Source: a virus. From it: 64,000 nt of DNA. The stretch covers positions 95,665 through 159,664 of the IMG/VR virus record IMGVR_UViG_3300017971_000201; one strand, 5' to 3'. Shown here in pieces: positions 1 through 64,000 of this stretch. Numbering within the stretch: position 1 is the first letter of the stretch; the number at the start of each line of letters is the position of its first letter. Both the position numbers and the translations under genes were made by a program. The notes under the pieces were generated by a model. It worked only from the letters and a program-made list of their open reading frames with translations, did not search any database and had not been told where the DNA came from.

Positions 1-3
1 ACC

Positions 4-933
4 ATGAGCGAGCTGGAAATCGGTACCGAGGTCTACTGGCACGACAAGAACGGCGTCCGCCAGCGCGGCCGGGTCTGCGCTGACGGCGCCTCTCAGGTGG
101 TCCGGCCCTACGACGCGATCGGCCGGCTCCAGCTCGAGAAGCACGTGCCCGTCAGCCCGCTCATGAAACTCGCGTCAGGTGTCGATCAGCTGGCGGAACT
201 GGCTCCGATCGTCATGCACCTGTCCCACCTGATCGAGCAGTACGAGGGTGGCCGTGGCGCCCCCAAGTCGACCTACTGCGGCGACTGGAAGATCGACATC
301 AGCACCAGGCCGTGGACGCTCCACAGTCCGAAGACCACCGTGGACCCGGTTCGCGTGCACCAGCGCGGGCTCTGCTCCGACGAGCTGTGGAAGAATCTGA
401 TCGAGGACACCGCGCTGGCCCTGGACCGCAGCGACCGCAGCGAGCCGCTCGCGGACCGCGAGCTGCCGGACGAAGCCTACGAGAAGGCCGCCGAGCTGAA
501 GCTGTGCCGTCGCTGCTTCCGCGCGGCGGTGATGGAGCGCACGTGGCCGCTCGAGCCGGCGCGGCTGTCCGAGGAGGCGCTACGCGAGTTCGTGCTCGGC
601 TTCCTCGACGGCAGCGTCTACTCGGATCGGCACATTCCGTCCTGGGAGATGGTGGCTCGGGCTGAATCCCCAGAAGAGATCCAGCGCGCGCAGGAGCGGT
701 GGGGACGGGACACCTCGATGGTCTTCATGTGCCTGATGCTCGGTCCGCCGCCGCCGAAGGACTACGCGGAGAAGGTCGCGGTCGTGTGGGAGTGGTTCAG
801 CAAGGCCGGCCCGCGCTCGATCAACGGAATGCCGGGGTTCTTCTCGCACCACTTCATGCACATCGACGACTGGAAGCGCGCGGCTCCCGCGATCGACCGG
901 GAGCTGGAGCGCCGGCGGGAGTTCGAGATCTAG
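4..933 (+). CDS. hypothetical protein; N-terminal SH3-like barrel followed by the shared tag motif (SGVDQLAELA) and unknown domains
   Basis: 309-aa ORF with phage-like codon usage; ELEIGTEVYW start resembles other SH3-like small genes in the window. Confidence 0.7.
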   Translation: MSELEIGTEVYWHDKNGVRQRGRVCADGASQVVRPYDAIGRLQLEKHVPVSPLMKLASGVDQLAELAPIVMHLSHLIEQYEGGRGAPKSTYCGDWKIDISTRPWTLHSPKTTVDPVRVHQRGLCSDELWKNLIEDTALALDRSDRSEPLADRELPDEAYEKAAELKLCRRCFRAAVMERTWPLEPARLSEEALREFVLGFLDGSVYSDRHIPSWEMVARAESPEEIQRAQERWGRDTSMVFMCLMLGPPPPKDYAEKVAVVWEWFSKAGPRSINGMPGFFSHHFMHIDDWKRAAPAIDRELERRREFEI

Positions 934-940
934 GAGAGCC

Positions 941-949
941 GGGTAGAAC
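941..949 (+). promoter_or_regulatory. GGGTAGAAC promoter box upstream of cas12
   Basis: Same motif precedes >20 gene starts in the window; AGGAGG RBS at 962-967 then GTG at 974. Confidence 0.65.
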
Positions 950-973
950 GTCGATGCGACCAGGAGGCGAAGC

Positions 974-2938
974 GTGGGAGCAGCGCGAAGACGAAACCCC
1001 AAGGTAGCCGCAGCCAGGAAAGGGAAGCCGCCGCCCAAGGCCACCGGCAACTGCCGGAACTACAGGTACGGCGCGCACGAGCCGATCGCCAATCTGGACA
1101 AGGTGCTCGATGAGATGCGCGGTGCTCACGACCTGCGCAACGTGCTGACGTGCATCAACCGAGCCCGAAGCGAGATGATCACGGCCGCGCTCGGCGAGCA
1201 CCAGTCGTACAAGAAAGCCACTGCTGATCTGGCGGCTCTGCACCAGCGGCGCGACAAACTGGAGGCGCAGATCCGGCAACAGAACAGCGCCAGCCGCAAA
1301 CGGCTGGGGCGACACTCCCCGCTGTCTTCGGAACTCGACACCGTTCGCAAGAGGATCGACGAGGGCAGGACCGCTCTCAAGAAACTCCGCAGGAAGCTCC
1401 TCAAGAAAGACCCCGCGCTGAAAGCGGTTGTCGAGGCCGCTGACGACATGGCGAAGAGGGAGACGACTCGCGCGGAAGATGCCTGCGGGCTCTACTGGTG
1501 CACCCGAAACGAGCAGACCGGCAAACGCGCCAAGCTGCGCCGCTTCAAGAAGTGGCGCGACAGCGAAGCGACCATCAGCGTTCAGATCCCAGGGGGGTTG
1601 ACCGTTGAGCAGCTGCTTGGCGGCGAGAACAACCAAGCGCGCCTGGAGCTGCGCCCGGAAGGCGTATGGGTCCAGGGGGCGAGGAAGCGCAAGGTCGAGC
1701 CGGCCGAGGCCGCGAGGAACAAACTCAGACTCGACGAAGACGGCTACCCCATGCGCAAGCTGGGGACCGCCATCCTGCATCTCCGGTGCATGTCAGACGA
1801 GGACGGCAAGCCGATTTGGGCCGAGGTGCCGATCACCTACCATCGCGAGATCCCCGCCGATGCCAAGATCAAGCGGTGCTACTTGCACCGATTCCGGGTC
1901 GGCAACCGCTACCACTGGTCTGTACGCTTCTCGCTGGAGCGGGGGAAGAAAGGCGACGACTCCTGGCTGCACCCGCGCGTCGCCACGACCGGCACGGCCG
2001 CGATCGACATCGGCTGGCGATGGTTCCCCGATCGCCTACGCGTCGCCGTGTGGGCCGGATCGGACGGAGCCGAGGGCGAGCTGTGCTTGCCCAAGTGGTG
2101 GCTGGACGAGATGTACTCCGTCCGGCTCGACCAGCGGGAGCGCGACGTGCTGTTCAACGAGATCGTATCCCTGGTCCTGCCGTGGTTCCGATCGCGGCGC
2201 GGGGAGCTGTCCGACTACGTCGTACAGGCGATCAAGACGATGCACTCGTGGCGCGACAAGGGAAGGCTGGCCGCGCTCTCCATGCGCTGGCGCGATGATC
2301 TGGCCGCCGATCCGGGCGCCAACCCGGCTCACGTCGCCATGTCCATCCGCCTGGAGGAGTGGCGTAAGCGCGACAAGCACATCTGGTGCGAGGAGGTGAA
2401 CCTCCGCAGCCAGCTCCAGGGCTCGCGCAAGGATCTCTACCGGCGATTTGCCGCGATGCTCACCAGCCGCTACGGCCGAATCGTGGTCGAGGAGTTTGAC
2501 CTGAGTGCGGTCCAGAAGCTCCCGCCGGCCTCGATCGATGACGGCACCTACTCCAGGGTCAAGAGGCACAAGGGAGACGCGGCGTGCTCGCACCTGGTCG
2601 GCGCGCTCAAGGATGCGGCGCGGCAGCTGGACAAGAAGAACCCGAAGTGGACGACCAAGCGGTGCCACGTCTGCGGGAAGACCGAGAGGAAGTGGGAGAA
2701 CCCCGGTGAGCTGGAGCACACGTGCAAGCACTGCGGAGTGCTCTGGGATCGGGACGTGAACGCGGCCCGGAACATTCTCGCCGCGAGCGGCGTGGCGGTT
2801 GACTGGACCCGGCCACCGCTCGCGCCAGCCGCCCGAATGACTTATCCACAGGTAGAGAACCGCGAGATGCGTCGATCGCGGCGCAGGAAGGAGGCGCTCG
2901 AAACGACGCGTGCAAGCGGTGATCGACAGACGGCTTAG
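974..2938 (+). CDS. cas12: type V CRISPR effector, Cas12m (V-U1)-like, RuvC triad intact
   Basis: 654 aa; RuvC-I AIDIGWR (D345), RuvC-II IVVEE (E506), Zn finger CHVC..CKHC, RuvC-III DRDVNAA (D594); N-terminal motifs GLYW, ISVQI, VPITYHREIPADA, KDLYRRFA recall Cas12m; array begins 10 nt after stop. Confidence 0.85.
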   Translation: MGAARRRNPKVAAARKGKPPPKATGNCRNYRYGAHEPIANLDKVLDEMRGAHDLRNVLTCINRARSEMITAALGEHQSYKKATADLAALHQRRDKLEAQIRQQNSASRKRLGRHSPLSSELDTVRKRIDEGRTALKKLRRKLLKKDPALKAVVEAADDMAKRETTRAEDACGLYWCTRNEQTGKRAKLRRFKKWRDSEATISVQIPGGLTVEQLLGGENNQARLELRPEGVWVQGARKRKVEPAEAARNKLRLDEDGYPMRKLGTAILHLRCMSDEDGKPIWAEVPITYHREIPADAKIKRCYLHRFRVGNRYHWSVRFSLERGKKGDDSWLHPRVATTGTAAIDIGWRWFPDRLRVAVWAGSDGAEGELCLPKWWLDEMYSVRLDQRERDVLFNEIVSLVLPWFRSRRGELSDYVVQAIKTMHSWRDKGRLAALSMRWRDDLAADPGANPAHVAMSIRLEEWRKRDKHIWCEEVNLRSQLQGSRKDLYRRFAAMLTSRYGRIVVEEFDLSAVQKLPPASIDDGTYSRVKRHKGDAACSHLVGALKDAARQLDKKNPKWTTKRCHVCGKTERKWENPGELEHTCKHCGVLWDRDVNAARNILAASGVAVDWTRPPLAPAARMTYPQVENREMRRSRRRKEALETTRASGDRQTA

Positions 2939-2948
2939 GAGAGATGCT

Positions 2949-3335
2949 CTCGCGGTCCCATCGGAACGGGTTGTGGTTCCGACAACGTGGACTGGGAACG
3001 CTTCTACAGAGCCTTCGCTCTCGCGGTCCCATCGGAACGGGTTGTGGTTCCGACACGCACCAGAGTCCCTTCCCGGCCCGCCGCGCTCCACTCGCGGTCC
3101 CATCGGAACGGGTTTGTGGTTCCGACACAGGTAAATGCAGGTCCCCAGGTGCTTGTGGCTCGCGGTCCCATCGGAACGGGTTGTGGTTCCGACACAGGTA
3201 AATGCAGGTCCCCAGGTGCTTGTGGCTCGCGGTCCCATCGGAACGGGTTGTGGTTCCGACGTAGCAGAAGTAGTCGCCGATCTCGACCTCCACCACGTCC
3301 TCGCGGTCCCATCGGAACGGGTTTGTGGTTCCGAC
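2949..3335 (+). CRISPR. CRISPR array, 6 repeats / 5 spacers
   Basis: Repeat CTCGCGGTCCCATCGGAACGGGTT(T)GTGGTTCCGAC at 2949, 3020, 3091, 3159, 3226, 3300 (35-36 bp); 3-prime hairpin TCGGAAC/GTTCCGA; spacers 36, 36, 32, 32, 39 bp; spacers 3 and 4 identical. Confidence 0.97.
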
Positions 3336-3410
3336 AGATTCATGTAGGCGGGCGGTAAGGCGGCTACCTCCGCATCGCCGCCGCCCGCTTCGGAACCCGC
3401 GCCCTGATGC

Positions 3411-3439
3411 AGAAAGGGCGACGACCGAAGTCGCCGCCC
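3411..3439 (-). terminator. intrinsic terminator of the capsid gene
   Basis: Minus strand GGGCGGCGAC-TTCG-GTCGTCGCCC-TTTCT, UUCG tetraloop, 30 nt after MCP stop. Confidence 0.8.
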
Positions 3440-3469
3440 CCTCCGCTGACAGCTGGTCTAGCCCGAGGG

Positions 3470-4903
3470 CTAGAGCAAATTGTCCACTTCCACGCGCGCG
3501 AAGAACTCCGCCCGGGTGAGCGTGATCTTGTGGCGCGTACGGACCGCGCGACGGAGGCTCAGGTCATTCGGGTCGATGAAGTTCGGGGTGATCTCCATCG
3601 GGATGTACGGGCTGTAGATGAGCCCGGTGTCGAGGATGCTCGGCCCCTGGTATCCCATGAGGATCTGGTTGGCCGGGAAGAGCGGATCGACGAAGATCAG
3701 CCACTTCCTCTTGAGCACGCCCTGCTTGAGGATCCCGCCCTGGTAGACGTGACCCTCCTCGACGGCCGAGAAGCCATCGATGTTGTCGAGGAGGCTGGCG
3801 ACCTCCGACGACGTGATCGCCCAGTTGCAGGGCGCCCGCTGCGTGCGACGGTGCACGATGTGGGAGGCGCGGGACATGCGGATCACGAGCGACTTGAGGT
3901 GCTCGGGATCGCTGACGCCCGAGGGCGTCGCCCGGTCCCACTTGACGACGGCGATCGGCTCGACGGCGTTGAGCGCGGTACCCGCGATCTCGCGGTCGAT
4001 CTCCGCCACCATCTCGTCGGACATCTGCGCGACCAGGTCGGCGTCGATGTCGCGACCCCACAGCGCGCGGAGGTCGTCCGCCGCCTCGACGCTGGCGAGG
4101 CTCTTGAGCTTGCGGCTCTCGGCCTCGATGCTCTTGATCTGGATGTCCAGCTGGACCTCCGGGATCCGAGCGTTCAGCTCGTTGTCGTAGCGGTACTCGA
4201 CCGTGATGACGTCACCGGACGCCGGCGCGGTGCCGAACGTGAGCGACATCTGGCCCGACGCGTAGTTGACCGTGCCAGCGCCGCCGGCCATCAGCGTGCC
4301 GGCGACGACGGTGAACGCGCCCGCGCCGTTGTCGGTCGCGTTGACGGTACCGTTCACCTTCACGACGACGGTGGCCTGCCGGGGGCGGGGCCACGCGAGG
4401 TTGCGGGAGAAGACGACCGTGCCGCCGTCGCCGGTCCCGAACGGCTCGCCGTCCACGAAGTTGGAGCTGTACCACTTGTTCAGCACCTTGTTCATCTCGG
4501 TCATGGCGGCGACGGAACCCTTGTCCGACGCGTACCGTGGCCGGTAGAACGCGATGCCGCCGATCGGGCCGGTCATCGGCTGGACCGACGCGATCTGCGT
4601 CGCGACCAGGCGGATGGCGGTCCTGCGGATGACGGGCAGGACGTACTTCATGAACGGCCCGACCGAGAGAGCGCGAGTCTCCTCGTTGAGCCGCTTGAGG
4701 TGACGAACCTCCTGCTCGATCATCAGGGCCGTCAGACCCCGCACGTAGTTGACGTGGGCCGGCGCGTAGCCCGGACCCATCTCCTCGTTGAGACCCCGGA
4801 GCATCTTGTGCCACTTGCGCACGTACCGGCTGACGGCCGGCTCGTCCGCGATGGCAGTCGACTCTCCGAGGTTCTCGGCTAACAGTCCTCGAGCCGTGAA
4901 CAT
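3470..4903 (-). CDS. major capsid protein, T4 gp23-like
   Basis: VQPMTGPIGGIAFYRPRY, AESRKLK, AEIDREI, GYQGPSILDTGLIYSPYIP motifs. Confidence 0.95.
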   Translation of the reverse strand: MFTARGLLAENLGESTAIADEPAVSRYVRKWHKMLRGLNEEMGPGYAPAHVNYVRGLTALMIEQEVRHLKRLNEETRALSVGPFMKYVLPVIRRTAIRLVATQIASVQPMTGPIGGIAFYRPRYASDKGSVAAMTEMNKVLNKWYSSNFVDGEPFGTGDGGTVVFSRNLAWPRPRQATVVVKVNGTVNATDNGAGAFTVVAGTLMAGGAGTVNYASGQMSLTFGTAPASGDVITVEYRYDNELNARIPEVQLDIQIKSIEAESRKLKSLASVEAADDLRALWGRDIDADLVAQMSDEMVAEIDREIAGTALNAVEPIAVVKWDRATPSGVSDPEHLKSLVIRMSRASHIVHRRTQRAPCNWAITSSEVASLLDNIDGFSAVEEGHVYQGGILKQGVLKRKWLIFVDPLFPANQILMGYQGPSILDTGLIYSPYIPMEITPNFIDPNDLSLRRAVRTRHKITLTRAEFFARVEVDNLL

Positions 4904-4915
4904 CGGCTACCTCCT

Positions 4916-7735
4916 CTAGTGCCGGTGCATCCGCCCGGCCAGTCGCTCTTGCTCGACCAGCGACGTCCCCAGGAACGCCAAGTCCTGGGATGCTGCGTCG
5001 CCGGCGAGAAGTTCTGCTTGTTCGCTCTCCTCGAACGCTCGCCGCTCGTCCTCGGTGATGTGCTCGCGGCCGGCGCTCATGGACCTGCGCACGCGCTCCA
5101 TGGGACCGCCGGGCTCCTGCGCCCGGATCTCCGACCGAGACGCGGCGGCGTCGATCTCCCTGGTGGAGGTCAGCTCGTCGTTGCGAACGTCCTCCATGAT
5201 CGACTCACGGTTCGGGTGACCGATCGTCCGGTCGCTCGCGTATGCCAGGAGCTTGGCCCTGGTGCCGGCCGTGACAGCCCGCTCGAGCATGTCGGCCTGC
5301 TCCTCGATCCGCGCCCGCGCGTCCCGGACCTCCTCGTCCTTGCTCTCGAGAGCGGACGTCAGACGCTCCTCCAGGGCCTCGAACCTCTTGGTGACCTCGG
5401 ACCGGTAGCGCTTCTCACGCGCCTCTGCCTGGGCGAGCGCGTACTCGGCCTCGGACGCCCTCTCCTCCGCGAGGCGGATCGCGGTCCCGGCCTCCTCGTT
5501 CGCGGCGGTCTTCGCCGACATCTGTGCTTCCTCGATCGAGGTCAGCGCTGACTCGACTCTTGTCTTCAGCTCCTCGGCGGTGTTGCACGCAGCGATGTCG
5601 CCGATCAGGTCGCGGACGCTCTCTCGATCCTCGCGTCCGCCGATCATCTGCTCCACGTAGAGCTGGAACGCCAGCTGGCGTGTCTTCTCCTCGACGTGCA
5701 CGACGCGAGACTCCGCGTCCTTGGCCTTCTGCTCCTGCTCGTCCGCTGCCCGGGACAGCTCCTCGATCTTGGCATCCTTCTCGTCCAAGACCTTCTTCTC
5801 GTCGGGCGACGGGGCGTAGGGGTTGACCATCTCGGCGATCTTCTTGAGCGCCAGCTTCGCGCCGGCCGTCTCGGGATCGCTCGCGAAGTCGCTGCGGACC
5901 TCCTCCTCGACCTTCGTGCGCATCTCGGCCAGCGCGCGGACGAGCTTGGCCGCGAAGTCCTCGCGCAGCTCGTCGATCGCCTTCTTGTAGATCTCCTCCT
6001 TTTGGGACTCGACCTCACCGTTGATCCGGTCGTCGGTGTCCTCGGCCGCAGTCTCCGAGGCCACCCGCATCGCGTGCTGCTCGATCACGCGAACCGCGTC
6101 CGGGAAGTGCTGGCGCAGCATCGTCTCGGTGACCTCCTTCGGGTCCACCACGAGCTTGCCGGTGGGCTTGCCCTCGCCGTCCGTGTCCTCGGAGATCACG
6201 GACGGATAGGCGTCGTGGCAGGCCGGATCGGCCACGAAGTCCCACGTGTTGAGCTTGAAGTCCTCGCCGACCATGTCCCAGCCCCGGGGGCCGGTGGACG
6301 TGGAGCCCATGCCCCGGCTGGACATGCCGATGGCCGCACCCCGCCGCAGGAACGCGGCGAGGTTGCGACCCGCGTCGGCCTCCTCGACGACCTCGAACTT
6401 GCCGTTGATCGTCCCGTCGTCCTCGATCCAGAGACCGCGAACGATGCAGCCGCCCTCCCGGATCCGGCTGTTGTGGTTGACGGTGAAGTCGCCCAGCAGG
6501 AACCGGCCGTCGCCGTCCAGCTCGAATCCGGCGTAGTCGCCAGTTCCGATGGACGTGACGATGAACCCGGTCCTGAGCGCATCCTTTCGCTGCTCGCGCG
6601 GCTCGGCCTTCTTGCGCTCCAGACGGGTCGGGATCTGCTCCACGTCGCCCCAGATGGTGAGCGTGTGGTAGTCGTCGCTGTAGCCCTGCACCTTGCGCGT
6701 GGAGAGCACGGCCTGGAGGCCGAGCGACTTGGCGATCCGGTGCGCGGCCTGCGCATAGTCGGCGCGCTTCTGGGTGATGTAGAAGCAGTTGTGCTGGAGA
6801 TGACCGTCGGTGTCGATCAGCCCAGCAAGGAACTGGAGACGGGTCTCGCGGCTCCCGCGCACAATCGCGGTCGGGATCTCCACGTTGGTACCCACCATGT
6901 CGCGCATCGCGCGCAGCAGCCGGTTGTCTTGGCCGCGACCGGCGGTCAGGTGGATCGTGACGGCCTCGGTCCCGGTGGTCTTGCGCCACTCGTTCGTGGA
7001 CAGCTCCCACCGTGCGGCGGTGTCCTCGCAGAGCTGCTTGATCTCGTCATCGATGGTCGTGATCGAGATGTCACCAATCCTGGGCGCACCGGCCTTGTTC
7101 TCGCGCAGGGTCTTGCCACCGTCACCGAACCAGACGCCGAGGAAGTAGGGATCGACCTTCGGTTCGGGCAGCTCGTCCTCGAACCGCTCGACGCCGGTGC
7201 TGAACAGCTTGTAGCGGCTCTTGTAGTAGATGCTCTTGTCGAGATAGTCCTCGACCGGGATGTCCACGATCTCGCCGCTGGACGTGTGAACCAGCGTCAG
7301 TACGTGCTTGTCGTTGCAGACCCACGGATCGCCCTTCGCCGGGTCGATCCGGTAGAGCTGGCCGGTGCCGGAGGTTGTCGCCAGCACCGTGCGCGCCTTG
7401 CCGTCCGGCCCCATGAGTCGGTCGCCAGCGACGATCTGCTCGACCGGGAGCACGCGACCGTCGGCCATGAGGACCGGAGTCCCCAGGCCGAGGCACTTGC
7501 CGTCCCCGGGATGGTCGACCGCGCCGATGACGCTCCCCTGCTCGATCCGGGGCTGGAGTCTTCCGATCTCCCTCTCCATGACCGAGCGGGGGTAGACGCG
7601 GTTGTTGGCCGTCGGCTTGTCCACGTGGCCGATCTTGCCTTCGACCACGAGCTTGCCACCGTCCCTCCCTTCGAGGATCTGCATCCTCATGGGCGGACCG
7701 TAGTGGTCGACCAGCACGCGCCTGTTCGTCGTCAT
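4916..7735 (-). CDS. prohead protease (T4 gp21-like) with intein, fused to long acidic coiled-coil scaffold region
   Basis: NNRVYP, GAVDHP, GMSSRGMGS, DFVADPA motifs; intein at aa 81-422; C-terminal about 400 aa helical and E/K/A-rich. Confidence 0.9.
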   Translation of the reverse strand: MTTNRRVLVDHYGPPMRMQILEGRDGGKLVVEGKIGHVDKPTANNRVYPRSVMEREIGRLQPRIEQGSVIGAVDHPGDGKCLGLGTPVLMADGRVLPVEQIVAGDRLMGPDGKARTVLATTSGTGQLYRIDPAKGDPWVCNDKHVLTLVHTSSGEIVDIPVEDYLDKSIYYKSRYKLFSTGVERFEDELPEPKVDPYFLGVWFGDGGKTLRENKAGAPRIGDISITTIDDEIKQLCEDTAARWELSTNEWRKTTGTEAVTIHLTAGRGQDNRLLRAMRDMVGTNVEIPTAIVRGSRETRLQFLAGLIDTDGHLQHNCFYITQKRADYAQAAHRIAKSLGLQAVLSTRKVQGYSDDYHTLTIWGDVEQIPTRLERKKAEPREQRKDALRTGFIVTSIGTGDYAGFELDGDGRFLLGDFTVNHNSRIREGGCIVRGLWIEDDGTINGKFEVVEEADAGRNLAAFLRRGAAIGMSSRGMGSTSTGPRGWDMVGEDFKLNTWDFVADPACHDAYPSVISEDTDGEGKPTGKLVVDPKEVTETMLRQHFPDAVRVIEQHAMRVASETAAEDTDDRINGEVESQKEEIYKKAIDELREDFAAKLVRALAEMRTKVEEEVRSDFASDPETAGAKLALKKIAEMVNPYAPSPDEKKVLDEKDAKIEELSRAADEQEQKAKDAESRVVHVEEKTRQLAFQLYVEQMIGGREDRESVRDLIGDIAACNTAEELKTRVESALTSIEEAQMSAKTAANEEAGTAIRLAEERASEAEYALAQAEAREKRYRSEVTKRFEALEERLTSALESKDEEVRDARARIEEQADMLERAVTAGTRAKLLAYASDRTIGHPNRESIMEDVRNDELTSTREIDAAASRSEIRAQEPGGPMERVRRSMSAGREHITEDERRAFEESEQAELLAGDAASQDLAFLGTSLVEQERLAGRMHRH
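6470..7495 (-). mobile_element. intein with LAGLIDADG homing endonuclease in the prohead protease (342 aa)
   Basis: Starts CLGLGTPVLMADG, ends FTVNHN with +1 Ser; YFLGVWFGDG and FLAGLIDTDG motifs. Confidence 0.93.
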
Positions 7736-7802
7736 CGGTGTCTCCGTAAGGCTGGATGGTTGGGTGAGTAATCTACCGGTTCAGCTGAGTGGGCCGGGTA
7801 GC

Positions 7803-9056
7803 CTACTCGATCCCCTTCATCGCCTCCATCGCGTCGTCCAGGTCTGCCGCGAGCGCCCGCAGGTCGTCGGCCGCGTCGTTGATGTCCGCCTCGCCCTCGG
7901 CGATCCGCTGGGCGACGGCCGCCGAGTCCTCGGCGATCGACTCGAGGTGCCGGCCCATCGCCACGCGGGGGTCGTCCTCCTTGTCCTCCTCGTCGAGCGT
8001 CTCGTCCTCGTTGACCTCCTCAGCGATCCGCTCGTAGAAGGTCGTGGACGTCTCGTAGATGCTCCTGAGACCGTCGATCAGCTCCTCGGCGGCCGAGTCG
8101 TCGCTCTGGACGGCCTCGCGCAGGTCGTTGAGGTTCTGGACCAGCTCGGAGATCGGGTTGCCCTGGGTCTCCACGTCGGCGGCCATCTTCTTGCCCTTGA
8201 TCCTGGCCTTGACGTCCATCGCCGTCACGCCCTGCTGCGCCTTGAGCCGCTTCTTGAGCGCCTTGCGCATCCTGGGGCTCGCCGACCGCATCTTCTTGCG
8301 GAACTCGGCCCTGGCCTGGGCGCCGGCCTTGAACTCGTGGCCGCCGATCATCATCCGACCACGCTTGGCTGCCTTGAAGGTCGACTTCTTCATCTTGCCG
8401 CGCTTGAGCAGCCGGCCCTTCTTGCGCCGGGCCTTCCTGAGCGCTCTCAGCGCACCGGCCCGCTTGGACGCCTCGTCGAGGACCCCGTCGGTGATGCACT
8501 CGTACGCCTCGATCACGCCGACCAGGTCGTCGTAGGACGGCGCGTCGTCGTCCTCGGTCATCGCCTGGAGGCCGTCGTAGAAGAACCCGAGCACCTCGGC
8601 GGCGGCCTCCATCTTGGGGTCGTCGATCTCCTCGTCCTCGTCCTTCTCCTCCTCGTCCTCGTCCTCGTCCTCGTCCTCTTCCTCGTCCACGCTCGACTCG
8701 AGCGCCTCGATGAAGACGTCCACGAACTCGTCGCTCTCGAGCGCCTCGTCGACCTGGTCCTCGTCCAGCTCGAGCGTCTCCATGAACTCGCCGACCGCCT
8801 CGAAGAACTCGTCCTCGTCGATCTCGATCTCCTCGTCCTCGTCCTCGGCGCGGACGTCGACCTCGGTCCTGGGAGTCTCATCGTCGTACTCCCGACCCTC
8901 GGTCTGCTCCTCCTGGCCCTCGTCCTCGTCCTCGTCCTCGTCGTCACCGCCCTTGGACGACGGGCAAGCATCGGCCTCGGCGAGAAGGTGGCCCATTCCG
9001 AGAGCCTGGAGATCCTCCTCGATCGTGGTCTGGGGTCCGTGGTCTCCCAGCATCAT
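7803..9056 (-). CDS. highly acidic prohead core/scaffold-like protein
   Basis: Position between portal and protease; D/E tracts flanking a K/R-rich central segment. Confidence 0.6.
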   Translation of the reverse strand: MMLGDHGPQTTIEEDLQALGMGHLLAEADACPSSKGGDDEDEDEDEGQEEQTEGREYDDETPRTEVDVRAEDEDEEIEIDEDEFFEAVGEFMETLELDEDQVDEALESDEFVDVFIEALESSVDEEEDEDEDEDEEEKDEDEEIDDPKMEAAAEVLGFFYDGLQAMTEDDDAPSYDDLVGVIEAYECITDGVLDEASKRAGALRALRKARRKKGRLLKRGKMKKSTFKAAKRGRMMIGGHEFKAGAQARAEFRKKMRSASPRMRKALKKRLKAQQGVTAMDVKARIKGKKMAADVETQGNPISELVQNLNDLREAVQSDDSAAEELIDGLRSIYETSTTFYERIAEEVNEDETLDEEDKEDDPRVAMGRHLESIAEDSAAVAQRIAEGEADINDAADDLRALAADLDDAMEAMKGIE

Positions 9057-9060
9057 GGTC

Positions 9061-9897
9061 CTACTCCTTCGTTTCGTTCGCGTTGTCTTGCTCGGCCAGG
9101 CTCGAGAGGAACTTGGCTCCCATCAGAAGGTGGCTCGCCATACTGGACACGCCCTCGTAGACGCCGGCCAGCTCGGCCTCGTCATCGCGGCTCGCAGCAT
9201 CGAGCGCCTGGATGGCGTACTTCATGTCCGCCGCGATGTCCCGAGCGGCCTCCTCGATCTCCTTCGAGGTACCCTCGGCCTTGGAGAGCAGCTGGATCGA
9301 CTCGGCCGTGCTCTTGGCGGCCGTGGTCAGCGCTGCCCGGAGATCATCGACGCTCCCCGGCAGGTCGTGAGCGCGAGGGGCGGGGATCTCGATCTGTGCG
9401 TCCTCGCCGACTCCCTCGCGCACGACCTTGTGCCACCAGGCGTCCCGCTGGATGGAACGCTTGGACACCTCGGTCGCGACCTGCTCGCCGAGATCGCCTT
9501 TGTAGTTGAGCGCATTGGCGATGCCCGCAACCAGCGGTATCGCCGCGTCGTAGTCGTCCGCCAGGATCATGGAGACAGCCGCCTTGGCCGTTTCCATGAC
9601 CTCGGCTCCGACGTCCCCCACCTTGTCGGGGATGTCGAAGACCTCCACCTCGCCCAACTCGATCTTGCCGTCCTCTTCCTCGATCCGCACGCGCATCAGG
9701 ATGCCGTTCTTCTCGGCGAGCGCGTGGTGAGGATACGTCGCGAGGAGCTGAGCCGGTCCGGCTGCCCACTCGGAGCTGGCTAACGCCTCCGCAATACGAT
9801 CACGTCGGAACTCGAGCGACCCCTCTCGCAGATGGGAGAGAACATCCTCGGCCTGCCTCACGTTCCGCAGGAGACTGATGATGGCTGCATCCTTCAC
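9061..9897 (-). CDS. hypothetical head-module protein
   Basis: 278-aa helical ORF in the head operon with GGAGG-type RBS. Confidence 0.65.
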   Translation of the reverse strand: MKDAAIISLLRNVRQAEDVLSHLREGSLEFRRDRIAEALASSEWAAGPAQLLATYPHHALAEKNGILMRVRIEEEDGKIELGEVEVFDIPDKVGDVGAEVMETAKAAVSMILADDYDAAIPLVAGIANALNYKGDLGEQVATEVSKRSIQRDAWWHKVVREGVGEDAQIEIPAPRAHDLPGSVDDLRAALTTAAKSTAESIQLLSKAEGTSKEIEEAARDIAADMKYAIQALDAASRDDEAELAGVYEGVSSMASHLLMGAKFLSSLAEQDNANETKE

Positions 9898-9959
9898 GGC
9901 GGGATCTCCCTCCCTAACTTTCTACGGTCTACATCTATCCTGCGCAACTAGGTTTGCGC

Positions 9960-12900
9960 CTACTGACCGTGGAATCTTCGGGTCATCGCGAGCAGCTCCT
10001 TCCGGGAGAACTTCCCGGATGGCGGAGCGGACATGCTGCCGCCGTTGGTTCGGCGCAGCAGGCCACGGACCTCCTCGAAGAACGCGCGCCGCTCGTGCTC
10101 GCGCCTGGCGAAGCCTTTGTCGCCCTCCAACAGACGATTGAGCTTGTCCGAGATCTCGGAGTGCCGGCGGCTCGACTCCCTGTACTTCCATTCCTCGAGA
10201 CGTCGCTCGTAGTCGTAGCGCTTCCACTCCTCTGGCGTCGGTTTCTTCCCCTTGCCGACCGCCGGGGCCTTGGGCTTGGGCGACGGCTTGGGCGCCGGCT
10301 TAGGGGTTCCCTCCTCCTCCTCCGGCGGCGCTTTCTCTGGCGCCTCCTCCGGCGGAGCCTCCTCCGGCTCTTCCTCCCCGCCCGGCGGCGGGGCCTCTGG
10401 CGGCCCGCCCTGGCCGCCGCCCATCGCGTAGCTGGGCAGATCGCCGGCCTGCTCCTCCTCGGAGTCCTTCTTCTGTTGCTTCTCGATCTCCTTGATCTCC
10501 TCCTCGGAGAACTTGAGGATGTTCTCCTGGATCCAGCGGGTGCTCACCCACGGCTGAATCCGGCTCGCGTAGTCAGCTGCCGCGTTCATGGTCTCGTAGG
10601 CCGCCAGCTCCCAGATCCCCGAGGGCACGGTCATCTCGATCGTGAACTCGGGCTTCCAGGGATCGCGCACGCCGCGAGCGGCCAGGTGCGTGCGAATGAC
10701 CCTCTCCCAGCCGATCTTCAGCTCGCGCTGGAGATTCAGGGTCACCCGGGCCGCGCGAACGTCGTCGTTCGACAGAATCGACTTCGACGGCGGGGCCTCG
10801 TCCTTGCCCAGGTAGGCGCGCGGGACCTTCAGTGTCGCGTGGAGCATCTGCTTGAAGTACTCGACATCATCGACGGCCTGGTAGTCCGGGCCGGAGAGGA
10901 CGTCCACCCTGGCCAGCTCGCGGCCCTCGCGAACGGCGATGAAGAAGTCCTCGTCACGGGCGAGAGGGTTGTAGCGGAGATCCAGCCGGCCGGATCGGGG
11001 GTTGACCATCCGCTTCTTCTTGAGGTCCCGCTTCGCCTTCTGAAGGAATGCGCCGACCTGGTCGGACGGGATGTCGGTCGTGTCGATGTAGTAGGCGTAA
11101 CGAGCTGGCGCGCGCGTGTTGTGCACCACGCACCCGTCCGCGACGAAGTTGTGCTCGTCGGCCTCGACACCGATGTCATAGATGTCATCTGTCTCGATTT
11201 CCTCGACGCCGCGAATCACCTCTGTCTTCGCCTGGGGCTTGAAGGAGACGTCCAAGCAATAGGACGTGCTGGTCGGAAGCGGCTTGCTGGAGCCTTTGAT
11301 CGTTCGACCGCCCGCTCGCGTACGAGACCAAACGAAGGTGGCGACCAGCCCGAGTTGCATGGCCAGCTCGCGCACATCCTCCAACAGCTGCTTGTTGCAC
11401 ATCTCGAAGCGAGCGCGCTCGTAGCGCGTCTTCCTTCCCTCCTTGCGGGGCTTGATGTGTGCGTCCGCGTCGGCAAGCCCTCGGATCATGGCCAGCTTGA
11501 GCTTGGGATGCGCTCGGAAGATCCACTCCGGCAGACGCTTGTGGTGGGCGCCGGGGACGAACCCGTTGAGCGTCATGAACTCAGCGAACTTGCCGGAAAC
11601 GATCGTGTAGGCGCCTAGCCGGTGGCCGGTATCGCCGACCAGCTTGACTGGCGCATATTTCTCGAAGAGAGCCTTGTACTGCTCGTTGATGTCCTGGTGC
11701 GCCCCAAGCGCGAACCCGGTCTCGTTCTGAGCAACGTGAGCCTCAGAGTGACCTGGGCGCAGCTTATGAGTGCGGGTGGCGACGAACCCGTCCCCGAGCA
11801 TGAACCCCCACCACCGCGCGAAATCCGCGTCGGCGGTTTCCGGGACCGTGATCCCTGTAACAGGAGTGCCGCGCTCACCGCCCCAGTGCTCCTCGATCTC
11901 CAGATGCTCTGGGCCGTGACCGTTGGCTTCCAGCAACGCTACGGCAGTATCGGTCTTGAGGTCATAGTCGCCGGCGAAGAAGTCGCGTGCCCGGCAGTGA
12001 TGCACACCGACCTGCTTCGCAATCTTGGGGTAGGGCATGGTCCGCTCGACAGCCCCGACGAGTCGCGCCTTGCTGTGGAGCTGCGGCCTTTCGAGGTAGA
12101 TCTCCTCCCAGTCGTCTTCGTTCTTGGAAGGGGTGACGAACCTGTGCACGCCAGGCTCAAGGTTCTGGACCTCCACGTAGTCCAGCCGGCGGATCTGGGG
12201 AATACCCTTGCCCCGGCCGACAACCGTCTCGACCAGAACAGGGTGCGTCCTGTTGGCGAAGATCTCCCTGTGGTCGCTGAAGACGCGGAAGATCTTGTCC
12301 TGGCCGTTGTGCTTCTTGTAGACGACCTTCGTCTTCTTCAGCCGGTGATCGTTGCCCGGATCGGTGTAGGAGTAGACCTCATCTCCCTCCTGTAGATCCT
12401 TGATTGCCTTACGGCCGTCTGGCGTCCAGATCTGAGAGTCTCCGCGCAAGCAGAGCTTGTAGATCAAGACCGAGTCCTCGAGCATCACCAGCCGCTTCCA
12501 GATCCAGCGAGCGCCCTCAGCGACCGAGACGCCGTAAGGCGACCGCCGCCGCGTCGCGCGCAGGCGGAAGTGGGCAACCTGCCAGTCCTCGAACAGGGCG
12601 AGACTCCTGGGGATCTCGACGTTGCCGGCGAGCATCCGCCGCAGCTCTTGGCTGTTCGCGGTGAACTGGCCGGTGACGTCCTGCACGAAGCCGATCAGAC
12701 CGCCGTCCAGACGCTCGACCCGGCGCATCGTGGGAACCGGGAGCGTATTGGTCCCGACGATCCCGTTCTCGGTAATGAGCAGCTCGAGGTAGTCGTTGCC
12801 CATCATCCCGAGGCCGTAAGCCTGTGGCCAGATCTCGTCCTCGACCCGCAGGATCCGGTGCATCAGGTCATTGCCCAGGCCCTTGAGAGCGTCGTCCTCC

Positions 12901-13202
12901 GACATGACCCAGATGCAGCGGCCGTCCTTGACCGAAGGCTGGGTCGCGTCGTTGGCAAAGTAGTGGAAGGCGCTGTTGATGTCCGGGTACTCCTCCATCG
13001 CCTCGTAGTCGGCAAACCGATCCATGAGCGACTGGGAGACGGTGAGCAGACCGCCGATGTCCTCGCGCCCCCAGACCGTGAACATGCTCGGCACGTGGTG
13101 ACGCATCGCCGCGACAGACGGAGAGTCGGCCTTGGCCCGCTCCTCCTGTGGAGCGCCGAATACGTTTCGGAGCGCCTTGACCGCCCTATCACGGAGGGCC
13201 AT
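9960..13202 (-). CDS. portal protein (T4 gp20-like) with intein
   Basis: LEDSVLIYKL/TRAPARYAYYID (gp20 EDA.VIYRITRAP motif split by intein), EDFFIA, DDVEYF, LKVPRAYL. Confidence 0.93.
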   Translation of the reverse strand: MALRDRAVKALRNVFGAPQEERAKADSPSVAAMRHHVPSMFTVWGREDIGGLLTVSQSLMDRFADYEAMEEYPDINSAFHYFANDATQPSVKDGRCIWVMSEDDALKGLGNDLMHRILRVEDEIWPQAYGLGMMGNDYLELLITENGIVGTNTLPVPTMRRVERLDGGLIGFVQDVTGQFTANSQELRRMLAGNVEIPRSLALFEDWQVAHFRLRATRRRSPYGVSVAEGARWIWKRLVMLEDSVLIYKLCLRGDSQIWTPDGRKAIKDLQEGDEVYSYTDPGNDHRLKKTKVVYKKHNGQDKIFRVFSDHREIFANRTHPVLVETVVGRGKGIPQIRRLDYVEVQNLEPGVHRFVTPSKNEDDWEEIYLERPQLHSKARLVGAVERTMPYPKIAKQVGVHHCRARDFFAGDYDLKTDTAVALLEANGHGPEHLEIEEHWGGERGTPVTGITVPETADADFARWWGFMLGDGFVATRTHKLRPGHSEAHVAQNETGFALGAHQDINEQYKALFEKYAPVKLVGDTGHRLGAYTIVSGKFAEFMTLNGFVPGAHHKRLPEWIFRAHPKLKLAMIRGLADADAHIKPRKEGRKTRYERARFEMCNKQLLEDVRELAMQLGLVATFVWSRTRAGGRTIKGSSKPLPTSTSYCLDVSFKPQAKTEVIRGVEEIETDDIYDIGVEADEHNFVADGCVVHNTRAPARYAYYIDTTDIPSDQVGAFLQKAKRDLKKKRMVNPRSGRLDLRYNPLARDEDFFIAVREGRELARVDVLSGPDYQAVDDVEYFKQMLHATLKVPRAYLGKDEAPPSKSILSNDDVRAARVTLNLQRELKIGWERVIRTHLAARGVRDPWKPEFTIEMTVPSGIWELAAYETMNAAADYASRIQPWVSTRWIQENILKFSEEEIKEIEKQQKKDSEEEQAGDLPSYAMGGGQGGPPEAPPPGGEEEPEEAPPEEAPEKAPPEEEEGTPKPAPKPSPKPKAPAVGKGKKPTPEEWKRYDYERRLEEWKYRESSRRHSEISDKLNRLLEGDKGFARREHERRAFFEEVRGLLRRTNGGSMSAPPSGKFSRKELLAMTRRFHGQ
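11118..12452 (-). mobile_element. intein with LAGLIDADG homing endonuclease in the portal (445 aa)
   Basis: Starts CLRGDSQIWTPDG, ends NFVADGCVVHN with +1 Thr; WGFMLGDG and MIRGLADADA motifs. Confidence 0.93.
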
Positions 13203-13923
13203 CTAGTTCTCCAGTCTCGTCGCCGACGTCCAGGAAGATCTCGGTCGCCGAAACGCTCGAGCAGTCTTGCGGCAGGACGTCATATACATCTTCCTCTTCG
13301 ATCCATGGCTCGCAACCGGCAACCTTGTGATTGCCAGGCATGATCTGTCGCTGGAGATCGAGAAGTCGATGCAGTTTGCTCCGGTTCCCCTTCCGTGGGG
13401 TACCGTCGATGTAGAGGTTGTCCGGGTGGCAGTTGTCAGGGTTGCCGTCCTTATGCTTCACCCGAAGCCCAGGAACGAGGGCATCGCCGGAGGCCCATTC
13501 ATACACCATTCTGGCGACGCTCCGCCATCTTTTCCGGTCGCTCGCGCAAGCCGCGTGCTTCCAGTGATCGGTCACCTGCCTGAAGGTCGGGTAGCCGCCC
13601 TGCTTGATACGACCGAGGTAGAGCGGAACCAGGCTCGTGCACGGCTTGAGATCGGCCGCCCGAACGGTCTCGACTCTCCTCGGCTCCCAGTTGGTGAACA
13701 CCAGGAAGCGCTGGTCGGCGCTGACCCGCAAGCTGCGGCCGTTGTCGAGAACGACGCGGTATGTCTGTGCGCGGGTGGGCGTGTGCGGAATGTAGACCCG
13801 GCCAGCGGCGATCTTCGCACCGTTCCAGGAGAAGACGTAGACGGGCTCGTCGGCGTTAGCGATGCGGACGGCGGTCTGGGGACCGCTCATGGTGTGGATG
13901 ATCGTGTCGCCGGCGATACTCAC
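13189..13923 (-). CDS. free-standing degenerate Hint-domain protein with inserted HNH-like segment
   Basis: GTG start overlapping upstream stop, GAGGAGG RBS; SIAGDTII (block A), LDNGRSLRVSADQRF (block B), VRAADLK, VYDV (block F); KHKDGNPDNCHPDNL; no terminal HN. Confidence 0.75.
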   Translation of the reverse strand: MSIAGDTIIHTMSGPQTAVRIANADEPVYVFSWNGAKIAAGRVYIPHTPTRAQTYRVVLDNGRSLRVSADQRFLVFTNWEPRRVETVRAADLKPCTSLVPLYLGRIKQGGYPTFRQVTDHWKHAACASDRKRWRSVARMVYEWASGDALVPGLRVKHKDGNPDNCHPDNLYIDGTPRKGNRSKLHRLLDLQRQIMPGNHKVAGCEPWIEEEDVYDVLPQDCSSVSATEIFLDVGDETGELDGPP

Positions 13924-14405
13924 TGCGCCTCCTCGTCTGCCGAGACGACAACTCCCTCGCAAACGAGGTTATGCGCATCGGTGGCGACGTGAAAGACTCG
14001 CGCTCTGCCAGCTGGAATGGGGTCGCCCGCAACCATCACGTGACCGGTCGAGAAGGCTGTGAGCATGAACTGGTCGGAAACGCCAGTACCGGCGGAGGGG
14101 CTGACGATCTTGTCACCTTCCTTCAGGTCACGGGCCTCGGCGTAGCCGACCGTCGTGAGCACCTTGTACTCCGGCGTGCAGCGGATCTTGCGGAGGTTGG
14201 AGAGCAGCACCTCGACGACCTCGACCTCACCGGTCAGGCGGGGGTGCTGAGCCGCGACCTTGACGATCCGCCTCTTCTTCGTGTCGTAGGCGAGGATCTG
14301 CGGCTGCTCTCCCGTTTGCGCGAGCCTCTCGATCGGGGTCCGCGAGATGATCGAACCGTCGGCCGTGTAGATGAGAACGCCTTCAGCCAGACCCCGCTGA
14401 TTCAC
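13920..14405 (-). CDS. free-standing catalytically dead mini-Hint protein
   Basis: GLAEGVLIYTADG, IRCTPEYKVLT..GYAEARDLKEGDKI, VFHVATDAHNLVCEGVVVSA; C1, block-B His and terminal HN all replaced. Confidence 0.8.
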   Translation of the reverse strand: MNQRGLAEGVLIYTADGSIISRTPIERLAQTGEQPQILAYDTKKRRIVKVAAQHPRLTGEVEVVEVLLSNLRKIRCTPEYKVLTTVGYAEARDLKEGDKIVSPSAGTGVSDQFMLTAFSTGHVMVAGDPIPAGRARVFHVATDAHNLVCEGVVVSADEEAQ

Positions 14406-14959
14406 TACTTTCCCTTCGCGTGCCTGTACGCTCGCGCCTCGTCCTTCGTCGGCAGCTTGAAGGACGGCAGCGCAGCCAACTTGACAACGTCGGGGATCGA
14501 CATCTTGACGATGACATTCGGCTCGCCGCTGTAGCCTCTGGTACTCTCCACGCTCGCCGACTTGATGCCTGCCGCCTTGAGCTTCTTCTCCAGCAGCCGC
14601 TTGTAGCCGCCAGCCTTGATGGTCGTCGCCGACTGCGTGGTCACACGTGTGTGAACGAGACTCTTGCCGGCCTTCTCCGACCAGGTCTCCCCAGTGTGCC
14701 GGCCAAGCAGACCCCTCTTCTCCAGGCGCGCCAGCGTCTTTTCGACCTGCTTCTTGCCGGCCTCCGCCTTCACGGTCAGCCCTTGCCGGCGCATGGTCTT
14801 GATGATCGCAGCCACGGTCTTGCCATAGAACCCGCGCGGTCCATAGCCGGACGCGCCTTTCGTCGCCCGCGCAGCGTCAAGCACCTGTCGCTCGAACTCG
14901 GTGAGGTCTGGCGGATCGTCGTACCCGCCGCCTTCCATGATCCGGTCGTAGAGACTCAC
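14405..14959 (-). CDS. basic hypothetical protein, candidate internal head protein
   Basis: GTG overlapping upstream stop, AGGAGG RBS; MSLYDRIME leader then K/R-rich body. Confidence 0.6.
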   Translation of the reverse strand: MSLYDRIMEGGGYDDPPDLTEFERQVLDAARATKGASGYGPRGFYGKTVAAIIKTMRRQGLTVKAEAGKKQVEKTLARLEKRGLLGRHTGETWSEKAGKSLVHTRVTTQSATTIKAGGYKRLLEKKLKAAGIKSASVESTRGYSGEPNVIVKMSIPDVVKLAALPSFKLPTKDEARAYRHAKGK

Positions 14960-15321
14960 GTTGACTGTCCTCCTATCGCCGCCTTGAGACGATCGCGAAA
15001 GATGTTCAGCGATCGGTAGAGGTAAGGCCACAGCCGATTCAACCTGGCTTCGAGATCGGACTCCGAAACATCCGGGTCATCGCTGACCCGCTTCCTGAGA
15101 TCCTTCACGAAGTCGTCGGCCACGCGCTGGGCGAGCAGCTTATCTCCCGCGAGCACCGGTGAGAGATCGAAGTCGATCGCAGACTCGCGGATCATCTCGT
15201 CGACCAGCTCGGCCTCTGTCGTCTCCGGCGCCGGCGGACCCATCGCCTTTCGGCGAATGTAGACCAGACGCTTTCTGATCTCCGGCCGCCGGGCCATCGT
15301 CTCGTCGAGCGGCTCCCCCAT
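14956..15321 (-). CDS. hypothetical protein (MGEPLDE leader)
   Basis: Translationally coupled within the operon. Confidence 0.55.
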   Translation of the reverse strand: MGEPLDETMARRPEIRKRLVYIRRKAMGPPAPETTEAELVDEMIRESAIDFDLSPVLAGDKLLAQRVADDFVKDLRKRVSDDPDVSESDLEARLNRLWPYLYRSLNIFRDRLKAAIGGQST

Positions 15322-15644
15322 CACTTCACCTTCCCGGCCGGAGGTACCGTGCGGACGATCTTCCAGGTCTTCTTGCTGTAGCGGGTCTTCTTCCAGGCGG
15401 CGCGCTCTGCCATTCGCTCCGCGCTCGCCTTCACCTTGATCGGCTTCTTCACGATGCCGTTGGTGAAGATCACGGTCCACTCGCCCGTGCGAGCCATGCG
15501 CTGGAGTCGAGAGCGCATCCCCAGCTCGGAGTACGAGAACTTGTCGCGCTCTCCAGGGAGCAGCGGGAAGCGGGGAGACGGCATCGGCTCCATGCGCGTT
15601 TCGTCGATCCAGCTGAGCGTCTTCAGCGGTCGGCGCTTCATCAC
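15321..15644 (-). CDS. basic hypothetical protein
   Basis: Coupled ORF, K-rich C-terminus. Confidence 0.55.
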   Translation of the reverse strand: MMKRRPLKTLSWIDETRMEPMPSPRFPLLPGERDKFSYSELGMRSRLQRMARTGEWTVIFTNGIVKKPIKVKASAERMAERAAWKKTRYSKKTWKIVRTVPPAGKVK

Positions 15645-15687
15645 CAGGTCATCTCCAGGCAGCGAGGATAGCAGATCAGCTCGACCG

Positions 15688-16134
15688 CTACTCCTCTCCG
15701 GCCTCCGTCTGGTTGTGGTACTCCTCCCAGTTGTCCGGCTTCTTCTCCCCGTAGGGGATCGCCAGCCGCTCTTCGATGAGCACCTCGTTGATCGTCCTCG
15801 GCGGCGAGCTGGCCGGTAGGAAGATGTCAGCGATCCATCGGCCGAAGTTGCCGGTCTTGTAGGTGCGGATCATGCACTCGCGGCCCTCGACCAGCTCGAT
15901 CACGCGTTCCTTGGCCTCGTTCGCCAGGGCACGTTCGGCCTCCTTCTGCTCGGGCGACCCACGGCGCGGCCGGATCTCGGGCGCGTCTACCCGCGCGAGC
16001 CGGAGTCGCTCGGTCCGATAGTTCCCAAAGCCCGCGTCCGCCATCACTTCGACAGTGTCGCCATCGATCACACGTGTCACTATCGCCCGGTAGTGCCACA
16101 GGCGCGAATCCGACAGAGAGAACTTAGGCCGCAT
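15688..16134 (-). CDS. thermonuclease (SNase family)
   Basis: RVIDGDT, RLARVDAPE, GNFGRWIADI, INEVLIEERLA. Confidence 0.9.
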   Translation of the reverse strand: MRPKFSLSDSRLWHYRAIVTRVIDGDTVEVMADAGFGNYRTERLRLARVDAPEIRPRRGSPEQKEAERALANEAKERVIELVEGRECMIRTYKTGNFGRWIADIFLPASSPPRTINEVLIEERLAIPYGEKKPDNWEEYHNQTEAGEE

Positions 16135-16503
16135 CTTGGTCCCTTTCCCACGAAACGACGTCCTTACGCCTGCCACAGTGCAGTACATCATGGCACGGCT
16201 CGCACAACGTGACCCCATTGGCCACATCGTTGATCGCCGCGTGCGCTCGCAGAAAAGCTACGGCCCGCGTCCGATCGTCCTCTGTTTCAAGCGCCCGCCT
16301 GGTCAGCAACTCATCCACAATCGCGCCGAGCCTCCTGATGTGGTGAGCGCGAAGATTCCCTCCGCACGGGCAACCTCTCTTAGCGACAGGCCGTCGACCA
16401 CGTACCGCTGGCGGAACCACGACCGATTGGCGATCGGGCCTCCCTTCCACGCCGGATTCAACTCACCGGCCGGATTCCACGTGTGCCCGCCGTGTCCGGT
16501 CAC
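16124..16503 (-). pseudogene. disrupted HNH homing endonuclease
   Basis: GELNPAWKGG plus HTH-like LSLREVARA in one frame; LRAHHI...NGVTLCEPCHDVLH in another frame. Confidence 0.6.
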
Positions 16504-16681
16504 CTAGTCGCCTAAGTCCAGCATCGTCGTAACCCCCATAGTCACGTAGGACCATGACATCCTACGGCTAGAGGCCATTCATGGCGAGCACAAGTCCAGT
16601 CGGTGGAGCTGGGTAGAACATCCAGAGAAAAGTCGTGAGAACCAGGGCCGAGGTTGTTGAGAGGGTTGGAAGGAGTCAACC

Positions 16682-17728
16682 GTGGCACTCAGCAAGAAGA
16701 CGATCAACAAGCACAACTTGAAGAGGGCCGAGGTGTTCGCAGCCAACGGCCTCGGCGACCACGACGTCGCGTTCGCTCACCCCCGGTTCCTCGGCTACGA
16801 CGAGGCCGAGAACGAGTGCGCGCTCTGCGAGCACAAGCACATCAAGTGGCTGTTCGCCATTCACTTCGACAAGCCCGACACGACCACCATGCTCGGAAAG
16901 GTCGCGACCGGCTTCGTGCGCACCGAGGAGGTCACCCTCTCCCCGGTCGGCAGCAAGTGCATCACCGACTGGCTCGACGCGGTGCCCGAGTCGGCCGAGA
17001 AGCTCGAGGCGCTCAAGCGCTGGGCCAAGGAGATGGACAAGTGCAAGGCAGCCATGAAGCTGAAGGTCTGCGAGGATCTCTGCCTCGAGCTGCTCGAGAC
17101 GCGCGGTGTCCCGGTCACGGAGAACCAGACGGCCCGCGAGACCGTCTACAGCCTCTACGCCAAGACCGGCTACAAGGCCCGCTCGGTGCTCTCCTGGTAC
17201 GATCGCAAGGCGCTCGCGAAGAACGCATACAACGTGGTCCAGGGAACCTGCGTGCGGAAGACCGCGCAGGACTGGATCAAGCGGCTGGAGCCGGTGCTCG
17301 ACAGGCAGGCCGAGCTGGACGCGCAGAAGGCGAACGAGCCGGAGCCGGCTTCGGTGATCCAGATGGTCGAGAAGGCCGCGCCGACCCCCGCGCCGACCCC
17401 CGCGCCGACCACCGCGCCGGTCCTCGACGACGACCTGGCCGAGCTGGCGGCCGACGACGCCGAGCTGATCAACCGCTCCCGGAAGGCGTGGGACGCGGGC
17501 GCCGGCAAGCTCGACGACTACGAGCGCAACGCGATCAAGGACATCGCGCAGAAGGTCGTCAAGTTCGGCTCGTTCGCGACCGACAAGCAGCGCGGATTCT
17601 TCGAAAAGCTCGTCAAGAAGCTCGAGGCGGCGGCCAACGGGACCGCCGAGACGGAGCCGGTCGCGGCCGTGCTCCCCGGCGAGCCCGGCTACGTGAGCGC
17701 GAGCGGAGTCGACGGGGCGCGCTACTAA
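16682..17728 (+). CDS. hypothetical protein
   Basis: 348 aa, strongly biased codon usage, AGGAG RBS, CxxC motif, PTPA linker. Confidence 0.8.
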   Translation: MALSKKTINKHNLKRAEVFAANGLGDHDVAFAHPRFLGYDEAENECALCEHKHIKWLFAIHFDKPDTTTMLGKVATGFVRTEEVTLSPVGSKCITDWLDAVPESAEKLEALKRWAKEMDKCKAAMKLKVCEDLCLELLETRGVPVTENQTARETVYSLYAKTGYKARSVLSWYDRKALAKNAYNVVQGTCVRKTAQDWIKRLEPVLDRQAELDAQKANEPEPASVIQMVEKAAPTPAPTPAPTTAPVLDDDLAELAADDAELINRSRKAWDAGAGKLDDYERNAIKDIAQKVVKFGSFATDKQRGFFEKLVKKLEAAANGTAETEPVAAVLPGEPGYVSASGVDGARY

Positions 17729-17748
17729 GCGCGCTCCGAGGAGCAAGA

Positions 17749-18606
17749 GTGAGCTACAGGCGACAACGATACGTGAAGATCCCCGAAGGGTCAGACACTC
17801 CCCTGACGAAGGCGGAGTTTCTGGCCCACGTATCGCGCCTGGGCACTGATCTGGCGCTCGCGCGCTACCGCTACGAGCACACCATCTGCAAGGATCTGCC
17901 GAACCGGCAGTGCCTCGACGAGGAAGAGCACCAGCTCTGGCAGCTCGCGCACGAGTCCGCGAAGCGGCTGTGCGACCGCCACGACATGAGCGCGATCGAG
18001 AAGCTGGCCGAGATCGCGAAGCGGGAAGAGGCCGAGGCGATGGCGGAAGCCAAGCGCGAGGTCGTCTACTCCTCGGCCGTGGACAAGCTGCTCGAGGATC
18101 ACAATGCGCCGGTCCGCAAGTTCGCCCTCGAGCAGCCGTCGCACGAGGTAGTTCGCCTCGCCATGGCGCTGCTGGACTACGCGGGATGCGAGGAGCGTGT
18201 TCCGGCCATCCTGAGAGAGCTGGACGACGCCCGCGATTCGCAGCGCTACTACAACAATCGGCTGAAGACCTGGGCCAGCTGCGCCCACGCTCCACCAGTC
18301 TGGAAGTGCCCCCGGTGCGAAGGCGAGGGGCACATGGGCGGCACCAAGTATGCGAAAGACCCATGCAAGCTCTGCGACGGACGCGGCTTCGTGCTCGCCG
18401 ACGCAGACAGCAAGTACGACCAGTCGCACGACTACGACGAGTTGGACCTGACATACGAGGGTCGCCAGGCGATCAACAGAGGAGACGCCTGGACGCCGGA
18501 AGACGAAGCCAACGCCGCTGGCTACGAGTCGATCGAGGACGCCGAAGAGGACGGTTGGCAGTTACCCGACTGGTTCAATCCGACGGCTGAAGAGAAGGCA
18601 GCGTGA
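17749..18606 (+). CDS. hypothetical protein with CxxCxGxG zinc-finger pair and tag motif
   Basis: GAGGAG RBS and GTG at 17749; CPRCEGEG, CKLCDGRG; SAIEKLAEIA. Confidence 0.7.
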   Translation: MSYRRQRYVKIPEGSDTPLTKAEFLAHVSRLGTDLALARYRYEHTICKDLPNRQCLDEEEHQLWQLAHESAKRLCDRHDMSAIEKLAEIAKREEAEAMAEAKREVVYSSAVDKLLEDHNAPVRKFALEQPSHEVVRLAMALLDYAGCEERVPAILRELDDARDSQRYYNNRLKTWASCAHAPPVWKCPRCEGEGHMGGTKYAKDPCKLCDGRGFVLADADSKYDQSHDYDELDLTYEGRQAINRGDAWTPEDEANAAGYESIEDAEEDGWQLPDWFNPTAEEKAA

Positions 18607-19406
18607 CCGAAGAGAACGACAAGCCAGCGATCACCGCAGCTACCCGCACCCAGGGCCGGCTCACGTTCCAGTACTACGGCCTCCGCCGGCACTGGACATG
18701 GACGCTCTCTCACAAGACCCGGGATCTCGTCTCCGCGATGCGCGGCGCATGGGGCAGTGACGTGGACATCGTGACGATGCTCGGCGCCGGCCCGCGCGCG
18801 CCCTATCAGGACTGGCAGCGATTCGACTCCACGTACGAGGTCGTGGATCTCGGCCGGAACAGGAAGAAGGCCGAGGAGATCATCGCCGAGCTGAAGCGGG
18901 AGGCGAGCGCAGAGAAAGATCTCCGTGCTCACGTGGCCCGAGACCTCGCGCATGAGACCAGAGAGTCTGTGGAGGGTTTCGTGCAGCGTTGCAAGGATCT
19001 CCAGGAGTCAGTCGGTCAATCGATCTCGCGGCGCGGTCTCCTGTGGACGGCGTACGAGAAGGATCTCAACAGCGTGGCCACCACCGACTTCCAGAGAGAG
19101 TGGGCCGAGAAGCTACTCAAGGAGAAACCAGAGGGTCCGCTGATCAGCGCCCTCCGCATGGCGCTGGCCGAAGCGAAGAAGGAGCTGCTCGCTGGTGATA
19201 CCGTGGGACGCAAGACCTGGAACGCGAAGGACGTCGAGCACGCCATCGCGGCCACCAAGGGTTGCGCGCTCGTCGCTTGGGTCGGGAAGCTCTCCGACTG
19301 GATCAGGGAGTGGATGAGCTGGGAAGAGGCCAAGCAGAGGGTGTCCGACCGCAAACTCGGCGTCTTAGCCAACAGGATCATCGAGAAGACCGGCGAGATC
19401 AGCTGA
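18603..19406 (+). CDS. hypothetical protein
   Basis: Coupled 267-aa ORF. Confidence 0.7.
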   Translation: MTEENDKPAITAATRTQGRLTFQYYGLRRHWTWTLSHKTRDLVSAMRGAWGSDVDIVTMLGAGPRAPYQDWQRFDSTYEVVDLGRNRKKAEEIIAELKREASAEKDLRAHVARDLAHETRESVEGFVQRCKDLQESVGQSISRRGLLWTAYEKDLNSVATTDFQREWAEKLLKEKPEGPLISALRMALAEAKKELLAGDTVGRKTWNAKDVEHAIAATKGCALVAWVGKLSDWIREWMSWEEAKQRVSDRKLGVLANRIIEKTGEIS

Positions 19407-19436
19407 GGCCGGTGGTAGAACTCGGTAGGAGAGCAG

Positions 19437-19829
19437 ATGGGTAGGGACAAGAACTGGAGCGAGGCCAACGAGTTTGAGGCTGCCCCGTGCCCGATGCCGG
19501 CATGCGATGGCCATCTGGCCGCGCTCTACAGCGTCACCATGTCGGCGCCCTACCCATGGGAGCAGGTCGGCTTCACGAAGTCGTCGATCAAGACCTCTCG
19601 CGTGCAGATCGTGGCCGCCGCCTGGGAGCTGGCCCAGCCCTTCTGCCCGAGCTGCGGCTGGCGCGAGCGCGAGCGGCGGGAGAGCGCCAAGAGCGAGGCG
19701 ATCTTGCGGTTGATGCGGGCGCTCATCCTGCGTGGCGTGAGCGCGGCCGAGATCCAGGCGATCGTCGGCGATTCGACCAGCACGATCGACGTGATGGCCG
19801 CGACTCACCCCGATCCGAGCGACGACTAG
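19437..19829 (+). CDS. Zn-ribbon hypothetical protein
   Basis: CPMPAC and CPSC; GGTAGAAC box and AGGAG upstream. Confidence 0.7.
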   Translation: MGRDKNWSEANEFEAAPCPMPACDGHLAALYSVTMSAPYPWEQVGFTKSSIKTSRVQIVAAAWELAQPFCPSCGWRERERRESAKSEAILRLMRALILRGVSAAEIQAIVGDSTSTIDVMAATHPDPSDD

Positions 19830-21301
19830 CTGCCTCCGTAGAGCTTCCAGATCGGGTAGCTCTTGTAGCTGGTCTGCTTCTTCTGCGGCGGCCACTGCTT
19901 CAGCGGCTCGTGCTTCGTCGGCTTCTTGGGGACCGGCGAGATGACGATCCGGCTCGGGCCGACTGACGCGCCTGACTTCCCGATGGGCACCGTCTTCGGC
20001 TTGACCGGCGTCCGCAGCGCCGAGATCGGAAGCGGCTTCTTCACATCGCCGACCGGCTTCCACATCCGCTTGATGACTGGGAGCAGCTTCTCGACAACCT
20101 CTTCCATCCGGTAGCTCCGCTTGATCGCGGCACGCAGTGGGATCCACTCGGAGCGCGCCATCTCATGGTCGGTCCCCGCGCCGGGTTTCCCGCCAGTGCG
20201 CCTCATCACGAAGTAGTGCGTCGTGTTCTCCCAGCGGAAGGCCATCGTCCTGATCTCATCGGCCTGGGAGTCGATGAACTTGGCCTCCTTCGGATACTGC
20301 TCCTTCAGCAGCTTCAGGACGAGTGGCAGGTCGTACTTGCCGAGATCACCGAACTTGCTCTTGGTGACGTGCGCCTTGCTGTTCGCGACCTTCGCGTGAA
20401 CACCGCTCTCCTCCTTGACCTCGCGGGACGCGCCTTTGGTCAGACCCTCGCCGATGTCGAGGCCCCCCTTCGGAAACACCCAGTAGGTGCCGTACTTGGG
20501 AGCGACCTGGCAGGCCAGGACTGGCAGCTCCCAGAGATCTGGACCCTCGAGCGTCCTGAAGACGATCCCACCGGCCGCGACGCGTGGGATGTACGACACC
20601 TTCTTCTTGAAGCCGTCCACCAGATCGCGGAGCTTCTGCTGCTCGGGCGAGAGCTTCGTCTTCTTCGGTGGCAGATTCCTCGACGACTTCTTGCCGCCGC
20701 CCACGCCCCACCAGCCGGTCTGCTGAATGTCCTCGTCGCCCCAGCTGACTCCGGCGAACGGGTCGTCTGCGATGGCCTTCTTCCACGCCTTCGATGACAG
20801 CTTGCTGCCACCGCCCCGGCCCTTCTGCTTCTCCTTCGACTTCTGGCCCTTCCTCCGGTAGTGGGCCACGCCCAGCTTGACCAGGAGCTTCATCCGCTCC
20901 TCGTCGTTGCCCACCCAGGCGGCTGTGTGCGGCAGGTCTCCCTTGCGGCCGGCGCGCTCGAGGTGGCGCTTGAGGTTGCCGTCGGTGATGTAGATCCGAT
21001 CGAGCGCCCAGCGGCCGACCTCGGTCTCGACGAAGCTCGGCACACGGAGCTTCTTCGGCCTCGCCTTCTTGCCGGCACCTCCACCGAACTTGCCTCCGGC
21101 CTCGAGCCACGCCTTCCAGGTGACGCCGGGCGGCTTGACGCCCTTCTTGAGCGCCTCCTTGGTGATCTCACCCGACTTGCCGGCCGGCGTCTTGTGACGT
21201 GGCACCGGCTTGAGCGGCTTGAGAGGGCGGCGGCGGCCGGAGCGACCAGTCTTTCCCCGGTAAGCCTCGAGCAGCGTGGTCAGCGTGGTCAGCGTGGTCA
21301 T
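19826..21301 (-). CDS. Nudix hydrolase with long basic N-terminal extension
   Basis: Complete Nudix box GGLDIGEGLTKGASREVKEESGV; AAGGIVF; MTTLTTLTTLLE leader. Confidence 0.9.
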   Translation of the reverse strand: MTTLTTLTTLLEAYRGKTGRSGRRRPLKPLKPVPRHKTPAGKSGEITKEALKKGVKPPGVTWKAWLEAGGKFGGGAGKKARPKKLRVPSFVETEVGRWALDRIYITDGNLKRHLERAGRKGDLPHTAAWVGNDEERMKLLVKLGVAHYRRKGQKSKEKQKGRGGGSKLSSKAWKKAIADDPFAGVSWGDEDIQQTGWWGVGGGKKSSRNLPPKKTKLSPEQQKLRDLVDGFKKKVSYIPRVAAGGIVFRTLEGPDLWELPVLACQVAPKYGTYWVFPKGGLDIGEGLTKGASREVKEESGVHAKVANSKAHVTKSKFGDLGKYDLPLVLKLLKEQYPKEAKFIDSQADEIRTMAFRWENTTHYFVMRRTGGKPGAGTDHEMARSEWIPLRAAIKRSYRMEEVVEKLLPVIKRMWKPVGDVKKPLPISALRTPVKPKTVPIGKSGASVGPSRIVISPVPKKPTKHEPLKQWPPQKKQTSYKSYPIWKLYGGS

Positions 21302-21341
21302 GCTCGCGATTCTAACGATCGGCGGGCTCGCGTGCGATCGT

Positions 21342-21857
21342 CTAGCCCCACCGCTTCTTCAGCTTGGCGTTCATCGGGTGCTCGATCGAGGTCTTCAGGA
21401 GACGGCTCACGCCGCTCCCGTCCCACTTGGAGCCCCGGCGCGTGCGGAGGAGCCGACCGTTCAGGTCGGCAGCGATCTGCTCGTGGGTCCATCCCTTCTT
21501 CTTCCCCTTGAGGATCCACCGCATGACGTCCTGCTCTTCCTTGGCGACCACGACACGCTCGCCGTGACGTCGCCAACCGAAGGGCGGTGTCCCGAAGGGA
21601 ACGTAGCCCTCCGGCCAAGGACGATCGTCATTCTTCTTTTCCTTCTCCTTCGGGCCGGCCTCCGGTGCGCTACCGGCGTCCTCACTCGCCAGCGCCTCGT
21701 GCTCGTCCGGGGCAGCGATCACGAAGTTCTCGGGCAGGTGCGGCACCATCGGCAGGACGGTGCTGAGACGAATGCGAAGATCGTGGCAGCAGTCATCGTC
21801 GGGCAGATGCAGAAGGATCAGCTCCATCTCGTCTGCGTCGAGCTTCAGGAAAGGCAT
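21342..21857 (-). CDS. serine-recombinase recombinase (DNA-binding) domain protein lacking the catalytic domain
   Basis: PPFGW...EEQDVMRWI...IAADLN..LRTRRGSKW..SGVSRLL. Confidence 0.7.
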   Translation of the reverse strand: MPFLKLDADEMELILLHLPDDDCCHDLRIRLSTVLPMVPHLPENFVIAAPDEHEALASEDAGSAPEAGPKEKEKKNDDRPWPEGYVPFGTPPFGWRRHGERVVVAKEEQDVMRWILKGKKKGWTHEQIAADLNGRLLRTRRGSKWDGSGVSRLLKTSIEHPMNAKLKKRWG

Positions 21858-21880
21858 GGGTCGAACCTCCTGGTGTGGTT

Positions 21881-22084
21881 CTACCCGGCGTTTCCACACT
21901 CCCGGACGTCGATCAGCTTCCTCAGCGCGCGGAAGGACTCGCGGCGAGGGTTGATGCCGAGGCGCAGAACCGATCGCGCGACGGCCATCATCTTGGTGCT
22001 CCCGTGAGCGAAGACCTCGTCCCGGAAGAACTGGGGCGTCTTCTCGTCGAGGTGCGTCAGGGCGATCAGGTAGTCCGGCTGCAT
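21881..22084 (-). CDS. hypothetical protein
   Basis: AGGAG RBS, 67 aa. Confidence 0.55.
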   Translation of the reverse strand: MQPDYLIALTHLDEKTPQFFRDEVFAHGSTKMMAVARSVLRLGINPRRESFRALRKLIDVRECGNAG

Positions 22085-22173
22085 GGTTCTCCTGCTCTTA
22101 CCCTAGACACCCGACACCAGACGTGCCCGTCACCCGATCGCAAGTTGCCTACAAGTCGGCTTGTGACAAGGAC

Positions 22174-22572
22174 TTACGTCTCAGATTCGCCGGACAGCCC
22201 ACGGCGCGGCCACGGCCGGCGGAGCGCGTCGAGTATCTGCTGCCGGCCGGTCAGCGGCCCCTCGTGTTCCGGCTCGTGCTCGGGCTCCGGCTCGGGCTCC
22301 GGCTCGGGCTCTGGGACCGGCCGCCTCCGACGACGTCTACAAGCCGGAGGACTCAGCTTGGGCAGCTCCCTGGGATGTTCCTTGTGGATCGGAAGCACCG
22401 CCGACTCGTACTCCTCCCACGTGTGACCGCCCGTGTGGATTACCCGCAGGAAGTCGGTGTAGATCGAACGCTCTTTGCGTCGGTACTTCTCCCAGATCCG
22501 CGTACAGTGCTCGTTAACGGCGTACTCGCCGTAGGCCCGGCGGGCAACCAGCTCCTTCTCGTGGTCGGTCAT
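22174..22572 (-). CDS. hypothetical protein with PE repeat
   Basis: Coupled ORF; PEPEPEPEPEPEHEPEHE. Confidence 0.5.
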   Translation of the reverse strand: MTDHEKELVARRAYGEYAVNEHCTRIWEKYRRKERSIYTDFLRVIHTGGHTWEEYESAVLPIHKEHPRELPKLSPPACRRRRRRPVPEPEPEPEPEPEHEPEHEGPLTGRQQILDALRRPWPRRGLSGESET

Positions 22573-22940
22573 CGGTAAGGATCGATCCCGACCTCGCCGT
22601 AGCGCGTGCTGACGAACCCGTCGCGCCCGCACGTGAGCGACTCTCGCTCCGCGCGTCTGAGGAGATCGCCGAGCCGGTCGACGACGCTCGCGTTCGGATC
22701 AGGGATGATGGTGAGGCCGAGCTGGAGGAAGATCTCGCCGCCCTCGCGCTCGTCAACCGAACCGCACTGCAAGTAGACCTCGCCCTCCGGCTTGACCACC
22801 GAGCCAAACAGCGTTCGCACCAGGTCGCGGATCGTGCGATCCGGCGAGAACGACTTCGGCTTAGGCTCCGGCTGCGTCAGAGGAGTCTGCTGCCTCACCC
22901 CCTTCTTCCGCCTCGCCTTCTTCCGCTTCTTCCGCGCCAT
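22569..22940 (-). CDS. hypothetical protein with tag motif
   Basis: SVVDRLGDLL. Confidence 0.6.
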   Translation of the reverse strand: MARKKRKKARRKKGVRQQTPLTQPEPKPKSFSPDRTIRDLVRTLFGSVVKPEGEVYLQCGSVDEREGGEIFLQLGLTIIPDPNASVVDRLGDLLRRAERESLTCGRDGFVSTRYGEVGIDPYR

Positions 22941-23379
22941 CGAGGTAGACCGCCTTTCGAGCCCTCGCCACCGCCGCCTCGGCCACGCGGAGAGCCTGTT
23001 CCATGTTCAGCACGGCCGCTTCGGCCTGCTTCACACGTCGGTCGATATAGAGAACCGTCGCCATCTCCTTGGCCGACATGATCTCAGCTGAGAACAAGCC
23101 GGCCGCAGCTATCCGATCTGGGTTCATGCCCTTCCATCGCCGGAGACGGTCGATCTCTTCCAGCATGATCAGCCATCCGTGGACCGTCAACGAGCGCGTT
23201 TTCCCCTTCTGCTGTCCGACTGCGGCCATCGAATCGAACATGACCTTCTTCTGGATCGCGTAGTCGTCGCCGCTCCAGCCGCGAGGTGGAGCGTAGTGCT
23301 GGTAGGCCGCGTGAAACAGGTCGTCGAGCAGCAGTCGCCAGGTCTTGATGCCGAGTGTGATCGCAACGGTCACGGTCAC
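22861..23379 (-). CDS. hypothetical protein
   Basis: Coupled 172-aa ORF. Confidence 0.55.
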   Translation of the reverse strand: MTVTVAITLGIKTWRLLLDDLFHAAYQHYAPPRGWSGDDYAIQKKVMFDSMAAVGQQKGKTRSLTVHGWLIMLEEIDRLRRWKGMNPDRIAAAGLFSAEIMSAKEMATVLYIDRRVKQAEAAVLNMEQALRVAEAAVARARKAVYLDGAEEAEEGEAEEGGEAADSSDAAGA

Positions 23380-23963
23380 GCGTCATCGCCCTCGGTCTCG
23401 GTCTCGGTCTCGCCGAGCTGCTCGCGGATGGCCTTCATGTACCAGATGTTCTTGATCTCGTCGTCGGTGATCTCACGCACATCGTCAGGCGACTTGATCG
23501 GTCCCCAGAAGGAGCCACATCCGAAGAAGATCTTGCCGAGCGACGGTACGAAGATCGCCGGGTTGCCGTGTCCCAGGCTGATCTGAAGGAGTCCGGTGAC
23601 GTCGTCGTGCCGGAGGCTCATGCCGATCGGCAGATCGCCCAGGAGGATGCCGAAGAAGGTCTTGCCCTCGTACTCCTTTCGACACGACCGGACACTGACG
23701 AAAGTCCCCGGCTTGCGGAGGCCGCGCCCATGCTCGTCCAGCCACTCCATCAGCAAGTTCTCGGCCATGATCCCGGTAACCTCGATGGGGAACCGGAACT
23801 CCTGGGACGGGCGGCTGCCGACCTCGGCCATCTCGCCTTCGATGGTCTCGGGATCGACCTCGCCGAGGAGGCTCTCGCAGAGCACGCGGTGCGCCTCCTC
23901 AGCCTGCTGGATTCGGTAGAGGCTGGCCATGATCCGCTCGCGGGGAGAGAGTTCGTCCGACAT
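23376..23963 (-). CDS. hypothetical phage protein
   Basis: AGGAGG RBS; KTFFGILLGD, NPAIFVP, GCGSFWGPIKS. Confidence 0.7.
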   Translation of the reverse strand: MSDELSPRERIMASLYRIQQAEEAHRVLCESLLGEVDPETIEGEMAEVGSRPSQEFRFPIEVTGIMAENLLMEWLDEHGRGLRKPGTFVSVRSCRKEYEGKTFFGILLGDLPIGMSLRHDDVTGLLQISLGHGNPAIFVPSLGKIFFGCGSFWGPIKSPDDVREITDDEIKNIWYMKAIREQLGETETETEGDDA

Positions 23964-24012
23964 CGATCCTCCTAGAGCGCCTCGCTCACGGTGGCGTTCT
24001 ACCCTCGTTCGC

Positions 24013-24369
24013 CTATCGGTTGTCACCCTCGCCGTGTAGCACGCCACGGTCTTTTCGATCGGACAGCTTGGCGACATTGGCCTCCAGCACCTCGTTGACG
24101 CTGAAGCCAAGCTCGGTGCAGACCTGGGAGAAGTACCAGGCGATGTCGCCTAGCTCGCCCTTGATCGCCGGGTCTTCGCAGAGCGTCATCAGGTTCTCGC
24201 CGCCCCGGAGCCGCTTCTTGAGCTTCTCGGCGAACTCGCCGAGTTCGCCCATCAGGCCGAGGACCGTGTAGACGATCCGAACGTCGTCCTTGTCCATCGG
24301 CGGTACCGAGTCCACGTAGATCGCGGTGCCCCGCGCCCTCGCCTGGTAGATGTCTCCGTCCATGCTCAA
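24013..24369 (-). CDS. MazG-like nucleoside triphosphate pyrophosphohydrolase
   Basis: GLMGELGEFAEKLKK...GELGDIAWY...NVAKLSDR. Confidence 0.9.
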   Translation of the reverse strand: MSMDGDIYQARARGTAIYVDSVPPMDKDDVRIVYTVLGLMGELGEFAEKLKKRLRGGENLMTLCEDPAIKGELGDIAWYFSQVCTELGFSVNEVLEANVAKLSDRKDRGVLHGEGDNR

Positions 24370-24830
24370 TCTCCTGGTGGTGTCAGAGCGCCCAGCGCGT
24401 CGATCGCATCCAGGTGCTCGGTGAGTCCGAGCTGGAGAACGCGTTCCAGCTCGTCGGCGAACTCGCCACGATACCGCATGGAAAAGAATCGGAACGCGTC
24501 GAGCGTCGCCGTCATACAGATACTCAGCTGGGCCACCGATCGCCGTTGGATCTCCTCGGTACTAAGGTCCAAGGAGGCGAACCTGGGCCGAGTCGGGTGG
24601 TAGCCACCGCGCACTCGTACAGTCTTCGGCTCCGCAGCCGTCCGCATCGAGTGTAGAGCGGTGCTCACCTGAGCTGCACTCCGCCGAACATCGTCGTATC
24701 CAGGCTCTCGGCCGCGCGCGTTCAGGTAGCCGCCGACGCCATCGAAGACGGCTGCGAGCTTCTTCCAGCTCACGCCTCGCGCGATGCACTTGTCGAAGAG
24801 GCCCTGTAGGCCGACGATGCGGTCTTCCAC
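24366..24830 (-). CDS. hypothetical protein with C-terminal tag motif
   Basis: DAIDALGAL; TAGAAC 6 nt before GTG. Confidence 0.65.
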   Translation of the reverse strand: MEDRIVGLQGLFDKCIARGVSWKKLAAVFDGVGGYLNARGREPGYDDVRRSAAQVSTALHSMRTAAEPKTVRVRGGYHPTRPRFASLDLSTEEIQRRSVAQLSICMTATLDAFRFFSMRYRGEFADELERVLQLGLTEHLDAIDALGALTPPGD

Positions 24831-24906
24831 AATGAGGTTCTACCCAGCGCAGCGGACACCGGAACCGAGCTGAGCATCTCGACACGGTTGCCGAGATCTA
24901 AACGAC

Positions 24907-27900
24907 TTACGATCGCGTCGTCTTCAGCTTCCGCCGCCTCGCGGGCGGCGTCAGCGCAGACCTCGGATCCTCCACGGGAGCGGTTCCCACGCCCGTGCGC
25001 GACGAGCCCTGGACCGGTGAGCTGTAGCGGCTCGGGAAGTCCACCGACTCCTGCTTCGCGACGTGGGCGTAGATGACCTCCTCGGCGTCATGCGGATCCA
25101 GCCCGAGCTTCTCGGCGTAGGCGTGGAACTTGTCATCGTCGAGACCAGGGTTCGCCTTCACGAAGGCGACCAGCTTCGCCTTCTGCTTCGCCGTCGGATC
25201 GTCCTCCTCCTCGACGCCGGCCTCCTTCTCCATCCTCTTCAGTCTGGTGTAGTAGTCCGGGATCTCCGCGAGGTGGTCCATCGCGATCTCTTGGGCCTTG
25301 GCCCGCATCTCCGCCTTGGAGTAGCCGCCACCGACCAGGTGCTCCTTCTCGACCTCGATCCCCATCGCCAGCTCTTTGGCGTCGAAGTCGCTCGGCTTCT
25401 TTCCCTTGGCCTTGCCGCCAGGAATCTCCTCGGCCTCGCAGAGCGCGCAGCGAACACCGAGCGTCACCAGCTCGCGGCGCTCGAGCACGGACGACAGGCT
25501 GTCACCGAACAGATCCTCGTCCTCACGCAGGTCCACCCGCTTGTCAGGCGCCATGAACGTGCGGAAGCGGTCCATGATGTCCTTCGTGAGCTTGTAGCGG
25601 CTCTGGATCTGGTGCCCCTTGCCGATGTAGGCCGCGAAGATCTCGGCGAAGTCCTCGTAGCGCTTCGACGCGCCGTAGACGCTGGGGAAGTCGCCGGTCT
25701 CCTTCCCCTTCTCGGTCGGCTGCTTCGCCAGACCGAAGTACCAGGCGTAGGTCTTCCGGCGCGCGCGCGGGATCTCTCGGTAGTAGTAGTGGTGGCCCAG
25801 CTCGTGGACCATCGTGGTCATGATCTTGGCCGGCTCCTTCTTCGCGCCGATCGAGTTGACGAAGATCTCGACAATCTTCGTCTTCATGTCGTAGTTGCCG
25901 AGCACCCCGGGATGGCCGGCCCGCAGGTGCATCGTCACGTTCGGCAGCATGAAGCCGAAACCGCGCTTCTTGAGCAGGCCCACAGCATCCTTGCAGGCCA
26001 CCGCGTATCGGTCCCAGGTCTCCTGGTCGACCCCGAGATCGTTGAACAGCATGATGCCATTCACCTTCGCCTGCTTGGGACCTGGCTCGCCGGTCGCCCA
26101 CGGCAGTTTCGCTGGCTTCTTCGCGGCCTTCGCGATCTGCACGAGCGGAGATGGCGGCTTCTTCCCCTTCTTCTTCTCCGACTTCATCGAGGCCAGCGCG
26201 CCCTTGAGCGTCGCGCCGTCGCCCCGGTAACGGTAGTGCGGCTTCGGCTGGCCCTGGAGCTTGACCGTGAACGAACCATCCGAGCGCGGACGGACCTTGA
26301 ACTTGCCACCACCCTTGAACGAGAAGTCGAAGCCCTTGGGTGATGCCGAGTACTTGTCGACCTTGAGCGACTTGCCGGCCAGCTTGCTCGAGACCGACTC
26401 CACATCCTTGACCAGCGCCTTGGCATCCTTGGGACCGGCCTTGCTCTTGGTAGCCGTCGCCTCGGTCAGCCCATCGGACACGGTTGCACCGAGCGGAACC
26501 TGGTACTTCTCGTGGCCCCACAACTCCAGGTCAGTCACCTTCCAGCTCCCTTCGGGCCGGTAGCCGGTGTAAGCCGGCTCGCCCGGGTTGATGTAGGCCA
26601 GCGTCGCGTGTGCCTTGAACTGCTCGGCATAGCCCTTCTTCGGGTCCTCGTCCGGCCCGTAAGTGTGCGCGATCGGAATACCCGCCTGCTCGGCCGCCTT
26701 ACGAAGAGCCTCGTGCAGGCTGTTGAGACTCGACTGCTCCGGCCAGGCGGAGCCGATCATGTGTGGGATCGTCTGGCCGTCGTTGTTCGTGAACTCTCCG
26801 TAACCGCCCATCCGCATCAGGAACGGCTCATGGGAGCGCGCGACCCTGCCGACCGCGTCGACCAGTTTCCCGTAGTCAGCTGGGGAGAGGTCGCCGGCGT
26901 AGAGCACCGTGAAGTGAGGAACCGAGTCGTCCTCCTCGCTCTTGTCCGGGAAGTAGCGGGCCAAGTTCGACGGAACCGGAAGGAAGACGCCGCAGGACAT
27001 CGTCCCGTCCCTGTTGACCTCACGCTCCTCGGTCCGCACGCCGTCTGGGTGCCCGTGAATCCGCCTACGGACCTCCTGCCACATCTCGTCGTCGACCGGC
27101 CGCTCGTGCGCGGCGACGATCTCGTCAGCGAGCCTCTGGTCCTCGGCGCTGAGATCTTCTGTCAGAGACCCGACAACCCGCTCGAACAGCGTTGCCCCGT
27201 CCGGGTCGATCGACTCGCCCCAGTCGGCCATCGTGGACGTGTCGGGGATCATGGCCATCAGCTTGGCGATGTCGGCCTTCGTGACGCCCTTCTTCTTGGC
27301 CGCCTTCTTCTTGGCCGCCTTCTTCTTGGTGGTCTTCTTCTTGGTGGTCTTCTTCTTGGTGGTCTTCTTCTTGGTGGTCTTCTTCGCCTTCGGCTTCTCC
27401 GGCTCGGGGGCCGGCGGCGGCACAGGCTTGGGTTCTGGGGGAGGCTTGGGCAGCGGGGCCGGCGGACCTTCCTCTTCGCCCTCCTTCGGCGGCGGCAGGA
27501 CCCACGTCAACGCCTTCTTCGCGCGCGTGATCGCCACGTACTTCAGGTTCTCTTCCTGCTGGATCTGAACCGGGTCCTCCGACTTCAGCGCCATCGGCAG
27601 CGGCAGCAGGTCGGGCCGCTGGATGAAGACGTTGTCCGCCTCGAGCCCCTTCGCCTTGTGCACCGAGGAGAAGTTGATGGCCGGTGTCGGGTCCGACACG
27701 AACAACTGCTGGACCACCTTGACCAGATCGCCGGCGACCTTCACATCGCCCTTCGACATAAGCGCCTGGAGGCAGTCGCGCTTGTCGTCGAGACCCTGGA
27801 GCAGGTGCTCCTTCTTCTCGGCCGTGAGCCGCTTCGTCTCCTTCATGTGCCAGTCCTGCACCTTCGCAGCGAACTGGTCAATTGGCATGGTCTTGTGGCC

Positions 27901-29919
27901 CTTCTTGCCGCCGATCCTCTCGACCAGCCGGCTCAGGGACTTGCCGATGTCGCGGCCGACGACGTTCGCCTTCTTGCCCTGGGCGATCAGGCCCAGCGCA
28001 GCGGCCACGTTCGGAGCGTTGGTGCGGCAGAGCACGAAGTCGCCCGGCTTGAGCGTCTCGTAGAACTCTCCGTGCTTGATGGTCTTGACCGAGCCCTCGG
28101 GAGCGCCCGGAGCTGCCTCGATCGTGGGAACAATGGCCTGGGCCTCGGTGATGACCTTCTGCGGGCAGCGGTAGCAGATAGAGAGTGGCTTCTCCTCGGC
28201 GCCCAGCTCTTTCTGCATCTTCTCCATCGAGTCTGGGTCCGACCCCTTGAAGGCGTAGATCGACTGGTTGGGGTCTCCCACCAGCATGTGGCGCGGGGCG
28301 AGCCGCTTGGCGAACTCGCGCTCGAGCGGGCAGAGATCCTGGACCTCGTCGACCATCGCCCAGTCGAGGCTCGCCTTCTTCCCGGTCGCGCGGCTGATGA
28401 TCGGCAGGTCGTGCATCACCGGCCAGAGCACCTGGTCGGCGTACTCCATCGTCGTCTTGTCATCGACGCTCTGCTGGAACGCGGCGTCCAGCACCTCGGT
28501 GACCTGCTGCGGCGTGATGTACTCGTCTGTTGGAACCGAGGAAGTCGGCAGGTCGATCTCGAACTTGTCCAAGACCTCCTTCCAGGGCGGGAACTTCATC
28601 TCGCCCTTCTCGTCCAGCTGGCCCATCATCTTCCGCTTGGTGATGACCTCGCCCATGTCGTAGCCGTAGTTCGACTCGTACTTGTCGGCCACCTTCTCGT
28701 TGGGAGCGAGCTTCTTCACCAGCTCGTCGCAGATGAGCCGGTTCTTGTTCTTCACCAGCTCGGGCGGCTTGCCGCCCTTCTTGAACGCCTTGACCACCGA
28801 CGCGCGCCCGTAGGCGTTGATCGTCGCGGCCTCGACGTTCTTCAGATCCTTGACGCGCTCGGCCAGCGCGTTGGCGATGTCGGTGTTGAACGCGAGGAAC
28901 ACGGCCTTCTGCCCTGGAGGCACGAACTCGAGCGCCTGCTCCATCGTCGTGGACTTCCCGGCGCCAGCCTTCGCGTCCACGACCAGCGCGGCCTTGTCCT
29001 TCTTCGACGCCTCGGCGACCCAGTCGAAGATCGCCTGCTGGTAGTGGCTGGGCTTGAACTTCTTCTTCTTCTTCGGAGGAGGAGGCGGAGCGCCACCGGC
29101 CTTTGCTGCCTTCTCGAGTTCCTCCAGGCCCGTCTTGTACCACTTCGCCTGGCCCTTGCTGGCTAGCCATCCCTTGGCCTTCTTCGGGATGTTGTCGTCC
29201 ATGAACTTGCGGAGCCAGTCGCCGAGCGTGTGACCGTGGTCCTTGAACAGCTTCTCGTCTTGCGAGACTGGTCCTCCCGGCCACTGCTCGCTGAACTTGT
29301 CCTTCCACGATCCCTCGGCGAGCCGGCCGTCAGTGCGCTCGTCATCGAGTACCTCAGCCTGCTCGGCCACTTCCGCAGCGCCTTTGGCCGTGCCCCCTGG
29401 ACCGTGCGCGTCCAGTCCGGCGCGCTCGTTGTAGCGGCTGGCGTAGCCGTACACCCACTTGAGATAGTCCTCGTCGGCCTCGCGGTTCAGCAGCGCGAGA
29501 GCCTTGTAAGCCGAGAGCTTCTCCTCTTCCCGGCGGCGCTTCGCCTCATCCAGGAAACTCAGCGTCTCGTCGAGGTCGCGCGCGGGCTGATCGGACTCGG
29601 TCTTCACCATGCTGCTTGCCTTTTCGATCAGGCCCATGATCGGAACTGAGTAGGAGGGGTCGGCCATGTAGCGCGTCCGGTGCTTGCGGATCTCGGCCGC
29701 GAGCTTCGGGAAGTCCTTGCAGCACTCGTCGGCCGCTTCGCCCATATGGCCAATCGCCAGCCACCTGTGCTCCGGGTAACCCTGGACCGCCTCGCCCATT
29801 AGCACCTCGGCCTGACTGAGATGTTTGCGAACGCAGTTCAGGCAAGAGTCCCTAAGCTCGGTCAGGTTCATGGCGCCCCCGGGATCCCCTATGATCCCGT
29901 CCGAGGAGGCCGGAGGCAA
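24907..29919 (-). CDS. large multidomain protein: SF1 (UvrD-like) helicase + 2H phosphoesterase + zincin metallopeptidase + DUF5661-like domain (start 29919 or 29871)
   Basis: AKAGAGKST, VDEVQD, VGDPNQSIYAFKG, SVHKAKGLE, YVAITRAK; HFTV/HATL; HELGHH...YG..K.YEDFAE; ELAMGIEVEKEH..IAMDHLAEIPDYYTRL. Confidence 0.85.
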   Translation of the reverse strand: MPPASSDGIIGDPGGAMNLTELRDSCLNCVRKHLSQAEVLMGEAVQGYPEHRWLAIGHMGEAADECCKDFPKLAAEIRKHRTRYMADPSYSVPIMGLIEKASSMVKTESDQPARDLDETLSFLDEAKRRREEEKLSAYKALALLNREADEDYLKWVYGYASRYNERAGLDAHGPGGTAKGAAEVAEQAEVLDDERTDGRLAEGSWKDKFSEQWPGGPVSQDEKLFKDHGHTLGDWLRKFMDDNIPKKAKGWLASKGQAKWYKTGLEELEKAAKAGGAPPPPPKKKKKFKPSHYQQAIFDWVAEASKKDKAALVVDAKAGAGKSTTMEQALEFVPPGQKAVFLAFNTDIANALAERVKDLKNVEAATINAYGRASVVKAFKKGGKPPELVKNKNRLICDELVKKLAPNEKVADKYESNYGYDMGEVITKRKMMGQLDEKGEMKFPPWKEVLDKFEIDLPTSSVPTDEYITPQQVTEVLDAAFQQSVDDKTTMEYADQVLWPVMHDLPIISRATGKKASLDWAMVDEVQDLCPLEREFAKRLAPRHMLVGDPNQSIYAFKGSDPDSMEKMQKELGAEEKPLSICYRCPQKVITEAQAIVPTIEAAPGAPEGSVKTIKHGEFYETLKPGDFVLCRTNAPNVAAALGLIAQGKKANVVGRDIGKSLSRLVERIGGKKGHKTMPIDQFAAKVQDWHMKETKRLTAEKKEHLLQGLDDKRDCLQALMSKGDVKVAGDLVKVVQQLFVSDPTPAINFSSVHKAKGLEADNVFIQRPDLLPLPMALKSEDPVQIQQEENLKYVAITRAKKALTWVLPPPKEGEEEGPPAPLPKPPPEPKPVPPPAPEPEKPKAKKTTKKKTTKKKTTKKKTTKKKAAKKKAAKKKGVTKADIAKLMAMIPDTSTMADWGESIDPDGATLFERVVGSLTEDLSAEDQRLADEIVAAHERPVDDEMWQEVRRRIHGHPDGVRTEEREVNRDGTMSCGVFLPVPSNLARYFPDKSEEDDSVPHFTVLYAGDLSPADYGKLVDAVGRVARSHEPFLMRMGGYGEFTNNDGQTIPHMIGSAWPEQSSLNSLHEALRKAAEQAGIPIAHTYGPDEDPKKGYAEQFKAHATLAYINPGEPAYTGYRPEGSWKVTDLELWGHEKYQVPLGATVSDGLTEATATKSKAGPKDAKALVKDVESVSSKLAGKSLKVDKYSASPKGFDFSFKGGGKFKVRPRSDGSFTVKLQGQPKPHYRYRGDGATLKGALASMKSEKKKGKKPPSPLVQIAKAAKKPAKLPWATGEPGPKQAKVNGIMLFNDLGVDQETWDRYAVACKDAVGLLKKRGFGFMLPNVTMHLRAGHPGVLGNYDMKTKIVEIFVNSIGAKKEPAKIMTTMVHELGHHYYYREIPRARRKTYAWYFGLAKQPTEKGKETGDFPSVYGASKRYEDFAEIFAAYIGKGHQIQSRYKLTKDIMDRFRTFMAPDKRVDLREDEDLFGDSLSSVLERRELVTLGVRCALCEAEEIPGGKAKGKKPSDFDAKELAMGIEVEKEHLVGGGYSKAEMRAKAQEIAMDHLAEIPDYYTRLKRMEKEAGVEEEDDPTAKQKAKLVAFVKANPGLDDDKFHAYAEKLGLDPHDAEEVIYAHVAKQESVDFPSRYSSPVQGSSRTGVGTAPVEDPRSALTPPARRRKLKTTRS
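27290..27385 (-). repeat. 15-bp tandem coding repeat (KKKTT/KKKAA, histone H1-like linker)
   Basis: Repeated ttcttcttggtggtc units. Confidence 0.85.
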
Positions 29920-29928
29920 GGAGAGGTT

Positions 29929-30261
29929 CTACTCCCGGAGATCGATCAGGAGCGGCATCAGCTCCACGACGCTCATCTGCTGAAGCTCGAGAAGCCGGTC
30001 CGCGATCTCGTCGCGCGCTAGCCGCGCGGCCCTGCCCATGTGTTGCGCCTTGAGCGTCGTCGGTGTGCAGGCGTCGATCAGAAAGATGAGATGCTCCGCG
30101 TTCCTCTGGTCCTTGGGGGCAGTCCGCCAGGCGACCCACCGATCCCTGTGCCGCCTGATCACTCGCCGCACTCGTCGTGCGAACGGCCGCATCTTGAACT
30201 TGGGGTGACTACTTGACCGACCGGCCGGCCACCGGCCGGACCGGGTGCCGCTCAGGCTCAC
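29929..30261 (-). CDS. hypothetical protein
   Basis: Coupled ORF; degenerate tag SVVELMPLL. Confidence 0.5.
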   Translation of the reverse strand: MSLSGTRSGRWPAGRSSSHPKFKMRPFARRVRRVIRRHRDRWVAWRTAPKDQRNAEHLIFLIDACTPTTLKAQHMGRAARLARDEIADRLLELQQMSVVELMPLLIDLRE

Positions 30262-30638
30262 GAAGCTACCCTCAGCTGGACGATGTTGCCGAGCCGCTCG
30301 ACGGCCGAGACCTCGGCGTAGTCCTCGATCGCCGCGATCCGCTTGAGGATCGCCCGGCGAACCTGCATCTGGGTGCACTCCTCCATCAGCGCGAAGAGCA
30401 ACTCGCGGAGAACGAGGAGCGCCTGCTTGTTCCAGAGAGGCATGTTGATCATGACGCCGCCGCGAACGGTCTCGCGATCGAGGGTCTCGGCGACCTTCCT
30501 GTAGTGCGTGTAAGCTGCCGCTCGCTCGCGCTCGCTGGTCTGGTACACGAGCAGCGCATCAGTCTTCCGCCGGAGCACAATCCGAAGATCGCTACAGATG
30601 CGGCGGGTGAGGCGAATGCTCTTGCCGGACTTGCTCAT
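30258..30638 (-). CDS. hypothetical protein with C-terminal tag
   Basis: SAVERLGNIV; TATGAT 6 nt before ATG. Confidence 0.65.
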   Translation of the reverse strand: MSKSGKSIRLTRRICSDLRIVLRRKTDALLVYQTSERERAAAYTHYRKVAETLDRETVRGGVMINMPLWNKQALLVLRELLFALMEECTQMQVRRAILKRIAAIEDYAEVSAVERLGNIVQLRVAS

Positions 30639-30645
30639 GCCGGCA

Positions 30646-31188
30646 TCATACCGGCGGCAGCGGCGGAGCAACGGCCGGCGGACCCCCGAAGATCCGACCG
30701 AGCAGATTGTCGTCGTCGTCGTCGTCGTCATCGGCGTCGTCTTCGTCGTGCTCGACGTCGATCAGCTCCCCGATCCAGCGACAGGTCCACTCCCGGCCCT
30801 CGGGAACTCCCAGCTCGCGCTTGCGCGCGGTGATCCGGCGCTGACGGGCCTCGATCTCGTCCTTGTCGGCGAGGTTCGACAAGAGCGTGATCGGATCCAC
30901 GCGATCGAGAGGCGCCCAGTCATCGTCCTCGCGCCTCCGCGCGTGGGCAAGCGAGATCGGCTGCCCCTGAGACGTGTAGACCCTGGTCTCGTAGATCGGA
31001 TCCCCGGTACGCTCATCGAACTTGACCAGGTTCTTCGTGGCAACGAAAGGCAGCTCCCAGACCCGGACCTTTCGAGCTTCCTCTGACAGCCGCCTTCGCC
31101 AGCCGAAGGAGTCCATCACCAGCTTGACGAGGCTCTGCCGAACCGCGACGCGGATGCCGCTAGACCTGATCGCCGAATCCAAGTTCAT
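30646..31188 (-). CDS. hypothetical protein
   Basis: GGAGGAG RBS; DPITLLSNLA; acidic tail. Confidence 0.6.
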   Translation of the reverse strand: MNLDSAIRSSGIRVAVRQSLVKLVMDSFGWRRRLSEEARKVRVWELPFVATKNLVKFDERTGDPIYETRVYTSQGQPISLAHARRREDDDWAPLDRVDPITLLSNLADKDEIEARQRRITARKRELGVPEGREWTCRWIGELIDVEHDEDDADDDDDDDDNLLGRIFGGPPAVAPPLPPV

Positions 31189-31393
31189 GGATCTCCTCCC
31201 ACCTCGCGATGTCTGCTAGTCGATCCACAGCCGAGCGACCTACCCCTAATGCGTCTGCCATGTCGTCACCGGTCCGACGCATCGTGATCCCGAATCGGAG
31301 CATGGCTGCGTAAGCATGGGCAGCGGATACACCGAACTTGGCAACGGCGTCTGCAATGGCGCTCACGTCCAGATCTATGCGACCGCCAGCCAC
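31160..31393 (-). CDS. hypothetical protein with tag
   Basis: SAVDRLADIA. Confidence 0.55.
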   Translation of the reverse strand: MAGGRIDLDVSAIADAVAKFGVSAAHAYAAMLRFGITMRRTGDDMADALGVGRSAVDRLADIARWEEIHELGFGDQV

Positions 31394-31653
31394 GCTCGCT
31401 CCTCCTTCTCCCGGACCAGGTCACCGAGCATCGTGACGATGTCCTTCGGCCGCCACGGAATCCAGTCGTTCTGGAGGCCGGCGTAACGGTAGTCCACCAG
31501 CCGTGCGGCCTGTGGACACACAGCGCGCGCGGGCTCCTTGAGGGCCGGCGTCTTCTGGACGTCCGGGTCCCAGGTCCAGTAGACAGCGACGTCACCGCTG
31601 CACCGAACAGCGATCCCGACCTCGCTGAGCTTGCACGCCTGCTGGTAGGTCAC
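31375..31653 (-). CDS. hypothetical protein with tag
   Basis: DIVTMLGDLV. Confidence 0.55.
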   Translation of the reverse strand: MTYQQACKLSEVGIAVRCSGDVAVYWTWDPDVQKTPALKEPARAVCPQAARLVDYRYAGLQNDWIPWRPKDIVTMLGDLVREKEERAWLAVA

Positions 31654-31868
31654 GGGGAGGGCTCCACCAGACCGCCGAGGGCCTCGACCGCACACTCGTG
31701 CTCGATCTGGTCGACTGTCACCCAGGTGCGCCAGCTGCCGCCGTCGATCCGCACCGAGAACGGGGTCAGCTCCTTCTCATCGATCTCGATGATCCTGGCG
31801 GACATACCCTGGTTGACCTGGGCATCAGTCGCCTTGACCACGATCTTCTGGCCCACGCGGAAGTTCAC
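31650..31868 (-). CDS. SH3-like small protein with tag
   Basis: MNFRVGQKIVV...CAVEALGGLV; leaderless after TAGAAC. Confidence 0.7.
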   Translation of the reverse strand: MNFRVGQKIVVKATDAQVNQGMSARIIEIDEKELTPFSVRIDGGSWRTWVTVDQIEHECAVEALGGLVEPSP

Positions 31869-32157
31869 ACCCCGGTTCTACCCCGGACGCCAGACGCCCC
31901 AGCTCGGAAATCGCATCACGCGCTTCCGGGAACGGCTCCCACTCGTCGCTGTTCTTGATCAACTCCGGCACCATGTCGGCCGCGTAGTGGTTGGCGTTGC
32001 AGATGGTAGGCCGGCCGAACGCGTCGAGGGTGACGTTCAACCGGCTGGAGAGGCAGAACTTGTCCTCTTCGTCCATGTCCTCGCGGTAGCCGGGCTCCTT
32101 CACCACGTAGGAGGCGACTCGCCTGATGCTCCAGTAGAGCGCATCGCGGAACCTCAC
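31825..32157 (-). CDS. hypothetical protein with tag
   Basis: DAISELGRLA. Confidence 0.55.
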   Translation of the reverse strand: MRFRDALYWSIRRVASYVVKEPGYREDMDEEDKFCLSSRLNVTLDAFGRPTICNANHYAADMVPELIKNSDEWEPFPEARDAISELGRLASGVEPGCELPRGPEDRGQGD

Positions 32158-32224
32158 AGGTTCCGTTCTAGCTCATCGGCCTCATCAGGGGCCAGGTCGC
32201 CGAGGTCGCCCTCGTCGAAGGCCG

Positions 32225-32575
32225 TCACGGATCGATCGCCCCAAGGCGCTCGATACTGCTCATCGCCTCGAGCCTCTCGATCCGGCTCTCGATCGCGCCG
32301 CTGATCCCTGGCGCCTGGTGCGGGTTCGCAGCAGCGATCTTCAGGAAGCGAACGAACGAGTCCACCTTGGCGGGCGGAATCCGAATCGTGCACGAGCCGA
32401 CCGATGTGTAGCTGCGGGCCGCTTCCTCCCAGTCCGGCCGGGGCAGCCGGTCCAGCCAGCCACGGACTTCCTCGTCGTCATCGTGCTCGTAGAGGTGGTG
32501 CGCTCCCGCCATTCGCAAGGCCATCAGCACCGGTCCTGTGATCCGCATCGGGATTCCCGGCTTCTTCCTGCTCAT
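32225..32575 (-). CDS. hypothetical protein with tag
   Basis: SSIERLGAI; leaderless after TAGAAC. Confidence 0.65.
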   Translation of the reverse strand: MSRKKPGIPMRITGPVLMALRMAGAHHLYEHDDDEEVRGWLDRLPRPDWEEAARSYTSVGSCTIRIPPAKVDSFVRFLKIAAANPHQAPGISGAIESRIERLEAMSSIERLGAIDP

Positions 32576-32843
32576 ACCCCCGTTCTACCTCGGTCGGCGG
32601 TAAGTCTCCCAGTAGAGCGAGCCGATCGATCGCGCTGAGCTTGCTGACCTCGCGCTCTATTGCCGTGAGCGCGCTGAGGTAAGGATCCTCGTGGCGGTAG
32701 GTTGCCCGGCGCCTGAGACCTCGGAGATCGACCAGCATGTTCAGCCGAGCATGCGCGTATTCGTTCGCGGCCCACGTGGTGTAGCCGCCGAGAGCGTAGA
32801 ACCCGCGAGCCGCGATCTCTCGTATGAACTCGCCCTCGGTCAC
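32478..32843 (-). CDS. hypothetical protein with tag
   Basis: SAIDRLALL; coupled to ndk. Confidence 0.55.
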   Translation of the reverse strand: MTEGEFIREIAARGFYALGGYTTWAANEYAHARLNMLVDLRGLRRRATYRHEDPYLSALTAIEREVSKLSAIDRLALLGDLPPTEVERGYEQEEAGNPDADHRTGADGLANGGSAPPLRAR

Positions 32844-33295
32844 GACTGGTCAGCGCAGACCCGGCACTCCGACGAGTAGTTCCGGTGGCCGAAGAACAGC
32901 TCGATCTCGCGCGCGGTTGCTTCAGCTGAGTCAGAGGCATGGACGAGGTTCTCGCGAACCGGGTCACCGGACGCGAAGTCGCCCCTAATCGTTCCGGGCG
33001 CGGCCGTCGATCCATCCGTCACGCCCACCATCGCACGCACGACCTGGATCGCCTTGTAGCCCTCCACGATCATCGCGATCGACGGGCCGCTCTGCATGAA
33101 CAGCGACAGCTCGGCGAAGAACGGCTTGTCCACGTGCGCAGCGTAGTGATGGCGAGCGAGATCTGCGTTGAAGCGCAGCGACTCGGCCACAACGATCTCG
33201 AGCCCTTTGCGCTCGAGCCGGGCGATGATCTCGCCGGCCAGCTCGCGCTTGACCGCGTCAGGCTTGATCAGAACCAGGGTCCGCTCTCGCTCCAC
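32840..33295 (-). CDS. ndk: nucleoside diphosphate kinase
   Basis: ERTLVLIKPDAV, HVDKPFF, PGTIRGDF, NLVHASDS. Confidence 0.97.
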   Translation of the reverse strand: MERERTLVLIKPDAVKRELAGEIIARLERKGLEIVVAESLRFNADLARHHYAAHVDKPFFAELSLFMQSGPSIAMIVEGYKAIQVVRAMVGVTDGSTAAPGTIRGDFASGDPVRENLVHASDSAEATAREIELFFGHRNYSSECRVCADQS

Positions 33296-33506
33296 ACTCT
33301 TCCTCCCTCACGACCGCCGCGAGCGCGTCGATCGCGTTGTCTAGCTCCAAGTAGCGCTCGGGCAGCCGTACCGCGAGCCAGCTTCCCAGCTCGAACTCGA
33401 CGGCCACGAACCCAGGGGCCGCGCTGAGGGCCTCGTCCCGCACGACCCGGCCGCGCCGGCCCGCGTAGCTCCCCTCGACGCAGAGCACCCGAGTCCCGAT
33501 CCTCAT
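33258..33506 (-). CDS. SH3-like small protein with tag
   Basis: MRIGTRVLCV...NAIDALAAVV; leaderless. Confidence 0.65.
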   Translation of the reverse strand: MRIGTRVLCVEGSYAGRRGRVVRDEALSAAPGFVAVEFELGSWLAVRLPERYLELDNAIDALAAVVREEECGARADPGSDQA

Positions 33507-33963
33507 GGTCACGTTCTACCCTCGGCAGGCGTCATAACAGGCTCTTGGGAGCCAGCTCCCGGCCCTGGGAGCGCGATCTCAGCCGGCGCGGACCACGAGC
33601 CCTCGGCCAGACGATCGAACCACACGCGGGCTCTCAGGCCGCCGGAACGATACTAAAGGACTTACGACAACGCTCGGGGATCACCGCGTCCCCCAAGCGT
33701 TTACGACAGGCTCGCACGGGCTCGCGCGTGAGCCCTCCCGGGCTCCGCCGGGAGCGAAATCGGCCTCCAGGCCGATCGCCGCAGTCGCGCGCGCCGCCCC
33801 GCGCAGGCGCTCGCGCCGGCGAGGAGAAGAGATCTTCTGCTGAGACAAGAGATTGTGCGCCACAACTCCGGCGTGAGAACCGGGCGGTCGGTTGTTGGAA
33901 GGGATGGCACGAGGCGTGCGAAGGAGACTACCGCTCACCAGCCCGGAGGAAGACGTGCTCTCC

Positions 33964-34473
33964 ATGCAGCTCACCCAGACCGTTCGGCTCCGCCTCGTCC
34001 TCGGCCTCGAGATCGAGGGCGGCGCCACCAGCTCCATCTTCCCGGCCGTGGAGAAGGCCCTCCACAGCCGGAGCAAACTGGCCGCAGCCGTCGAGGCCGT
34101 GGTCGACGGGGACGACCCGGACCGCTATGAGTCCTACATCGACTACCTCGTCTGCCAGGTCTTCCCGTCGTTCGGGCCGGCCTGCTTCGCCTTCTACGCA
34201 GGTGGCGGGCTCCAGCTCCGCGAGCAGATCACGGCAGCTGGCCGCGACAAGCTCGAGGCGATCCTGCTCGCCGCCCTGTGGACGACCGAGGTGTTCTACG
34301 AGCACCAGCACCAGTGCTACTGGAACGACGTGCGCGTGCTGCTCGAGCGGAACCTCGAGCCGATCGTGGTCCGGTGGTGGCCAGCCGGCGTCCCGGTCAG
34401 CGACGACGCCATCACGTCGCTCGGCGCGCTCCTCGACGCTCGGGGAGAGGTGTTCTCACTACCGGCCGCGTAG
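33964..34473 (+). CDS. hypothetical protein with tag
   Basis: GGAGG RBS; DAITSLGALL. Confidence 0.6.
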   Translation: MQLTQTVRLRLVLGLEIEGGATSSIFPAVEKALHSRSKLAAAVEAVVDGDDPDRYESYIDYLVCQVFPSFGPACFAFYAGGGLQLREQITAAGRDKLEAILLAALWTTEVFYEHQHQCYWNDVRVLLERNLEPIVVRWWPAGVPVSDDAITSLGALLDARGEVFSLPAA

Positions 34474-34490
34474 GTAGGATAGAGCGCGAC

Positions 34491-34706
34491 ATGCAGCTCT
34501 ACATGGCGCTACGACAAAGCGGAGTGCCGGCCGCTCGACGGGAGCCGGCAAACGACAACGAGCCGTACGCGGTCATGTGGGGCGAGCTTGGCATCTACGT
34601 GATGTACCGAGGCGACGGGCCAGAGGGTCACGACGCTCGATGGGCCGACGCGGAGTCGTTCTCCGATTGGGAAGTGGTCACCCAGCTGGAGAGTCTGCTG
34701 GAGTGA
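34491..34706 (+). CDS. hypothetical protein
   Basis: 71 aa; ends EVVTQLESLL. Confidence 0.5.
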   Translation: MQLYMALRQSGVPAARREPANDNEPYAVMWGELGIYVMYRGDGPEGHDARWADAESFSDWEVVTQLESLLE

Positions 34707-34707
34707 G

Positions 34708-34980
34708 CTACGGCAGCGCCTCGTTGATGAAGACCTTGCCGGTCCAGAGACCGGTCTCGGAGTCCTTCTCCAGATGAAGCTCGGTGATCGTGCCGGTGGT
34801 CTCACCAATCGCGCTCATGCCGGATTCGACCTTCGTGTAGGCCGCATCTCGTCTCGCCTCACCAGCCGTCAGGTTGGGCTGGTAGACGTTGATGACGGCG
34901 TTCTGCTCCGTCTCAGCCTTCTCCAGGGCTTCCTTCAGGGCGTCCTGCTGTGCCTGCGTCAGTGTGATCTGGGCCATCAT
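34708..34980 (-). CDS. small hypothetical protein downstream of fibre-like gene
   Basis: AGGAGG RBS. Confidence 0.6.
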   Translation of the reverse strand: MMAQITLTQAQQDALKEALEKAETEQNAVINVYQPNLTAGEARRDAAYTKVESGMSAIGETTGTITELHLEKDSETGLWTGKVFINEALP

Positions 34981-35209
34981 TCTCCTCCTTGGGCACCCAT
35001 TCTAAGAAGTGCTTGCCCCCCACATCTCTAAGACCGATTTCCGTACCAGGCCACTCGTGACCGTGGGCTGTCAGCACGTCCTTTATTCCGTCGTTGGTTC
35101 TCTTCTTCGCTTCCGCGATTGCCCTCTGCTCCGTTTCGGCGAGAAGGGCGACGTAGTCGGCCTCGACCTTGCTGACCTCTACGCTGATCTTCTTAGGCTC
35201 GTCTGACAT
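34913..35209 (-). CDS. small hypothetical protein (possible fibre chaperone)
   Basis: Directly follows the Gly-rich fibre-like gene. Confidence 0.5.
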   Translation of the reverse strand: MSDEPKKISVEVSKVEADYVALLAETEQRAIAEAKKRTNDGIKDVLTAHGHEWPGTEIGLRDVGGKHFLEWVPKEENDGPDHTDAGTAGRPEGSPGEG

Positions 35210-36244
35210 CTAGCCCCACAGCGGAACGTAGCGCGTGTTTCCGTTGACGATGAGTTCCAGCCAGCCAAGCTGCGCGATACCCGCACCGGCTGGAACATTG
35301 CCCAGCACCGCACCACTGGAACCGAGCGCCGTAGCGCCACCGAGAGCCAGCTTTCCGTAGCCGGTCCCACCATCCGTAACTCTGACAACGCCGGCCGAAT
35401 CTCGCTTGACCCCAGCGTCAGGCGACCCGCTTGGCGACGATGTGGCGCTCCACACCATGTCCAGGTCGTTGCGGAAGATGACGATCTTCCTCTCCCCATC
35501 GAACCGAAGACGTTCGGAGGCCCCGAACCAATAACGGACGGATCCCAGGCCGGTGCTGGAAAGGATAGTGCGTCCAGCGCTGATGGTGACGTCCCCGCCA
35601 GGCCCGGACCCTCGCCCGTTACCAGCGGTAATGCCGACGGAGCCGCCCCGACCACTGGTGCCCGCCTCGCCACCCTGCACGGCCGCTCTGCCGCCGTTTC
35701 CGCCAGCATTGTAGGCGTAGCCGCCTAAAAGCTCGGCCTCACCTGCCTCACCGCCGGCCGACACGCCTCCCTGCATCTGGACCCTAGCGCCATCGAACCC
35801 GCTCGTGGTATCTCCAGGACGCAGGTAGATGCCACCGGCGCCGTAGTTCGGGGCAGCCGCCGTCCTGATGTATACGGTGTAACCTTCGAGCGGGCTGTAA
35901 AGCCCAGCACTGCTCACGCCGGGCACCGCCGGAGAGAGCGTGACCGTCCTAGAGCCATTAGTAGCAGAGACCTCGTACGCCTCCAGATCTCCACGGCCTG
36001 TCCCGCCGTCAGTGACCTTGACGACACCGGCGGCTTCGCGGGTGAGCCCGACGTCTGGTGAGGTTCCGAAGACCACCTGGTCGCCGTCGGAAACGACAAT
36101 GTTCCGACCACCGGTGGTCTGCCCCTCAACCAGAGTGTCTTGCAGAGTGCCGGCGCCGCCCGTGTTCAGCTTCGTCTGAACAGACGAATCGAGCTTGGCC
36201 TCGGAGATCGTTCCGTCGTTAAGCTGTGGTCCAAAGATTCCCAC
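35210..36244 (-). CDS. Gly-rich fibre/structural protein
   Basis: Duplicated PDxGxxRxxAGVVxVTDGGTG, GGxVxIxAG repeats, C-terminal WLELIVNGNTRYVPLW. Confidence 0.65.
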   Translation of the reverse strand: MGIFGPQLNDGTISEAKLDSSVQTKLNTGGAGTLQDTLVEGQTTGGRNIVVSDGDQVVFGTSPDVGLTREAAGVVKVTDGGTGRGDLEAYEVSATNGSRTVTLSPAVPGVSSAGLYSPLEGYTVYIRTAAAPNYGAGGIYLRPGDTTSGFDGARVQMQGGVSAGGEAGEAELLGGYAYNAGGNGGRAAVQGGEAGTSGRGGSVGITAGNGRGSGPGGDVTISAGRTILSSTGLGSVRYWFGASERLRFDGERKIVIFRNDLDMVWSATSSPSGSPDAGVKRDSAGVVRVTDGGTGYGKLALGGATALGSSGAVLGNVPAGAGIAQLGWLELIVNGNTRYVPLWG

Positions 36245-36253
36245 GGTGACCTC

Positions 36254-36886
36254 CTATTCGTAGTAGAACGTGACCCGCGCTCCCGCAGGCAACGTGAACG
36301 GTACGTCGAGCCAGGTGAGGGTGGTACCACTGACAGTGAAGAAGGTCGGGGAGTCGTACTCGACGCCCTCGATGAAGAGCGGCCACACGTCCGCCTCCTC
36401 GGGCTCGCGCGTGAGAGTGAAGACCGTCTGCCCAGCCGTGGCCGTGAACTTGTCCACCACTCGGCCGATCGCTCCGCCGCTTCCAGGATCAGGCAGCGTG
36501 GTGGCGCCGATGATCTTGTTGATGAACGCCTTGACCTCGCCGACCTGGCCGGGCAGGGCAGAGAACTCCATCTTCCTGATCTCGGGCAGGCCGGAGAACG
36601 TCATGATCCCGTTGGCGTGCATACTGAACGTCAGGTCGGTGTTGTCGTTCAGGCGCACCTGGATGTCGCCGTCGGTTCGCAGCATGAAGAACGTCTGCTT
36701 CGCGCCTGACTCGGCCGGCTGAACAGGCAGGGTCACCGGCTTGAGGACATCGCCCGGCTCGATCGTGACGCTCAGCTGGTTGTGCTGATCCTGATCGTCG
36801 AGATAGAAGTCGTAAGCCTTCGAGGCTAACGCGCCGCCCTCGGTGGACCCGCCGATCGTAGCTCGAACCGATGTGCGAACAGCCAT
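36254..36886 (-). CDS. putative virion structural protein
   Basis: FTATAGQTVFTL...FTVSGTTLTW beta-sandwich motif. Confidence 0.6.
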   Translation of the reverse strand: MAVRTSVRATIGGSTEGGALASKAYDFYLDDQDQHNQLSVTIEPGDVLKPVTLPVQPAESGAKQTFFMLRTDGDIQVRLNDNTDLTFSMHANGIMTFSGLPEIRKMEFSALPGQVGEVKAFINKIIGATTLPDPGSGGAIGRVVDKFTATAGQTVFTLTREPEEADVWPLFIEGVEYDSPTFFTVSGTTLTWLDVPFTLPAGARVTFYYE

Positions 36887-36913
36887 GCGCAGACCCTCCT
36901 CGCAGGAGGCATT

Positions 36914-37222
36914 CTACAAGGCAGCCCTGGAGGAGTCCCGTGCTAGTAGGCCCAGGCGTCTCGCTGGTGCTTGAAGCGGGCAGGCCCAGGCGTCTCGCTG
37001 GTGCTTGAAGCGGGCCGGGCCACCCAGGAGGGTCACAGCATCGAGCGGCAGTGGAACCGAGACGTAGAGCCCTTCCAGGTCCCGGAACACCCGGCGGCGG
37101 GCGCTCTCGAGCCACGCGAAGCCGCACTGGTGGCAGTAGGATCCATGGTGCTCCTCGACGTGGTTCTGCCAGCAGGCGACCGCCTGCCGGAGCGTGACCC
37201 GGACTCGGATCGGTGGGTTCAC
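36914..37222 (-). CDS. hypothetical protein with tag
   Basis: DAVTLLGG; GTG 6 nt after TAGAAC. Confidence 0.55.
   Translation of the reverse strand: MNPPIRVRVTLRQAVACWQNHVEEHHGSYCHQCGFAWLESARRRVFRDLEGLYVSVPLPLDAVTLLGGPARFKHQRDAWACPLQAPARRLGLLARDSSRAAL
36948..37015. repeat. perfect 34-bp tandem duplication
   Basis: AGGCCCAGGCGTCTCGCTGGTGCTTGAAGCGGGC at 36948 and 36982. Confidence 0.9.
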
Positions 37223-37228
37223 AGCCAC

Positions 37229-37255
37229 GTTCTACCCGGCGGTCCGGGGTAGAAC
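37229..37255. promoter_or_regulatory. back-to-back divergent GGGTAGAAC promoters
   Basis: GTTCTACCC...GGGTAGAAC, each 6 nt from a start codon (37222 minus, 37262 plus). Confidence 0.75.
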
Positions 37256-37261
37256 GATGGC

Positions 37262-37597
37262 ATGATGAAGCTGGTGATGACCTGCGGATGGTGCGGGAAG
37301 CGCGAGGAGCGCATGGTCATCCCCCAGGCGAGGATTGAGCTGCCGGACGGATGGGTGACTCGACCCACCTCACCGGTAGCCGGGTTCCTTCTGGCCGGCC
37401 TGGAGGACGAGCGCGTCTTCTGCTCTCAAGAGTGCCGTCTCAATCGAATCGACACCGAGAAGGACATCGCGAAGAAGGCCCAGAGGGAGGGCGAGCGAGT
37501 CGCGCGGGAACTCTTCCAGAGGGAGCTGCGGGCCGAGCTTCATCGCGCGCGAGGAGCGGTCATCGCGCTGGCGGAGATAGTCGAAGACGAACCGTGA
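37262..37597 (+). CDS. Zn-binding hypothetical protein with tag
   Basis: CGWC...FCSQEC; GAVIALAEIV. Confidence 0.65.
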   Translation: MMKLVMTCGWCGKREERMVIPQARIELPDGWVTRPTSPVAGFLLAGLEDERVFCSQECRLNRIDTEKDIAKKAQREGERVARELFQRELRAELHRARGAVIALAEIVEDEP

Positions 37598-38106
37598 GCC
37601 GCACGATCGAGGACATCTTCGACCTGCTCGAGCGACACGACGGCAAGAACATCAGCGCTCACGCCATGGGCGGCTTCCTCCTTCGCCACTTCGCCGAGAT
37701 CCTCTCCAACGTGGGCGATCGGAAGCGGCACGCCGGTCGCGAGCCCTACAACCTGGCCTGCGAGTGGCACGCCATCGCCAGACCGCTCTACACCGACGTT
37801 GCCGACTTCAACATCAGCGCCGAAGCACCTGACGCCCTCATCGAAGCGCACGCGGACGGTGTAGACCTATCCGAGTGGATCAGGTGTCGCTGCAAGGAGC
37901 AGCCCGAGGGAATGCTGGCCGCGAAGATCAACGTCCACGCCACCGTGCTGATGCTGTGCTCGCTCAACCAGGAGGGCCGGCGCCCCGATGACCCGGCCGA
38001 CCTGAGCAGCGACGACGCCGTCCGAGTGATCAAGTTCATCCACGAGATGATCTGCGCGCAGATCCCAGCCGTGGACCTGCTGGGAGCGCTGGCCGATGGC
38101 GAGTGA
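37594..38106 (+). CDS. hypothetical protein with tag
   Basis: PAVDLLGALA. Confidence 0.65.
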   Translation: MSRTIEDIFDLLERHDGKNISAHAMGGFLLRHFAEILSNVGDRKRHAGREPYNLACEWHAIARPLYTDVADFNISAEAPDALIEAHADGVDLSEWIRCRCKEQPEGMLAAKINVHATVLMLCSLNQEGRRPDDPADLSSDDAVRVIKFIHEMICAQIPAVDLLGALADGE

Positions 38107-38353
38107 CGGCGAGCTGTGGGAGTGCGCGCTGGTGGTCGAGACCATCTCCAAGAATCGGACGCCGGGCGTCGTCCTGTCGGCTGACGAATCTGTGATCCGA
38201 TCCGTCCTCCGGTCCAGGCCGCCGTGCCCATGCGGGAACTGCGCCGAGCTGTGGATCTTCTCCCCCGATGGACATTCGTTCGACGGCAGACTCGTCTGGC
38301 CCTGCCAGGTCGAGCTGAGAAACGCCGTCGATCAGCTGGGCAAGCTCGCATGA
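38096..38353 (+). CDS. hypothetical protein with tag
   Basis: NAVDQLGKLA at the C-terminus. Confidence 0.6.
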   Translation: MASDGELWECALVVETISKNRTPGVVLSADESVIRSVLRSRPPCPCGNCAELWIFSPDGHSFDGRLVWPCQVELRNAVDQLGKLA

Positions 38354-38715
38354 TCGACCCCGACTACCACACGCCCGAGAACGCCGAGGTTCGGCTGAAC
38401 AAGCTGCTCGAGAACTATCTCCGCCGCGAGCCTTACCGGCCGGTCGTTCTGCACGCGCTGCGGGAGACGTTCAAGGAGAGGTTCCCGAACCTGGCCGAGA
38501 ACTACGACATCCGTATCAAGTGGTACTGGCAGCCCGGCGATGCCGAGGAGCCATCCATCGGCAAGGTGACAGTCTTCGAGCTGTCAGCCGTGGATCGACT
38601 CGCGCGAGTGGCTAACCCGCGAGACGAGGTCCGCGACTGCGTCGAGGCTTGCCCTTCCGGGCCTCGAGCCCGAAGAACATCCGGGGGTGGTGGTTCCAGC
38701 CGCCGATCGCCTTGA
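38350..38715 (+). CDS. hypothetical protein with tag
   Basis: SAVDRLARVA. Confidence 0.6.
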   Translation: MIDPDYHTPENAEVRLNKLLENYLRREPYRPVVLHALRETFKERFPNLAENYDIRIKWYWQPGDAEEPSIGKVTVFELSAVDRLARVANPRDEVRDCVEACPSGPRARRTSGGGGSSRRSP

Positions 38716-39103
38716 ACACGGCCCGGCCCGACATCCCGCAGCCCTCCCACCACTCGATCGTGCCCTTCGGTCCGGTCATCTCGGCGATGTAGCCGGCCTC
38801 GTTGTCGGCTCGCCGTACCCGGCACATGTAGTGGCCGCCGTGCTTGGTCGCGGCCCCGTTACGCTCCTCGGAGACGTAGGCCCGCGTCGTGATCCCGATG
38901 ACCGACGTCCACTCGCGCGGCGGCGGCGGCAGCGCGAGCACCTCCTTGCGCCGCTTCTTCAGCGACGAGCACAGGCCGCTGACGCCGAGCCCGTGCCCCG
39001 TCTTCGCCGCGTCCTCCAGGAGTTGTGCGGTCGCCCGCTGCTTCCCCTTGAACCTCGCGAGCGCTTGCCGGTAGAGATTGCCGTAGAACGTCTTGCCGGA
39101 CAT
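38612..39103 (-). CDS. hypothetical protein
   Basis: GGTAGAAC and AGGAGG upstream. Confidence 0.6.
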   Translation of the reverse strand: MSGKTFYGNLYRQALARFKGKQRATAQLLEDAAKTGHGLGVSGLCSSLKKRRKEVLALPPPPREWTSVIGITTRAYVSEERNGAATKHGGHYMCRVRRADNEAGYIAEMTGPKGTIEWWEGCGMSGRAVFKAIGGWNHHPRMFFGLEARKGKPRRSRGPRLAG

Positions 39104-39127
39104 CAGAACCTCCTCATCCAAGAGGTT

Positions 39128-39448
39128 CTACCCAGGTTCGTCGCCGTCCAGCGCGCCCAATCGGGTAACCGCATCCACGCCCATCAGCTCGTCGAGCTGC
39201 CGGAGCCGGATCTTGACCGCCCGCCGCGTGCTGGGATGCAGGTGCTTGCGGGACAGACCGGCTCGCAGACCATCTCGGACAGCTTCGAGAAAGAACCGAT
39301 CGGCCACCGTCGCCCGGCCCCTGTGCATGACGTAGCTGCCCACGATCCGTGTCCTGTTGCCGCCCACGTGCCAGCAGTGGTCAGTGTTCGCCCCTGGCCA
39401 GCGTGGTCTGAACGCCATGGTCAGCGCTGACTGGATCATCCGCACCAT
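39128..39448 (-). CDS. hypothetical protein with tag (start uncertain)
   Basis: DAVTRLGAL. Confidence 0.45.
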   Translation of the reverse strand: MVRMIQSALTMAFRPRWPGANTDHCWHVGGNRTRIVGSYVMHRGRATVADRFFLEAVRDGLRAGLSRKHLHPSTRRAVKIRLRQLDELMGVDAVTRLGALDGDEPG

Positions 39449-39646
39449 CCTGGACGTGAACTCGATCGTGATCGCCCGCTTCCACGAAGGCGAACTCGTG
39501 CGCTGGCGTCACGGATCAGAGCGCGGAACGCTCTGCATGGTCGAGCGCGTGTTCATGGGGCAAATACTCGCCCGGCCCGTGAACGACCTAGACGTGATCT
39601 GGGTCGCCGGGCCGGACGATCTGCGCCACGAGTGGGAGCCCGAGGA

Positions 39647-40669
39647 CTAGAGGAGCTTGTAGGAGATGCCGATGTCGTCGAGGTTCCACTCCGCCGTGTA
39701 GGCTCCTGCCATCGTGGCAGCGCGCAGTCTGAAATCCGCGTAGCTCGGCGCGAACAGCCTGGAGTTGGCGGCGAACACCACCGTTGCCTTCACCCCATCG
39801 ACGGCCAACTCGGCCTCGACGGTCGGAATCGTCGTCCCAACCTGGCGCCCGTAGAACGATGCGGTATGCCACGCACCATCCACGGGTAGCGCCAGACCAG
39901 CGGGGAGGCCGCCGGGAAGAATCGGGGCGATCTCGTGCAGGGGCATCGTGGCGGGCGGCGTCACCGTGTCGACCGTCTCCAGCCACCGAATCACCAGGTC
40001 TTGGCCCGACATGAGCCCGTTGCAGAGCAGCCTGATCTCGACGGGAGTCCCGGTTGTCCCGACCCCCAGCAGGTTGGAGGGGAGCATGAACCTGAAGCGG
40101 GCGTAAAACTCGGAAGCCTCCGACTCTGTTCCACCGCCGCCGCCAGGGAGCCCCTGTTGGTTGACGACGTAGCCGAAAGCGTAACCGGAGGAAGAACCGC
40201 CGGGCACCGCGAGCTTCTGCTCCAGCGAGTTCGGCGAAGAGACGCCGTTCGCCTCGACCGTCAAGGAGGCAGCACCAGCAGACCCGTAAGCCGAAACGAT
40301 GGAGTTCAGGTTCGTGTTGTAGGTGTGACGGTTCGGCTCCGCCGGGGTGACATCCGGCAACAGCCCGGCCGCGAATGCATCGAACGCTTGACTGTAGACC
40401 AGTACGGGCTCGGTCTGCACGGTCGCGACACCGTTGTTGCGGGCGATGGCCTCTTCGGCCGCGCGCTTGTCGCTGGCCGGCACGTCCTTGAAGTCGATGA
40501 TCACCGAGAGCAGCTTCCCGTTGGCGTCCCTGACGTGCTCGACGGTGGTCTTCTCCTTGTCTGCGCCGGTGAGCGCGGACGTCATCACATCTGTGATCTC
40601 CGCAGCCGTCTGGTCGGCGAGGAGACAGCACTCGGGATCCGTTGTCAGGTCGACCTTGGTAGCTGCCAT
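39647..40669 (-). CDS. hypothetical beta-rich protein, possibly structural or carbohydrate-binding
   Basis: 340 aa, GGAGG RBS, DGAWHTASF...WNLDDIGI. Confidence 0.6.
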   Translation of the reverse strand: MAATKVDLTTDPECCLLADQTAAEITDVMTSALTGADKEKTTVEHVRDANGKLLSVIIDFKDVPASDKRAAEEAIARNNGVATVQTEPVLVYSQAFDAFAAGLLPDVTPAEPNRHTYNTNLNSIVSAYGSAGAASLTVEANGVSSPNSLEQKLAVPGGSSSGYAFGYVVNQQGLPGGGGGTESEASEFYARFRFMLPSNLLGVGTTGTPVEIRLLCNGLMSGQDLVIRWLETVDTVTPPATMPLHEIAPILPGGLPAGLALPVDGAWHTASFYGRQVGTTIPTVEAELAVDGVKATVVFAANSRLFAPSYADFRLRAATMAGAYTAEWNLDDIGISYKLL

Positions 40670-40736
40670 TGGTCCATTCCTCCCTGTAGTTGAGCCCCAT
40701 CATCCTACGAAGGGGAGCCCATCCGCGCCAGCGGAG

Positions 40737-40979
40737 TTAGCCGAGATCGGCGGCCAGTTCTCCGAGCCGCTCGACGACGCTGATTGGCCCTATGCGCGGG
40801 CCGGCATTGAGCTTGTGCATCCGCTGCGACCGCTCAGATGAGTCCTGGCTCACGAGCACGCACGGCCGGCCACCCTCCCAGCCGATCGACCGCACGGTCC
40901 CCCTCACCGGACCCTCCTCATCGGCCAGGCGCAGCCACACGTGGTCGCCGATGTCGTATGGGTGACGGTTCCAGATCAC
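40737..40979 (-). CDS. SH3-like small protein with tag
   Basis: YDIGDHVWL...SVVERLGELA. Confidence 0.6.
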   Translation of the reverse strand: MIWNRHPYDIGDHVWLRLADEEGPVRGTVRSIGWEGGRPCVLVSQDSSERSQRMHKLNAGPRIGPISVVERLGELAADLG

Positions 40980-41230
40980 CGAGTCAGGTCCCCCAACCGC
41001 TCCACGGCCGGCACCGGGAGCACGTGTTGCGAGGGGATTTCCTTGAGCAGTCCTCGTAACCGACCGCCATTGTCCGTGAAGAGCACGTCGTAGCACACGC
41101 GCCCGGTCTTGTGATTCACCCGAACGTGGCAGACACGGCCGCGCGCTCGGAGGCCGACATTCGGCACGTAGTGGATGACATCGTCGCCGACCTCGAACTC
41201 GACCTCGAACCCGGGCTCCTCGTCGCTCAC
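40976..41230 (-). CDS. SH3-like small protein with tag
   Basis: FEVGDDVIHY...PAVERLGDL. Confidence 0.65.
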   Translation of the reverse strand: MSDEEPGFEVEFEVGDDVIHYVPNVGLRARGRVCHVRVNHKTGRVCYDVLFTDNGGRLRGLLKEIPSQHVLPVPAVERLGDLTR

Positions 41231-41781
41231 AGCAGGATCCAGTCGCTCGGGAAGCCGTAGTCCTCGGGGCGCGGGCGCGGCTCTTTTTCTGATGGCGCCC
41301 TTTTCTGCGCATCTGAGCGCCCCTCGGCTGCCTTATCCGGCGGGAGATAGAGCACTTCCCGCTTGGAGAACTCCCGGAACGCCGCGAACGGGTCGTCAGC
41401 GCTGACCTCGGGCTTGCGTTCCTCCTCGAGCATCAGCTCGCGCTCGCGCCGGATTGTGCCCCAGCCTTCCTCGATGATCCCCCGAAACAGACGCTCGAAG
41501 AGCGGCTGCTCTTCGGCCATCACGTGGGCCTTGATCACCTTCATGGCCTCGGTCAGCTGGGGAACGAAGCCGGAGCGCTTCAGCTCGCGGTAGCGCTTCC
41601 GGTCTGCCCGGCCGCCAAGAGGGGTCTCGCCGGCGATCTCGTCGATGATCCCGAGGCCGCGCAGCTCGTCGATCGCCCCCATCACCCACAGCGCGGTCTG
41701 GGGGTCGTAGGGCGCCGGGCTGCGGCCGAAGTCTCCGTAGCCGTCGTCGTAGCCGTGGCCGGGATAGAACTCAGGAGCCAT
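41227..41781 (-). CDS. hypothetical protein
   Basis: AGGAG RBS, coupled. Confidence 0.6.
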   Translation of the reverse strand: MAPEFYPGHGYDDGYGDFGRSPAPYDPQTALWVMGAIDELRGLGIIDEIAGETPLGGRADRKRYRELKRSGFVPQLTEAMKVIKAHVMAEEQPLFERLFRGIIEEGWGTIRRERELMLEEERKPEVSADDPFAAFREFSKREVLYLPPDKAAEGRSDAQKRAPSEKEPRPRPEDYGFPSDWILL

Positions 41782-42190
41782 CTCTGCTCTCCTCTTCCTC
41801 AACACGCGAGGCCACCGTCCCGAGCAGGTCTACCGCACTGATGTGCTCCTTGCAGTACTGATACTCGTTCAGGATCGCGGTTCGTCTGCACAGCCCTTCC
41901 CAGGTCTCCCCATCCGCGTAGTTGTTGATCGCCCTGTTGAGCACCATCGCGAACCCGTCCGTGTGCTTGACCGTGACGCGGACCGTCCCTTGTGTCTTGT
42001 TCTCAGCAACCTCGGCAAACTCGCACGCGATCTCCTCGAAGGCCGCGCTCTCAGGATCCTCGTCACAGAGATCACCGGCGGCCCAGTTGATCGCCTCGAT
42101 CATCTTCGCGGTGAACGTCAGCTTCCACTCGCCGCTCACGATCAGACCGGCGTCGATCCACGGCTTGTCGAACCCCTCGGTCTCGCTCAC
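41771..42190 (-). CDS. hypothetical protein with tag
   Basis: SAVDLLG. Confidence 0.6.
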   Translation of the reverse strand: MSETEGFDKPWIDAGLIVSGEWKLTFTAKMIEAINWAAGDLCDEDPESAAFEEIACEFAEVAENKTQGTVRVTVKHTDGFAMVLNRAINNYADGETWEGLCRRTAILNEYQYCKEHISAVDLLGTVASRVEEEESRDGS

Positions 42191-42441
42191 AGTGCCCCCA
42201 CGTCGATCTTGAAGCTGAACCGGACCGGCGCGAGCGTTAGCCTATTGACGATCTCGCGGTTCTTCCGCATCCGCTCGACGTGCTCATCCCACTCCCGAAC
42301 GCGGTGGGCCGCGCGCTTGTCAGCAACAGCCGCCAGGCGGTCGATCGCGGAAGGCTCGGTCGGCGCGCGGCGGAAGATGGCCTTGCTGAGGATCGACTCG
42401 CCGTACTGGTCCATCTCCGCGTAGTCGTCGTAGCGGTTCAT
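42187..42441 (-). CDS. portal N-terminal-like peptide fused to tag
   Basis: MNRYDDYAEMDQY vs portal MDRFADYEAMEEY; EPSAIDRLAAVA. Confidence 0.6.
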   Translation of the reverse strand: MNRYDDYAEMDQYGESILSKAIFRRAPTEPSAIDRLAAVADKRAAHRVREWDEHVERMRKNREIVNRLTLAPVRFSFKIDVGAL

Positions 42442-42566
42442 TCGACGCACCGTCCCAGCGCATCGACGGCCGAGGCCAGATCCATCTCGTCCAGCGGCAC
42501 CTCGATACCGTCCTGCGCCGGGCTGTTGCTGTAGGCGTAGTGGCGGAGGACGACGAAGACGGTCAC
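42438..42566 (-). CDS. 42-aa peptide with tag (not in ORF track)
   Basis: MTVFVVLRHYAYSNSPAQDGIEVPLDEMDLASAVDALGRCVE; overlaps both neighbours by 4 nt. Confidence 0.55.
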   Translation of the reverse strand: MTVFVVLRHYAYSNSPAQDGIEVPLDEMDLASAVDALGRCVE

Positions 42567-42793
42567 ACCAGCCCCGCCAGACGGTCGACGGCGCTCATGG
42601 TCTTACGGTACGCCTGCACCAGGTGAATAGCGGTGAGCTGACGCCGGTAGACGTCAACCGCGCTCGGGATGCCGAAGTTCTCTGCATGGTATAGCGAGCT
42701 GAACACGATCTCTTCTTCGTTGGCCAGCGCCCCATCACTCATGTGGCCGAGCCACGGCCAGCGGTCGATGAGGGCTTGGATCGACTGGCTCAC
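42563..42793 (-). CDS. hypothetical protein with tag
   Basis: Ends SAVDRLAGLV. Confidence 0.55.
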   Translation of the reverse strand: MSQSIQALIDRWPWLGHMSDGALANEEEIVFSSLYHAENFGIPSAVDVYRRQLTAIHLVQAYRKTMSAVDRLAGLV

Positions 42794-42807
42794 GTGTCGT
42801 GCCGGGC

Positions 42808-43386
42808 TCACGTGTCGTGCCTGCCCTCCCGCCAGGCCAGGATGCCGGCGTTGGCGAACTCTCGCCCGAGAGATTCGCCGCCGTAGGCCGCCGTGAAGGC
42901 CGAGAAGATCTGCTCGCGGATACCGGCTAGCGCAGCCTCGTGCTCGTCCATCTCCTCGGGCGACCACACGGACTCGAGACCAGACTGCTTGCCCCGCTGG
43001 TAGCCGCGCACGCCGAGCGTGTCGAAGATCCAGGTCGCGATGGCGCAGTGGACGCTCTCGTCGGTCGTGAAGCTGTGCGGATCGCCGGTGGAATACTCGC
43101 CTGGTCCCCAGCGATCATAGTCGAGGTGGCGCAGCCCTTCGACTCGCTGCGCCGCTCCGAGGAGCGACAGGGCGATCCGGTCGCGCACCATGTCGACCTG
43201 CCGCTCCATGTCGTGGAGCCAATCGGGATGGCCGGACGCGTCGGCGATGTCCCAGATCGCGCGCGCGGCCTCGTGGAGCTTCTTGTCGGCTCTGTACGCG
43301 AGCTGCTCCGCCTTCGTCCGCCGAGCCTCAGCCTTGGCCTTCTCGAGCGCGCCCTCGGCCGCCTTCACCTTCTCGTCGGGGGTCAC
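42808..43386 (-). CDS. hypothetical protein
   Basis: GGTAGAAC and GGAGG upstream. Confidence 0.6.
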   Translation of the reverse strand: MTPDEKVKAAEGALEKAKAEARRTKAEQLAYRADKKLHEAARAIWDIADASGHPDWLHDMERQVDMVRDRIALSLLGAAQRVEGLRHLDYDRWGPGEYSTGDPHSFTTDESVHCAIATWIFDTLGVRGYQRGKQSGLESVWSPEEMDEHEAALAGIREQIFSAFTAAYGGESLGREFANAGILAWREGRHDT

Positions 43387-43408
43387 GTCGGTCCTCCATA
43401 CCGACGTT

Positions 43409-43783
43409 CTACCCGGGTCTGATCTTCTCGATCGACTCCAGGGAGCGGCGGCACATCTCATCGTCGAACATCGCGATGTGACAATCACTTAGATCGATCT
43501 CGAGGGCCGCCGCGAGCTTCAGATACCAGCGGAGCCGAGCCCCTCGCGGCTCGGGATCCCGCTTCCAGAGCGGATCGAAGGCTTCATGCACCTTCATCCT
43601 GAGCGCCCGCAGCGGAGCGTCGGCGAGTGTCCCGAGCGGCGTCTGGCCATCGTGCTTGTGGGTTCCCACGCGCGCGCCACACGGCCGGCAGAGCCAGATG
43701 TTGCCGTAGGAGACGCCGCCGTAGACCTCGGCCGAGTCAGTCAGCTGGGCGGGCTGGCCGCAGTATGGGCAGATGACGTTCAC
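43409..43783 (-). CDS. zinc-finger protein (DUF3268-like)
   Basis: CPYCG...CRPCGARVGTH...PLGTLADAPLR...HEAFDPLW...CHIAMFD. Confidence 0.8.
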   Translation of the reverse strand: MNVICPYCGQPAQLTDSAEVYGGVSYGNIWLCRPCGARVGTHKHDGQTPLGTLADAPLRALRMKVHEAFDPLWKRDPEPRGARLRWYLKLAAALEIDLSDCHIAMFDDEMCRRSLESIEKIRPG

Positions 43784-43793
43784 GAACCAGGTT

Positions 43794-44111
43794 CTACCCG
43801 CAGTCGAACCTCGGATCCTCGACCGGGAGCGTTTGGCCGGCCAGCTCGTGCGTACAGTCGCCGAGGAACTGGACCATCCCCTCTCGCAGGAACAGGTGGC
43901 AGCGGTGGACGCCGCGCTCAGGCTCAGCGTGGTCTCGGTTGCACAGCAGGGACGGTGAGAACGTCGGCTTGTCGATGTTGCCGTTGAACGTCCAGACCGG
44001 GCCGGACTCATTCGTACCGAGCTTGGTGGTGAATCGATGATGGATCTCGCAGCCGGGACAGAAAAACCACCACGATTCACCGCCAGCCTGGGTCATTGTT
44101 CTCTGAATCAT
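43794..44111 (-). CDS. DUF6527-like Zn-binding protein
   Basis: FCPGCEIHH...WTFNGNIDKPTFSPSLL...RCHLFLREG..FLGDCTH. Confidence 0.8.
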   Translation of the reverse strand: MIQRTMTQAGGESWWFFCPGCEIHHRFTTKLGTNESGPVWTFNGNIDKPTFSPSLLCNRDHAEPERGVHRCHLFLREGMVQFLGDCTHELAGQTLPVEDPRFDCG

Positions 44112-44632
44112 GTGGGGATAACTTCCATGTTCTTCTGCCCGGACGCGGCCACCTCGCACGGCCAACGGCCCTCTTCCACCAACGCTCTCCTGTGCGCGAG
44201 AATCATGGCCGGCGCGTTCTTGCCGAGGCGCCTGTTGAGAGCAATTAGGGACGGGTAAACACCATCCGCAACCAGCGTGTGTGCTGCATCCAGAATGCGC
44301 TCACGCATCGCCGCCGATACGGTCAGCTTCGGCTGAATCTGGGATGACGAGGTGTGAGGGCAGTAGCCAAACGCGCCGATGGAGCAATTACAGTTCGCGC
44401 ACAGAACACGAAAGCCCGGCGGAAATCCGTGTTTCTTCACCCACAGATAAGTTCGCTTGCCGGCTCCGCCAGTTACTCTGCGGTGCGAGGCCCCATCACC
44501 GTCAACGTGATCCAGGCACAGAAACTCCAGGTGGTCCTCGCCGCAGCACGCGCATCGCGGCGTGGCGTCGTCGCTGTAGCGGGATAACACCTCGAATCGT
44601 AGGCGGTGGTTGTAGCGGCTCGCGCTGGTCAT
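44108..44632 (-). CDS. HNH endonuclease
   Basis: CACCGE...LCLDHVDGDG...FRVLCANCN; more AT-rich codon usage. Confidence 0.85.
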   Translation of the reverse strand: MTSASRYNHRLRFEVLSRYSDDATPRCACCGEDHLEFLCLDHVDGDGASHRRVTGGAGKRTYLWVKKHGFPPGFRVLCANCNCSIGAFGYCPHTSSSQIQPKLTVSAAMRERILDAAHTLVADGVYPSLIALNRRLGKNAPAMILAHRRALVEEGRWPCEVAASGQKNMEVIPT

Positions 44633-44649
44633 ACAGCCTCCGATACCGC

Positions 44650-44739
44650 TTATAGCACCAGCGCGACAAGATCGATAGGCTTTAGCGACCAGAACCAGTA
44701 TCCCTCGCCGCCCGCCTTGGTCGTCACTCGTTGGATCAT
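44650..44739 (-). pseudogene. 29-aa remnant of the DUF6527-like gene 5-prime end
   Basis: MIQRVTTKAGGEGYWFW resembles MIQRTMTQAGGESWWFF at 44111. Confidence 0.55.
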
Positions 44740-44763
44740 GGCCTCGATTCTACACGAGCCATC

Positions 44764-45396
44764 TCACCCGCCGATCCACTTCGCGATTGCGCTGATGAGT
44801 CCGAGCAAGACCGCGACAACGAGCGTGAGCACGAGGCGGCGCTGCTTGCTGCGTCGGTTCGCCTCGGTGTGCCGCTTCACATCCTCGAAGAAGTCCGCGA
44901 TTCGCTCGTCAGCGCTGGCCGCTCTCTGCTTCGGCGGACCGTCCTGCCAGATGTCGTCTACGTCCCGGTGGCAGTAGACGCACCGTTGATCCTTGCCGAA
45001 CTTGTGCCGGCAGGCCGGCTCCTCCTTCGGCCCCTTCTCGGCTCGCCGATACGCCAGCCAGTCCTTGAGTCTTCCGCGCACGCTCGGCGGCGGCTCCGCG
45101 AGAGGGTCCCGCTCGTCGCAGCCTGGGGTCGGACAGGAACCGGCCCCCAGGAGGCACTGGGCGTGCGTCAGCGCGCCGCAGCCCCGGCAGATGACCAATC
45201 CGTCAGGCCCATCGTGGCAGAGCACACAGCGCTCGTCCTTGCGCCGGCCGCTCGGCCGGAGCTTGAACAGCGGCGGCTCGGGCGGCTTCGTGTGATAGGA
45301 GCGCGGACGAGGGGGCGGCGAAACCGGCCTGATCGGCCTGGCCGGCCCCGTAGGCGGCTTCTCACCCGGCGGGATGTCTCGACCCCACCGCCCCAC
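44764..45396 (-). CDS. Cys/His-rich (RING/PHD-like) membrane-anchored protein
   Basis: CVLCHD..CRGC..HAQC..CPTPGC; C-terminal hydrophobic helix. Confidence 0.6.
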   Translation of the reverse strand: MGRWGRDIPPGEKPPTGPARPIRPVSPPPRPRSYHTKPPEPPLFKLRPSGRRKDERCVLCHDGPDGLVICRGCGALTHAQCLLGAGSCPTPGCDERDPLAEPPPSVRGRLKDWLAYRRAEKGPKEEPACRHKFGKDQRCVYCHRDVDDIWQDGPPKQRAASADERIADFFEDVKRHTEANRRSKQRRLVLTLVVAVLLGLISAIAKWIGG

Positions 45397-45416
45397 GCTA
45401 GTCCTCCCTCATGGGC

Positions 45417-45725
45417 TCAGCCATCGGAGATCCTCGTAGCGCGTCGCCTTGCCAGAAGCACCAGGATGCTGGCCCGCGCAGAGGAGAAGCCCACGAGTGG
45501 AACTTGGCGATGCGGGCTGAACTCGCCGGCATCTGTCTCGCGCACCCTGCTCGGAATCAGTCGATCAGAGCTGGTATAGATCCGGTTGTCCTTCATGTAC
45601 TCGAAGGCGAGCCTTCTGGCGGCAGCCCTGGCCGATCCGTCCGACAGCCATACACCGTGGTAGACGTTGGTGTGATTGCGTCGCCGCCGGTACTCGTTGG
45701 ACAGCACCACGAACACGGTCTTCAC
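45417..45725 (-). CDS. hypothetical protein
   Basis: GTG overlapping upstream stop. Confidence 0.5.
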   Translation of the reverse strand: MKTVFVVLSNEYRRRRNHTNVYHGVWLSDGSARAAARRLAFEYMKDNRIYTSSDRLIPSRVRETDAGEFSPHRQVPLVGFSSARASILVLLARRRATRISDG

Positions 45726-46014
45726 GGGTCGGGCTCCGAATCGGCGATCTCGGCCAGAATGTCGCCGTGACACGCCTTCGGCTTGCAGTGGCAGCCGAGG
45801 ATCTTGCCGCGCAGCTCCCGCCGGGCCGCCTCAACCATCTCTGGGCGCGCGAGGACCCACTCGCGGTAGCGGTCGAGCGCCTCCTCGCGCGTGGCGACCC
45901 TGTACTCGGCCAGCGTTCCCGGCCGGTGGCTGAACGGGTTCCCCGCTTCGACGGCCGGCCGATGTAGACGTGGTTCCTCGATCCACGGTGGATGTTGACG
46001 ACCCTGGTCTTCAT
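45722..46014 (-). pseudogene. DUF4326-like protein with a single-base frameshift
   Basis: VYIGRPSK then, shifted by one base at about 45941-45945, GNPF...LRGKILGCHCKPKACHGDIL. Confidence 0.75.
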
Positions 46015-46062
46015 GCCCCCGTTCTACCCGGGGTAGGTAGATTGACCACGCTGATGAATAGA

Positions 46063-46092
46063 ACGACCGGGGGCGCTCTCGCCCCCGGTCGT
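46063..46092 (-). terminator. hairpin terminator
   Basis: Perfect 13-bp stem ACGACCGGGGGCG/CGCCCCCGGTCGT followed by TTCTATT on the minus strand. Confidence 0.75.
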
Positions 46093-46120
46093 GCTTCCCA
46101 ATCGTGCTGCTTGTAGGCGG

Positions 46121-46462
46121 TTAGGCGCCCTTCTTCCCCTTATTCTCGGAGTCGTCCTTCTCCTCCTCATCGGGGTCCTTCAGCAGACCACGGTACCGGA
46201 GCTGGTCCGACCATCGGGCTCGCTCATCGTCCTCGTCTAGGATGAAGCCCATGCGAATGTTGACGGCTCCACCGTACCAGGGAGGCAGGCAGACAACATT
46301 CTTGACATTGCGATGCTCGGACTTGACCCGGTCGGAGACCATCCGACGCACGCCGGTCTCGTAGAGGTTGGGGACGGAATTAGGATCGAGACCGTGAACG
46401 GCCGTCACATAAGGAGGCATCTGCTTCCCGTCAGGCGCCGTAACGACCGATACCGATGACAT
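46121..46462 (-). CDS. hypothetical protein
   Basis: 113-aa ORF followed by terminator. Confidence 0.55.
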   Translation of the reverse strand: MSSVSVVTAPDGKQMPPYVTAVHGLDPNSVPNLYETGVRRMVSDRVKSEHRNVKNVVCLPPWYGGAVNIRMGFILDEDDERARWSDQLRYRGLLKDPDEEEKDDSENKGKKGA

Positions 46463-46726
46463 CGGCTGCGCGTTCCACCACGCGTCTGCCTCCTCCGAGA
46501 ACTTCGGGGGGTCTGTTTTTTTCTACGCGAGGGTCGTAAACATCGGGATGTCTGGAAACCGAGGGTTCCTGACAGGTAGACACGTCACCCATTGGAGTTA
46601 CGCGCTGGATGCACCCTGAGCGACGCGGCCGGGCCAACCGGATGGAGCGCGGCCCCTGGAACGAGAAGTGGGATGGCCACCGCCAGCGCGGTCCAGGGGG
46701 TAGAACGGAGAGCGGAGGCAAGAACC

Positions 46727-46948
46727 GTGCAGATCAGACTCGAGACCAGTCAGTTGGAGCAGGCGTTCGCCGAGTGCGACGACATCTACGTCTGGGTCGA
46801 CGACCTGTTCGGCGAGATGGGCGCCTACGTCCGCGTGGACAAGGAGCACTTCCTGGGCACCCTGAAGGCCGAGACCAAGAAGGGCTGGCGGCTCTACTAC
46901 GACGTCATCCTGAAGGGCGCCGACCTCTGGATCGGCGGCGGCGGATGA
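46727..46948 (+). CDS. hypothetical protein
   Basis: GGGTAGAAC and GGAGG upstream. Confidence 0.65.
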   Translation: MQIRLETSQLEQAFAECDDIYVWVDDLFGEMGAYVRVDKEHFLGTLKAETKKGWRLYYDVILKGADLWIGGGG

Positions 46949-47175
46949 AGCGCGGCGACCGGGTAGAGATCTTCGAGGGTCTCCCGAGCACACGCGGCCT
47001 GCGCGGGACGGTCTTCGGGGTCGGCCCCATGGGCACGTTCGTGAACATCCTGCCGGACCAGTGGGACCGGAAGCTGTGCGGCATCCCGATCGATCACGTT
47101 CGCGCGATCTCGGCCGTCGAGCAGCTCGGTGACCTGGCGCGCAGTAGCATCCGGCTGGGAGGGCAACCGTGCTGA
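46945..47175 (+). CDS. SH3-like small protein with tag
   Basis: MKRGDRVEI...SAVEQLGDLA. Confidence 0.65.
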   Translation: MKRGDRVEIFEGLPSTRGLRGTVFGVGPMGTFVNILPDQWDRKLCGIPIDHVRAISAVEQLGDLARSSIRLGGQPC

Positions 47176-47383
47176 GCATCCTGATCAGGTTCATCTTCTC
47201 CCGCCTCGCGCGCCTCCACTGCTGCGCGTGCGTAGCCCTCGGGAGGCCGGGCGGCGGCCTCACACCGGGCGAGCAAGATCTGATCGCCGGCGGCTACAGC
47301 CACCTCGCGATCGAGTCGGTGAGCTTCCGCCTCGATGTCACCTATGAGGAGGCCAGGGACCGCATCTACCGCTGGCTGGCGCC

Positions 47384-47671
47384 GTGAGTCCAGCTGACGC
47401 GATCAAGGCCAGCCGGATCGGCCTCGCGATCGACGAGAGCTACGAGCCGCTGGTCTTCTACTGCTCGCGCGATTCGATCTCCACGGTCCGTACCCACCTC
47501 TGCCGGATAGGCCAAACGGCCCGCGCCCGCGCGCTTAGGCTCCTCGGAGAACACGAAGCCGGGACCATCCGCATCCAGCTCGTTCCCATGAGTGACGCCG
47601 AGAAGACCAAGACCTGGGAGCCGGTCGCGCCCAAGACCGCGATCGACGACCTGGCGGACCTGGCACGCTGA
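47384..47671 (+). CDS. hypothetical protein with tag
   Basis: TAIDDLADLA. Confidence 0.6.
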   Translation: MSPADAIKASRIGLAIDESYEPLVFYCSRDSISTVRTHLCRIGQTARARALRLLGEHEAGTIRIQLVPMSDAEKTKTWEPVAPKTAIDDLADLAR

Positions 47672-48051
47672 TGAGCGGCACATCCGGCAGCGGCGGCACC
47701 CACACCGGCAAGCTGTCCGGCGGCCCAACCCCTCTCTACTCCTCCGACCAGATCACAGACAGGATCATCCGCCCAGAGGAGCCCTCAGCAGTCGAGCTGC
47801 TCGGCGACGTAGCGACTGGTCAGCGCAGACCCGCCCGCTATCGCCTGCCCCACCTCCCCGTGAAGCCTGGCTCCGTCGTGCTCATGCCCCTGGACCCGGA
47901 CGCGCCGGTGCCGTTCATGACCGATGACAGCAACGGCAACCTCGGCGGCGACATCGCCACGATCGACTACAAGACTGGCATCATCGAAACACACGACCCG
48001 CTGCCGCGCGTCCCGCTCAAGGCCGGCTGGATCTTCTGTACAGAGACCTAG
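47671..48051 (+). CDS. capsid-insertion-domain-like protein with internal tag
   Basis: YSS..., LPVKPGSVVL, TDDSNG, ATIDYKTG resemble the MCP insertion; EPSAVELLGDVA. Confidence 0.55.
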   Translation: MSGTSGSGGTHTGKLSGGPTPLYSSDQITDRIIRPEEPSAVELLGDVATGQRRPARYRLPHLPVKPGSVVLMPLDPDAPVPFMTDDSNGNLGGDIATIDYKTGIIETHDPLPRVPLKAGWIFCTET

Positions 48052-48053
48052 CC

Positions 48054-48302
48054 TCAGCAGCCGACTGACAAGCCGTCCGCGTCGCCCTCGATCCGGCGGA
48101 GCTTCGGGTGCTTCACGAGCTTCTGGGGCGTCGACTTGTCGAGACGCACCCCACCGATCTTGTGCTTCGCCTCGAAGTCGATGATGTAGCCGTGGACTCC
48201 CTCGTGCGCGCTCACCGGCTTCAGGTACGGCAGCAGTCGAATGATCTCGGCCTGTGCCTTCGGCAGCGCACTCACGTCGATCCGGGTCGCCTCGGTCAGC
48301 AC
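48054..48302 (-). CDS. small basic protein with MLTE leader
   Basis: 82 aa; MLTEATRI. Confidence 0.55.
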   Translation of the reverse strand: MLTEATRIDVSALPKAQAEIIRLLPYLKPVSAHEGVHGYIIDFEAKHKIGGVRLDKSTPQKLVKHPKLRRIEGDADGLSVGC

Positions 48303-48323
48303 GCGATCGTCGGCGGCCCGGGG

Positions 48324-48707
48324 TTACGCGCGGGCGCGCTCTTCCTTCTTATGAACCCCTTCCCGCGCAATTTTAGCCCCCAACGGATTGTCCACCGCCG
48401 GCCCCTCGAGCGGATCCCTGTAGACCCTCCACCGCTGATTGATCAGAGACCTCCACTCCCGCCACTCCCTCCACTCGCGCACGCGTCTGGCCGCCTCGCC
48501 CTCCGGGTCCGCGATGGCGGCGAGCTGATCGACCGCGCTCGGCTCCTCGAATCGGCGGGCGTGCCTGGACATGATGCTCTTGCGCAGGGAGAAGTCGTTC
48601 GGATCGACTGTGGTCGCGGGAACCTCGGGGATGTAGGGCGCGAAGATGTAGCCGGGGCTCAGTCCGGTCTCTCCATCGGCCGGTCGTCCGTTCTGGTCCG
48701 CGATCAC
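48324..48707 (-). CDS. major-capsid C-terminal-like peptide fused to tag
   Basis: GYIFAPYIP...VDPNDFSLRKSIMSRH vs MCP GLIYSPYIP...IDPNDLSLRRAVRTRH; EPSAVDQLAAIA. Confidence 0.75.
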   Translation of the reverse strand: MIADQNGRPADGETGLSPGYIFAPYIPEVPATTVDPNDFSLRKSIMSRHARRFEEPSAVDQLAAIADPEGEAARRVREWREWREWRSLINQRWRVYRDPLEGPAVDNPLGAKIAREGVHKKEERARA

Positions 48708-48938
48708 ACCTCTGTTCTACCTGAACCTGAGCCCGGGCGCCGGCTGCGGAGCCGTGAGCGCCGGTTCCGGTGACGTGCTTGTGCTGTGAGCTGGCGCACC
48801 CTGGCGTAGCCGTGGGGCAGGAGCCCTCGGGTTGCGCGGGCTGCACCCTACGTGGTGAGTTTCCAAGGGGAGTGATCGATAGTCCCCTCCCATTCCATCG
48901 CCCGTGCGCTTGAGGGGGCTTCAGTGGCGCAGGAACCG

Positions 48939-49637
48939 CTACAGAAGAGCGAGCACCTCCGCCGGATCGATGACGGTCTTGGGTACAGTCACCAAGCGGA
49001 CCACGCGCCAGCCGGACCTCTCGGCCGCAGCGTCCTTCTGGGCGTCGTAGAATCTCCACCCGTCCTCCTGGTGGAACGGCTCGTCGAACTCGACGAGCAG
49101 CTTCTCCTCATGCAGCGCAAGATCGAAGATGTAACGGCCAATGGGCAGCTCGAACGTGATCTTCCTCCCCTTGAGGGCCTCCTCAAGCCGCTTGTACCTG
49201 TAGCCCTCACGCTTCCTGGCGAGAGCCGCGATGGCGTTCATGCTCCCGCCGTAGCACTTCCCTGACGACCGTCTTCCCTCGATGTCGCCCTTGGACAGGG
49301 GCTTGCCGATGGAGCACTGGGGGCCGCAGTAGAGGTTGTGCCCTCGCCGCCGCGAACGCTCGACCTCGACCGCATCACGCGAAGCCGTCCTACCGCACCG
49401 ATGGCACGTGAACGTAAGCTGCTTGCGCTTGAACGTCCTCCTCGCACCACCGTTGTAGACGAGCTTCTCGCACTCGGGACACCACACACGGCCGCGCCCC
49501 CGCAGCTTGTAAGCCTGCACGACTACCGCACCGCCGCACTCGCACGTCGCTCGCACGAACCCGCCCGCGATGTGCTCCTCGACGGTGAGCTTGCCGAGCA
49601 CCTGGCCGGTCAGATCGATGCGCGGTCGCCCTGCCAT
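48939..49637 (-). CDS. DUF559/Vsr-like putative homing endonuclease
   Basis: DLTGQVLGKLTV, Zn motifs, YIFDLA..KLLVEFDEPFH...DAQKD..GWRVVRL. Confidence 0.8.
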   Translation of the reverse strand: MAGRPRIDLTGQVLGKLTVEEHIAGGFVRATCECGGAVVVQAYKLRGRGRVWCPECEKLVYNGGARRTFKRKQLTFTCHRCGRTASRDAVEVERSRRRGHNLYCGPQCSIGKPLSKGDIEGRRSSGKCYGGSMNAIAALARKREGYRYKRLEEALKGRKITFELPIGRYIFDLALHEEKLLVEFDEPFHQEDGWRFYDAQKDAAAERSGWRVVRLVTVPKTVIDPAEVLALL

Positions 49638-50116
49638 GCCGCCATTCTACTATGCAGGAACGGATCTCGAAACCTCGTAGGCATAGTCCCCTTCAGTTCC
49701 GCCCGTTATGCGCTCTGAGACCATCCATCGCACGCAGGAACCGCCCGGGGGAGACCCTGCTGCCCGCTAGGGGGTCGCGTCAGGGGGGTGGGGTGTGTCA
49801 CCCCTCCCGCTAGGGGGCCTGTGGAGTGGGGGCGCCGGGGGCCGGCGGCACGGTGCGTACCGACCGGCGGCAGCTGTCAGCGACGCTCGCGGAGCCGGCG
49901 CGGAACAGGCCAGCCGCGCAGCCGGCACCAGCACGAGATATGGAAGACGCGGCAGCGCTCGGTGTCGATCGCGATGCGATGGTGCTGGTCGATGATCTTG
50001 CGGCAGATCCAGCACCGTAGGCTGAAGGCGGGCGGCGTCACGTGCACCAGTCTACGCGGTCAGCGCTGACCATGCGCGCGAGTGTCAGTCGGCCGGGGTC
50101 TGCCCGTCAGGCTGGT

Positions 50117-50488
50117 ATGAGCGACCGACGGATACGGGAGCTGGAGCGGGTGGCGGCCACGGGTGACGCGTGGGCCGGCCTGCGCTTCCTGGTAGAGCTG
50201 CAACGGGCCGGGCTTTGGGGCGGGCCGCGTGAGCTGCACGCTCGCCGGCTCGGCCGCTCCCCTCGCTCGGTCCGGGCGGACTGGGCTGGCATCGCCGGCG
50301 GTGGGGAGGGCCGCCGCTGCTTCGAGTGCGGCGCGCTCCTGGGGCTCGGGGAGGTACCGGAGTGGTGGGCCGGGGCACCGTGTTGTCCACGGCCGCCGAT
50401 CCCAGGCGCAGAGGGCTGCGTCGATGGAGCCCGTAGCCGCGAGGCGTTCTGGCTCGAGGTCGACGCCGACCTGCCCGGCGTTCCGTAG
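50117..50488 (+). CDS. hypothetical protein
   Basis: MSDRRIRELERVAATGD start; CFECG. Confidence 0.55.
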   Translation: MSDRRIRELERVAATGDAWAGLRFLVELQRAGLWGGPRELHARRLGRSPRSVRADWAGIAGGGEGRRCFECGALLGLGEVPEWWAGAPCCPRPPIPGAEGCVDGARSREAFWLEVDADLPGVP

Positions 50489-50509
50489 CCGGGTCGGCGC
50501 TGACCTGCG

Positions 50510-51058
50510 CTAGTGGAGGTAGCCGAGCTGCTGCACCATCTGCTGGAGGCCGCGCTTCGCGGCGCGGGCCGCGTCCTGGTACTTCTCGCCGTGGTCGCCG
50601 GCCCAGGTCAGCCGCTTGGTGTGGCTCAGAGCCATGGCCCGGAGCTTCTTGATCATGGTCAGCACCTCGCCCTGCGCAGCGGTGACGCTGCCGGACTCGG
50701 TCAGCCCCTCGTCCTCCATGCGGAGCGACCGGAACGTCGCCGCGTTGTGCGCGTCCTTGGCCGCGCGCTTGAGGTCGAACGACATGGAGTCGGCGGTGCT
50801 CGCCGTCATCCCGTGGTCCTTGCCGTCGAGCGTGAGCGTCACCTTGTCGGGCGCGGTCATGCGGGCCTTGTAGCGCTTGACCATCTTGCCGTAGCCGTAG
50901 CCCTTGGCCGGCTTGGTCTCGTCCAGCGCGTCCTCTTCCATCTCGTCGCCGGCCGGCTCTCCGATCGGACCCTCGCCCTTCCCTCGGGCCAGGCCGCGAC
51001 CCTTGCCCTTGCTGCGGATCTTCATCCCGGGCGTCGCGCATCGCTCGAACAGGCTCAT
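50510..51058 (-). CDS. basic protein with repeated L-x-E sites, candidate internal head protein
   Basis: GAGGAG RBS; MSLFE, ALDE, GLTE separating K/R-rich blocks. Confidence 0.65.
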   Translation of the reverse strand: MSLFERCATPGMKIRSKGKGRGLARGKGEGPIGEPAGDEMEEDALDETKPAKGYGYGKMVKRYKARMTAPDKVTLTLDGKDHGMTASTADSMSFDLKRAAKDAHNAATFRSLRMEDEGLTESGSVTAAQGEVLTMIKKLRAMALSHTKRLTWAGDHGEKYQDAARAAKRGLQQMVQQLGYLH

Positions 51059-51280
51059 GGGTGTGCTCCTCGCCGGCCGATGATACCCGGTCGGTGGCCA
51101 GGGGTCACTGAGCTGCCCGCTAGGGGGCCTGCCGGCCGCCCGGCGCGCGCGGACCTGGGGCACGGTGCGTGCCACCAGCTGCGGTGGCCGCCGCTCTCGA
51201 GCAGCAGGGTCGGCGCTGACCTCCCGTAGTTGTCGGAGGGCTCGTGTAGAGTGGAAGCAGAAAGGACGGGGATCACAACC

Positions 51281-51787
51281 ATGTCGCTCTCTTACCCTGA
51301 ACCGGTCCGCGTGACCGCCTGCTCTTCCACCGTGCCGCGCCTCTGCTTCGGCTGCGGCCAGTACCACATCGGCCTCGGTGACCCTTACTGGTGGCACCAC
51401 GACTCGGGCAAGCTCGTGCACGACGAGTGCTACGACGACCAGGTACGCGAGCAGCTGCTCGCGCTCTCCGACATCGTGCAGACCACTTCGCCGCCGGCCG
51501 ATCCGATCACCGTCGCCGACGAGCTGCTGCCCGCAGAGGAGCCCGCGCTGCGTGTCGTGTGCGCGTGGTGCAAGACCACGCTTCGCGAGGGCGTCGAACC
51601 CGCCTCGCACGGGATCTGCGACTCCTGCAAGCGCAGCCTCAGCCGGCTCACCGTCGATGTGGACGGTCACGAGCGGTCGCTCGAGGACGCGCTCGAGGAC
51701 GAGCGCTGGGCCGAGGAGTGGGAACGCTTCGTCAGCGACGACGACGACACGCCGCCGGCTGGGCTCCCTCGGCCGGCGCTCGACTAG
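51281..51787 (+). CDS. Cys-rich hypothetical protein
   Basis: CFGC, VCAWCK...SHGICDSC. Confidence 0.6.
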   Translation: MSLSYPEPVRVTACSSTVPRLCFGCGQYHIGLGDPYWWHHDSGKLVHDECYDDQVREQLLALSDIVQTTSPPADPITVADELLPAEEPALRVVCAWCKTTLREGVEPASHGICDSCKRSLSRLTVDVDGHERSLEDALEDERWAEEWERFVSDDDDTPPAGLPRPALD

Positions 51788-52137
51788 CTCCCGGGGATCA
51801 CGATCTCGCCGAGCCGAGCAAGCTCGGCCGGCGTCACCCACGCGTCAGCTCGCGCGGCCGTCGCGATCACGCTCGCGATCGGCGTCTCCTCGATGAAGAG
51901 CACGACCCGGAGCTGCGGCCCGTAGACCTTCCTGAGCACGGACACCAGGAGCCCGGTCCGCAGGCCGGGCGTCTGGCCGATCACCACAGCATCGGGCTTC
52001 CACTGGCCGCCGTTGACCGTGGCCGCGACCTCCACCCAGTCGCCGGCCGTCCGTACATCGTGAGCTTGCAGGTTGGAGACCAGCAGGGCGCGCTCGAGCA
52101 GCCGGTCCTCGATCACCATGATGCTCAGCCTGGCCAT
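51784..52137 (-). CDS. CheY-like pseudo-receiver domain protein
   Basis: IMVIED, KPDAVVIG, RVVLF, ADAWVTP; TATGCT 6 nt before ATG. Confidence 0.6.
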   Translation of the reverse strand: MARLSIMVIEDRLLERALLVSNLQAHDVRTAGDWVEVAATVNGGQWKPDAVVIGQTPGLRTGLLVSVLRKVYGPQLRVVLFIEETPIASVIATAARADAWVTPAELARLGEIVIPGS

Positions 52138-52763
52138 CCACCCAGCATACGAAGTGGGCTCGTGGGGACTTGCCCGCTAGGGGGTTAGTAACCCCTGGCC
52201 CGGCAGGGGCCGGCGGGCTACGATGATGGCGCTTCTCCCCAAGCACGAAGCCTCGGCGCCCGACCCCGCTTGTGCCCATCCCACCTCGAGCGGGGTCGCG
52301 GCCTGTACAGACCACAAGCCCGGCCGTAGGGACCGGGCTTGCAGCCGTGAGACCGGGCAGCTCCAACCGTGGAGCTGCCGCAGTTCTACCACAAGCCACG
52401 AGCCCGGCCGTGCGGTATCGCGACCGGGCTCGGGTGGAAAAAGTGGTGCCCCGTTCTATCACGACGACCATGGCGCGCAACAGACCGCGAGCCCGGCCAG
52501 ATGGGGACCGGGCTCAGCGGCGGACCCCAATCGAGAGTGCGAGAGTCGGCTGGGGTAGCCGTAGGCTACCCCAGTGTTCACGGCCGCGCCAGCCGCCGGA
52601 CCGAGAAATCCGTGTGAGAATGGCTGGCGGAGTTGTTGAGAGAGGCAGAGAGGAGGGACAAGCAAGTTCCTGGTGTTCGCCTTCCCCGACCCCGGCGCTG
52701 GTCACCGCCGGGGTCGCGGTCTGTACAGAGAGCGAGCCGGCCAGTGGTGGCCGGCTCCTCTCA

Positions 52764-53435
52764 TCAAGGGCCGCCTCCAGGCGGCTCCTGTGGGCCGGTG
52801 TAGCCGAACTCGGGCGTGTAGTCGGGCACCTGCTCGTCCACGGCCCGGCGCTTCCCACGATCACCTCGCCGGTTCGGCCCGTAGGTACGCTCGTCTTCAT
52901 CGGCCGGCGCTCGGCCGGGCGGAGGGCCGCCGTCGCCGGCGAAACCCGCATCATCGTCCTCCTCGGCCGGCGGCGGCGGCTCCTCCTCGGGCTCCTCGAG
53001 CGAGGGGTTGATCCCTCGGTCGGGGAACACGAGGTAGCCCGATGGGGTCTGGAAGAACTCGTCGCAGCCCTCGTCCTCCTCGACCTCCTCGATCACGGCC
53101 CCCTCGACCTCCTCGATCACGGCCTCGTCGCGATCACCAGCCGGCGCTGGGCTGAACTCTCGGGGTACCCGCGCGGGGTCGGCGCTGACCTCGGCCTTCA
53201 GGAGCGCGATCTTCGCCTTCAGGGGTTCGAGCACGCCGTGATGCGCGGCCAGGATCTCGACCGACTCGGCCGGCAGCTCCTTGATCACCACCATCAGGGA
53301 AGTTACGGCCTTGGTCATGCGCTTCTTGCCGCTCGCCCAGTGGCCGATCTGGGCCGGGTCGACGCCGATGATGGCCGCGAACTCACGCTGCGTAAGCCCG
53401 GTCGCAGCACGGGCTTCTGACACAAGGGTCATCAC
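52764..53435 (-). CDS. XRE-family HTH protein with acidic tail
   Basis: ARAATGLTQREFAAIIGVDPAQIGHWASG. Confidence 0.85.
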   Translation of the reverse strand: MMTLVSEARAATGLTQREFAAIIGVDPAQIGHWASGKKRMTKAVTSLMVVIKELPAESVEILAAHHGVLEPLKAKIALLKAEVSADPARVPREFSPAPAGDRDEAVIEEVEGAVIEEVEEDEGCDEFFQTPSGYLVFPDRGINPSLEEPEEEPPPPAEEDDDAGFAGDGGPPPGRAPADEDERTYGPNRRGDRGKRRAVDEQVPDYTPEFGYTGPQEPPGGGP

Positions 53436-53510
53436 GCTTGGACCTCCTGATGTGCCCGGATCATCGCCAACAGCCTACCTTGATGAGACGGGGTCATCAA
53501 GATCGGGCTC

Positions 53511-53750
53511 TCACGATGACCTCCGATCATCGCCGGCGGCTCCCGGACCGTTCTTCTCCAACTCGTCGAGCACGAACTGCGGGTGTAACTCGATCAGCCT
53601 GAGCAGGTTGCAGGCCATGACCGACGGCTCGCGCCCCATCTCCCAACGCTCGTACGTCGCGCGGCTCACCCCCAGCCGGCGGGCCATGACCCGTTGGCTA
53701 AGTCCTGTAGCCATACGTGCGCGCTGCGCCAGGTTCAAGGAAGCCCCCAT
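53511..53750 (-). CDS. XRE-family HTH protein
   Basis: ARMATGLSQRVMARRLGVSRATYERWEMGREPS. Confidence 0.85.
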   Translation of the reverse strand: MGASLNLAQRARMATGLSQRVMARRLGVSRATYERWEMGREPSVMACNLLRLIELHPQFVLDELEKNGPGAAGDDRRSS

Positions 53751-53779
53751 CCGGCTCGACCTCCACCGTTCTACCCCGC

Positions 53780-54615
53780 GCCACCGTCGTGGTGGCACCG
53801 ACCTCGAAAAGCAGTGCTCAAGCAGCTCGGCCTGGCCGGTCCTGGCGCCCTAACGTCTTGGCCCCCAATGCAACTGCCACCATGATGGTGGCACCGGACG
53901 GGACCTCGACCAGTCGACGGGACCTGGTCGCGGGGGGTATCAGCTCGCTCGAGTACCCGGCGGCCGGTGCCACCATGATGGTGGCACTGGGCACAGATCG
54001 TCGACCTAGAGTCGCCCACCTCGGCCGGCCGGCGGCGGGCTGCCCGCTAGGGGCCTGCGTAACCCCCGCCGGGCCAGGCCGCCTGCCACCACGATGGTGG
54101 CACCGGAGATCGATGTGACCTGATTGGTGGTAGGCCGTGGATACGGCCCCATGGCTACTAGCTCTGCACGATGAAGCACCAACGGCCGACGTGAAACCCG
54201 CTTGGTTGCTGGCCTCCAGCCGTGTCACATCTTCGGCCGGCCGACATGGTCGTTAGCGCACCCGCCAACGGCAATCGGATCCCAGTGCCACCACGATGGT
54301 GGCAGCGGCCGGCGCGGCGAAGCTCACTAGTTCGTACTCGACCGACCGGCAGCACCCGCCACTGAGCGGGCTCGGGGCCGCGTCGCACCACGGGGCTGTA
54401 CGGGCCTCCTCGAGCCGATTCGGATGGGCAGGTATCAGGCATCGAGTTTTGAAAATGGGGCCGCCAGAGTGCCCGCTAGAAGCATGTATGGGGGCGCGGA
54501 GGGGGCGCGGAGGGGGCGTGTGGGCCATAAGTCATAATCAGACCGTGCGGGTGCCACCACCATGCTGGCATCCGTGCGGGTTCCGTTAGGCTCCGGTGCC
54601 ACCACCATGGTGGCA
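53780..54615. repeat. array of seven 19-bp palindromes TGCCACC-N5-GGTGGCA
   Basis: Copies at 53780, 53875, 53968, 54084, 54286, 54552, 54597 in non-coding DNA. Confidence 0.9.
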
Positions 54616-54888
54616 ACCCTAAGTCCTTATGGGAAGATGAGCCGTCATATGTCCTTTTGCGTCGGTATGTGTGTCCGGTCGAGGGCTCGGTGGCAGGGCT
54701 TCGAGGTGCCGCATCGACCAGAGTGAGGCGACCACGGCCTCCTCGGCCTGCGGCAGCCAGGGAGGTCGTCCTCTCCTACATAGAGTCCCGATAGCTATAC
54801 CGGCCGCGACCGTTTTTCAAGGACTTACGTCGAGGGGGGCGATGATCGGAGGTCATCGCGTGAGAGCCGATCGCTACTGAAGGGCCTG

Positions 54889-55131
54889 TCATTCGCCCGG
54901 CGGAGGCAGCCCCTCCTCGAAGAATTCCTCCAGCTCCCGCCGCCGCGCCTCGTAGACGGCCAGGCGGGCCGCGATCGTGAGGTCGGAGACGGCCGCCAGC
55001 CGCTCGATCGCCGAGGGCGTCTGGTACCCCTGCCGGGCCAGGTGAGCATCCACGGCGCGCGCGATCTTCTCCGCCCGCTCCTCCGGGGTCCGGGAGAACA
55101 TGGGGGCGGTGGGCGGCTGGCGCGTCTTCAT
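54889..55131 (-). CDS. hypothetical protein with tag
   Basis: PSAIERLAAVS. Confidence 0.55.
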   Translation of the reverse strand: MKTRQPPTAPMFSRTPEERAEKIARAVDAHLARQGYQTPSAIERLAAVSDLTIAARLAVYEARRRELEEFFEEGLPPPGE

Positions 55132-55706
55132 CGGCCGGCCGCCTTGTCGATCTCGCTCCTGAGCGTGCGGATCGCGCGCTCTCGGGCGGGGCCGCCGCCG
55201 TCCGCCTCGAAGAACTTGGTCAGCCCACTCACCAGGGCGTCGTACGCCTCGACCCGCTCCCGGGCCGCTGGGTCTGCCACGGCCGCGAGGCGCTCGACCG
55301 CGCTCGGGGGCTCGCCGCACTTCTGTCGGATGAGCTGCTTGGCGATCGGGCCGGCGTTCAGGACCGGGCCTGGCTCCCATGGCCGGCGTGGGTCCGGCGG
55401 GCCGATGAACAGGGGCGGTCGGTCAGCGCCGCCCCCGCTCATGTGCCCTTCCAGATCACGCCGGCGTCCTCGGGAAGCAGGTCGCCCAGCCGCGCGCTCG
55501 TGGATGGCCGCGAGGGCGTCGATCGCCGAAGCGGGCTCCAGCTCCCAGGCTTGCCGGATGAGGGGATCGGACCGGGTGAGGAGCCGCACCAACACCACCC
55601 CGGTCTCGTCGAGGTCGGGCCGCCACTCCCTCTCGTCTGAGATCACGAACCCGATCGTCCCGCACCGGGTTCGGACGGCCGCGCCACGTTGGAAGTGCTC
55701 GGTCAG
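55128..55706 (-). CDS. SH3-like protein with two tag copies (possible CTG start at 55706)
   Basis: SAIDALAAI and PSAVERLAAVA. Confidence 0.55.
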   Translation of the reverse strand: MTEHFQRGAAVRTRCGTIGFVISDEREWRPDLDETGVVLVRLLTRSDPLIRQAWELEPASAIDALAAIHERAAGRPASRGRRRDLEGHMSGGGADRPPLFIGPPDPRRPWEPGPVLNAGPIAKQLIRQKCGEPPSAVERLAAVADPAARERVEAYDALVSGLTKFFEADGGGPARERAIRTLRSEIDKAAGR

Positions 55707-55987
55707 CGCTGCCCCTCCTCGTGTTGGCCGAGCAAGCTATCCAGCGTCTCCATCATCGCGTCGTGAGCCACCAGATGTGCCCGGAGACCGTCGTCCGCTA
55801 CAGCCGATACACGCTCGATCGCAGACGGCTCGCTCTTCCCCATGGCCTCTCGAAGCGACAGCAGTCGGCCGAAGAAAATAGGAAACTCGGTACCGCAGAA
55901 CGGGCACGCTGTGAGGTCGTCGGTGTCCTCTGGCTCAAACGCCCTGAAGCGCTTGTTGCAGTGCGGACAGGTCACGGTGATGATCAC
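55703..55987 (-). CDS. Zn-ribbon protein with tag
   Basis: CPHC..CPFCG; PSAIERVSAVA. Confidence 0.6.
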   Translation of the reverse strand: MIITVTCPHCNKRFRAFEPEDTDDLTACPFCGTEFPIFFGRLLSLREAMGKSEPSAIERVSAVADDGLRAHLVAHDAMMETLDSLLGQHEEGQR

Positions 55988-56196
55988 GAGTCGCGCTCCT
56001 CGTGTAGCCTCGCCAGCTGGTCCACGGCCGGCTCGGGCTCCAGCCGCCACGTGTTGGTCACGAACCTGGCGCCATCATCGAGACAGACGAACCATCCCGA
56101 ACAGGTGGGGCGCGACGCGTCCGCCATGATCATGCCGGGCCGGCGCTTGCGCTTGCCGTACAGCTCCCGGTAGACGATCCGATCGCCGGGCTTCAT
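55984..56196 (-). CDS. SH3-like small protein with tag
   Basis: MKPGDRIVY...PAVDQLARL. Confidence 0.65.
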   Translation of the reverse strand: MKPGDRIVYRELYGKRKRRPGMIMADASRPTCSGWFVCLDDGARFVTNTWRLEPEPAVDQLARLHEERDS

Positions 56197-56450
56197 GGGC
56201 CGCTCCTCGCGATCTCGGCCAGCGCATCGACCGCCGACACCTCCCGCAGCTCGCTCTCGTAGAACCACTGGGCCTCGCCGCCGGTCAGCCGCCGCACCCA
56301 GGCCCACTTCTCGCCCGTGCCCTTCTCCCAGCCGCGATCCTCGGGCTCGTGGCCGACTCTCTCGATACGGACCAGGTTGCCGACGTAGCCGCGCACGCTC
56401 ATCGCGCTGGCGCGAACGACTCGGTAGACACGGCCCGGCTTGAGCTTCAT
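56193..56450 (-). CDS. SH3-like small protein with tag
   Basis: MKLKPGRVYRV...SAVDALAEIA. Confidence 0.65.
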   Translation of the reverse strand: MKLKPGRVYRVVRASAMSVRGYVGNLVRIERVGHEPEDRGWEKGTGEKWAWVRRLTGGEAQWFYESELREVSAVDALAEIARSGP

Positions 56451-56655
56451 GGCCACCCCGCGAACACGCGCTTGACGCAGTGGTAGCAGGTCGGCCGGCC
56501 TTCCGCCGTCTCGGTGATGCGCCACACGTGGCTGCACAGGGACAGCCGCCACGTGGGGTCGGCCCGGTCCTCCTCGGTGCCCTCCCGATCGTCGGGCGGC
56601 CGGATGATGTGCCAGACGGTGCTCGTGGGGCCGCGTCCGATCACATGGCCGCCGC

Positions 56656-57021
56656 TCACGACAGCTCTCCCAGGTCGGTCACCACGTCGCGCATGTCGGC
56701 CAGCTCGTCGATGATCCGGCGGGCGTGCTCCTTGGTGATCTCCTCGGCGGTCAGCTCCATGAGGCGCATCTGCGCGAGGGTGTACGCCTCGGGATGACGG
56801 GCCGCGACCCAGCTGAGGATCTCGGCCAGCGAGTCCCGGCCCCGGTTGACCGCGCCGATCGCGATCTTCGTCGCCTCGTCGAGGTCGGCAGGCACGGGCA
56901 CAGGGGGGCGCTTGACCCGCGCGACTAGGACCGCGTCCTCGGCCATGCGCACGACGAATGACAGGTTCACCACCGCATCGGCGAGCCGGTCTCGGTCCTC
57001 CTCGGTCGGCCGGCGGATCAC
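56656..57021 (-). CDS. hypothetical protein
   Basis: Coupled; ends DVVTDLGEL. Confidence 0.6.
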   Translation of the reverse strand: MIRRPTEEDRDRLADAVVNLSFVVRMAEDAVLVARVKRPPVPVPADLDEATKIAIGAVNRGRDSLAEILSWVAARHPEAYTLAQMRLMELTAEEITKEHARRIIDELADMRDVVTDLGELS

Positions 57022-57314
57022 GGCGACACCAGCCGGGCGAGCTGGTCCACGGCCGACAGTCCTTGGATCTCCCGCCGCACCACCTTGTAGGTCTCGTCGT
57101 CCCGGCCGTTGCGGGTGACCGACCAGCCGTACTGGTGCCAGTGCTCCCGCACCGCCCAGTGCTCGAGCTGGCAGGCTGGGTTCTGCTTGAGGGCCGCGAC
57201 CCGGGCCTCGACGAGCTTGCGGGCCGCCTCGTGGGCCTGCTCCTGGGTCGCCCAGATCTCCACGGTCTGGAGCACCTGGTTCTGGACGGTCCAGACGACA
57301 TCGGACCGCGTCAT
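57018..57314 (-). CDS. hypothetical protein with tag
   Basis: SAVDQLARLV. Confidence 0.65.
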   Translation of the reverse strand: MTRSDVVWTVQNQVLQTVEIWATQEQAHEAARKLVEARVAALKQNPACQLEHWAVREHWHQYGWSVTRNGRDDETYKVVRREIQGLSAVDQLARLVSP

Positions 57315-57664
57315 GCGCTCCCCAGCCGCTCGGCCAGGAGGTCGATGGCAGATGGATCCGTCGTCCCGTGCACCAGGAAGTTGTAGACCGGCAGGAACGT
57401 GCTCTCGTCGGAAGACACGGCCAGCTGCAGTTCCTCGGTCTCGAGCGATGGCTGGTCCGGTGAGCTGCGGAGCACAGCCAAGATGCCGTAGTCGCGCGAG
57501 TGCAGTGCGACCGATCGATCGTTCAGGTAGACCCGGGTCACGTTGTTCCTGCCCGCGCGGATCTCTGCTACGCCGGCGCGCGGCGAGGTCGCCAGCAGCG
57601 TCCGCAGGTGGTCCAGCGCCTGTCTGACCCGCCGGTCGCGCGCGGCGAAGCGTAGCTCGATCAT
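57311..57664 (-). CDS. hypothetical protein with tag
   Basis: PSAIDLLAERL. Confidence 0.6.
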   Translation of the reverse strand: MIELRFAARDRRVRQALDHLRTLLATSPRAGVAEIRAGRNNVTRVYLNDRSVALHSRDYGILAVLRSSPDQPSLETEELQLAVSSDESTFLPVYNFLVHGTTDPSAIDLLAERLGSA

Positions 57665-57828
57665 CGCTTCATCACCTGCCCGGCCCCGGCCGCACAGTCC
57701 CATTCGCACCCGGGGTCACCGCACACGCACTGGCCCCGCACCAGGTTGACCGTCAGCCAGGTGCCGCTCTCCACGATCTCTTGGAGCGTCAACGCGTCGA
57801 GATGGCCATGGTAGACAGGTCGCTTCAT
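57661..57828 (-). CDS. 55-aa hypothetical protein (not in ORF track)
   Basis: ATG 6 nt after TAGAAC; coupled to both neighbours. Confidence 0.55.
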   Translation of the reverse strand: MKRPVYHGHLDALTLQEIVESGTWLTVNLVRGQCVCGDPGCEWDCAAGAGQVMKR

Positions 57829-58043
57829 GTGATCGTTCTACCCCCGTCTTCCTCGACCAGCCGGATCAGTTGGCAGTTGGCCTCGATGTTCTTCGGGTAG
57901 ACGTCGATCCAGAATGGCGCTGGCCAGCCGCTCGGGATCGACCACGTGTAGTTGGGATCGTCGCGCAGGAGGTCCATCAGCTCCCGCATGGCGTCCTTGC
58001 CGTGAAAGCGAATGGCGCCGCAGGCTAGCCGCTCCCATCTCAT
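57825..58043 (-). CDS. hypothetical protein
   Basis: Coupled ORF. Confidence 0.55.
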   Translation of the reverse strand: MRWERLACGAIRFHGKDAMRELMDLLRDDPNYTWSIPSGWPAPFWIDVYPKNIEANCQLIRLVEEDGGRTIT

Positions 58044-58255
58044 AGCCGACGCAGATCCTTCGACACCCGGCGCGGCAGGTAGCAGTTCTCCTCGTGCTTA
58101 TTGCCGTGCTGCTCGCAGAACGGACAGGCCAACATCCGATCCTTGTGGCGCCAATCGTCGAACTTGATGTAGATCTCCGGGCTGCACTGCGTGTCGTAGT
58201 AGAACCGCCGGTACAGGTTCCGAAAGAAGCGGTAGATCCGATACACGATGCTCAT
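58040..58255 (-). CDS. hypothetical protein
   Basis: Leaderless after TAGAAC; CPFC..H...C. Confidence 0.6.
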   Translation of the reverse strand: MSIVYRIYRFFRNLYRRFYYDTQCSPEIYIKFDDWRHKDRMLACPFCEQHGNKHEENCYLPRRVSKDLRRL

Positions 58256-58572
58256 ACTGTCGTTCTACCCAGCTCGTCGAGCGCCTCTCTCAGACCGTGT
58301 AGCATGGTCGGCTCCTTCCAGAGCGCGGCCAGCTCATCGACGGCCGAGTCCGGGTGACCAAGCACGCGGCGAAGCGCTAGCTCCTCCTTGTGGTAGGGCC
58401 GTAGGTCCCGCGCCTTGCGGATGATCGTCGTGGCGAGCGCCTCGACCATCTGCGCACGAGTCCGTCGGCTGAACTCTCCTTCCTGGGCAGGCTCGTCGAG
58501 CGGACCGTCCTTGATACCGCGCTCGCGGTCGGCGGTCAGGACGAGTTGTTGCGCTACGGTCAGCCGGGGCAT
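58252..58572 (-). CDS. hypothetical protein with tag
   Basis: SAVDELAAL. Confidence 0.55.
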   Translation of the reverse strand: MPRLTVAQQLVLTADRERGIKDGPLDEPAQEGEFSRRTRAQMVEALATTIIRKARDLRPYHKEELALRRVLGHPDSAVDELAALWKEPTMLHGLREALDELGRTTV

Positions 58573-58904
58573 GTATCCGCGACCTCTCCTTCAGAACTTC
58601 CGACGCGGTTAGCTGCGCGAAAGCCCAGCACCTCGCCACAGAGCGAGATCATCACATCACATCCGACGATGGCGCGCGTCTTCGGATCGTCGCCCGCCTC
58701 CCTCATGGCCTCACGCGCCCGAAGCTGGATAGCCTCAACTTCCTCTGTGCTCAAGGTGTCGTACCACTCGTCGTTGAGCGAGATGCGGCGCACAGGGCGA
58801 CCGACATTCTCGTGAAAGCGGCAGCAGGCGCCGCAGTACTTGTTCAGGACATCGTTCGGGTTGTAGCTCGTCATCCCGCAGCGCGGGCAAGTGATCGATT
58901 CCAT
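58560..58904 (-). CDS. Zn-finger hypothetical protein
   Basis: ITCPRCGMTSYNPND...YCGAC. Confidence 0.6.
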   Translation of the reverse strand: MESITCPRCGMTSYNPNDVLNKYCGACCRFHENVGRPVRRISLNDEWYDTLSTEEVEAIQLRAREAMREAGDDPKTRAIVGCDVMISLCGEVLGFRAANRVGSSEGEVADTCPG

Positions 58905-59236
58905 CAGCTACCGGCCCTTCTCGCGGCGCGCGTCCGATGCTGCTTCGGCTGCTCGGTGCCGTCTCCTGTCTTCGGGTCGTAGTAGTGCCACACGTTCCGG
59001 CCGCTTCTCGCGCACCACCTCTTCGTTCGCGCGGCCTGATCCTTCTTGAACAGGTCGCCGAGGATCCGATGCGCCACGCGATCCGAGACCTGGGCGCGTT
59101 GCCGCAGCATCTCCACGGTCACCCCTCCGGTGATCCGCTCTCCCTCCAGCGCGGACAGGGCCAGCTCCCTTGTGTTCTTGCTGCCCGTCACCGGAACCTC
59201 TCTCGCCACAACGCGTACCACTCCGACTGCTGACAC
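58904..59236 (-). CDS. winged-HTH-like protein
   Basis: VTVEMLRQRAQVSDRVAHRILGDL...VWHYY. Confidence 0.5.
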   Translation of the reverse strand: MSAVGVVRVVAREVPVTGSKNTRELALSALEGERITGGVTVEMLRQRAQVSDRVAHRILGDLFKKDQAARTKRWCARSGRNVWHYYDPKTGDGTEQPKQHRTRAARRAGS

Positions 59237-59450
59237 GCGATGTCTGTCTGCAAGCGCCGCTCATGGATGCACCCGCAGGCACGGCACCAGACCAAGCCGG
59301 TCACGCGAACCAGGAGCGCCTGCTTCTCGCGCCGCTTCTTCTCGGCCTCTTCCTTCCGCCGCTGCTCCCGGGCGTCGCGCTCCAGCTCTGCTCTCGGGCG
59401 ACTCGGCCAGTTGTCCATCAGGCTGCCGCTCATCCCTCCGTACCTGCCCA

Positions 59451-59783
59451 TCACGCACCTCCCCACGGTGGTTCCTCGCGCCACGGGGCCGGATCGTCTG
59501 GCGACCCACCCAGCCGGCGCCACTCCATGTCGAGCACCCGCATCACGAACTCGGAGGCGAGCGCGCCGTGCGCGGCGAAGTCCAGCGCCTTGTGCAGGCC
59601 GCGCCGGACGCGAGCCGTCTCGTCTTCACCGGGCGGCTCGGCCACGTGACCCAGCTGATCCACGGCTGACGGCGGCAGCAACTCGCGGATCATCTCCACG
59701 AGCCGAGCGTCGAGCTGGCGGTCAGACCCTTCGCAGAGCAGGGACAGCACCTCGTAGTTTGGCTGCTGCTCCTCGTCGCTCAC
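59451..59783 (-). CDS. hypothetical protein with tag
   Basis: PSAVDQLGHVA. Confidence 0.55.
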   Translation of the reverse strand: MSDEEQQPNYEVLSLLCEGSDRQLDARLVEMIRELLPPSAVDQLGHVAEPPGEDETARVRRGLHKALDFAAHGALASEFVMRVLDMEWRRLGGSPDDPAPWREEPPWGGA

Positions 59784-60037
59784 GCCAACCTCCCCAGCTC
59801 CATCACCGCATCGGGGTAGCGGTAGTCGTCTTCGTTGACCCACTGCTGGTGGCCGCCCGCCCACAGCACCTTCATGCGACGACGCGGGCTCTCTGGTCCA
59901 AACCGCATCGGCCGGTAGGGGATGGTGACGTACGCCACGTACGACTCGTCCGCGCGCAGGCACACGATGTCGCCCTCCTTGAACGAGCGCCGAGTCGGCG
60001 GCCGTTGGCGATTGGCGATGTAGAACGCCCGCTTCAA
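59780..60037 (-). CDS. SH3-like small protein with tag
   Basis: FKEGDIVCL...DAVMELGRLA. Confidence 0.55.
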   Translation of the reverse strand: MKRAFYIANRQRPPTRRSFKEGDIVCLRADESYVAYVTIPYRPMRFGPESPRRRMKVLWAGGHQQWVNEDDYRYPDAVMELGRLA

Positions 60038-60516
60038 CTGGTCTCCTTCAGGGGATCCCACATGCCGCACGCGCGGCACTGCGGCGTGCCGCTCGGGTCG
60101 GCCGGGCACTTCCACCAGCCGGGCACGATGTCGGCCTTCTGCGTCGGCTCGTGCTCCCAGTGCTCGAGCCGGTGTTGGGCGTCGCCGATGATCTTCGCGT
60201 ACAGCTCGCACTTCTCGTCGTGCGCCTTGAAGCGCAGCTTGTTCAGGCGAGCGTCCAGCTCCCGCGCCTGCTCCTTCTTGTGCGTGTCCAGCTGCTCCAG
60301 CAGCCAGACGCACAGGTCGGCGTGGTCCGGCCACGTGTCGGTCGCGCCGGTCGCCTCCTGCCAGCGCTTGATCGCGCGCATGTCCGCGTCCCATCGCAGG
60401 TCAGCGCTGGCCTGGAACTCTGCGATCTCCTGGCGCAACCGCTTGATCTCCGCCGACCGCTCCTCGCACAGCCCGCGAAGAAGGTCGCTCGCGTCGGTTC
60501 GCTCATCACCGATCAT
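60034..60516 (-). CDS. hypothetical coiled-coil protein
   Basis: AGGAG RBS; WPDHADLCVWLL. Confidence 0.65.
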   Translation of the reverse strand: MIGDERTDASDLLRGLCEERSAEIKRLRQEIAEFQASADLRWDADMRAIKRWQEATGATDTWPDHADLCVWLLEQLDTHKKEQARELDARLNKLRFKAHDEKCELYAKIIGDAQHRLEHWEHEPTQKADIVPGWWKCPADPSGTPQCRACGMWDPLKETS

Positions 60517-60570
60517 GCCGTCTCCTGATTCAGGTAGATCGGCCTCAGCACCTCCTCCCGGACCGATCGC

Positions 60571-60930
60571 TTACTGCCCATCACTCGCTCCTCCCCAGTC
60601 GTCGGCCGTAATCTCGGCCGTAGTCGGCGCCGGCACTGGCCTCGGCGCGGCGAGCCACACGTGCTCGTGGTCCGGCACGTAGACCACCGAGCCGATGTCG
60701 CCGCTGACGACGAGCCAGCCGTGCGGCGTGGCGGTACGGCGGACCGGCTTCATCTGCATCGTGTCCACCGGCACAGACTCCCAGAGGGCGTCGATCTTCT
60801 CGGCCGGCGTACCCTTGGCCGGACCGCTCGCCGGAGGACAGCCTTGCAGTGTCCACCCGGCGACGCCACAGAGCACGACGAACGTGATCCAGAAGATGGG
60901 TTCCCGCCGCCGGTCACCGAAGACTCGCAT
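60571..60930 (-). CDS. putative lipoprotein
   Basis: Basic N-terminus, hydrophobic stretch, LQGC lipobox-like. Confidence 0.55.
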   Translation of the reverse strand: MRVFGDRRREPIFWITFVVLCGVAGWTLQGCPPASGPAKGTPAEKIDALWESVPVDTMQMKPVRRTATPHGWLVVSGDIGSVVYVPDHEHVWLAAPRPVPAPTTAEITADDWGGASDGQ

Positions 60931-60947
60931 CGTTTCCTCCTGGTGAA

Positions 60948-60983
60948 GTTCTACCCCGGACCGGAGACGCCGCTGGGTAGAAC
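60948..60983. promoter_or_regulatory. back-to-back divergent GGGTAGAAC promoters
   Basis: GTTCTACCC at 60948 and GGGTAGAAC at 60975 between divergent genes. Confidence 0.75.
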
Positions 60984-60989
60984 CTGAGC

Positions 60990-61181
60990 ATGACCCCTAC
61001 ACAAGAATGGCGCGTGTTCCAGATGATCGTGCTTGTCGTGCTCGCCGCCTGCCTCACGACAATGGCGCTGGCCGCGCCGACGGACGGGCGCTACGCGAAC
61101 GGTAACGGGCCGATCCACTGGAGGAGCTGGGCCGAGTCCGACATCGCCTACTGGCCGGTTGAGGAAGAGGAGACCAACTGA
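60990..61181 (+). CDS. small secreted or membrane protein
   Basis: Leaderless ATG; hydrophobic N-terminal helix. Confidence 0.55.
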   Translation: MTPTQEWRVFQMIVLVVLAACLTTMALAAPTDGRYANGNGPIHWRSWAESDIAYWPVEEEETN

Positions 61182-61445
61182 TGGACAAGCACGGCAACAC
61201 GACCGCCCAGGAGGGATGCGACCGCTGCCTCTGCGGCAGCAAGTACTGGGAGAACGACAAGTGCATCGGCTGCGGAGCGCGCGCCGAGGAGCGGACATCG
61301 TCGCGAGCGACAGCTGGCGAGCGATCCGGCTGAAGCTGGCCGACATCGAAGACAACCTCTCGGATCTTCCCGAGAACCATGGACTGAGAAAGCGCTACGA
61401 GCGAGCGAGGTCGGCGCTGACCAAGGCGCTGGAGGAGATGAGCTG

Positions 61446-61922
61446 ATGTGCGTCCGTCATGTGAAGATCACCGAGCACTTCTTGCAGTCCGCTCAGCAAC
61501 GGCTGGAGGAGCAGGACATTGCCCGTCTCTGGCGCGTGCTCTCCGACGGACGGCTCTTCAAGCTGGCCGAGAAGCTGCGGCCCGGAGAGAAGGGAGCGGT
61601 TGGTATCGGCTCCGGCTACGTCATCTTCTGCGAGGACAGCGAAGATGCCGGACTCCTTGCACTGCTCACGCTTCTTGGTAGGGGCTCGAGCGACAGCATC
61701 CAACGGCGACGGGACACTCGCTTGATGCGCCTGCCGTCATCGACAACCGACATGCCGAAGAGCAGCGTCGGGCAAATCTCGTCAGATCTGGAGGTCTACG
61801 AGTGGGGCAACGGCGTGGTCATCGAGCCTGCTGGTACCGACTGGCGACTCGAGCTGTCGGTCGAGGAAGCCAGGAAGCTGTCCGAGGATCTGCGAATCAT
61901 GACCGGAGAGGTAGAACCGTAG
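61446..61922 (+). CDS. hypothetical protein
   Basis: 158-aa coupled ORF. Confidence 0.6.
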   Translation: MCVRHVKITEHFLQSAQQRLEEQDIARLWRVLSDGRLFKLAEKLRPGEKGAVGIGSGYVIFCEDSEDAGLLALLTLLGRGSSDSIQRRRDTRLMRLPSSTTDMPKSSVGQISSDLEVYEWGNGVVIEPAGTDWRLELSVEEARKLSEDLRIMTGEVEP

Positions 61923-61923
61923 T

Positions 61924-62535
61924 ATGAGCGACGAGCGGCTCTACCCCGGCATCGAAGTTCACCAGGCCAACACAGCTGGTCGACGGCCGGACACGTTCCT
62001 GCTGACGCCAGAAGGATGGGTCGTTGAGATCGGCCGGGCCGCGCACACGGTTCTGCTGGAGGTCGTCAACAGCCCGGAATGGGAGATCGGCCAGCGGCAC
62101 ATGCTGAGTCGAGCGTCCGTGAAGGACGATGCGGAAGAGATGCTCTGCATTACCCAGGTGCTCCGACAAACGCCGGCGGGCTACGGAGTGCGCTTCATCA
62201 CCGGCACTGGCGGACTCGTGCTCCTGGCCGGCACCCTCTCGGCCGTCGCCGAGGAGAACGGCGTGGGCAACGACGGGAGTGGGCTGATCGAGTGGTTCGA
62301 GAAGCTGGCCGACGGCAACCGCCTCGCGTTCGGCTCCTGGTCGATGTTCTGGAACCGGGTCACGATGACCGCGCACGCCGCAACGGAGGGCAGCGTGTCT
62401 CACGACCACTATTCGAAGGTCGTGCGATCGGCATCGACCTACCGCAAGCCGGGGCAGAAGATCAAGCGCAACAGCCGGTGTCCGTGCGGCAGCCGGAGGA
62501 AGTGGAAGAAGTGCTGCGGCCGGAGAGCACCATGA
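61924..62535 (+). CDS. SEC-C motif protein
   Basis: KIKRNSRCPCGSRRKWKKCCG. Confidence 0.85.
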   Translation: MSDERLYPGIEVHQANTAGRRPDTFLLTPEGWVVEIGRAAHTVLLEVVNSPEWEIGQRHMLSRASVKDDAEEMLCITQVLRQTPAGYGVRFITGTGGLVLLAGTLSAVAEENGVGNDGSGLIEWFEKLADGNRLAFGSWSMFWNRVTMTAHAATEGSVSHDHYSKVVRSASTYRKPGQKIKRNSRCPCGSRRKWKKCCGRRAP

Positions 62536-62864
62536 CTCCCGAGGAGAGACAGCTCTACGAGGCGATGAGTCTCGAGCTGGAAGAGCTGAAGGCCGAGAGC
62601 GATCGACTCGCCAACGGCTCCTGGTGGTACCGGCTGGTGCACAGCTGGGGGTACTGGCGGCGTGAGGCCGACTTCGATCGCCGTCTCGACGCTATGTGGA
62701 ACGACACCGTCGAGGGGCTCGAGAAGACGGTGGCTGATCGGGGGGCCGAACCGGACACCAGGAACCAGGCGATCACGTTCCTCGCCCAGGCCGACCAACT
62801 CAACGCTCGGAAGAAGGCGTTGAAGGAAGTGCGCGAGGGCCGGCGGAGGATCGAGGATCTATGA
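62532..62864 (+). CDS. hypothetical protein
   Basis: Coupled ORF. Confidence 0.6.
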   Translation: MTPEERQLYEAMSLELEELKAESDRLANGSWWYRLVHSWGYWRREADFDRRLDAMWNDTVEGLEKTVADRGAEPDTRNQAITFLAQADQLNARKKALKEVREGRRRIEDL

Positions 62865-62883
62865 GCGACCAGACGATGCACCC

Positions 62884-63261
62884 GTGAAGCGCTACTTCCT
62901 GACGGCTCGGATGATCGAGATGAAGGTCGAGCCGCTCGACCTGGAGCCGAAGCCGCGCTTCCGTGACGGCGAGGTCGCGTGGCAGATAGGGCCTGGAGAG
63001 TTCGCCCATCGCCGGCAGCTCGTGCGAGTGCTGGAGACGAAGGTCTATCCCCGCAAGACGGAGGTCCGGCCGCACACCATCTTCGGCGAGGAGGGGCGGA
63101 TCGATTACCGCGTGGAAGCGGCCGAGCGGTGGCGGGACGCACTGGGCAACCTCCAACCAGACGGCTGGTGGTGGTTGCGAGAGGCATGGCTCGAACCGTC
63201 GTCGGCCGTCGACCGCCTCGGGTCTCTGGTCAGCGCTGACGAGGAGGAACCGTGCCGCTGA
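62884..63261 (+). CDS. SH3-like protein with tag
   Basis: RFRDGEVAW...SSAVDRLGSLV. Confidence 0.6.
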   Translation: MKRYFLTARMIEMKVEPLDLEPKPRFRDGEVAWQIGPGEFAHRRQLVRVLETKVYPRKTEVRPHTIFGEEGRIDYRVEAAERWRDALGNLQPDGWWWLREAWLEPSSAVDRLGSLVSADEEEPCR

Positions 63262-63494
63262 CGTACCTCATCGGCGAGCAGGTCTGGGTCGCGGTCGCCA
63301 CGCAGACGGCGCCGGGAAACGTCGCGTGGTGTCGGGGCGAGGTCGTCGAGAACCGGGTGTGGCGCTTTCCTCACCGCGTGTCGGTCGTGTTCCGCTCCTA
63401 CACCGGCGAGAAGGTCCGCGCATCGTTCGGTCACGACGAGATCCGGCCGGTCTCCGCCATCGAACGGCTTGGCGAGGTCGTCCGTGAGACCTAA
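63252..63494 (+). CDS. SH3-like small protein with tag
   Basis: YLIGEQVWV...SAIERLGEVV. Confidence 0.6.
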   Translation: MPLTYLIGEQVWVAVATQTAPGNVAWCRGEVVENRVWRFPHRVSVVFRSYTGEKVRASFGHDEIRPVSAIERLGEVVRET

Positions 63495-63735
63495 GCGCAT
63501 CCGCTGCCATTGCTGCCAACGGCTCATGTCGTTCGTGCCCCACAAGCCTGGCGATGCGATCCGACGACAGCCCCCGAACGCCGGCCACTGCCTGGACTGC
63601 ACGCCAAGGAACAAGCGCCACCAGCCGACGCGGAGATGGCGCAACGGCGAGCCGGTGCCCACGTGTGCGCAGCGCGGATGCACGCCAGCGTCGGCCGTGG
63701 ACAAGCTCGCAGCCCTGGGTAGAACGAAGGCATGA
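63469..63735 (+). CDS. Cys-rich protein with tag
   Basis: SAVDKLAALG. Confidence 0.5.
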   Translation: MARSSVRPKRIRCHCCQRLMSFVPHKPGDAIRRQPPNAGHCLDCTPRNKRHQPTRRWRNGEPVPTCAQRGCTPASAVDKLAALGRTKA

Positions 63736-63748
63736 AGCGAGAGATGAC

Positions 63749-63967
63749 ATGAGAGGGCGCCGAGTGCTCATCACCTTCGACCACGAGGTCGATGCAGACG
63801 AGGTAGCCAAGGCGGTCGAGCACCTGGGCGAGATCGTGCCGCCCATCGTCGTCGTCGGCCGGAACGTGCAGATCGAGAGCCGACCGCCCGACATCTGCCT
63901 GCGCGAGGTCAAGCCAGAGGAGGAGGCGATCCGCCGGATCGTCCGAGACGAAATGAGCCGCCTGTGA
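63749..63967 (+). CDS. hypothetical protein
   Basis: 72-aa ORF behind a GGGTAGAAC box. Confidence 0.5.
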   Translation: MRGRRVLITFDHEVDADEVAKAVEHLGEIVPPIVVVGRNVQIESRPPDICLREVKPEEEAIRRIVRDEMSRL

Positions 63968-64000
63968 GTGCCACGATGAAGAAGGCGAAGAAGCGGAAGA

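Follow-up and report, generated by a model that had tools for sequence, protein, structure and literature searches.

The window, a stretch of 64,000 nucleotides (positions 95,665 to 159,664 of IMG/VR record IMGVR_UViG_3300017971_000201), comes from an uncultured giant bacterial virus with T4-type head genes. A tag of approximately ten residues, predicted to be helical, is shared by otherwise unrelated proteins of this virus. About 40 accessory ORFs had been credited with the motif in a preliminary description made from the sequence; a refined profile (cut-off of 11) identifies 43 tagged ORFs in the window (Table 1), including all 14 quoted examples, whose positions there were the low ends of the ORFs. 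The accompanying statement that the motif lies mostly within the last 5–25 residues describes 27 of the 43, which carry it within 25 residues of the end; in the remainder it is internal. Genes were called with a simple gene finder based on a codon model; at least four real tagged ORFs escaped it. Antisense matches (for example, window position 18483) were left out as shadows of real genes.

Table 1 Tagged ORFs of the window and untagged genes referred to in the text. Positions are those of the window.
Feature	ORF	Strand	Tag position	Remarks
309-aa ORF, internal tag	4-933	+	175	G001 orthologue also tagged
Gp23-type major capsid protein, untagged	3470-4903	-		PF07068, E 1e-54; tag score 2.8; source family of fused fragments
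T4-type portal with intein, untagged	9960-13202	-		PF07230; tag score 2.2; source family of portal peptides
285-aa ORF, Zn-ribbon-like part, internal tag	17749-18606	+	17989	weak second copy 18073
Tagged ORF	22569-22940	-	22688	39 aa from end
Tagged ORF	24366-24515	-	24410	14 aa from end
Tagged ORF	30258-30638	-	30308	
Tagged ORF	31160-31393	-	31234	
Tagged ORF	31375-31653	-	31443	
Tagged ORF	31650-31868	-	31694	
Tagged ORF	31825-32157	-	31917	
Tagged ORF	32225-32575	-	32260	
Tagged ORF	32478-32843	-	32636	
ndk, untagged	32840-33295			amid tagged ORFs of 30258-33512
Tagged ORF	33258-33512	-	33338	
Tagged ORF	33955-34473	+	34405	
Tagged ORF	37262-37597	+	37553	weak
Tagged ORF	37594-38106	+	38065	
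Tagged ORF	38096-38353	+	38321	
Tagged ORF	38224-38715	+	38584	internal
Tagged ORF	39128-39439	-	39175	
Tagged ORF	40737-40979	-	40781	
Tagged ORF	40976-41230	-	41011	
Tagged ORF	41771-42190	-	41839	
Extended tag behind short portal-like peptide	42187-42441	-	42351	portal residues about 60-89; weak alone, score 43
Tagged ORF	42438-42566	-	42473	
Tagged ORF	42563-42811	-	42595	
Tagged ORF	46945-47175	+	47110	
Tagged ORF	47384-47671	+	47636	
Tagged ORF, sheath-like piece	47671-48051	+	47785	internal; piece weak
Major-capsid-protein fragment, then extended tag	48324-48707	-	48539	capsid residues about 420-458; HMM iE 3e-7
Extended-tag ORF	54889-55131	-	55014	
Extended-tag ORF	55128-55646	-	55304	second at 55529, upstream in frame
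Extended-tag ORF, degenerate	55703-55987	-	55825	
Tagged ORF	55984-56196	-	56031	
Tagged ORF	56193-56456	-	56237	
Tagged ORF	56656-57021	-	56688	
Tagged ORF	57018-57314	-	57056	
Tagged ORF	57311-57664	-	57352	
Tagged ORF	58252-58572	-	58347	
Tagged ORF	59451-59783	-	59669	
Tagged ORF	59780-60037	-	59812	
Tagged ORF	62884-63261	+	63202	
Tagged ORF	63252-63494	+	63453	
Tagged ORF	63469-63735	+	63691	
Tagged ORF	63764-63967	+	63809	

The strict pattern has 38 matches in the called proteins of the 159.7-kb record, compared with a mean of 0.41 and a maximum of 2 in 300 shuffles. A profile trained on the window matches finds 13 genic matches in the rest of the genome (shuffles, 0.15) and three in non-genic frame, which is six times larger; six-frame matches number 57, versus 2 in the reversed sequence. 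The tag is absent from shadow frames and at background level only in five unrelated phages, with 0–3 matches of the degenerate pattern per whole genome (65%-GC Bxz1 included) and 0–3 profile matches per 51–105 genes, none near a C-terminus. C-terminal bias is evident, with 29 of 54 tags within 25 aa of the end (9.7 expected), and about one-third of the copies are internal, among them a longer two-helix form. None of the computational outcomes that the preliminary description had named as counting against the motif was observed, and head genes, Cas12, ndk, MazG-like and Nudix, which it had listed as free of the tag, have best scores of 8 or less. No paper describing the tag was found in literature searches, whose coverage mostly excluded subscription journals, and no PHROG matched more than one of 31 tag segments, in a comparison of low power with 30-residue queries.

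Peptide properties and lineage variants

The consensus is [S/D]-A-[V/I]-[D/E/T]-x-L-[A/G]-x-[L/V/I]-[A/V], with a near-invariant L6 and small residues at positions 2 and 7. The tag is predicted to be a helix: residues 1 and 4 show the covariation of a reciprocal capping box (p 7e-18 in G001) and the hydrophobic moment is raised (0.49 versus 0.31), both of which support the N-capped amphipathic helix proposed earlier. Conservation at the level of protein rather than DNA, also proposed there, is borne out by codon entropy, which agrees with that of the genome at almost all positions, serine being split between TCN and AGY. One relative recodes the tag to avoid a DNA site and keeps it as a peptide: the GTCGAC site is absent in 239 kb of G005/G009, yet Val-Asp is kept through other codons. 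The dN/dS ratio is 0.19 in tags against 0.41 in bodies, the two having similar dS (0.45 versus 0.53), the apparent tag conservation being inflated because tags were picked by score in both genomes. The tagged ORFs are real genes under purifying selection and conserved at the peptide level.

In six records, tagged genes number 54 of 213, 129 of 409, 119 of 271, 41 of 159, 41 of 174 and 43 of 241. The share is 25–44% of genes in close relatives; a distant subclade, whose consensus is shifted to V-L-D-x-L-A-E-I, has it on approximately 15% (about one in seven). Among the relatives are a complete one with approximately 410 proteins (IMGVR_UViG_3300029258_002750) and a distant one (IMGVR_UViG_3300025150_000002). 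An unseeded motif search yields a distinct consensus for each genome, and homologues found across two subclades (a protease-fragment family, an L7/L12-like family, one unknown family and a UvsW-like helicase) bear the version of their own lineage. The tag is clade-wide, with a lineage-specific consensus common to homologues, and has been gained repeatedly. Such lineage-wide concerted change gives indirect support for one common partner; only two subclades clearly differ, so that the co-change amounts to few independent events, and recombination among 3′ ends can also explain it.

Carrier bodies, enzymes and virion-protein fragments

The bodies are unrelated, as had been noted: with the tag masked, they form 53 families among 54 proteins, 129 among 129 (G001) and 106 among 119. 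They are tiny, often disordered-looking, and encoded in dense operons with 4-nt overlaps. Carriers are chiefly small orphans that cluster with small accessory genes (88 of 185 genes at 100–180 kb of G001, versus 2 of 63 in the structural block), and most replication genes lack the tag. A few enzymes have gained it, as an insertion of approximately 25 aa in the G001 polymerase, as a new C-terminus in RNase H, and in the same variable loop of a UvsW-like helicase across two subclades.

An extended tag, modelled with AF2 as two helices (pLDDT of 96), is joined to conserved pieces of the capsid, portal and sheath proteins that the phage itself encodes. The relatives P0085 and P0033 match the portal with E values of 8e-6 and 0.001, respectively. 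Relative to the phage's own capsid gene, the synonymous sites of the window's capsid fragment are randomised (same codon at 7 of 18, 9.7 expected). One conserved tagged family copies capsid residues about 83–125, the stretch matching the Gol region of T4 gp23, although here it is a separate tagged mini-gene and one among several fragments spread along the capsid protein. The fragment count relied on is 32 of 128 by HMM, a regex count of 53 of 128 having been picked post hoc. A cellular origin of the extended tag was rejected, since all 128 of its 128 matches are 51–229 aa long and the two contigs checked both place it amid small tagged genes. The C-terminal helix of the scaffold was likewise rejected as the origin of the tag (scores of 5.5–5.6; the helix does not vary with the lineages as the tag does).

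Candidate roles and readers of the tag

We tentatively favour, at somewhat less than even confidence, a portable docking peptide that gathers many accessory proteins on one common partner. The N-capped helix would bind a groove on that partner, bringing many small accessory proteins, together with a few enzymes, to one hub or remodelling machine. The variable bodies would perform individual jobs, and any body that copies a motif of the capsid, portal or sheath would serve as a bait or mimic. Over all uses, including degradation and packaging, one protein probably reads the tag; the single reader, non-destructive docking and bait function are inferred. Short C-terminal peptides dock T4 gp43, gp33 and gp55 (clamp/polymerase) and T7 gp2.5 and gp4, and there too a short motif lets several phage proteins meet on one hub, although those tails are extreme C-terminal, acidic/hydrophobic and confined to few replication or transcription proteins. 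A variable body with one short common box is also the architecture of F-box and SOCS/BC-box proteins, viral ankyrin-F-box proteins and RXLR/PEXEL effectors, an analogy only, with no sequence relationship expected; we know of no bacterial counterpart of such machinery that is involved. A stronger version, rather unlikely in our estimate, is a modular adaptor system in which more than 100 small baits, including capsid, portal, sheath and polymerase mimics, would bring bound targets (such as host immune sensors) to one remodeller or protease encoded by the phage, comparable to the way in which a single eukaryotic ligase is supplied by F-box proteins.

Given a single reader, the foremost named candidate, itself unlikely to be the right one, is the phage's pair of a CobS-like MoxR ATPase and a CobT-like zincin-vWA protein; the odds are no worse for a protein of the host or for a different protein of the phage. 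Further candidates are an AAA/DUF2201 pair, a DUF2325 protein and the scaffold. Both subclades encode the CobS/CobT-like pair, and its HExxH and DxSxS motifs are conserved; it resembles MoxR AAA+/vWA pairs that capture substrate peptides, such as NorQ-NorD (PMC13036017; PMC7159879), peptide capture by the vWA protein followed by MoxR action being a common theme (PMC7159879). CobS/CobT is vertically inherited, which makes its co-occurrence with the tag weak evidence. NorD docks through its own last two residues (PMC13036017), whereas the tag needs no free end and has no fixed acid, and the C-termini of the CobT-like and DUF2201 proteins lack the motif and do not resemble the peptide. An acid stands at position 1 or 4 in about 92–97% of tags, which helix capping explains as well as a MIDAS ligand would; replacement of the position-4 acid by T/S in 25 of 31 D1 tags is unlike a fixed MIDAS ligand. 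A complex prediction of CobT-like and CobS-like proteins with Mg and tag was uninformative in either direction (score of 0.00, with the partner fold uncertain). A conserved unknown 161-aa protein was rejected as reader (no Atlas match, model pLDDT of 57, no informative fold match), and for a BRCT domain as reader a crude pattern of low sensitivity gave no convincing match in five genomes.

It is also possible, though unlikely, that there is no dedicated reader and that the helix self-associates, weakly binds membrane or stabilises small proteins, having spread by gene-end recombination. The shortness and Ala/Gly-rich composition of the tag, the tiny, disordered-looking bodies, the second helix of the extended form and overlapping operons that favour shuffling all suit this explanation. 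However, the near-invariant L6 and small residues fit a shaped groove, the tag has been gained in loops of folded enzymes, and its synonymous sites are at genome equilibrium; a net charge of −1.0 and 0.3% aromatics are unlike membrane-targeting helices, and the bulky aromatic face and basic charge of MinD-type helices are absent.

Also unlikely is a degradation or remodelling signal that would send carriers, or targets bound by their bodies, to an ATP-dependent protease of phage or host. C-terminal bias, the 11 of 43 G002 tags that are exactly terminal and the one or two phage-encoded MoxR/vWA pairs with zincin motifs are compatible with it. The free C-terminus of SsrA/ClpX- or Tsp-type degrons is less closely approached in G000, where only 3 of 54 tags end at motif position 10 and 19 of 54 lie at least 40 residues from the end with variable tails. 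The internal third of tags argues against a classical free-C-terminus signal, and destruction of the phage's own tagged polymerase and helicase would be hard to explain.

The capsid targeting sequence (CTS) of T4 is N-terminal and present on few proteins, which are packaged in the virion and processed by the prohead protease. A head-packaging signal of this kind, by which small counter-defence proteins would be loaded into the prohead and then ejected, is improbable here. In its favour are a T4-type head and one peptide of approximately ten residues on diverse small proteins, as in the T-even internal proteins, diverse defence proteins with only the targeting peptide in common (PMC3012670). 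The 129 tagged G001 proteins, too, have only the peptide in common. Against packaging stand the C-terminal or internal position, 40–130 tagged genes per record, more than 100 carriers per genome, clustering away from the structural block, tags inside replication enzymes and the low scores of scaffold proteins.

Very improbable, and largely refuted by the codon usage, the recoding in G005/G009 and the similar dS, is a translated DNA or RNA element (repeat, coding insertion element or coupling signal for the next gene), given also that DNA is not conserved beyond coding needs, that the 20 largest families of direct repeats shown do not include the tag and that anything from 10 to hundreds of codons separates it from the stop, despite insertion-like behaviour in the polymerase and among capsid fragments and a commoner Glu-8 near the stop (42/109 versus 45/234), perhaps an overlapping ribosome-binding site.

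As to the host, no capsid relative was found in GTDB genomes, CRISPR spacers gave no convincing match outside the array in the genomes searched, and the ndk neighbours are uninformative. The paper on myxophage MV-1, which is temperate and has a 610-aa Cas12m, mentions none of the records analysed here, and the word 'motif' does not occur in it.

Small orphan genes have long been a blank area in large phages, and in this case one selected handle is common to between a quarter and almost half of the proteins of a phage. Its reader, once found, would place all tagged proteins in one pathway, and the two lineage variants offer a built-in test of specificity. The tagged fragments of the capsid and portal may point to phage epitopes that hosts or competing phages recognise. 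The cultured Pseudomonas phage nickie, which has a cobT-like gene, carries an analogous but different terminal tag and is a tractable model.

Occurrence and position of the tag

The source record (G000; 159.7 kb, 65% GC, approximately 58% complete) ends in the window, its final 64 kb, where small genes are packed in dense operons and a T4-type head module comprises a Gp23 capsid protein, an S77 protease and a T4 portal. IMG/VR holds relatives of the capsid protein at 68–95% identity, and the comparison set consists of ten larger related records, including G001, a complete 275-kb genome; G005 and G009 are probably two halves of one phage. Genes were called with a purpose-made codon-model finder, which missed some small ORFs.

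The strict pattern of the tag gave 38 matches in called proteins of the source record, against a shuffle mean of 0.41. When a profile was built from the window alone, it gave 13 genic matches in the remainder of the genome (0.15 expected from shuffles). A reversed-sequence control gave 2 matches, against 57 in the true sequence. Comparison with five unrelated phages returned background only, with 0–3 pattern matches per whole genome and no C-terminal profile matches in sampled stretches. The preliminary description counted about 40 tagged ORFs; 43 were found in the window, and all its quoted examples are in frame in the ORFs indicated. Its placement of the motif mostly within the last 5–25 residues is borne out as an enrichment, with the tag inside the final 25 residues in 27 of the 43, but the remaining 16 lie outside. 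A C-terminal excess was found in G000 (29/54 tags, 9.7 expected), G001 (84/129, 23.0 expected) and G005 (99/119, 23.9 expected). On rechecking, the head, Cas12, ndk, MazG-like and Nudix genes of the window were again untagged.

Selection and drift between lineages

Selection acts on the tag as a peptide. Across almost the whole motif, codon entropy matches genome usage, the Ser1 codons are divided between TCN and AGY, and Val-Asp, encoded by GTC-GAC in G000 and G001, is kept via other codon pairs in G005 and G009, from which GTCGAC is absent (no site in 239 kb, although G005 by itself should hold 61). Conservation is thus at the protein level rather than that of a DNA repeat, as originally proposed; judged from sequence, the missing hexamer would suggest that the phage avoids a SalI-type restriction system of its host. 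Between G000–G001 orthologues, dN/dS was 0.19 for tags and 0.41 for bodies at similar dS, a contrast inflated by the tags having been chosen by score. With the tag masked, nearly all carriers are mutually unrelated, in line with the initial reading. The N-capped amphipathic helix proposed there also agrees with prediction: positions 1 and 4 alternate as S..D/E or D..T/S (p 7e-18, G001), apparently the signature of a helix-capping box, although shared descent among tags may contribute part of this signal, and the predicted helix is amphipathic, mildly acidic and almost free of aromatics.

The tag is clade-wide and drifts by lineage. Unseeded motif searches recovered S/D-A-V-D/E-x-L-A/G-x-L in G000, G001 and G005, D/S-V/P-V-E/D-x-L-A-E-L in G004, and V-L-D-x-L-A-E-I in G002 (58% GC), from the distant subclade; further 56–57%-GC records, fragments mostly of core-gene regions, hold a few G002-type tags. 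Three families of homologous small proteins carry the version of the lineage in which they occur, as does one variable loop of the UvsW-like helicase. Tags were gained by insertion of approximately 25 residues in the G001 polymerase and as a new end in RNase H. In G001, 88 of 185 genes at 100–180 kb are tagged, whereas the structural block has only 2 tagged genes among its 63.

Extended tag and structural-protein fragments

In an extended form (approximately 18 copies among the genomes compared), the tag continues with D-P and a second helix; an AF2 model shows two helices (pLDDT 96). The extended-tag profile retrieved 128 clusters among 1.84 billion representatives, each of 51–229 aa. After tag masking, 32 of these matched structural-protein profiles of the clade (capsid 23, portal 6, sheath 3), whereas three shuffles gave no match; the capsid pieces are scattered along residues 20–475 of the capsid protein. 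Polymerase-like motifs were seen by eye in some clusters, and a profile search did not confirm them. Of the small proteins encoded in the genomes, 9 of the 410 that bear a tag contain a capsid piece, and none of the 817 that lack a tag does (p 5e-5). Where fragment and parent residues are identical, the codon is the same in 71 of 140 cases (73 expected by chance); the fragments are therefore old and kept as peptide. The shortened G002 capsid paralogue could be the type of gene from which they arose, and we can only infer a bait or decoy role.

Readings of the tag and candidate readers

Docking of the carriers via the helix on one hub or remodeller is the most likely reading, tentatively held. 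One co-evolving reader would produce concerted drift across many unrelated genes; this argument has two subclades behind it, and part of the drift could come from gene ends recombining with one another. A structural role of the helix, needing no such reader, is unlikely. A degron is slightly less likely again and a head-packaging signal improbable; both would likewise imply one reader. A nucleic-acid element is scarcely credible given the codon usage.

Clamp- or polymerase-docking tails are short phage peptides read by one partner. So is the T4 capsid targeting sequence (PMC3012670), resembling the proposal for the tag. The tag lacks the positioning of both types and differs in its far larger scale (if functional), internal insertions and fragment fusions. 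A literature search of partial coverage found no published description. A categorically new adaptor system is rather doubtful.

Non-structural genes common to both subclades include those for a CobS-like MoxR ATPase, a CobT-like zincin-vWA protein, a DUF2325 protein and a 161-aa protein of no assigned family. Because MoxR/vWA pairs capture peptides (PMC7159879), the CobS/CobT-like pair is a reasonable candidate reader, but the tag has no fixed acidic residue. NorD docks via its own last residues (PMC13036017), whereas the C-terminus of the candidate pair differs from the tag. A host protein may instead be the reader.

The cultured Pseudomonas phage nickie (MG018927.1) has a cobT-like gene, and ten mutually unrelated proteins of 70–292 aa end exactly in a common tail, approximately [P/K]-x-D-F-G-x-W-[A/S] (motif score 107 versus 62–68 in shuffles), which differs from the tag of this clade. 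This single case is compatible with the candidate pair as reader and is no test of it.

A 2026 preprint presents phage-encoded Cas12m as a first; the Cas12m-like gene of the window would therefore be a further case. The adjacent array's spacers had no convincing target among the genomes compared. The G001 portal (633 aa) apparently lacks the intein found in the window. Syntenic tagged relatives occur in NCBI assemblies GCA_043955405.1 and GCA_012974965.1 (stretches L211 and L212), whose taxonomy could hint at the phage host.

Coordinates of features in the window and in stretches of other records
Feature	Location	Remarks
Cas12m-like effector	window 974-2938	best PDB match Cas12m, E 1e-55
Array	window 2946-3335	beside Cas12m-like gene; six repeats, one spacer duplicated
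Prohead protease	window 4916-7735	intein with LAGLIDADG domain
Portal	window 9960-13202	intein with LAGLIDADG domain
1630-aa protein	window 24907-29799	UvrD helicase, 2H phosphoesterase-like and DUF5661 domains
Lysine-rich 15-nt repeat	window 27262-27411	within gene of 1630-aa protein
ORF	window 30646-31188	orthologues in G001 and G005
tRNA-Arg (ARAGORN)	window 30814-30910	opposite strand to ORF 30646-31188; call may be false
Extended-tag fragment, weaker example	window 42187-42441	
Extended-tag fragment, example	window 48324-48707	
Palindromic element, four copies	window 53868-54312	core TGCCACCAYGATGGTGGCA; GC-rich gene-poor stretch; possibly protein-binding site, origin or terminus region
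Second capsid-protein paralogue	G002, L044:14136-15116 (-)	shortened, 327 aa, untagged
L7/L12-like gene	G009, 89354 (L157)	ribosomal L7/L12 C-terminal-domain-like (by eye), then lineage's tag; homologues in G002, G003, G007
Nickie tailed ORF ends	L214 (MG018927.1 62001-112000)	5154, 6029, 21136, 22946, 24036, 24317, 24712, 31513, 31926, 46187

What the first reader, a model, noticed from the sequence alone, without database searches (positions are those of the whole stretch)
974..3335. Phage-encoded Cas12m-like effector with a canonical D-E-D nuclease triad and minimal array
Seen: 654-aa RuvC/Zn-finger protein with D345, E506, D594; array starts 10 nt after the stop; no cas1/cas2/cas4 or obvious tracrRNA; it sits tail-to-tail with the capsid operon and uses the phage GGTAGAAC promoter. 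Established: characterised Cas12m (V-U1) proteins have a degenerate RuvC (LHLGWR in RuvC-I), process their own crRNA and silence rather than cut DNA. Inference: IDIGWR here suggests a cleavage-competent, possibly ancestral V-U1 branch used against competing phages or host genes.
Basis: partly seen in the sequence, partly recalled or inferred. Interest (0 to 1): 0.78.

Follow-up and report, generated by a model that had tools for sequence, protein, structure and literature searches.

The report
Cas12m CRISPR cassette in jumbo phage
A large T4-like phage from marine and sediment samples carries a real, compact CRISPR system (a Cas12m protein plus five guide spacers) in a swap-prone slot beside its capsid gene. 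This kind of system, including its "intact" nuclease motif, is already known, and tested relatives bind and silence DNA rather than cut it.

Summary
ORF 974-2938 (+) encodes a 654-aa protein with D345/E506/D594 and a CxxC...CxxC zinc finger. A 6-repeat, 5-spacer array starts 10 nt after its stop. It matches the V-U1/Cas12m profile end to end (E 6e-77). An AF2 model (pLDDT 92.5) matches the Cas12m cryo-EM structures far better than Cas12f or TnpB.

It is unambiguously phage-borne. The contig is a 159.7-kb T4-like virus record, and the cassette (938-3466) sits between a conserved gene and the major capsid gene. A complete 275-kb sister genome carries HNH and CoiA-like nuclease genes in that slot and has no Cas12m.

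D-E-D is the norm among the nearest relatives (131 of 148). It defines published Cas12m clades 3 and 4. D-E-D orthologues that were tested do not cut DNA (Bigelyte 2024). The most likely function is therefore RNA-guided DNA binding and silencing of competing elements.

No spacer target was found anywhere. Array content differs between three assemblies of the same phage.

Phage- or MGE-borne V-M is already reported: a 2024 review, a 2026 myxophage preprint, and an unannotated locus in GenBank virus Rctr197k. Another first-stage note of this scan (e1-5643653) flagged this same stretch. This is a new member of a known kind, of moderate interest.

The parts
4..933 (+). Upstream conserved phage gene (309 aa, no Pfam or PHROG match). 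It forms the left border of the variable slot.
   Evidence: ORF; no family match. An orthologue at 79% aa identity is present in sister phages L090, L091 and L104. DNA homology to the sister phage ends at window 937.
938..3466 (.). The lineage-specific cassette: promoter motif, cas12m, CRISPR array and terminator region. The sister phage has different cargo here.
   Evidence: blastn of the window against L104 aligns 3-937 and 3467-5200 only. In L104 the slot holds an HNH endonuclease and a CoiA-like nuclease. No Cas12m in the complete 275,101-bp sister genome.
942..949 (+). GGTAGAAC promoter-like motif shared with many phage genes
   Evidence: 26 copies in the window against 0.66 expected. There are 39 in the 159.7-kb contig; 12 of them have a start codon exactly 6 nt downstream and others sit 15-25 nt upstream of a start codon, some with a visible Shine-Dalgarno. 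Function as a promoter is inferred.
962..967 (+). Shine-Dalgarno AGGAGG, 6 nt before the GTG start
   Evidence: Read directly from the sequence.
974..2938 (+). cas12m (type V-M / V-U1 effector), 654 aa. RuvC D345/E506/D594; zinc finger C564, C567, C584, C587; coiled-coil REC region about 41-170.
   Evidence: PADLOC Cas12u1 E 6.2e-77 over profile positions 2-529 of 533. PDB Cas12m 23vw E 1.2e-55. AF2 model pLDDT 92.5. Foldseek top hits 8pm4 and 8hhl with TM 0.68-0.76. Conservation.
2949..3335 (+). CRISPR array: 6 repeats (35-36 nt core) and 5 spacers, co-oriented with cas12m
   Evidence: The repeat forms a 7-bp 3' hairpin (TCGGAAC/GTTCCGA) ending 1 nt before the repeat's 3' end. Five other Cas12m-linked repeats form the same hairpin with different stem sequences.
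2984..3019 (+). Spacer 1 (cas-proximal). Present in the window and in L003, absent from L002.
   Evidence: No target found.
3055..3090 (+). Spacer 2
   Evidence: No target found.
3127..3225 (+). Spacer 3, one repeat, then an identical copy of spacer 3 (tandem duplication of a 67-nt unit). The spacer occurs once in L002 and L003.
   Evidence: (family D2, 99% identical). No target found.
3261..3299 (+). Spacer 5 (distal). Its reverse complement reads as a high-GC3 coding sequence.
   Evidence: and reading of the sequence. No target found.
3336..3469 (.). Convergent intergenic region with GC-rich hairpins; likely terminators for cas12m-array (+) and the capsid gene (-).
   Evidence: Minus-strand fold -75.9 kcal/mol, z -3.69, with a 17-bp hairpin. 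Plus-strand hairpin at the array end, z -1.25. Terminator function is inferred.
3470..4903 (-). Major capsid protein (T4 gp23-like). It forms the right border of the slot.
   Evidence: phrog_138 E 6.5e-52; Pfam Gp23; 95% identical in sister phages.

Best explanation
This is a functional, self-contained type V-M CRISPR-Cas12m locus carried as an accessory cassette by a T4-like jumbo phage.

Inferred mechanism:
- One transcript starts at the phage GGTAGAAC-type promoter and runs through cas12m into the array 10 nt downstream.
- Cas12m itself trims the pre-crRNA. Each crRNA keeps the 3' part of the repeat (a hairpin/pseudoknot handle) and roughly the first 17-20 nt of the spacer.
- The ribonucleoprotein finds PAM-flanked matching double-stranded DNA and forms a stable R-loop.
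- The displaced strand is held by the Arg-rich REC pocket and the Mg-binding RuvC site.
- This blocks transcription or replication of the target without cutting it.

The targets are most likely co-infecting phages or other mobile elements in the same host.

Shown here: family membership, fold, array anatomy, phage location, and the cassette nature of the locus. Inferred: co-transcription, self-processing, binding-only interference, and the class of target.
For: - Family: full-length match to the V-U1/Cas12m profile, best PDB sequence hit is Cas12m, and the best structural hits are GoCas12m and MmCas12m2 at TM 0.68-0.76 against 0.56 or less for Cas12f and TnpB.
- Guide RNA: the repeat has the Cas12m-type 3' hairpin, with stem covariation across six loci. 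The CCC/GGG stem I, read by eye, matches the pseudoknot described for PmCas12m crRNA.
- Binding residues: basic residues at R108, R110 and R125 are 80-89% conserved. They sit at positions comparable to the Arg111/112/126 NTS pocket of Cas12m2.
- Published biochemistry: D-E-D, H-D-D and N-D-D Cas12m all bind and do not cleave, and they still protect against phage and plasmids. H-D-D to D-E-D conversion did not restore cleavage.
- Gene integrity: the ORF is intact and 100% identical in three independent assemblies, with 99-100% identical fragments in two further runs.
- Array: spacer content differs between assemblies.
- Expression signals: a promoter-like motif and a Shine-Dalgarno sequence.
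- Precedent: V-M is known to be MGE-enriched and is thought to act in inter-element competition.
Against: - No protospacer was found for any spacer, so the target class is a guess.
- No RNA data exist for this phage, so expression and crRNA processing are unobserved.
- All 20 members of the well-supported clade that holds this protein keep D-E-D. This shows selection on the active site, and binding-only function explains it only if the triad is needed for Mg-dependent strand binding.
- Cleavage-negative results exist for only a handful of D-E-D orthologues, none from this clade. The best identity to any characterised protein is low (19-20% to the solved Go and Mm structures).
Confidence: 0.6

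Rival explanations
1. One reading: a cleavage-competent Cas12m. The intact D-E-D RuvC cuts or nicks target DNA, so this would be a nuclease-active V-M branch used in phage warfare.
For: - D345, E506 and D594 are present and at least 90% conserved.
- All 20 members of the enclosing clade keep D-E-D.
- Omura 2023 explicitly speculated that clades 3 and 4 might hydrolyse DNA.
- Degrading a competitor would serve a lytic phage well.
Against: - The four D-E-D orthologues tested showed no dsDNA nuclease activity. Purified MsCas12m showed no target or collateral cleavage.
- Restoring D-E-D in Cas12m2 gave no cleavage.
- The nearest solved D-E-D relative is deposited as a DNA-binding protein.
- The triad alone is therefore not predictive in this family.
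Confidence: 0.17
2. A programmable repressor of host or phage genes, working like TldR or a self-regulating cr-like RNA, rather than an anti-MGE weapon. The guides would silence host defence or metabolic genes, or time the phage's own genes.
For: - Cas12m silences transcription.
- The spacers read like high-GC coding sequence (reading).
- No match to any viral contig was found.
- Some phage CRISPR systems target host defence loci.
Against: - No match in the phage's own 159.7-kb contig; the best hits lie outside the guide-proximal part of the spacer.
- No match in the complete sister genome.
- The one spacer tested, S1, has no match in 185,579 species genomes.
- Spacer content varies between samples, which fits an arms race better than fixed regulation.
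Confidence: 0.12
3. A recently acquired, selfish or decaying passenger cassette with no current function for the phage.
For: - It occupies a hypervariable slot that in the sister phage carries selfish nuclease genes.
- It is absent from all 15 related IMG/VR loci and from 5 related records.
- The array is small and contains a duplicated spacer.
Against: - The 654-aa frame is intact and every conserved family residue is present.
- The protein is identical in three assemblies from different samples.
- It has its own phage-type promoter motif and a strong Shine-Dalgarno sequence.
- Its GC content matches the phage.
Confidence: 0.07
4. An IS200/IS605-type TnpB, or a Cas12f-type effector, mislabelled as Cas12m.
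For: Pfam recognises only the shared TNB domain, and NCBIfam gives weak TnpB hits to the C-terminus.
Against: - Those hits cover only residues about 470-610 and fall far below the curated cut-offs.
- The full-length match is to Cas12u1, and the fold match is to Cas12m.
- The gene is followed by a CRISPR array rather than by IS ends or an omega-RNA.
- The neighbouring gene calls show no transposase; the upstream gene has no family match and the downstream gene is the capsid gene.
Confidence: 0.01

Closest known systems
D-E-D Cas12m orthologues (Cas12m clades 3 and 4 of Wu 2022; for example MsCas12m from Meiothermus silvanus, Bigelyte 2024 PMC11013384; PDB 23vw 'CRISPR-associated DNA-binding protein Cas12m')
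   Same: - Same family and the same IDxGWR / E / D triad.
- Same CxxC...CxxC zinc finger.
- About 600 aa, with an adjacent array and no tracrRNA.
- 23vw aligns over residues 22-605 at E 1.2e-55.
   Different: - Sequence identity to the nearest public relatives is only 36-39% in alignment A1.
- This protein is longer (654 aa), with a basic N-terminal tail and a C-terminal helix.
- It is encoded in the structural-gene region of a T4-like phage rather than on a bacterial chromosome or plasmid.
- Its activity is untested.
MmCas12m2 (8hhl) and GoCas12m (8pm4), the H-D-D Cas12m silencers
   Same: - Same overall fold, TM 0.68-0.76.
- Coiled-coil REC, RuvC with an inserted zinc-finger TNB, and a repeat-derived crRNA handle.
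- Presumably the same binding-based interference.
   Different: The RuvC triad here is D-E-D, not H-D-D (HLGWR in those proteins). Identity is only 19-20%.
MvCas12m of myxophage MV-1 (bioRxiv 10.64898/2026.09.14.751636)
   Same: - A phage-encoded V-M effector with a conserved D-E-D (D305/E463/D555).
- An adjacent small array (8 spacers).
- No cas1, cas2 or cas4, no tracrRNA, and no spacer targets found.
   Different: - 610 aa against 654 aa, in a different phage lineage and host.
- Here the cassette borders, the sister genome without the cassette, and the array polymorphism are documented.
Virus Rctr197k (GenBank KX853510.1), ORF Rctr197k_108 plus the annotated CRISPR
   Same: A Caudoviricetes record with a 622-aa Cas12m-like ORF (28% identity, IDLGWR / E / D). 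A roughly 21-repeat array with a 3'-hairpin repeat ending in GAC starts 34 nt downstream.
   Different: The ORF is annotated only as 'similar to transposase'. The array is much longer, the sequence is distant, and the phage is unrelated.
Other phage-borne miniature type V systems (CasPhi/Cas12j, CasLambda/Cas12l)
   Same: Compact single-effector type V loci on large phages, without adaptation genes, thought to target competitors.
   Different: Those are active nucleases from different Cas12 families. Structural matches to them are weak, TM 0.23-0.33.

Membership tests
Cas12m (type V-M, formerly V-U1) | Full-length sequence similarity to the V-U1/Cas12m profile | tested here: met
   PADLOC Cas12u1 E 6.2e-77, protein residues 26-604 on profile positions 2-529 of 533. 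PDB Cas12m 23vw E 1.2e-55.
Cas12m (type V-M, formerly V-U1) | Bilobed fold with a coiled-coil REC2 'sickle', a WED domain, and RuvC with an inserted zinc-finger TNB | tested here: met
   AF2 model pLDDT 92.5, pTM 0.88, with four long helices at 41-170. Foldseek top hits are 8pm4, 8hhl and 8hio (TM 0.66-0.76), well separated from Cas12f and TnpB. The four zinc-finger cysteines are conserved.
Cas12m (type V-M, formerly V-U1) | Adjacent CRISPR array, crRNA-only guide (no tracrRNA), and a roughly 36-nt repeat with a 3' stem handle | tested here: met
   The array lies 10 nt after the stop codon. No anti-repeat was found in the window. The 3' hairpin is shared, with covariation, by six Cas12m-linked repeats.
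Cas12m (type V-M, formerly V-U1) | RuvC triad state falls among the published clade patterns (HEK/HQK, HDD, DED/NED, DED/DND/NED) | tested here: met
   D345/E506/D594 matches the clade 3/4 pattern.
Cas12m (type V-M, formerly V-U1) | Usually no adaptation module in the locus | tested here: met
   No Cas1, Cas2 or Cas4 in the 159.7-kb contig, with positive controls ringing in reference genomes. The contig is about 58% of the genome, so absence from the whole phage is not shown.
Cas12m (type V-M, formerly V-U1) | PAM-dependent dsDNA binding without target cleavage; interference by silencing | not testable with these tools
   Needs biochemistry. Literature on orthologues only.
Cas12m (type V-M, formerly V-U1) | Autonomous, RuvC-independent pre-crRNA processing | not testable with these tools
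   No RNA run holds this sequence.
TnpB (IS200/IS605, IS607) | About 400 aa, within IS ends, with a 3' omega-RNA and often a TnpA neighbour; no CRISPR array | tested here: not met
   654 aa. NCBIfam TnpB hits reach only 27-41 bits against cut-offs of 100-425, and only on the C-terminus. A CRISPR array follows the gene.
Cas12f (V-F) | Full-length similarity to Cas12f profiles and structures | tested here: not met
   The NCBIfam Cas12f2 hit is 23 bits against a cut-off of 450. Foldseek TM to Cas12f is 0.3-0.5. The one strong 'Cas12f' PADLOC model (PDLC01692) duplicates the Cas12u1 hit. Whether the protein needs a tracrRNA or acts as a dimer, as Cas12f does, was not tested.

The most novel reading that the evidence does not exclude
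The clade that holds this protein (20 of 20 members D-E-D, mostly on contigs full of short unannotated ORFs) could be a nuclease-active or nicking branch of Cas12m specialised for mobile elements. Its small array may also turn over in nature (spacer 1 present or absent at the cas-proximal end) without phage-encoded adaptation genes, for example by borrowing host Cas1-Cas2.
Probability: 0.15. Interest if true: 0.7.

Novelty: new member of a known kind. Interest (0 to 1): 0.36.

Why it matters
This is a clean, well-bounded natural example of a virulent-type (T4-like, about 275 kb) phage that has taken up a type V-M system. There is a complete sister genome without it and population-level variation in the array. 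That makes it a convenient case for asking what phage-borne binding-type CRISPR effectors are used for, and why D-E-D is so strictly kept in a family whose tested members do not cut. It does not change what is known about Cas12m. D-E-D clades, carriage on mobile elements and phage carriage are all already on record.

Tried and rejected
Spacer targets: none found.
- Exact 22-mers of spacers S1, S2, S3 and S5 against IMG/VR.
- Codon-wobble patterns of S5 against IMG/VR and JGI metagenomes.
- Codon-wobble patterns of S1 against JGI metagenomes and 185,579 species genomes.
- The whole array by blastn against GenBank phages and PLSDB plasmids. Only chance-level hits, E 0.4 or higher.
- The phage's own contig.
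- Five related phage records, including the complete sister genome. E 0.036 or higher, matches of 14-30 nt.

Other searches that gave nothing:
- The repeat in the species genomes, looking for a host array that could supply spacers in trans: no match.
- Close relatives of the protein in IMG/VR by peptide patterns: none.
- Megablast of the first 20 kb against GenBank phages: none.
- Rfam on 850-3550: nothing.
- The sigma-70 promoter scan: nothing. The phage evidently uses another motif.
- PHROG scan of neighbours of the closest homologues: only an integrase, so I do not claim those contigs are phages.

RNA evidence: no RNA holder was listed for this sequence. The laid runs are DNA contigs only and break at the array.

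MAFFT alignment of six repeats (A2) was out of register because loop lengths differ. I used per-sequence folds instead of pair counting.

I did not resolve clade 3 versus clade 4, or identify the organism behind PDB 23vw. A literature search for Cas12m3, Cas12m4 and Cas12m4a returned nothing.

Host identity was not determined.
Full report
**What is there.** The window is the last 64 kb of a 159,664-bp IMG/VR virus record that CheckV rates 58% complete. ORF 974..2938 (+) starts with GTG, 6 nt after an AGGAGG, and encodes 654 aa. Ten nucleotides after its TAG stop comes a CRISPR array with six repeats (35-36 nt core) at 2949-3335. Repeats 3 and 6 carry one extra T in a loop position. The five spacers are 32-39 nt long, and spacers 3 and 4 are identical as part of a 67-nt tandem duplication. 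The array is followed by 134 nt rich in GC hairpins. After that comes the stop codon of the major capsid gene (3470-4903, minus strand; phrog_138 E 6.5e-52, Pfam Gp23). The capsid gene heads a T4-like morphogenesis block: a prohead protease and a T4-type portal, both with intein-like inserts, and further along gp13 and sheath.

**What the protein is.**
- Pfam sees only the C-terminal Cas12f1-like TNB domain, and NCBIfam gives only sub-threshold TnpB hits on the C-terminus.
- The PADLOC Cas12u1 (V-U1 = Cas12m) model matches end to end at E 6.2e-77.
- Against PDB sequences the best hit is 23vw, 'CRISPR-associated DNA-binding protein Cas12m', at E 1.2e-55 over residues 22-605. GoCas12m (8pm4) and MmCas12m2 (8hhl) follow.
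- An exhaustive HMMER search found 3,422 cluster representatives at E below 1e-3 and 1,016 below 1e-30. The nearest non-identical one is 36-39% identical in the multiple alignment.
- An AlphaFold2 model built on 148 of these has mean pLDDT 92.5 and pTM 0.88. Its best structural matches are the Cas12m cryo-EM structures (TM 0.66-0.76). Cas12f, TnpB, Cas12j and Cas12l reach only 0.2-0.56.

The 'would refute' condition of the finding, clustering with IS-borne TnpB or another subtype, is therefore not met. This is a Cas12m.

**The guide RNA.** On the plus strand the repeat folds into a 7-bp hairpin (TCGGAAC/GTTCCGA) that ends one base before the repeat's 3' end. I found five other Cas12m-linked arrays. 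Two are next to the closest homologues (L006, L004), one is at the end of L008, and two are in IMG/VR (L011, L012). Their repeats form a hairpin at the same place with different stem sequences. Upstream, a CCC...GGG pair brackets the 5' strand of the hairpin. This gives the same interleaved two-stem arrangement described for PmCas12m crRNA. I read that by eye and did not compute it. This fixes the array's orientation: it runs with cas12m, with the repeat 5' of the spacer. It also explains the lack of any tracrRNA-like anti-repeat.

**The catalytic triad.** D345, E506 and D594 are each at least 90% conserved in the 148-sequence alignment. 131 of 148 rows are D-E-D. The rest are scattered variants (NGD, DKD, HKD, NDD and others) that need at least 12 independent changes on the tree. 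The query sits in a well-supported clade of 20 rows (SH-like 99), all D-E-D. So the triad is the norm here and not a special feature.

The literature has already covered this:
- Wu 2022, as summarised by Omura 2023, split Cas12m into clades by triad: 1 HEK/HQK, 2 HDD, 3 DED/NED, 4 DED/DND/NED.
- Turning the H-D-D of Cas12m2 into D-E-D did not restore cutting.
- Bigelyte 2024 chose four D-E-D, two H-D-D and two N-D-D orthologues. All bound DNA in a PAM-dependent way without nuclease activity. Purified D-E-D MsCas12m showed no target or collateral cleavage. Pre-crRNA processing was unaffected by a RuvC mutation.

LHLGWR/HLGWR is indeed what MmCas12m2 and GoCas12m show. The inference from IDIGWR to cleavage competence does not follow. 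Strict conservation of D-E-D still needs an explanation. The published structure suggests one: the RuvC site binds the displaced strand through Mg, and mutating it weakens silencing. That transfer to this protein is an inference. Basic residues at R108, R110 and R125 are 80-89% conserved. They are candidates for the Arg-rich strand pocket of Cas12m2 (R111, R112, R126).

**It is a cassette in a variable slot.** Fifteen IMG/VR loci encode related capsid proteins (68-95% identity), and none encodes Cas12m. One of them belongs to a complete 275,101-bp genome with terminal repeats. That size fits the 58% completeness estimate for this contig. DNA homology between the window and that sister genome stops at 937, four bases after the upstream gene's stop, and resumes at 3467. 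In the sister genome the slot holds about 3 kb with an HNH-HTH homing-type endonuclease and a CoiA-like nuclease. No Cas12m homologue exists anywhere in that genome or in four other related records. The same query finds the gene at E 0 in its own record, which serves as the positive control. GC content across the cassette equals the phage average.

**Expression signals.** GGTAGAAC occurs 26 times in the window against 0.66 expected, and 39 times in the contig. Twelve copies have a start codon exactly 6 nt downstream, which fits leaderless genes. Others, including the one at 942-949, sit 15-25 nt upstream of a start codon, some with a visible Shine-Dalgarno. So the cassette carries the phage's own promoter-type motif. 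Most other copies precede small accessory ORFs rather than structural genes, which hints at a non-late class. That is inference only.

**Population data.** The identical protein is encoded on two ENA metagenome contigs (86.5 and 57.4 kb) and one Logan contig. The arrays differ:
- This window has S1-S2-S3-S3-S5.
- L003 has S1-S2-S3-S5.
- L002 has S2-S3-S5.

Gain or loss of the cas-proximal spacer and a unit duplication both fit a live array. Recombination between identical repeats, or assembler choices, could produce the same patterns, and the data cannot tell gain from loss. Logan unitigs of the probable source run cover each junction, and the spacer-3 unit has about 1.6 times the depth of the flanks. 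The phage DNA occurs in sediment and seawater metagenomes, with 99-100% identical gene fragments in two further sediment and wetland runs.

**Targets.** None were found in any collection searched; the full list of searches is under Tried and rejected. By eye, spacers 1 and 5 read as in-frame coding sequence with G or C at most third positions, which suggests a high-GC source. That is as far as the evidence goes.

**Comparison with what is known.**
- A September 2026 preprint reports MvCas12m (610 aa, D305/E463/D555, 8 spacers, no adaptation genes, no targets) in a myxophage as the first phage Cas12m.
- GenBank virus Rctr197k (KX853510.1) carries a 622-aa Cas12m-like ORF with the D-E-D residues, annotated 'similar to transposase'. 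It lies 34 nt upstream of an annotated CRISPR with about 21 repeats.
- Two more IMG/VR contigs have Cas12m-like genes with arrays of 15 and 22 repeats.

This locus is therefore a further, divergent member of a known kind. Its particular merits are the unambiguous phage context, the mapped cassette borders and the array polymorphism.

**Verdict.** The 'cleavage-competent, possibly ancestral' inference is not supported. The most likely function is a binding-type, crRNA-guided silencer aimed at competing mobile elements (about 0.6). A nuclease-active reading remains possible at about 0.15-0.2. Interest is moderate to low.

Noticed in passing
window 4916-7735 (-) and 9960-13202 (-): The prohead protease (939 aa) and the T4-type portal (1080 aa) are both oversized. 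Both carry Hint / LAGLIDADG homing-endonuclease Pfam hits, so they probably contain inteins. Some sister phages match the protease only at residues 1-80 and about 400-935, which suggests the insert comes and goes.
   Followed up: partly
whole contig; for example window 942, 16612, 19414, 37248, 46699 (+) and many on the minus strand: GGTAGAAC is a strongly over-represented motif (26 against 0.66 expected; 39 in 159.7 kb). It is often exactly 6 nt before a start codon. This looks like a phage promoter class that drives leaderless genes.
   Followed up: partly
L104:8435-11480 (sister phage, complete 275-kb genome): The slot that holds cas12m in this phage holds an HNH-HTH endonuclease (8517-9668) and a CoiA-like nuclease (10194-10790) in the sister phage. 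The site looks like a hotspot for mobile nuclease cargo next to the capsid gene.
   Followed up: partly
L105 (GenBank KX853510.1, Virus Rctr197k) 3953-7369: A Cas12m-like ORF with the D-E-D residues, annotated only as 'similar to transposase', lies directly upstream of an annotated CRISPR with about 21 repeats. This is an unrecognised phage V-M locus in a public record.
   Followed up: yes
L010:2183-2876 (IMG/VR 3300031802_000007): Just upstream of a Cas12m-like gene that has no array nearby lies about 700 nt of degenerate 5-nt periodic repeats (GTCAA / GTCGA / GTCAG ...). Their nature is unknown.
   Followed up: no
L004:10387-11939 (NCBI GCA_029261855.1 contig JAJDAN010000066.1): A 747-aa member of the same clade is followed by an array of about 22 repeats. 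It sits among dozens of short unannotated ORFs, with a tyrosine integrase 3.6 kb downstream. This is probably an integrated element.
   Followed up: partly
window 30814-30910 (+): ARAGORN calls a tRNA-Arg(TCG) 97 nt long with the anticodon at position 38. That is unusually long for a tRNA-Arg, so it may carry an insert.
   Followed up: no
run X2/X3 contigs laid at window 901-934: Short contigs from two runs match the end of the upstream gene at about 91% and then continue with unrelated sequence instead of cas12m. This fits further relatives that lack the cassette.
   Followed up: no

Follow-up and report, generated by a model that had tools for sequence, protein, structure and literature searches.

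Eukaryotic microProteins and engineered dominant-negative fragments consist of an interaction piece of a larger protein and titrate partners; they act on the complexes of their own paralogues and carry no common tag. In T4, the internal proteins IPI-III and Alt bear an N-terminal capsid-targeting sequence, which the prohead protease cleaves at L/I-x-E. The phage mini-protein described here, g143, contains two pieces that resemble parts of the portal protein (referred to as bait A and bait B) and that flank a helical module with a short peptide tag. By comparison with microProteins, a library of baits from several core phage proteins is found here on one module, and in a virus. As with the T4 capsid-targeting sequence and the cargo-loading peptides of encapsulins, one short peptide occurs on many unrelated small proteins; unlike the T4 sequence, the tag is helical and is internal or C-terminal rather than N-terminal, and the module is a 29-aa two-helix unit between two baits from the same parent protein.

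The Gol peptide of T4 gp23 (Lit protease, EF-Tu) is a short and highly conserved head-protein segment with activity as a free peptide, and the Gol region represents the most conserved part of gp23 (PMC3014915). Gol is part of the capsid protein, has no separate gene and switches a defence on, whereas in the phage analyzed here a sibling mini-protein carries a homologous capsid stretch and g143 itself has no capsid piece. We know of no portal equivalent of Gol.

Compared to the T4-type portal gp20 (PF07230; PDB 3JA7, 6UZC), g143 keeps the invariant residues of the family, i.e., D-Y..M in bait A and P.R...[YF].D in bait B, but it is 84 aa long while portals have approximately 520-630 aa, and its two pieces are joined by an unrelated helical module. 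Since wing, tunnel loop and crown are missing, as is most of the clip, g143 cannot form a channel. No published description of such mini-proteins was found in the literature. The architecture, with a common module between two pieces from one parent protein and an intein site spanned by one of these pieces, is unusual for a phage gene, and the design of portal pieces plus a shared helical module is real and under selection.

The g143 gene and its genome

The source of g143 is an uncultured giant T4-like phage, represented by a virus record of 159,664 bp with 65% GC; the whole stretch of DNA analyzed here, i.e., the last 64 kb of this record, is referred to as the window. This phage also encodes a head protease, 37 tRNAs and a tmRNA. 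A megablast search of 50,697 phage records did not find a near relative, and the capsid proteins of cultured phages are at most 32% identical to that of this phage. The closest relative, G001 (IMGVR_UViG_3300029258_002750), has 275,101 bp with direct terminal repeats, is complete according to CheckV and carries an intein-free portal (P0032, 100% identical) as well as a g143 orthologue that is 77-79% identical. Because this close relative is complete at 275 kb with terminal repeats, the record analyzed here may be only part of a jumbo genome. A 654-aa ORF adjoining the capsid gene (window 974-2938, plus strand) matches phage transposase families (phrog_506, E 1e-16). The genes that are relevant here are as follows (window coordinates).

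42187-42441, minus strand: g143, gene for the 84-aa mini-protein, stop codon included (ORF list, coding GC pattern, orthologues, overlaps)
42438-42566, minus strand: upstream gene, 42 aa, with a short tag at its end; its stop overlaps the g143 ATG (ATGA)
41771-42190, minus strand: downstream gene, 139 aa, with a short tag near its C-terminus; its GTG start overlaps the g143 TGA (GTGA)
9960-13202, minus strand: T4-type portal with a LAGLIDADG intein (Pfam Portal_T4, E 5e-44)
3470-4903, minus strand: gp23-type major capsid protein (phrog_138)

g143 was confirmed to be a real gene. Its GC content by codon position (0.65/0.42/0.89) follows the pattern of real genes in this phage (GC3 0.89), and the overlapping plus-strand ORFs show the reverse, antisense pattern. 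Its start and stop codons overlap with both neighbors, and g143 is therefore located inside a tightly coupled run of small minus-strand genes; this accessory run of small tagged genes lies far from the head module. Four orthologues of 84-88 aa were found in metagenomes, with 55-79% identity and the same gene neighborhood, and synteny is kept in the loci L001, L006 and L010. Searches of Pfam (at E 0.01) and the ESM Atlas gave no match for g143, Pfam found only DUFs in the neighboring genes, no Rfam RNA family was identified in the g143 region, and scans for promoters and terminators around the gene yielded nothing above chance.

Two segments resembling the portal protein

The two baits and the portal segments that they match are located as follows (window coordinates).

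42361-42441, minus strand: bait A, g143 residues 1-27, resembling the first conserved T4-type portal motif (portal residues 60-88)
12939-13025, minus strand: portal segment matched by bait A, residues 60-88 (portal identified by Pfam Portal_T4)
42190-42270, minus strand: bait B, g143 residues 58-84, resembling the end of the portal stem helix and the first clip strand, up to the clip tip
12453-12485, minus strand: end of the portal N-extein, residues 240-250, matched by the first half of bait B (sequence comparison)
11070-11117, minus strand: start of the portal C-extein, residues 696-711, matched by the second half of bait B (sequence comparison)

For the N-terminus of g143, the original prediction had quoted a portal match with 6 of 15 identical residues, which is exact and covers portal residues 60-74 (window 12981-13025). 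The portal was the best local match of bait A among the 187 called proteins, with a score that was reached by 5 of 2000 shuffles, and BLASTP of bait A gave an E value of 0.004 against the phage's own portal and of 6e-6 against P0140, a portal of another clade. When seven mini-proteins were compared to 15 intein-free portals at the profile-profile level, as had been proposed for the N-terminus, residues 1-26 aligned with portal residues 60-88 (hhalign probability 94-97%, E 1e-7 to 1e-10). In addition, the relative P0016 is more portal-like and bridges both families, as it has 56% identity with portal P0141 in a stretch of 34 aa (E 2e-9) and aligns with g143 over the full length with 47% identity. 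The portal-like N-terminus represents a conserved family motif rather than a chance similarity. No other part of g143 appears to be as constrained, and across the five orthologues bait A has 12 invariant positions among its first 15. Portals were not returned by an unbiased HMM search of 1.8 billion proteins, and the significance of the portal matches therefore rests on targeted comparisons. In the Pfam profile, the bait A motif is the very start of the Portal_T4 domain, and in an AF2 model of a related intein-free portal the stretch forms a helix-turn-helix (H52-69/H73-86, pLDDT approximately 85), which opens the portal wing domain.

Bait B represents a second match, additional to the N-terminal one. 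The LAGLIDADG intein of the portal comprises residues 251-695 and thus lies between the two halves matched by bait B, and the match, which runs across the intein site, holds only for the spliced portal. Smith-Waterman scores were 45 for the spliced portal, 34 for the unspliced portal and 29 for the next protein, with 0 of 2000 shuffles reaching 45, and comparison with residues 240-266 of the spliced portal gave an hhalign probability of 92.6% (E 4.5e-7). Portal_T4 homology was hence found at the level of segments, in bait A as well as in bait B, but not as a full fold, since the best orthologue scored 11.9 bits against a cut-off of 22.9 and matched profile positions 189-215 only; this Portal_T4 match was found in orthologue P0002.

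HMMER aligned portal residues 237-474 with residues 263-514 of T4 gp20, and bait B therefore corresponds to gp20 266-292, a stretch in which, according to Sun et al. (2015; PMC4493910), stem helix alpha5 ends and the clip domain begins with its first strand. In T4, the first clip strand forms the only main-chain sheet between neighboring portal subunits, and N291 and M292 at the clip tip contact the packaging ATPase gp17 (PMC4493910). The AF2 portal model likewise has a helix (229-252) followed by a strand (256-262) at the bait B stretch. The two portal matches in g143 are colinear, independent and significant.

Both motifs resembled by g143 are intein insertion points in this portal family. 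Some other portals (among P0033, P0034 and G003:C1:5727-10454) carry an intein directly after motif A, and the 1591-aa portal frame of one relative aligns with an intein-free portal with three interruptions, which would fit three inteins.

Further analysis of the baits showed that they are closer to a distant portal clade (P0140-P0142), which is approximately 45% identical to the phage's own portal, than to the own portal itself. The Smith-Waterman scores of the two baits were 60 and 53 against the distant clade versus 39 and 40 against the own portal, and BLASTP of g143 against P0140 found two colinear matches (E 6e-6 and 1e-4). The states shared with the distant clade include an N at position 2, a YGE turn (YPD in the own clade) and a glycine (...VG..L) after the clip strand. 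Among the siblings of g143, two are foreign-like as g143 is, one shows the opposite and one is neutral; the bait of the sibling at genome positions 13995-14372 matches the own capsid protein far better than a foreign one. The foreign resemblance of g143 speaks against recent copying of the own gene as well as simple co-evolution with the portal of this phage, and a horizontal origin or the retention of ancestral residues could be another explanation. A 22-kb head region of a P0140-type phage contained no tags.

A module and tag shared with other small proteins

The module of g143 and its siblings in the window are as follows.

42280-42360, minus strand: shared 29-aa module, g143 residues 28-54 (tag helix EPSAIDRLAAV, turn, start of the long helix); module HMM 53.6 bits
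48324-48707, minus strand: sibling with a C-terminal fragment of the major capsid protein plus the module (blastp to MCP 420-458, E 6e-7; Pfam Gp23, E 0.0012; module 54.5 bits)
54889-55131, minus strand: sibling with the full module (module HMM 36.4 bits)
55128-55646, minus strand: sibling with one full module and one short tag (module HMM 31.9 and 9.9 bits)

The module was aligned with 28 relatives and is recognized in g143 with an i-Evalue of 1.5e-16 within the proteome. In an AF2 monomer model of g143, confidence is confined to the module helices at residues 32-37 and 42-69 (pLDDT approximately 85), and both baits are unfolded. The tail of g143 had been described as nearly the same as that of the gene at 48324, which agrees with the almost equal scores of the two for the 29-position HMM (53.6 and 54.5 bits); of the tails that were to be aligned with them, those at 54889 and 55128 are also matched by this HMM, and that at 55703 is matched in part. 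A full module is found in six small proteins of this phage, i.e., g143, 48324-48707, 54889-55131, 55128-55646 and the proteins at genome positions 13111-13362 and 13995-14372. Two of the module proteins carry clear capsid fragments (E 8e-10 and 6e-7; z 19 and 15), and in one further module protein the capsid match is weaker (z 4.1). Another small protein, the seventh, has 61 aa (genome 70349-70534, i.e., L005:150-335, minus strand) and combines a C-terminal portal piece with a short tag; its piece resembles residues 878-906 of the own portal (blastp E 0.002) and is matched better by P0140 and P0141. The predicted family in which pieces of virion proteins are fused to one common module is thus borne out by the capsid siblings and by the two portal pieces of g143, and g143 itself belongs to this family, as it has the 29-aa module and flanking core-protein pieces.

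The tag helix motif, S-A-[VI]-[DE]-x-L-[AG]-x-[LVI], occurs 32 times in the 187 called proteins versus 0.66 expected from 300 shuffled proteomes (maximum 4), and in 17 of the 32 occurrences it is located within 13 residues of the C-terminus. With an HMM, the count of tag-bearing proteins, which are small and otherwise unrelated, rises to approximately 44. Tag carriers in the window include 40737-40979, 40976-41230, 41771-42190, 42438-42566, 42563-42793, 46945-47175, 56193-56456 and 57018-57314. The tag had been proposed to be shared by five genes; it is far more general, with approximately 40 proteins. Nucleotide identity of the tag falls from 0.71 at codon positions 1-2 to 0.39 at position 3, and its serine is encoded by both codon families. 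Because of the low identity at position 3 and the varied codons, the tag represents a peptide signal and not a DNA repeat.

Three other origins or roles were considered and rejected. A DNA-level repeat or homing-site decoy does not fit the diverse tag codons, and the identity of the bait DNA with the portal gene is only approximately 60%, with no codon position favored. Derivation of the tag from the C-terminal helix of the portal (residues 413-440) gave an hhalign probability of 0.4% and a score reached by 107 of 2000 shuffles, and the module HMM found no match to the capsid N-terminal propeptide as a source of the module. Outside the window, the tmRNA of this phage (G000:C1:27341-27689) encodes the tag peptide ANAPVRLAA, which has RLAA in common with the protein tag core, as well as a valine located two or three residues before it; this likeness may be due to chance or may hint that a protease or adaptor reads the tag.

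A profile search of 1.8 billion representatives identified 27 proteins and, except for the orthologues and one ankyrin false positive, all of them share the module with other flanks. The following combinations were found.

P0016: bait A, module and bait B
P0014: bait A and module
P0009: bait B and module
P0007, P0008, P0015, P0018 and P0030: module and bait B, sometimes with a further hairpin
P0012 and P0026: capsid Gol-region pieces and module
P0013 (199 aa): Hint-like fragment, module, bait B and a further hairpin

Given these varied flanks, the module carries short, conserved segments from a number of core proteins. In P0013, the first approximately 90 residues resemble, by eye, the N-terminal half of a Hint/intein domain without the first cysteine. 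The accessory region of the P0016 contig contains a Cpn10 co-chaperonin gene and a gene with an Acb2/Tad1 hairpin (anti-defence sponge), and another 106-aa ORF of this contig shows a weak Portal_T4 match. An IMG/VR relative (locus L014, G002:C1:96500-102300) has a tandem array of at least nine module mini-genes within approximately 5 kb, the baits of which include capsid pieces and a piece similar to motif B of DNA polymerase A; L014:1793-2035 weakly matches Pfam DNA_pol_A (E 0.022).

Selection was compared between segments with dN/dS values calculated by the Nei-Gojobori method for the orthologues versus the window copy; the counts behind each value are small.

Bait A: 0.09 in the two closer pairs, 0.5 in the most distant pair
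Tag: 0.1-0.24
8-residue linker: above 1
Helix: 0.2-1.5
Bait B: 0.4-1.1

For g143 overall, dN/dS was only 0.4-0.8. The 34 residues that are invariant among the orthologues are clustered in bait A, the tag and the end of bait B. These data support a pattern in which bait A and the tag would be the most constrained parts and the linker between them changes freely, but they do not decide the matter, as the counts per segment are small; the conservation of g143 in related phages points to a gene that is kept by selection.

Possible roles of the portal pieces

The combination of bait and common handle suggests that g143 may act by molecular mimicry, a reading that we consider to have slightly less than an even chance of being correct. 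The portal pieces would engage whatever normally recognizes these motifs, and the module with its tag would couple g143 to a reader common to the approximately 40 tagged accessory proteins. A possible partner would be a neighboring portal subunit or a clip-docking partner, which could be capped in a dominant-negative manner, and an alternative partner would be a host factor that senses portal motifs, for which g143 could serve as a decoy. Of these two forms of mimicry, interference with portal assembly or docking is proposed only tentatively, and a host-sensor decoy is regarded as doubtful. The absence of folding of both baits in the AF2 model is as would be expected of pieces that fold on a partner. 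The predicted correspondence of bait B to the strand that zips subunits together and leads to the terminase-docking tip would be in favor of interference with assembly or docking, and the Gol-region bait of the sibling would be in favor of some immune link; the DNA polymerase A-type bait in the relative is not well explained by assembly poisoning. Both portal pieces are closer to the distant portal clade, and the target of g143 would therefore be non-self, such as a co-infecting relative or a host factor, with more likelihood than the phage's own portal. An aim at non-self does not appear to be general, because the bait at genome positions 13995-14372 favors the own capsid protein.

A specific form of decoy, in which the portal pieces soak up a host STAND/Avs portal sensor without its oligomerization, is unlikely. 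As had been stated in the original prediction, portals are triggers of such sensors: Avs4 and Avs11 are triggered by portals, and the sensing of core proteins is broad (10.64898/2026.01.04.697583). This would fit with baits that represent motifs hard for a phage to mutate, with the homology between the bait at genome positions 13995-14372 and the Gol region of T4, which is known to trigger immunity as a short motif (PMC3014915), and with the Acb2/Tad1-like anti-defence gene that is located 3 kb away on the P0016 contig. However, Avs sensors are described as wrapping whole folds via broad interfaces, unlike the short-motif readers Lit and CapRel (2026 preprint, 10.64898/2026.01.04.697583). Sensors that read whole folds would hardly recognize a pair of linear pieces with 20-27 aa each, and such pieces would therefore be poor decoys for Avs. 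Moreover, the free Gol peptide activates Lit rather than blocking it, and the baits are more similar to a foreign portal than to the one that would need protection. To our knowledge, no portal sensor that reads a short motif has been reported.

Small phage chaperones for portals exist, as represented by T4 gp40, and g143 could similarly be a self-directed assembly factor that binds the phage's own portal, or the scaffold or terminase as partners of this portal, and times or chaperones ring formation or packaging. The likeness of bait B to the strand that zips neighboring subunits and leads to the terminase-docking tip would be compatible with this role, but the baits are less similar to the own portal than to a clade that is 45% identical to it, g143 is located in an accessory run and not near the head module, and relatives place baits of unrelated proteins on the same module. 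We therefore consider a self-directed factor unlikely.

Alternatively, the tag could be a signal for capsid or compartment targeting or for turnover (an analogue of the T4 capsid-targeting sequence or of encapsulin peptides, or a degron), with g143 as mere cargo and the portal-like pieces having no role as mimics. Both the position of the tag at 13 or fewer residues from the C-terminus in 17 of 32 occurrences and its presence on unrelated small proteins would be expected of such a signal, and the tmRNA peptide shares RLAA with the tag core. This similarity consists of only four residues, though, and the tag is internal in g143 and in the other full-module proteins. Furthermore, the baits, and not the tag alone, are under the strongest constraint, and the module HMM, used on phage proteins, did not match the capsid N-terminal region to the 29-aa module. 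A signal of this type is thus decidedly unlikely as the full explanation of g143.

Finally, although inteins are inserted in this portal family at the points to which both baits correspond, and although a Hint-like fragment precedes the module and bait B in P0013, it is highly improbable that g143 is functionless debris of a portal rearrangement around intein sites that stayed open by chance or translational coupling, since five orthologues, with identities as low as 55%, retain frame, length and 34 invariant residues, dN/dS of bait A and the tag is 0.09-0.24 (from small counts, and with 0.5 for bait A in the most distant pair) and the same architecture is found in the 47%-identical relative P0016.

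Taking molecular mimicry as the preferred reading, it is possible, although well short of probable, that these phages maintain libraries of bait-plus-handle proteins, which would display, on a common helical module, signature motifs of capsid, portal and polymerase that cannot be mutated, and which would either disarm host immunity based on pattern recognition or poison assembly in rival co-infecting phages. In such a library, g143 might, with no greater likelihood, be the portal member, with two motifs of a foreign-type portal on display, namely the clip strand that zips subunits together and the first motif of the wing. If mimicry is true, these mini-proteins would represent a natural modular system of peptide decoys or dominant-negative inhibitors that are made from non-mutable core parts, and would thus constitute a new class of counter-defence or inter-phage weapon. 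Mimicry, if true, would also pinpoint motifs of the portal and capsid proteins that are important for recognition or assembly. Lastly, the presence of the tag on approximately 40 proteins implies a common reader, which would be a hub for the accessory proteins of these abundant uncultured phages.

Follow-up and report, generated by a model that had tools for sequence, protein, structure and literature searches.

Why should a phage with an intact major capsid protein (MCP) gene keep, 44 kb away from it, a second and much smaller gene that encodes a piece of the same protein? Capsid proteins are the core of head assembly and are sensed by several bacterial immune systems. The question is raised by a 127-aa reading frame, which we call mini-C, in a 64,000-nucleotide stretch (the window) that spans positions 95665-159664 of IMGVR_UViG_3300017971_000201 (G000; 159,664 b; 65.6% G+C; estimated to be 58% complete). 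G000 derives from an uncultured, T4-like giant phage with T4-like head genes. It was compared with G001, a complete relative of 275,101 b with terminal repeats and an MCP 95% identical to that of G000, and with five further relatives present as partial or fragmentary records (G002-G006). Cultured phages are all distant: in a search of GenBank phages, MCP identity reached 32% at best. Megablast with the mini-C locus against GenBank phages gave no matches, and tblastn with the mini-C ORF returned capsid genes only, at E about 5e-3.

The region around the intact capsid gene has features of its own. The neighboring protease-scaffold ORF, 4916-7735(-), carries an intein that starts with a Cys after GDGK, ends at VNHN before S and holds a LAGLIDADG-type motif (LAGLIDTDG). 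On the other side, positions 974-3390 adjoin the capsid gene and contain a 654-aa TnpB/Cas12-like ORF and, behind it, repeats whose translation gives RSHRNGLWFR-like units.

Composition of the mini-C gene

Residues 3-49 of mini-C align by BLASTP with residues 411-458 of the phage's own MCP (20/48 identical, 42%; E 9e-10). The Smith-Waterman score between the two proteins has a z of 13.6 against 500 shuffles, and an HMM built from three MCPs matches the capsid piece with an i-E of 1e-9; by these measures of homology mini-C belongs to the Gp23 family. The Pfam Gp23 profile (PF07068) matches residues 14-58 with E 0.0012 and 18.7 bits, under its gathering cut-off of 24.4, and the match covers profile positions 311-354 of 376 only, short of the coverage of an HK97 fold. 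Alignment with T4 gp23 structures in the PDB puts the piece at the P-domain strands beside the A-P linker. In T4 gp23 this linker comprises residues 486-502, and the P loops and P-domain strands form inter-capsomer contacts (PMC9546572).

The best identity of the capsid piece among 118 related MCPs is 50%, with all at about equal distance (45-50%), and identity to the phage's own MCP is 46%. This near-equidistance implies an old, separately evolving lineage and not a recently captured piece, and it rules out both a recent duplication and a recent capture from another phage.

The capsid piece is followed directly, from residue 54, by a helical module that begins with EPSAVDQLAAIADPEGEAARRVREW. 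In an AlphaFold model of mini-C the two helices (58-66 and 71-91) reach a pLDDT of 83-96 and the capsid strands about 50; mean pLDDT is 64 for mini-C and 62 for its metagenomic homologue P0004, with low-confidence capsid strands in both. The model thus predicts a helical hairpin of roughly 40 residues as the sole confidently folded element, and the capsid pieces alone are not predicted to fold. Beyond the module, LINQRWRVYRDPL resembles GVLKRKWLIFVDPLF of the MCP. This likeness is weak when taken alone (HSP E 0.068; HMM i-E 12), and the motif is conserved in the homologues P0002-4 and P0016.

Comparison with the homologues clarifies how the parts are arranged. After the module, relatives continue with (L)LNK(R/K)WKVY.DP (for example KWKVYKDP, which aligns with MCP 399-407), matching MCP residues 394-408, and they end in DFFGTVTV(D/E)NL, which corresponds to the true last strand of the MCP, AEFFARVEVDNLL. 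Because capsid sequence resumes after the module and closes with this strand, the module is, on these alignments, an insertion at the A-P linker position inside a capsid C-terminal piece and not an appended tail. The window copy has the N-terminal piece of the family (GY.YAPYIP..DP.DFS.R) and the module (EPSAVD.LAAL.DP.GEAA.RV..W) but lacks DFFGTVTV(D/E)NL immediately before the stop: just AVDNPL is left of the strand DFFGTVTVDNL, and 19 more residues follow. Here the frame runs past the lost strand and stop into what resembles the 3' flank of the relatives, the DNA alignment being suggestive only.

Mini-C is like gp23 and gp24 (PF07068, HK97 fold; PDB 5VF3, 6UZC) in its P-domain strands at residues 12-49, with residues 88-100 resembling the preceding strand, and its relatives retain the final strand of gp23 too. 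However, it holds about 55 of 477 residues, in permuted order and split by a helical hairpin, so that no HK97 fold is possible.

The gene has its own promoter-like element of leaderless type, in the order TAGAAC-AGAGGT-GTG. The hexamer occurs 65 times in the 160-kb record against 28 expected; a start codon lies exactly 6 nt after it in 18 cases, compared with 1-6 at each other spacing.

These results confirm the observations of a first-pass annotation, which had described the ORF as a diverged capsid fragment expressed on its own with a tag, aligned it with the MCP end near 3530-3630 (MCP residues 420-458 are encoded at 3530-3646), placed the tag directly after the capsid match, noted the TAGAAC+6 start and held that the piece was no recent copy. 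The 127-aa frame is open throughout. Its reading as a gp23-family fragment agrees with the MCP-derived HMM, the Pfam match staying under its cut-off. A C-terminal capsid fragment and a tag are both present, but the module sits within the piece, not behind it, and the final strand is lost in this copy.

Table 1. Features of the mini-C locus, the head genes and the related mini-genes. Positions are those of the window unless another record is named.
Feature	Position	Strand	Basis or remark
gp23-type MCP, intact, 477 aa; parent family of the fragment	3470-4903	-	Pfam Gp23 E 1.3e-54; 95% identical in G001
gp21-like protease fused to scaffold, with intein	4916-7735	-	head genes
Paralogous small gene with long module (EPSAIDRLAAVADKRAAHRVREWDEH), without capsid piece	42187-42441	-	G001 homologue in L007
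Convergent neighbor with short tag (EEPSAVELLGDVA)	47671-48051	+	conserved in G001
82-aa ORF 3' of mini-C, same variable cassette	48054-48302	-	no family match; with mini-C absent from G001
mini-C, 127 aa, GTG start: P-domain piece, then the helical module, one capsid strand and a read-through tail	48324-48707	-	ORF, homologues
mini-C residues 101-127: lineage-specific tail	48327-48407	-	comparison with relatives; DNA alignment suggestive only
mini-C residues 88-100, resembling MCP 394-408, the strand ahead of the P-domain piece in the MCP	48408-48446	-
mini-C residues 54-91, module: tag helix PSAVDQLAAIA, turn DPEG, long helix EAARRVREW...	48435-48548	-	module HMM E 3e-17
mini-C residues 12-49, homologue of MCP 420-458 (GY.YAPYIP...DPNDFSLR..R.RH), P-domain strands preceding the A-P linker	48561-48674	-
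TAGAAC promoter-like hexamer, 6 nt 5' of GTG, leaderless type	48714-48719	-	then AGAGGT, GTG
Free-standing homing-endonuclease-like gene (zinc ribbons and DUF559/Vsr-like nuclease), 5' of mini-C	48939-49637	-	DUF559 E 2.9e-9; PHROG HNH endonuclease
mini-N, 125 aa: MCP 83-124 piece, then module	G000:C1:13998-14372 = L002 1357-1734	-	whole-record MCP search
Protease-like mini-gene, 139 aa, ends in tag	G000:C1:14372-14788 = L002 1731-2150	-	homology to gp21-like protease N-terminal domain
Protease-like mini-genes (set: 139-147 aa)	L054 3-434; L057 233-676	+	tag at end

A conserved family and its sister genes

A profile (HMM) search of 1.84 billion representatives gave 42 matches, nearly all of 60-210 aa, and we define the mini-C family here from P0002-P0006, P0011 and P0029. 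The first five share both the start and the architecture of mini-C, and the last two share the architecture. P0002 (114 aa) is 57% identical to mini-C (E 9e-22), has the same VIADQNG.PADGETGL start and begins at a GTG overlapping the stop codon of the gene ahead of it; this start/stop overlap is seen for mini-C in the contigs L006, L054 and L057. Between mini-C and P0002, dN/dS is 0.32 for the whole gene and 0.19 for the first 38 codons, the capsid piece (dN 0.19, dS 1.0). Because the homologues keep the start and architecture and the capsid piece has this low ratio, mini-C is to be read as a gene and not as debris, and the sequence comparisons point to a family conserved under purifying selection. 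Mini-C is a real accessory gene, belonging to a family of mosaic mini-proteins in uncultured T4-like giant phages. Other matches combine the module with capsid sequence differently: P0007, P0012 and P0015 have it at a different loop of that capsid piece, P0024 consists of MCP 200-225, module and MCP 327-367, and P0010 of MCP 279-300, module and MCP 330-363.

The same genome holds a second gene of this kind. Mini-N joins a piece that is 58% identical to MCP 83-124 (E 3e-12) directly to EPSAVDRLAALAEPEGELAKKIKKYDD, and its module is homologous to that of mini-C (E 5e-8). By alignment, the mini-N piece corresponds to residues 92-140 of T4 gp23, the most conserved gp23 stretch, and we take the piece to be Gol-equivalent. 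In the Lit/EF-Tu exclusion system, Gol is a ligand of 29 residues that works autonomously, and no region of gp23 is more conserved (PMC3014915). Mini-N is kept in G001 (G001:25125-25328) with 66% identity and a dN/dS of 0.36-0.46, against 0.13 for the MCP, and has metagenomic homologues in P0037 and P0034.

A third type of mini-gene is related to the head protease. These genes lack the DHPGDG histidine of the real enzyme (in the G000 copy the His is replaced), and the tag follows the protease-like domain at the point where the real enzyme runs on into the scaffold. They lie directly 5' of mini-N in G000 and of mini-C in L054 and L057, with stop/start overlap in the latter two. Mini-C appears to be a member of a set with mini-N and the protease-like mini-gene. 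In G000 the MCP alone has such fragment paralogues, save for one 32-aa match with another large ORF, in which a 272-aa tagged ORF, G000:C1:11051-11866(+), aligns with a 924-aa ORF, G000:C1:2939-5710(-), at 50% identity (E 4e-5); this alignment makes the 272-aa ORF a candidate for a further fragment paralogue, here of a different large protein. Two more frames of G000, 13114-13362(-) and 13356-13637(-), weakly resemble MCP 247-303 and 286-316 (z 4.1 and 4.8 against shuffles), a likeness that is only suggestive.

The first-pass annotation had spoken of a common tag, and the counts agree: a loose tag pattern occurs in 50 ORFs of the record, whereas shuffled sequences give 2.6. The tag lies mostly within 20 residues of the C-terminus, with the consensus SAVDRLAAL, and the module HMM finds the long module in seven ORFs of the record. 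The serine of the tag is encoded by TCN as well as AGY codons, which implies selection on the peptide and not on the DNA and rules out a selfish DNA repeat. Rickettsia palindromic elements are selfish in-frame insertions in which one peptide-coding unit occurs inside many unrelated genes. The tag is similarly spread, but its peptide is conserved with differing codons, pointing to selection at the protein level. Tag and module matched no known family, a literature search with the tag sequence gave nothing relevant, and Pfam searches of ten larger tagged ORFs returned just DUF6011 and a sub-threshold DnaJ zinc-finger match. An origin of the module in the MCP propeptide or the scaffold, hinted at by a weak BLAST HSP, was rejected, as the module HMM (--max, E<=10) matches neither the MCP nor the protein encoded by the protease-scaffold ORF.

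The variable cassette around mini-C

G001 conserves the flanks of the locus (47385-48030 and 48741-48937), and between them the window segment 48031-48740, which holds mini-C and the 82-aa ORF, is swapped for 1157 b with other ORFs. The homing-endonuclease-like gene is likewise an insertion relative to G001, which has 99 b in its place. Mini-C is absent from the complete G001, and searches of the fragmentary G002-G006 did not find it. Because the closest complete relative is without the gene, mini-C is dispensable.

An exon remnant carried by a homing endonuclease or intron would be highly identical to a donor capsid gene or would flank the capsid gene. Mini-C does not fit this description: its best identity to any of 118 MCPs is 50%, and 44 kb separate it from the MCP gene. 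Within the 1.5-1.8-kb contigs L006, L054 and L057, no endonuclease lies beside mini-C. In two of these, the genes convergent to mini-C, L054 937-1290(-) and L057 1122-1481(-), have sub-threshold matches to the Acb2/Tad1 hairpin (E about 1e-3); from sequence these neighbors could be a pointer to an anti-defense neighborhood.

Possible roles of the mini-proteins

We tentatively favor the possibility that mini-C mimics a contact surface of the capsid and is aimed at the prohead. The hairpin, made of the tag helix and the second helix, would present the P-domain strands and one A-domain strand, and these capsid-derived strands would occupy the partner site normally taken by that edge of the capsid protein. 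The target would be a prohead under assembly, belonging to the phage itself or to a relative infecting the same cell, with the hairpin as a shared handle. The homology to MCP 411-458, the conserved family, the purifying selection and the kept start are consistent with such a role, as are the shared module of mini-N and the tagged protease-like genes that precede mini-N and mini-C. The module is modeled with confidence whereas the capsid strands stay at a pLDDT of about 50, and the piece adjoins the A-P linker, in a protein whose P domain makes inter-capsomer contacts in T4 (PMC9546572). Against this, mini-C is dispensable and absent from G001; its terminal strand is lost and it reads into former flank, a possible sign of decay; the capsid pieces, at about 45 residues, are unable to form an HK97 fold; and the promoter type cannot separate early from late expression. 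The weak Acb2/Tad1-like neighbors in two relatives suit an anti-defense role at least equally. Prediction of a complex between the MCP (40-row alignment) and mini-C (10-row alignment) gave a score of 0.00 in a run without controls, a result that bears in neither direction on binding.

An anti-defense decoy, which we consider unlikely, would have the mini-proteins show the most conserved segments of the capsid and protease and so blunt host capsid sensors, with the hairpin as carrier or adaptor. Both clear capsid pieces are indeed the most conserved segments of their family, mini-C is an accessory gene in a swapped cassette, and mini-N evolves faster than the MCP (dN 0.27 vs 0.044). The first-pass annotation had proposed such a decoy, or else an inhibitor of a competing phage's assembly. 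The parallel that it drew to Lit and the Gol peptide suits mini-N, whose piece covers the equivalent of that autonomous ligand, but not mini-C, which has a C-terminal segment instead; moreover, the Gol peptide is a stand-alone ligand that forms part of full gp23 and not a separate gene. Binding of the capsid segment activates Lit (PMC3014915), so that an unaltered mimic should trigger the system, not block it. The sub-threshold Acb2/Tad1-like genes beside mini-C in L054 and L057 would fit a decoy; the protease-like mini-genes in the set fit it less well. No sensor of the head protease is known.

More broadly, T4-like giant phages might keep an epitope-display toolkit in which each mini-protein carries one conserved head-protein segment on the common hairpin and neutralizes whatever recognizes it, a generalization that we regard as doubtful. 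The segments would be the capsid N-arm/Gol region, a possible spine-helix piece, the P-domain hairpin and the head-protease-like domain; the targets would be host immune systems that sense capsids, or else head assembly in rival phages; and the hairpin or tag would link the mini-proteins to one phage-encoded receptor. A literature search for capsid decoys and paralogues returned no precedent. A conserved gene family under selection whose products consist of nothing but the best-conserved capsid segments and a shared handle would form a new class among phage accessory proteins. Its members could act as self-mimics against host sensors or rival phages, or as new components of the prohead, and mini-C, mini-N and the protease-like mini-gene are concrete proteins for testing.

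The small chance that mini-C is a decaying or neutral mosaic has to be weighed separately. Recombination at the module, or co-conversion beside the homing endonuclease, would have joined capsid leftovers into a drifting copy without function. The window copy has lost its terminal strand and stop codon, G001 is without the gene while an endonuclease insertion lies directly 5' of it, and the family is a collection of patchworks in which the module is joined to varied capsid segments, as module recombination would yield. In contrast, a dN/dS of 0.19 on the capsid piece at a dS of about 1 argues for selection. The start codon and promoter-like element are intact with neither frameshift nor internal stop, and the family is widespread with conserved motifs, its piece not recently captured.

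Tag and module could also be a head-targeting label that loads many small proteins, mini-C included, into the prohead for injection, with the capsid piece incidental or a docking aid; we consider this distinctly improbable. The internal proteins of T4 are a precedent for head-targeted cargo. Their capsid targeting sequence is N-terminal and carries the L/I-x-E cleavage motif of the head protease, and the HK97 protease has a C-terminal targeting tail. The tag resembles these in being one short peptide that recurs on small accessory proteins with no relation to each other, in a phage whose head is of T4 type. About 50 ORFs of the 160-kb record have it, for the most part no more than 20 residues from the C-terminus, and it follows the protease-like domain where the real enzyme continues into scaffold. 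It differs from the T4 sequence in being C-terminal or, in mini-C, internal, in lacking L/I-x-E and in the large number of ORFs that carry it. Furthermore, as many as fifty cargo species would be without precedent, the genes that bear the tag are dispersed among accessory blocks, and the module HMM matches neither the MCP propeptide nor the scaffold. That mini-C and mini-N are two heterodimerizing halves is made less likely by G001, which has mini-N but not mini-C.

Returning to the tentatively favored mimicry of a capsid contact surface, proteins that act on head assembly in a related way are known from satellites. Ccm of the PICIs and Sid of P4 alter head assembly through capsid resemblance or binding, and both are full-size, folded proteins. 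Mini-C differs in being phage-encoded and in displaying a fragment.

Two further arrangements of capsid genes were seen in other phages. In Bacillus phage SP-15 (KT624200.1 / NC_031245.1), positions 25503-27984, the capsid gene is annotated as two pieces flanking a putative endonuclease, an example of a split capsid gene from a cultured phage. G005 (IMGVR_UViG_3300025150_000002, 203 kb) encodes a 336-aa MCP paralogue (L048 1420-2430(-); Pfam Gp23 E 4e-12) that is without the insertion domain and lies distant from the true capsid gene.
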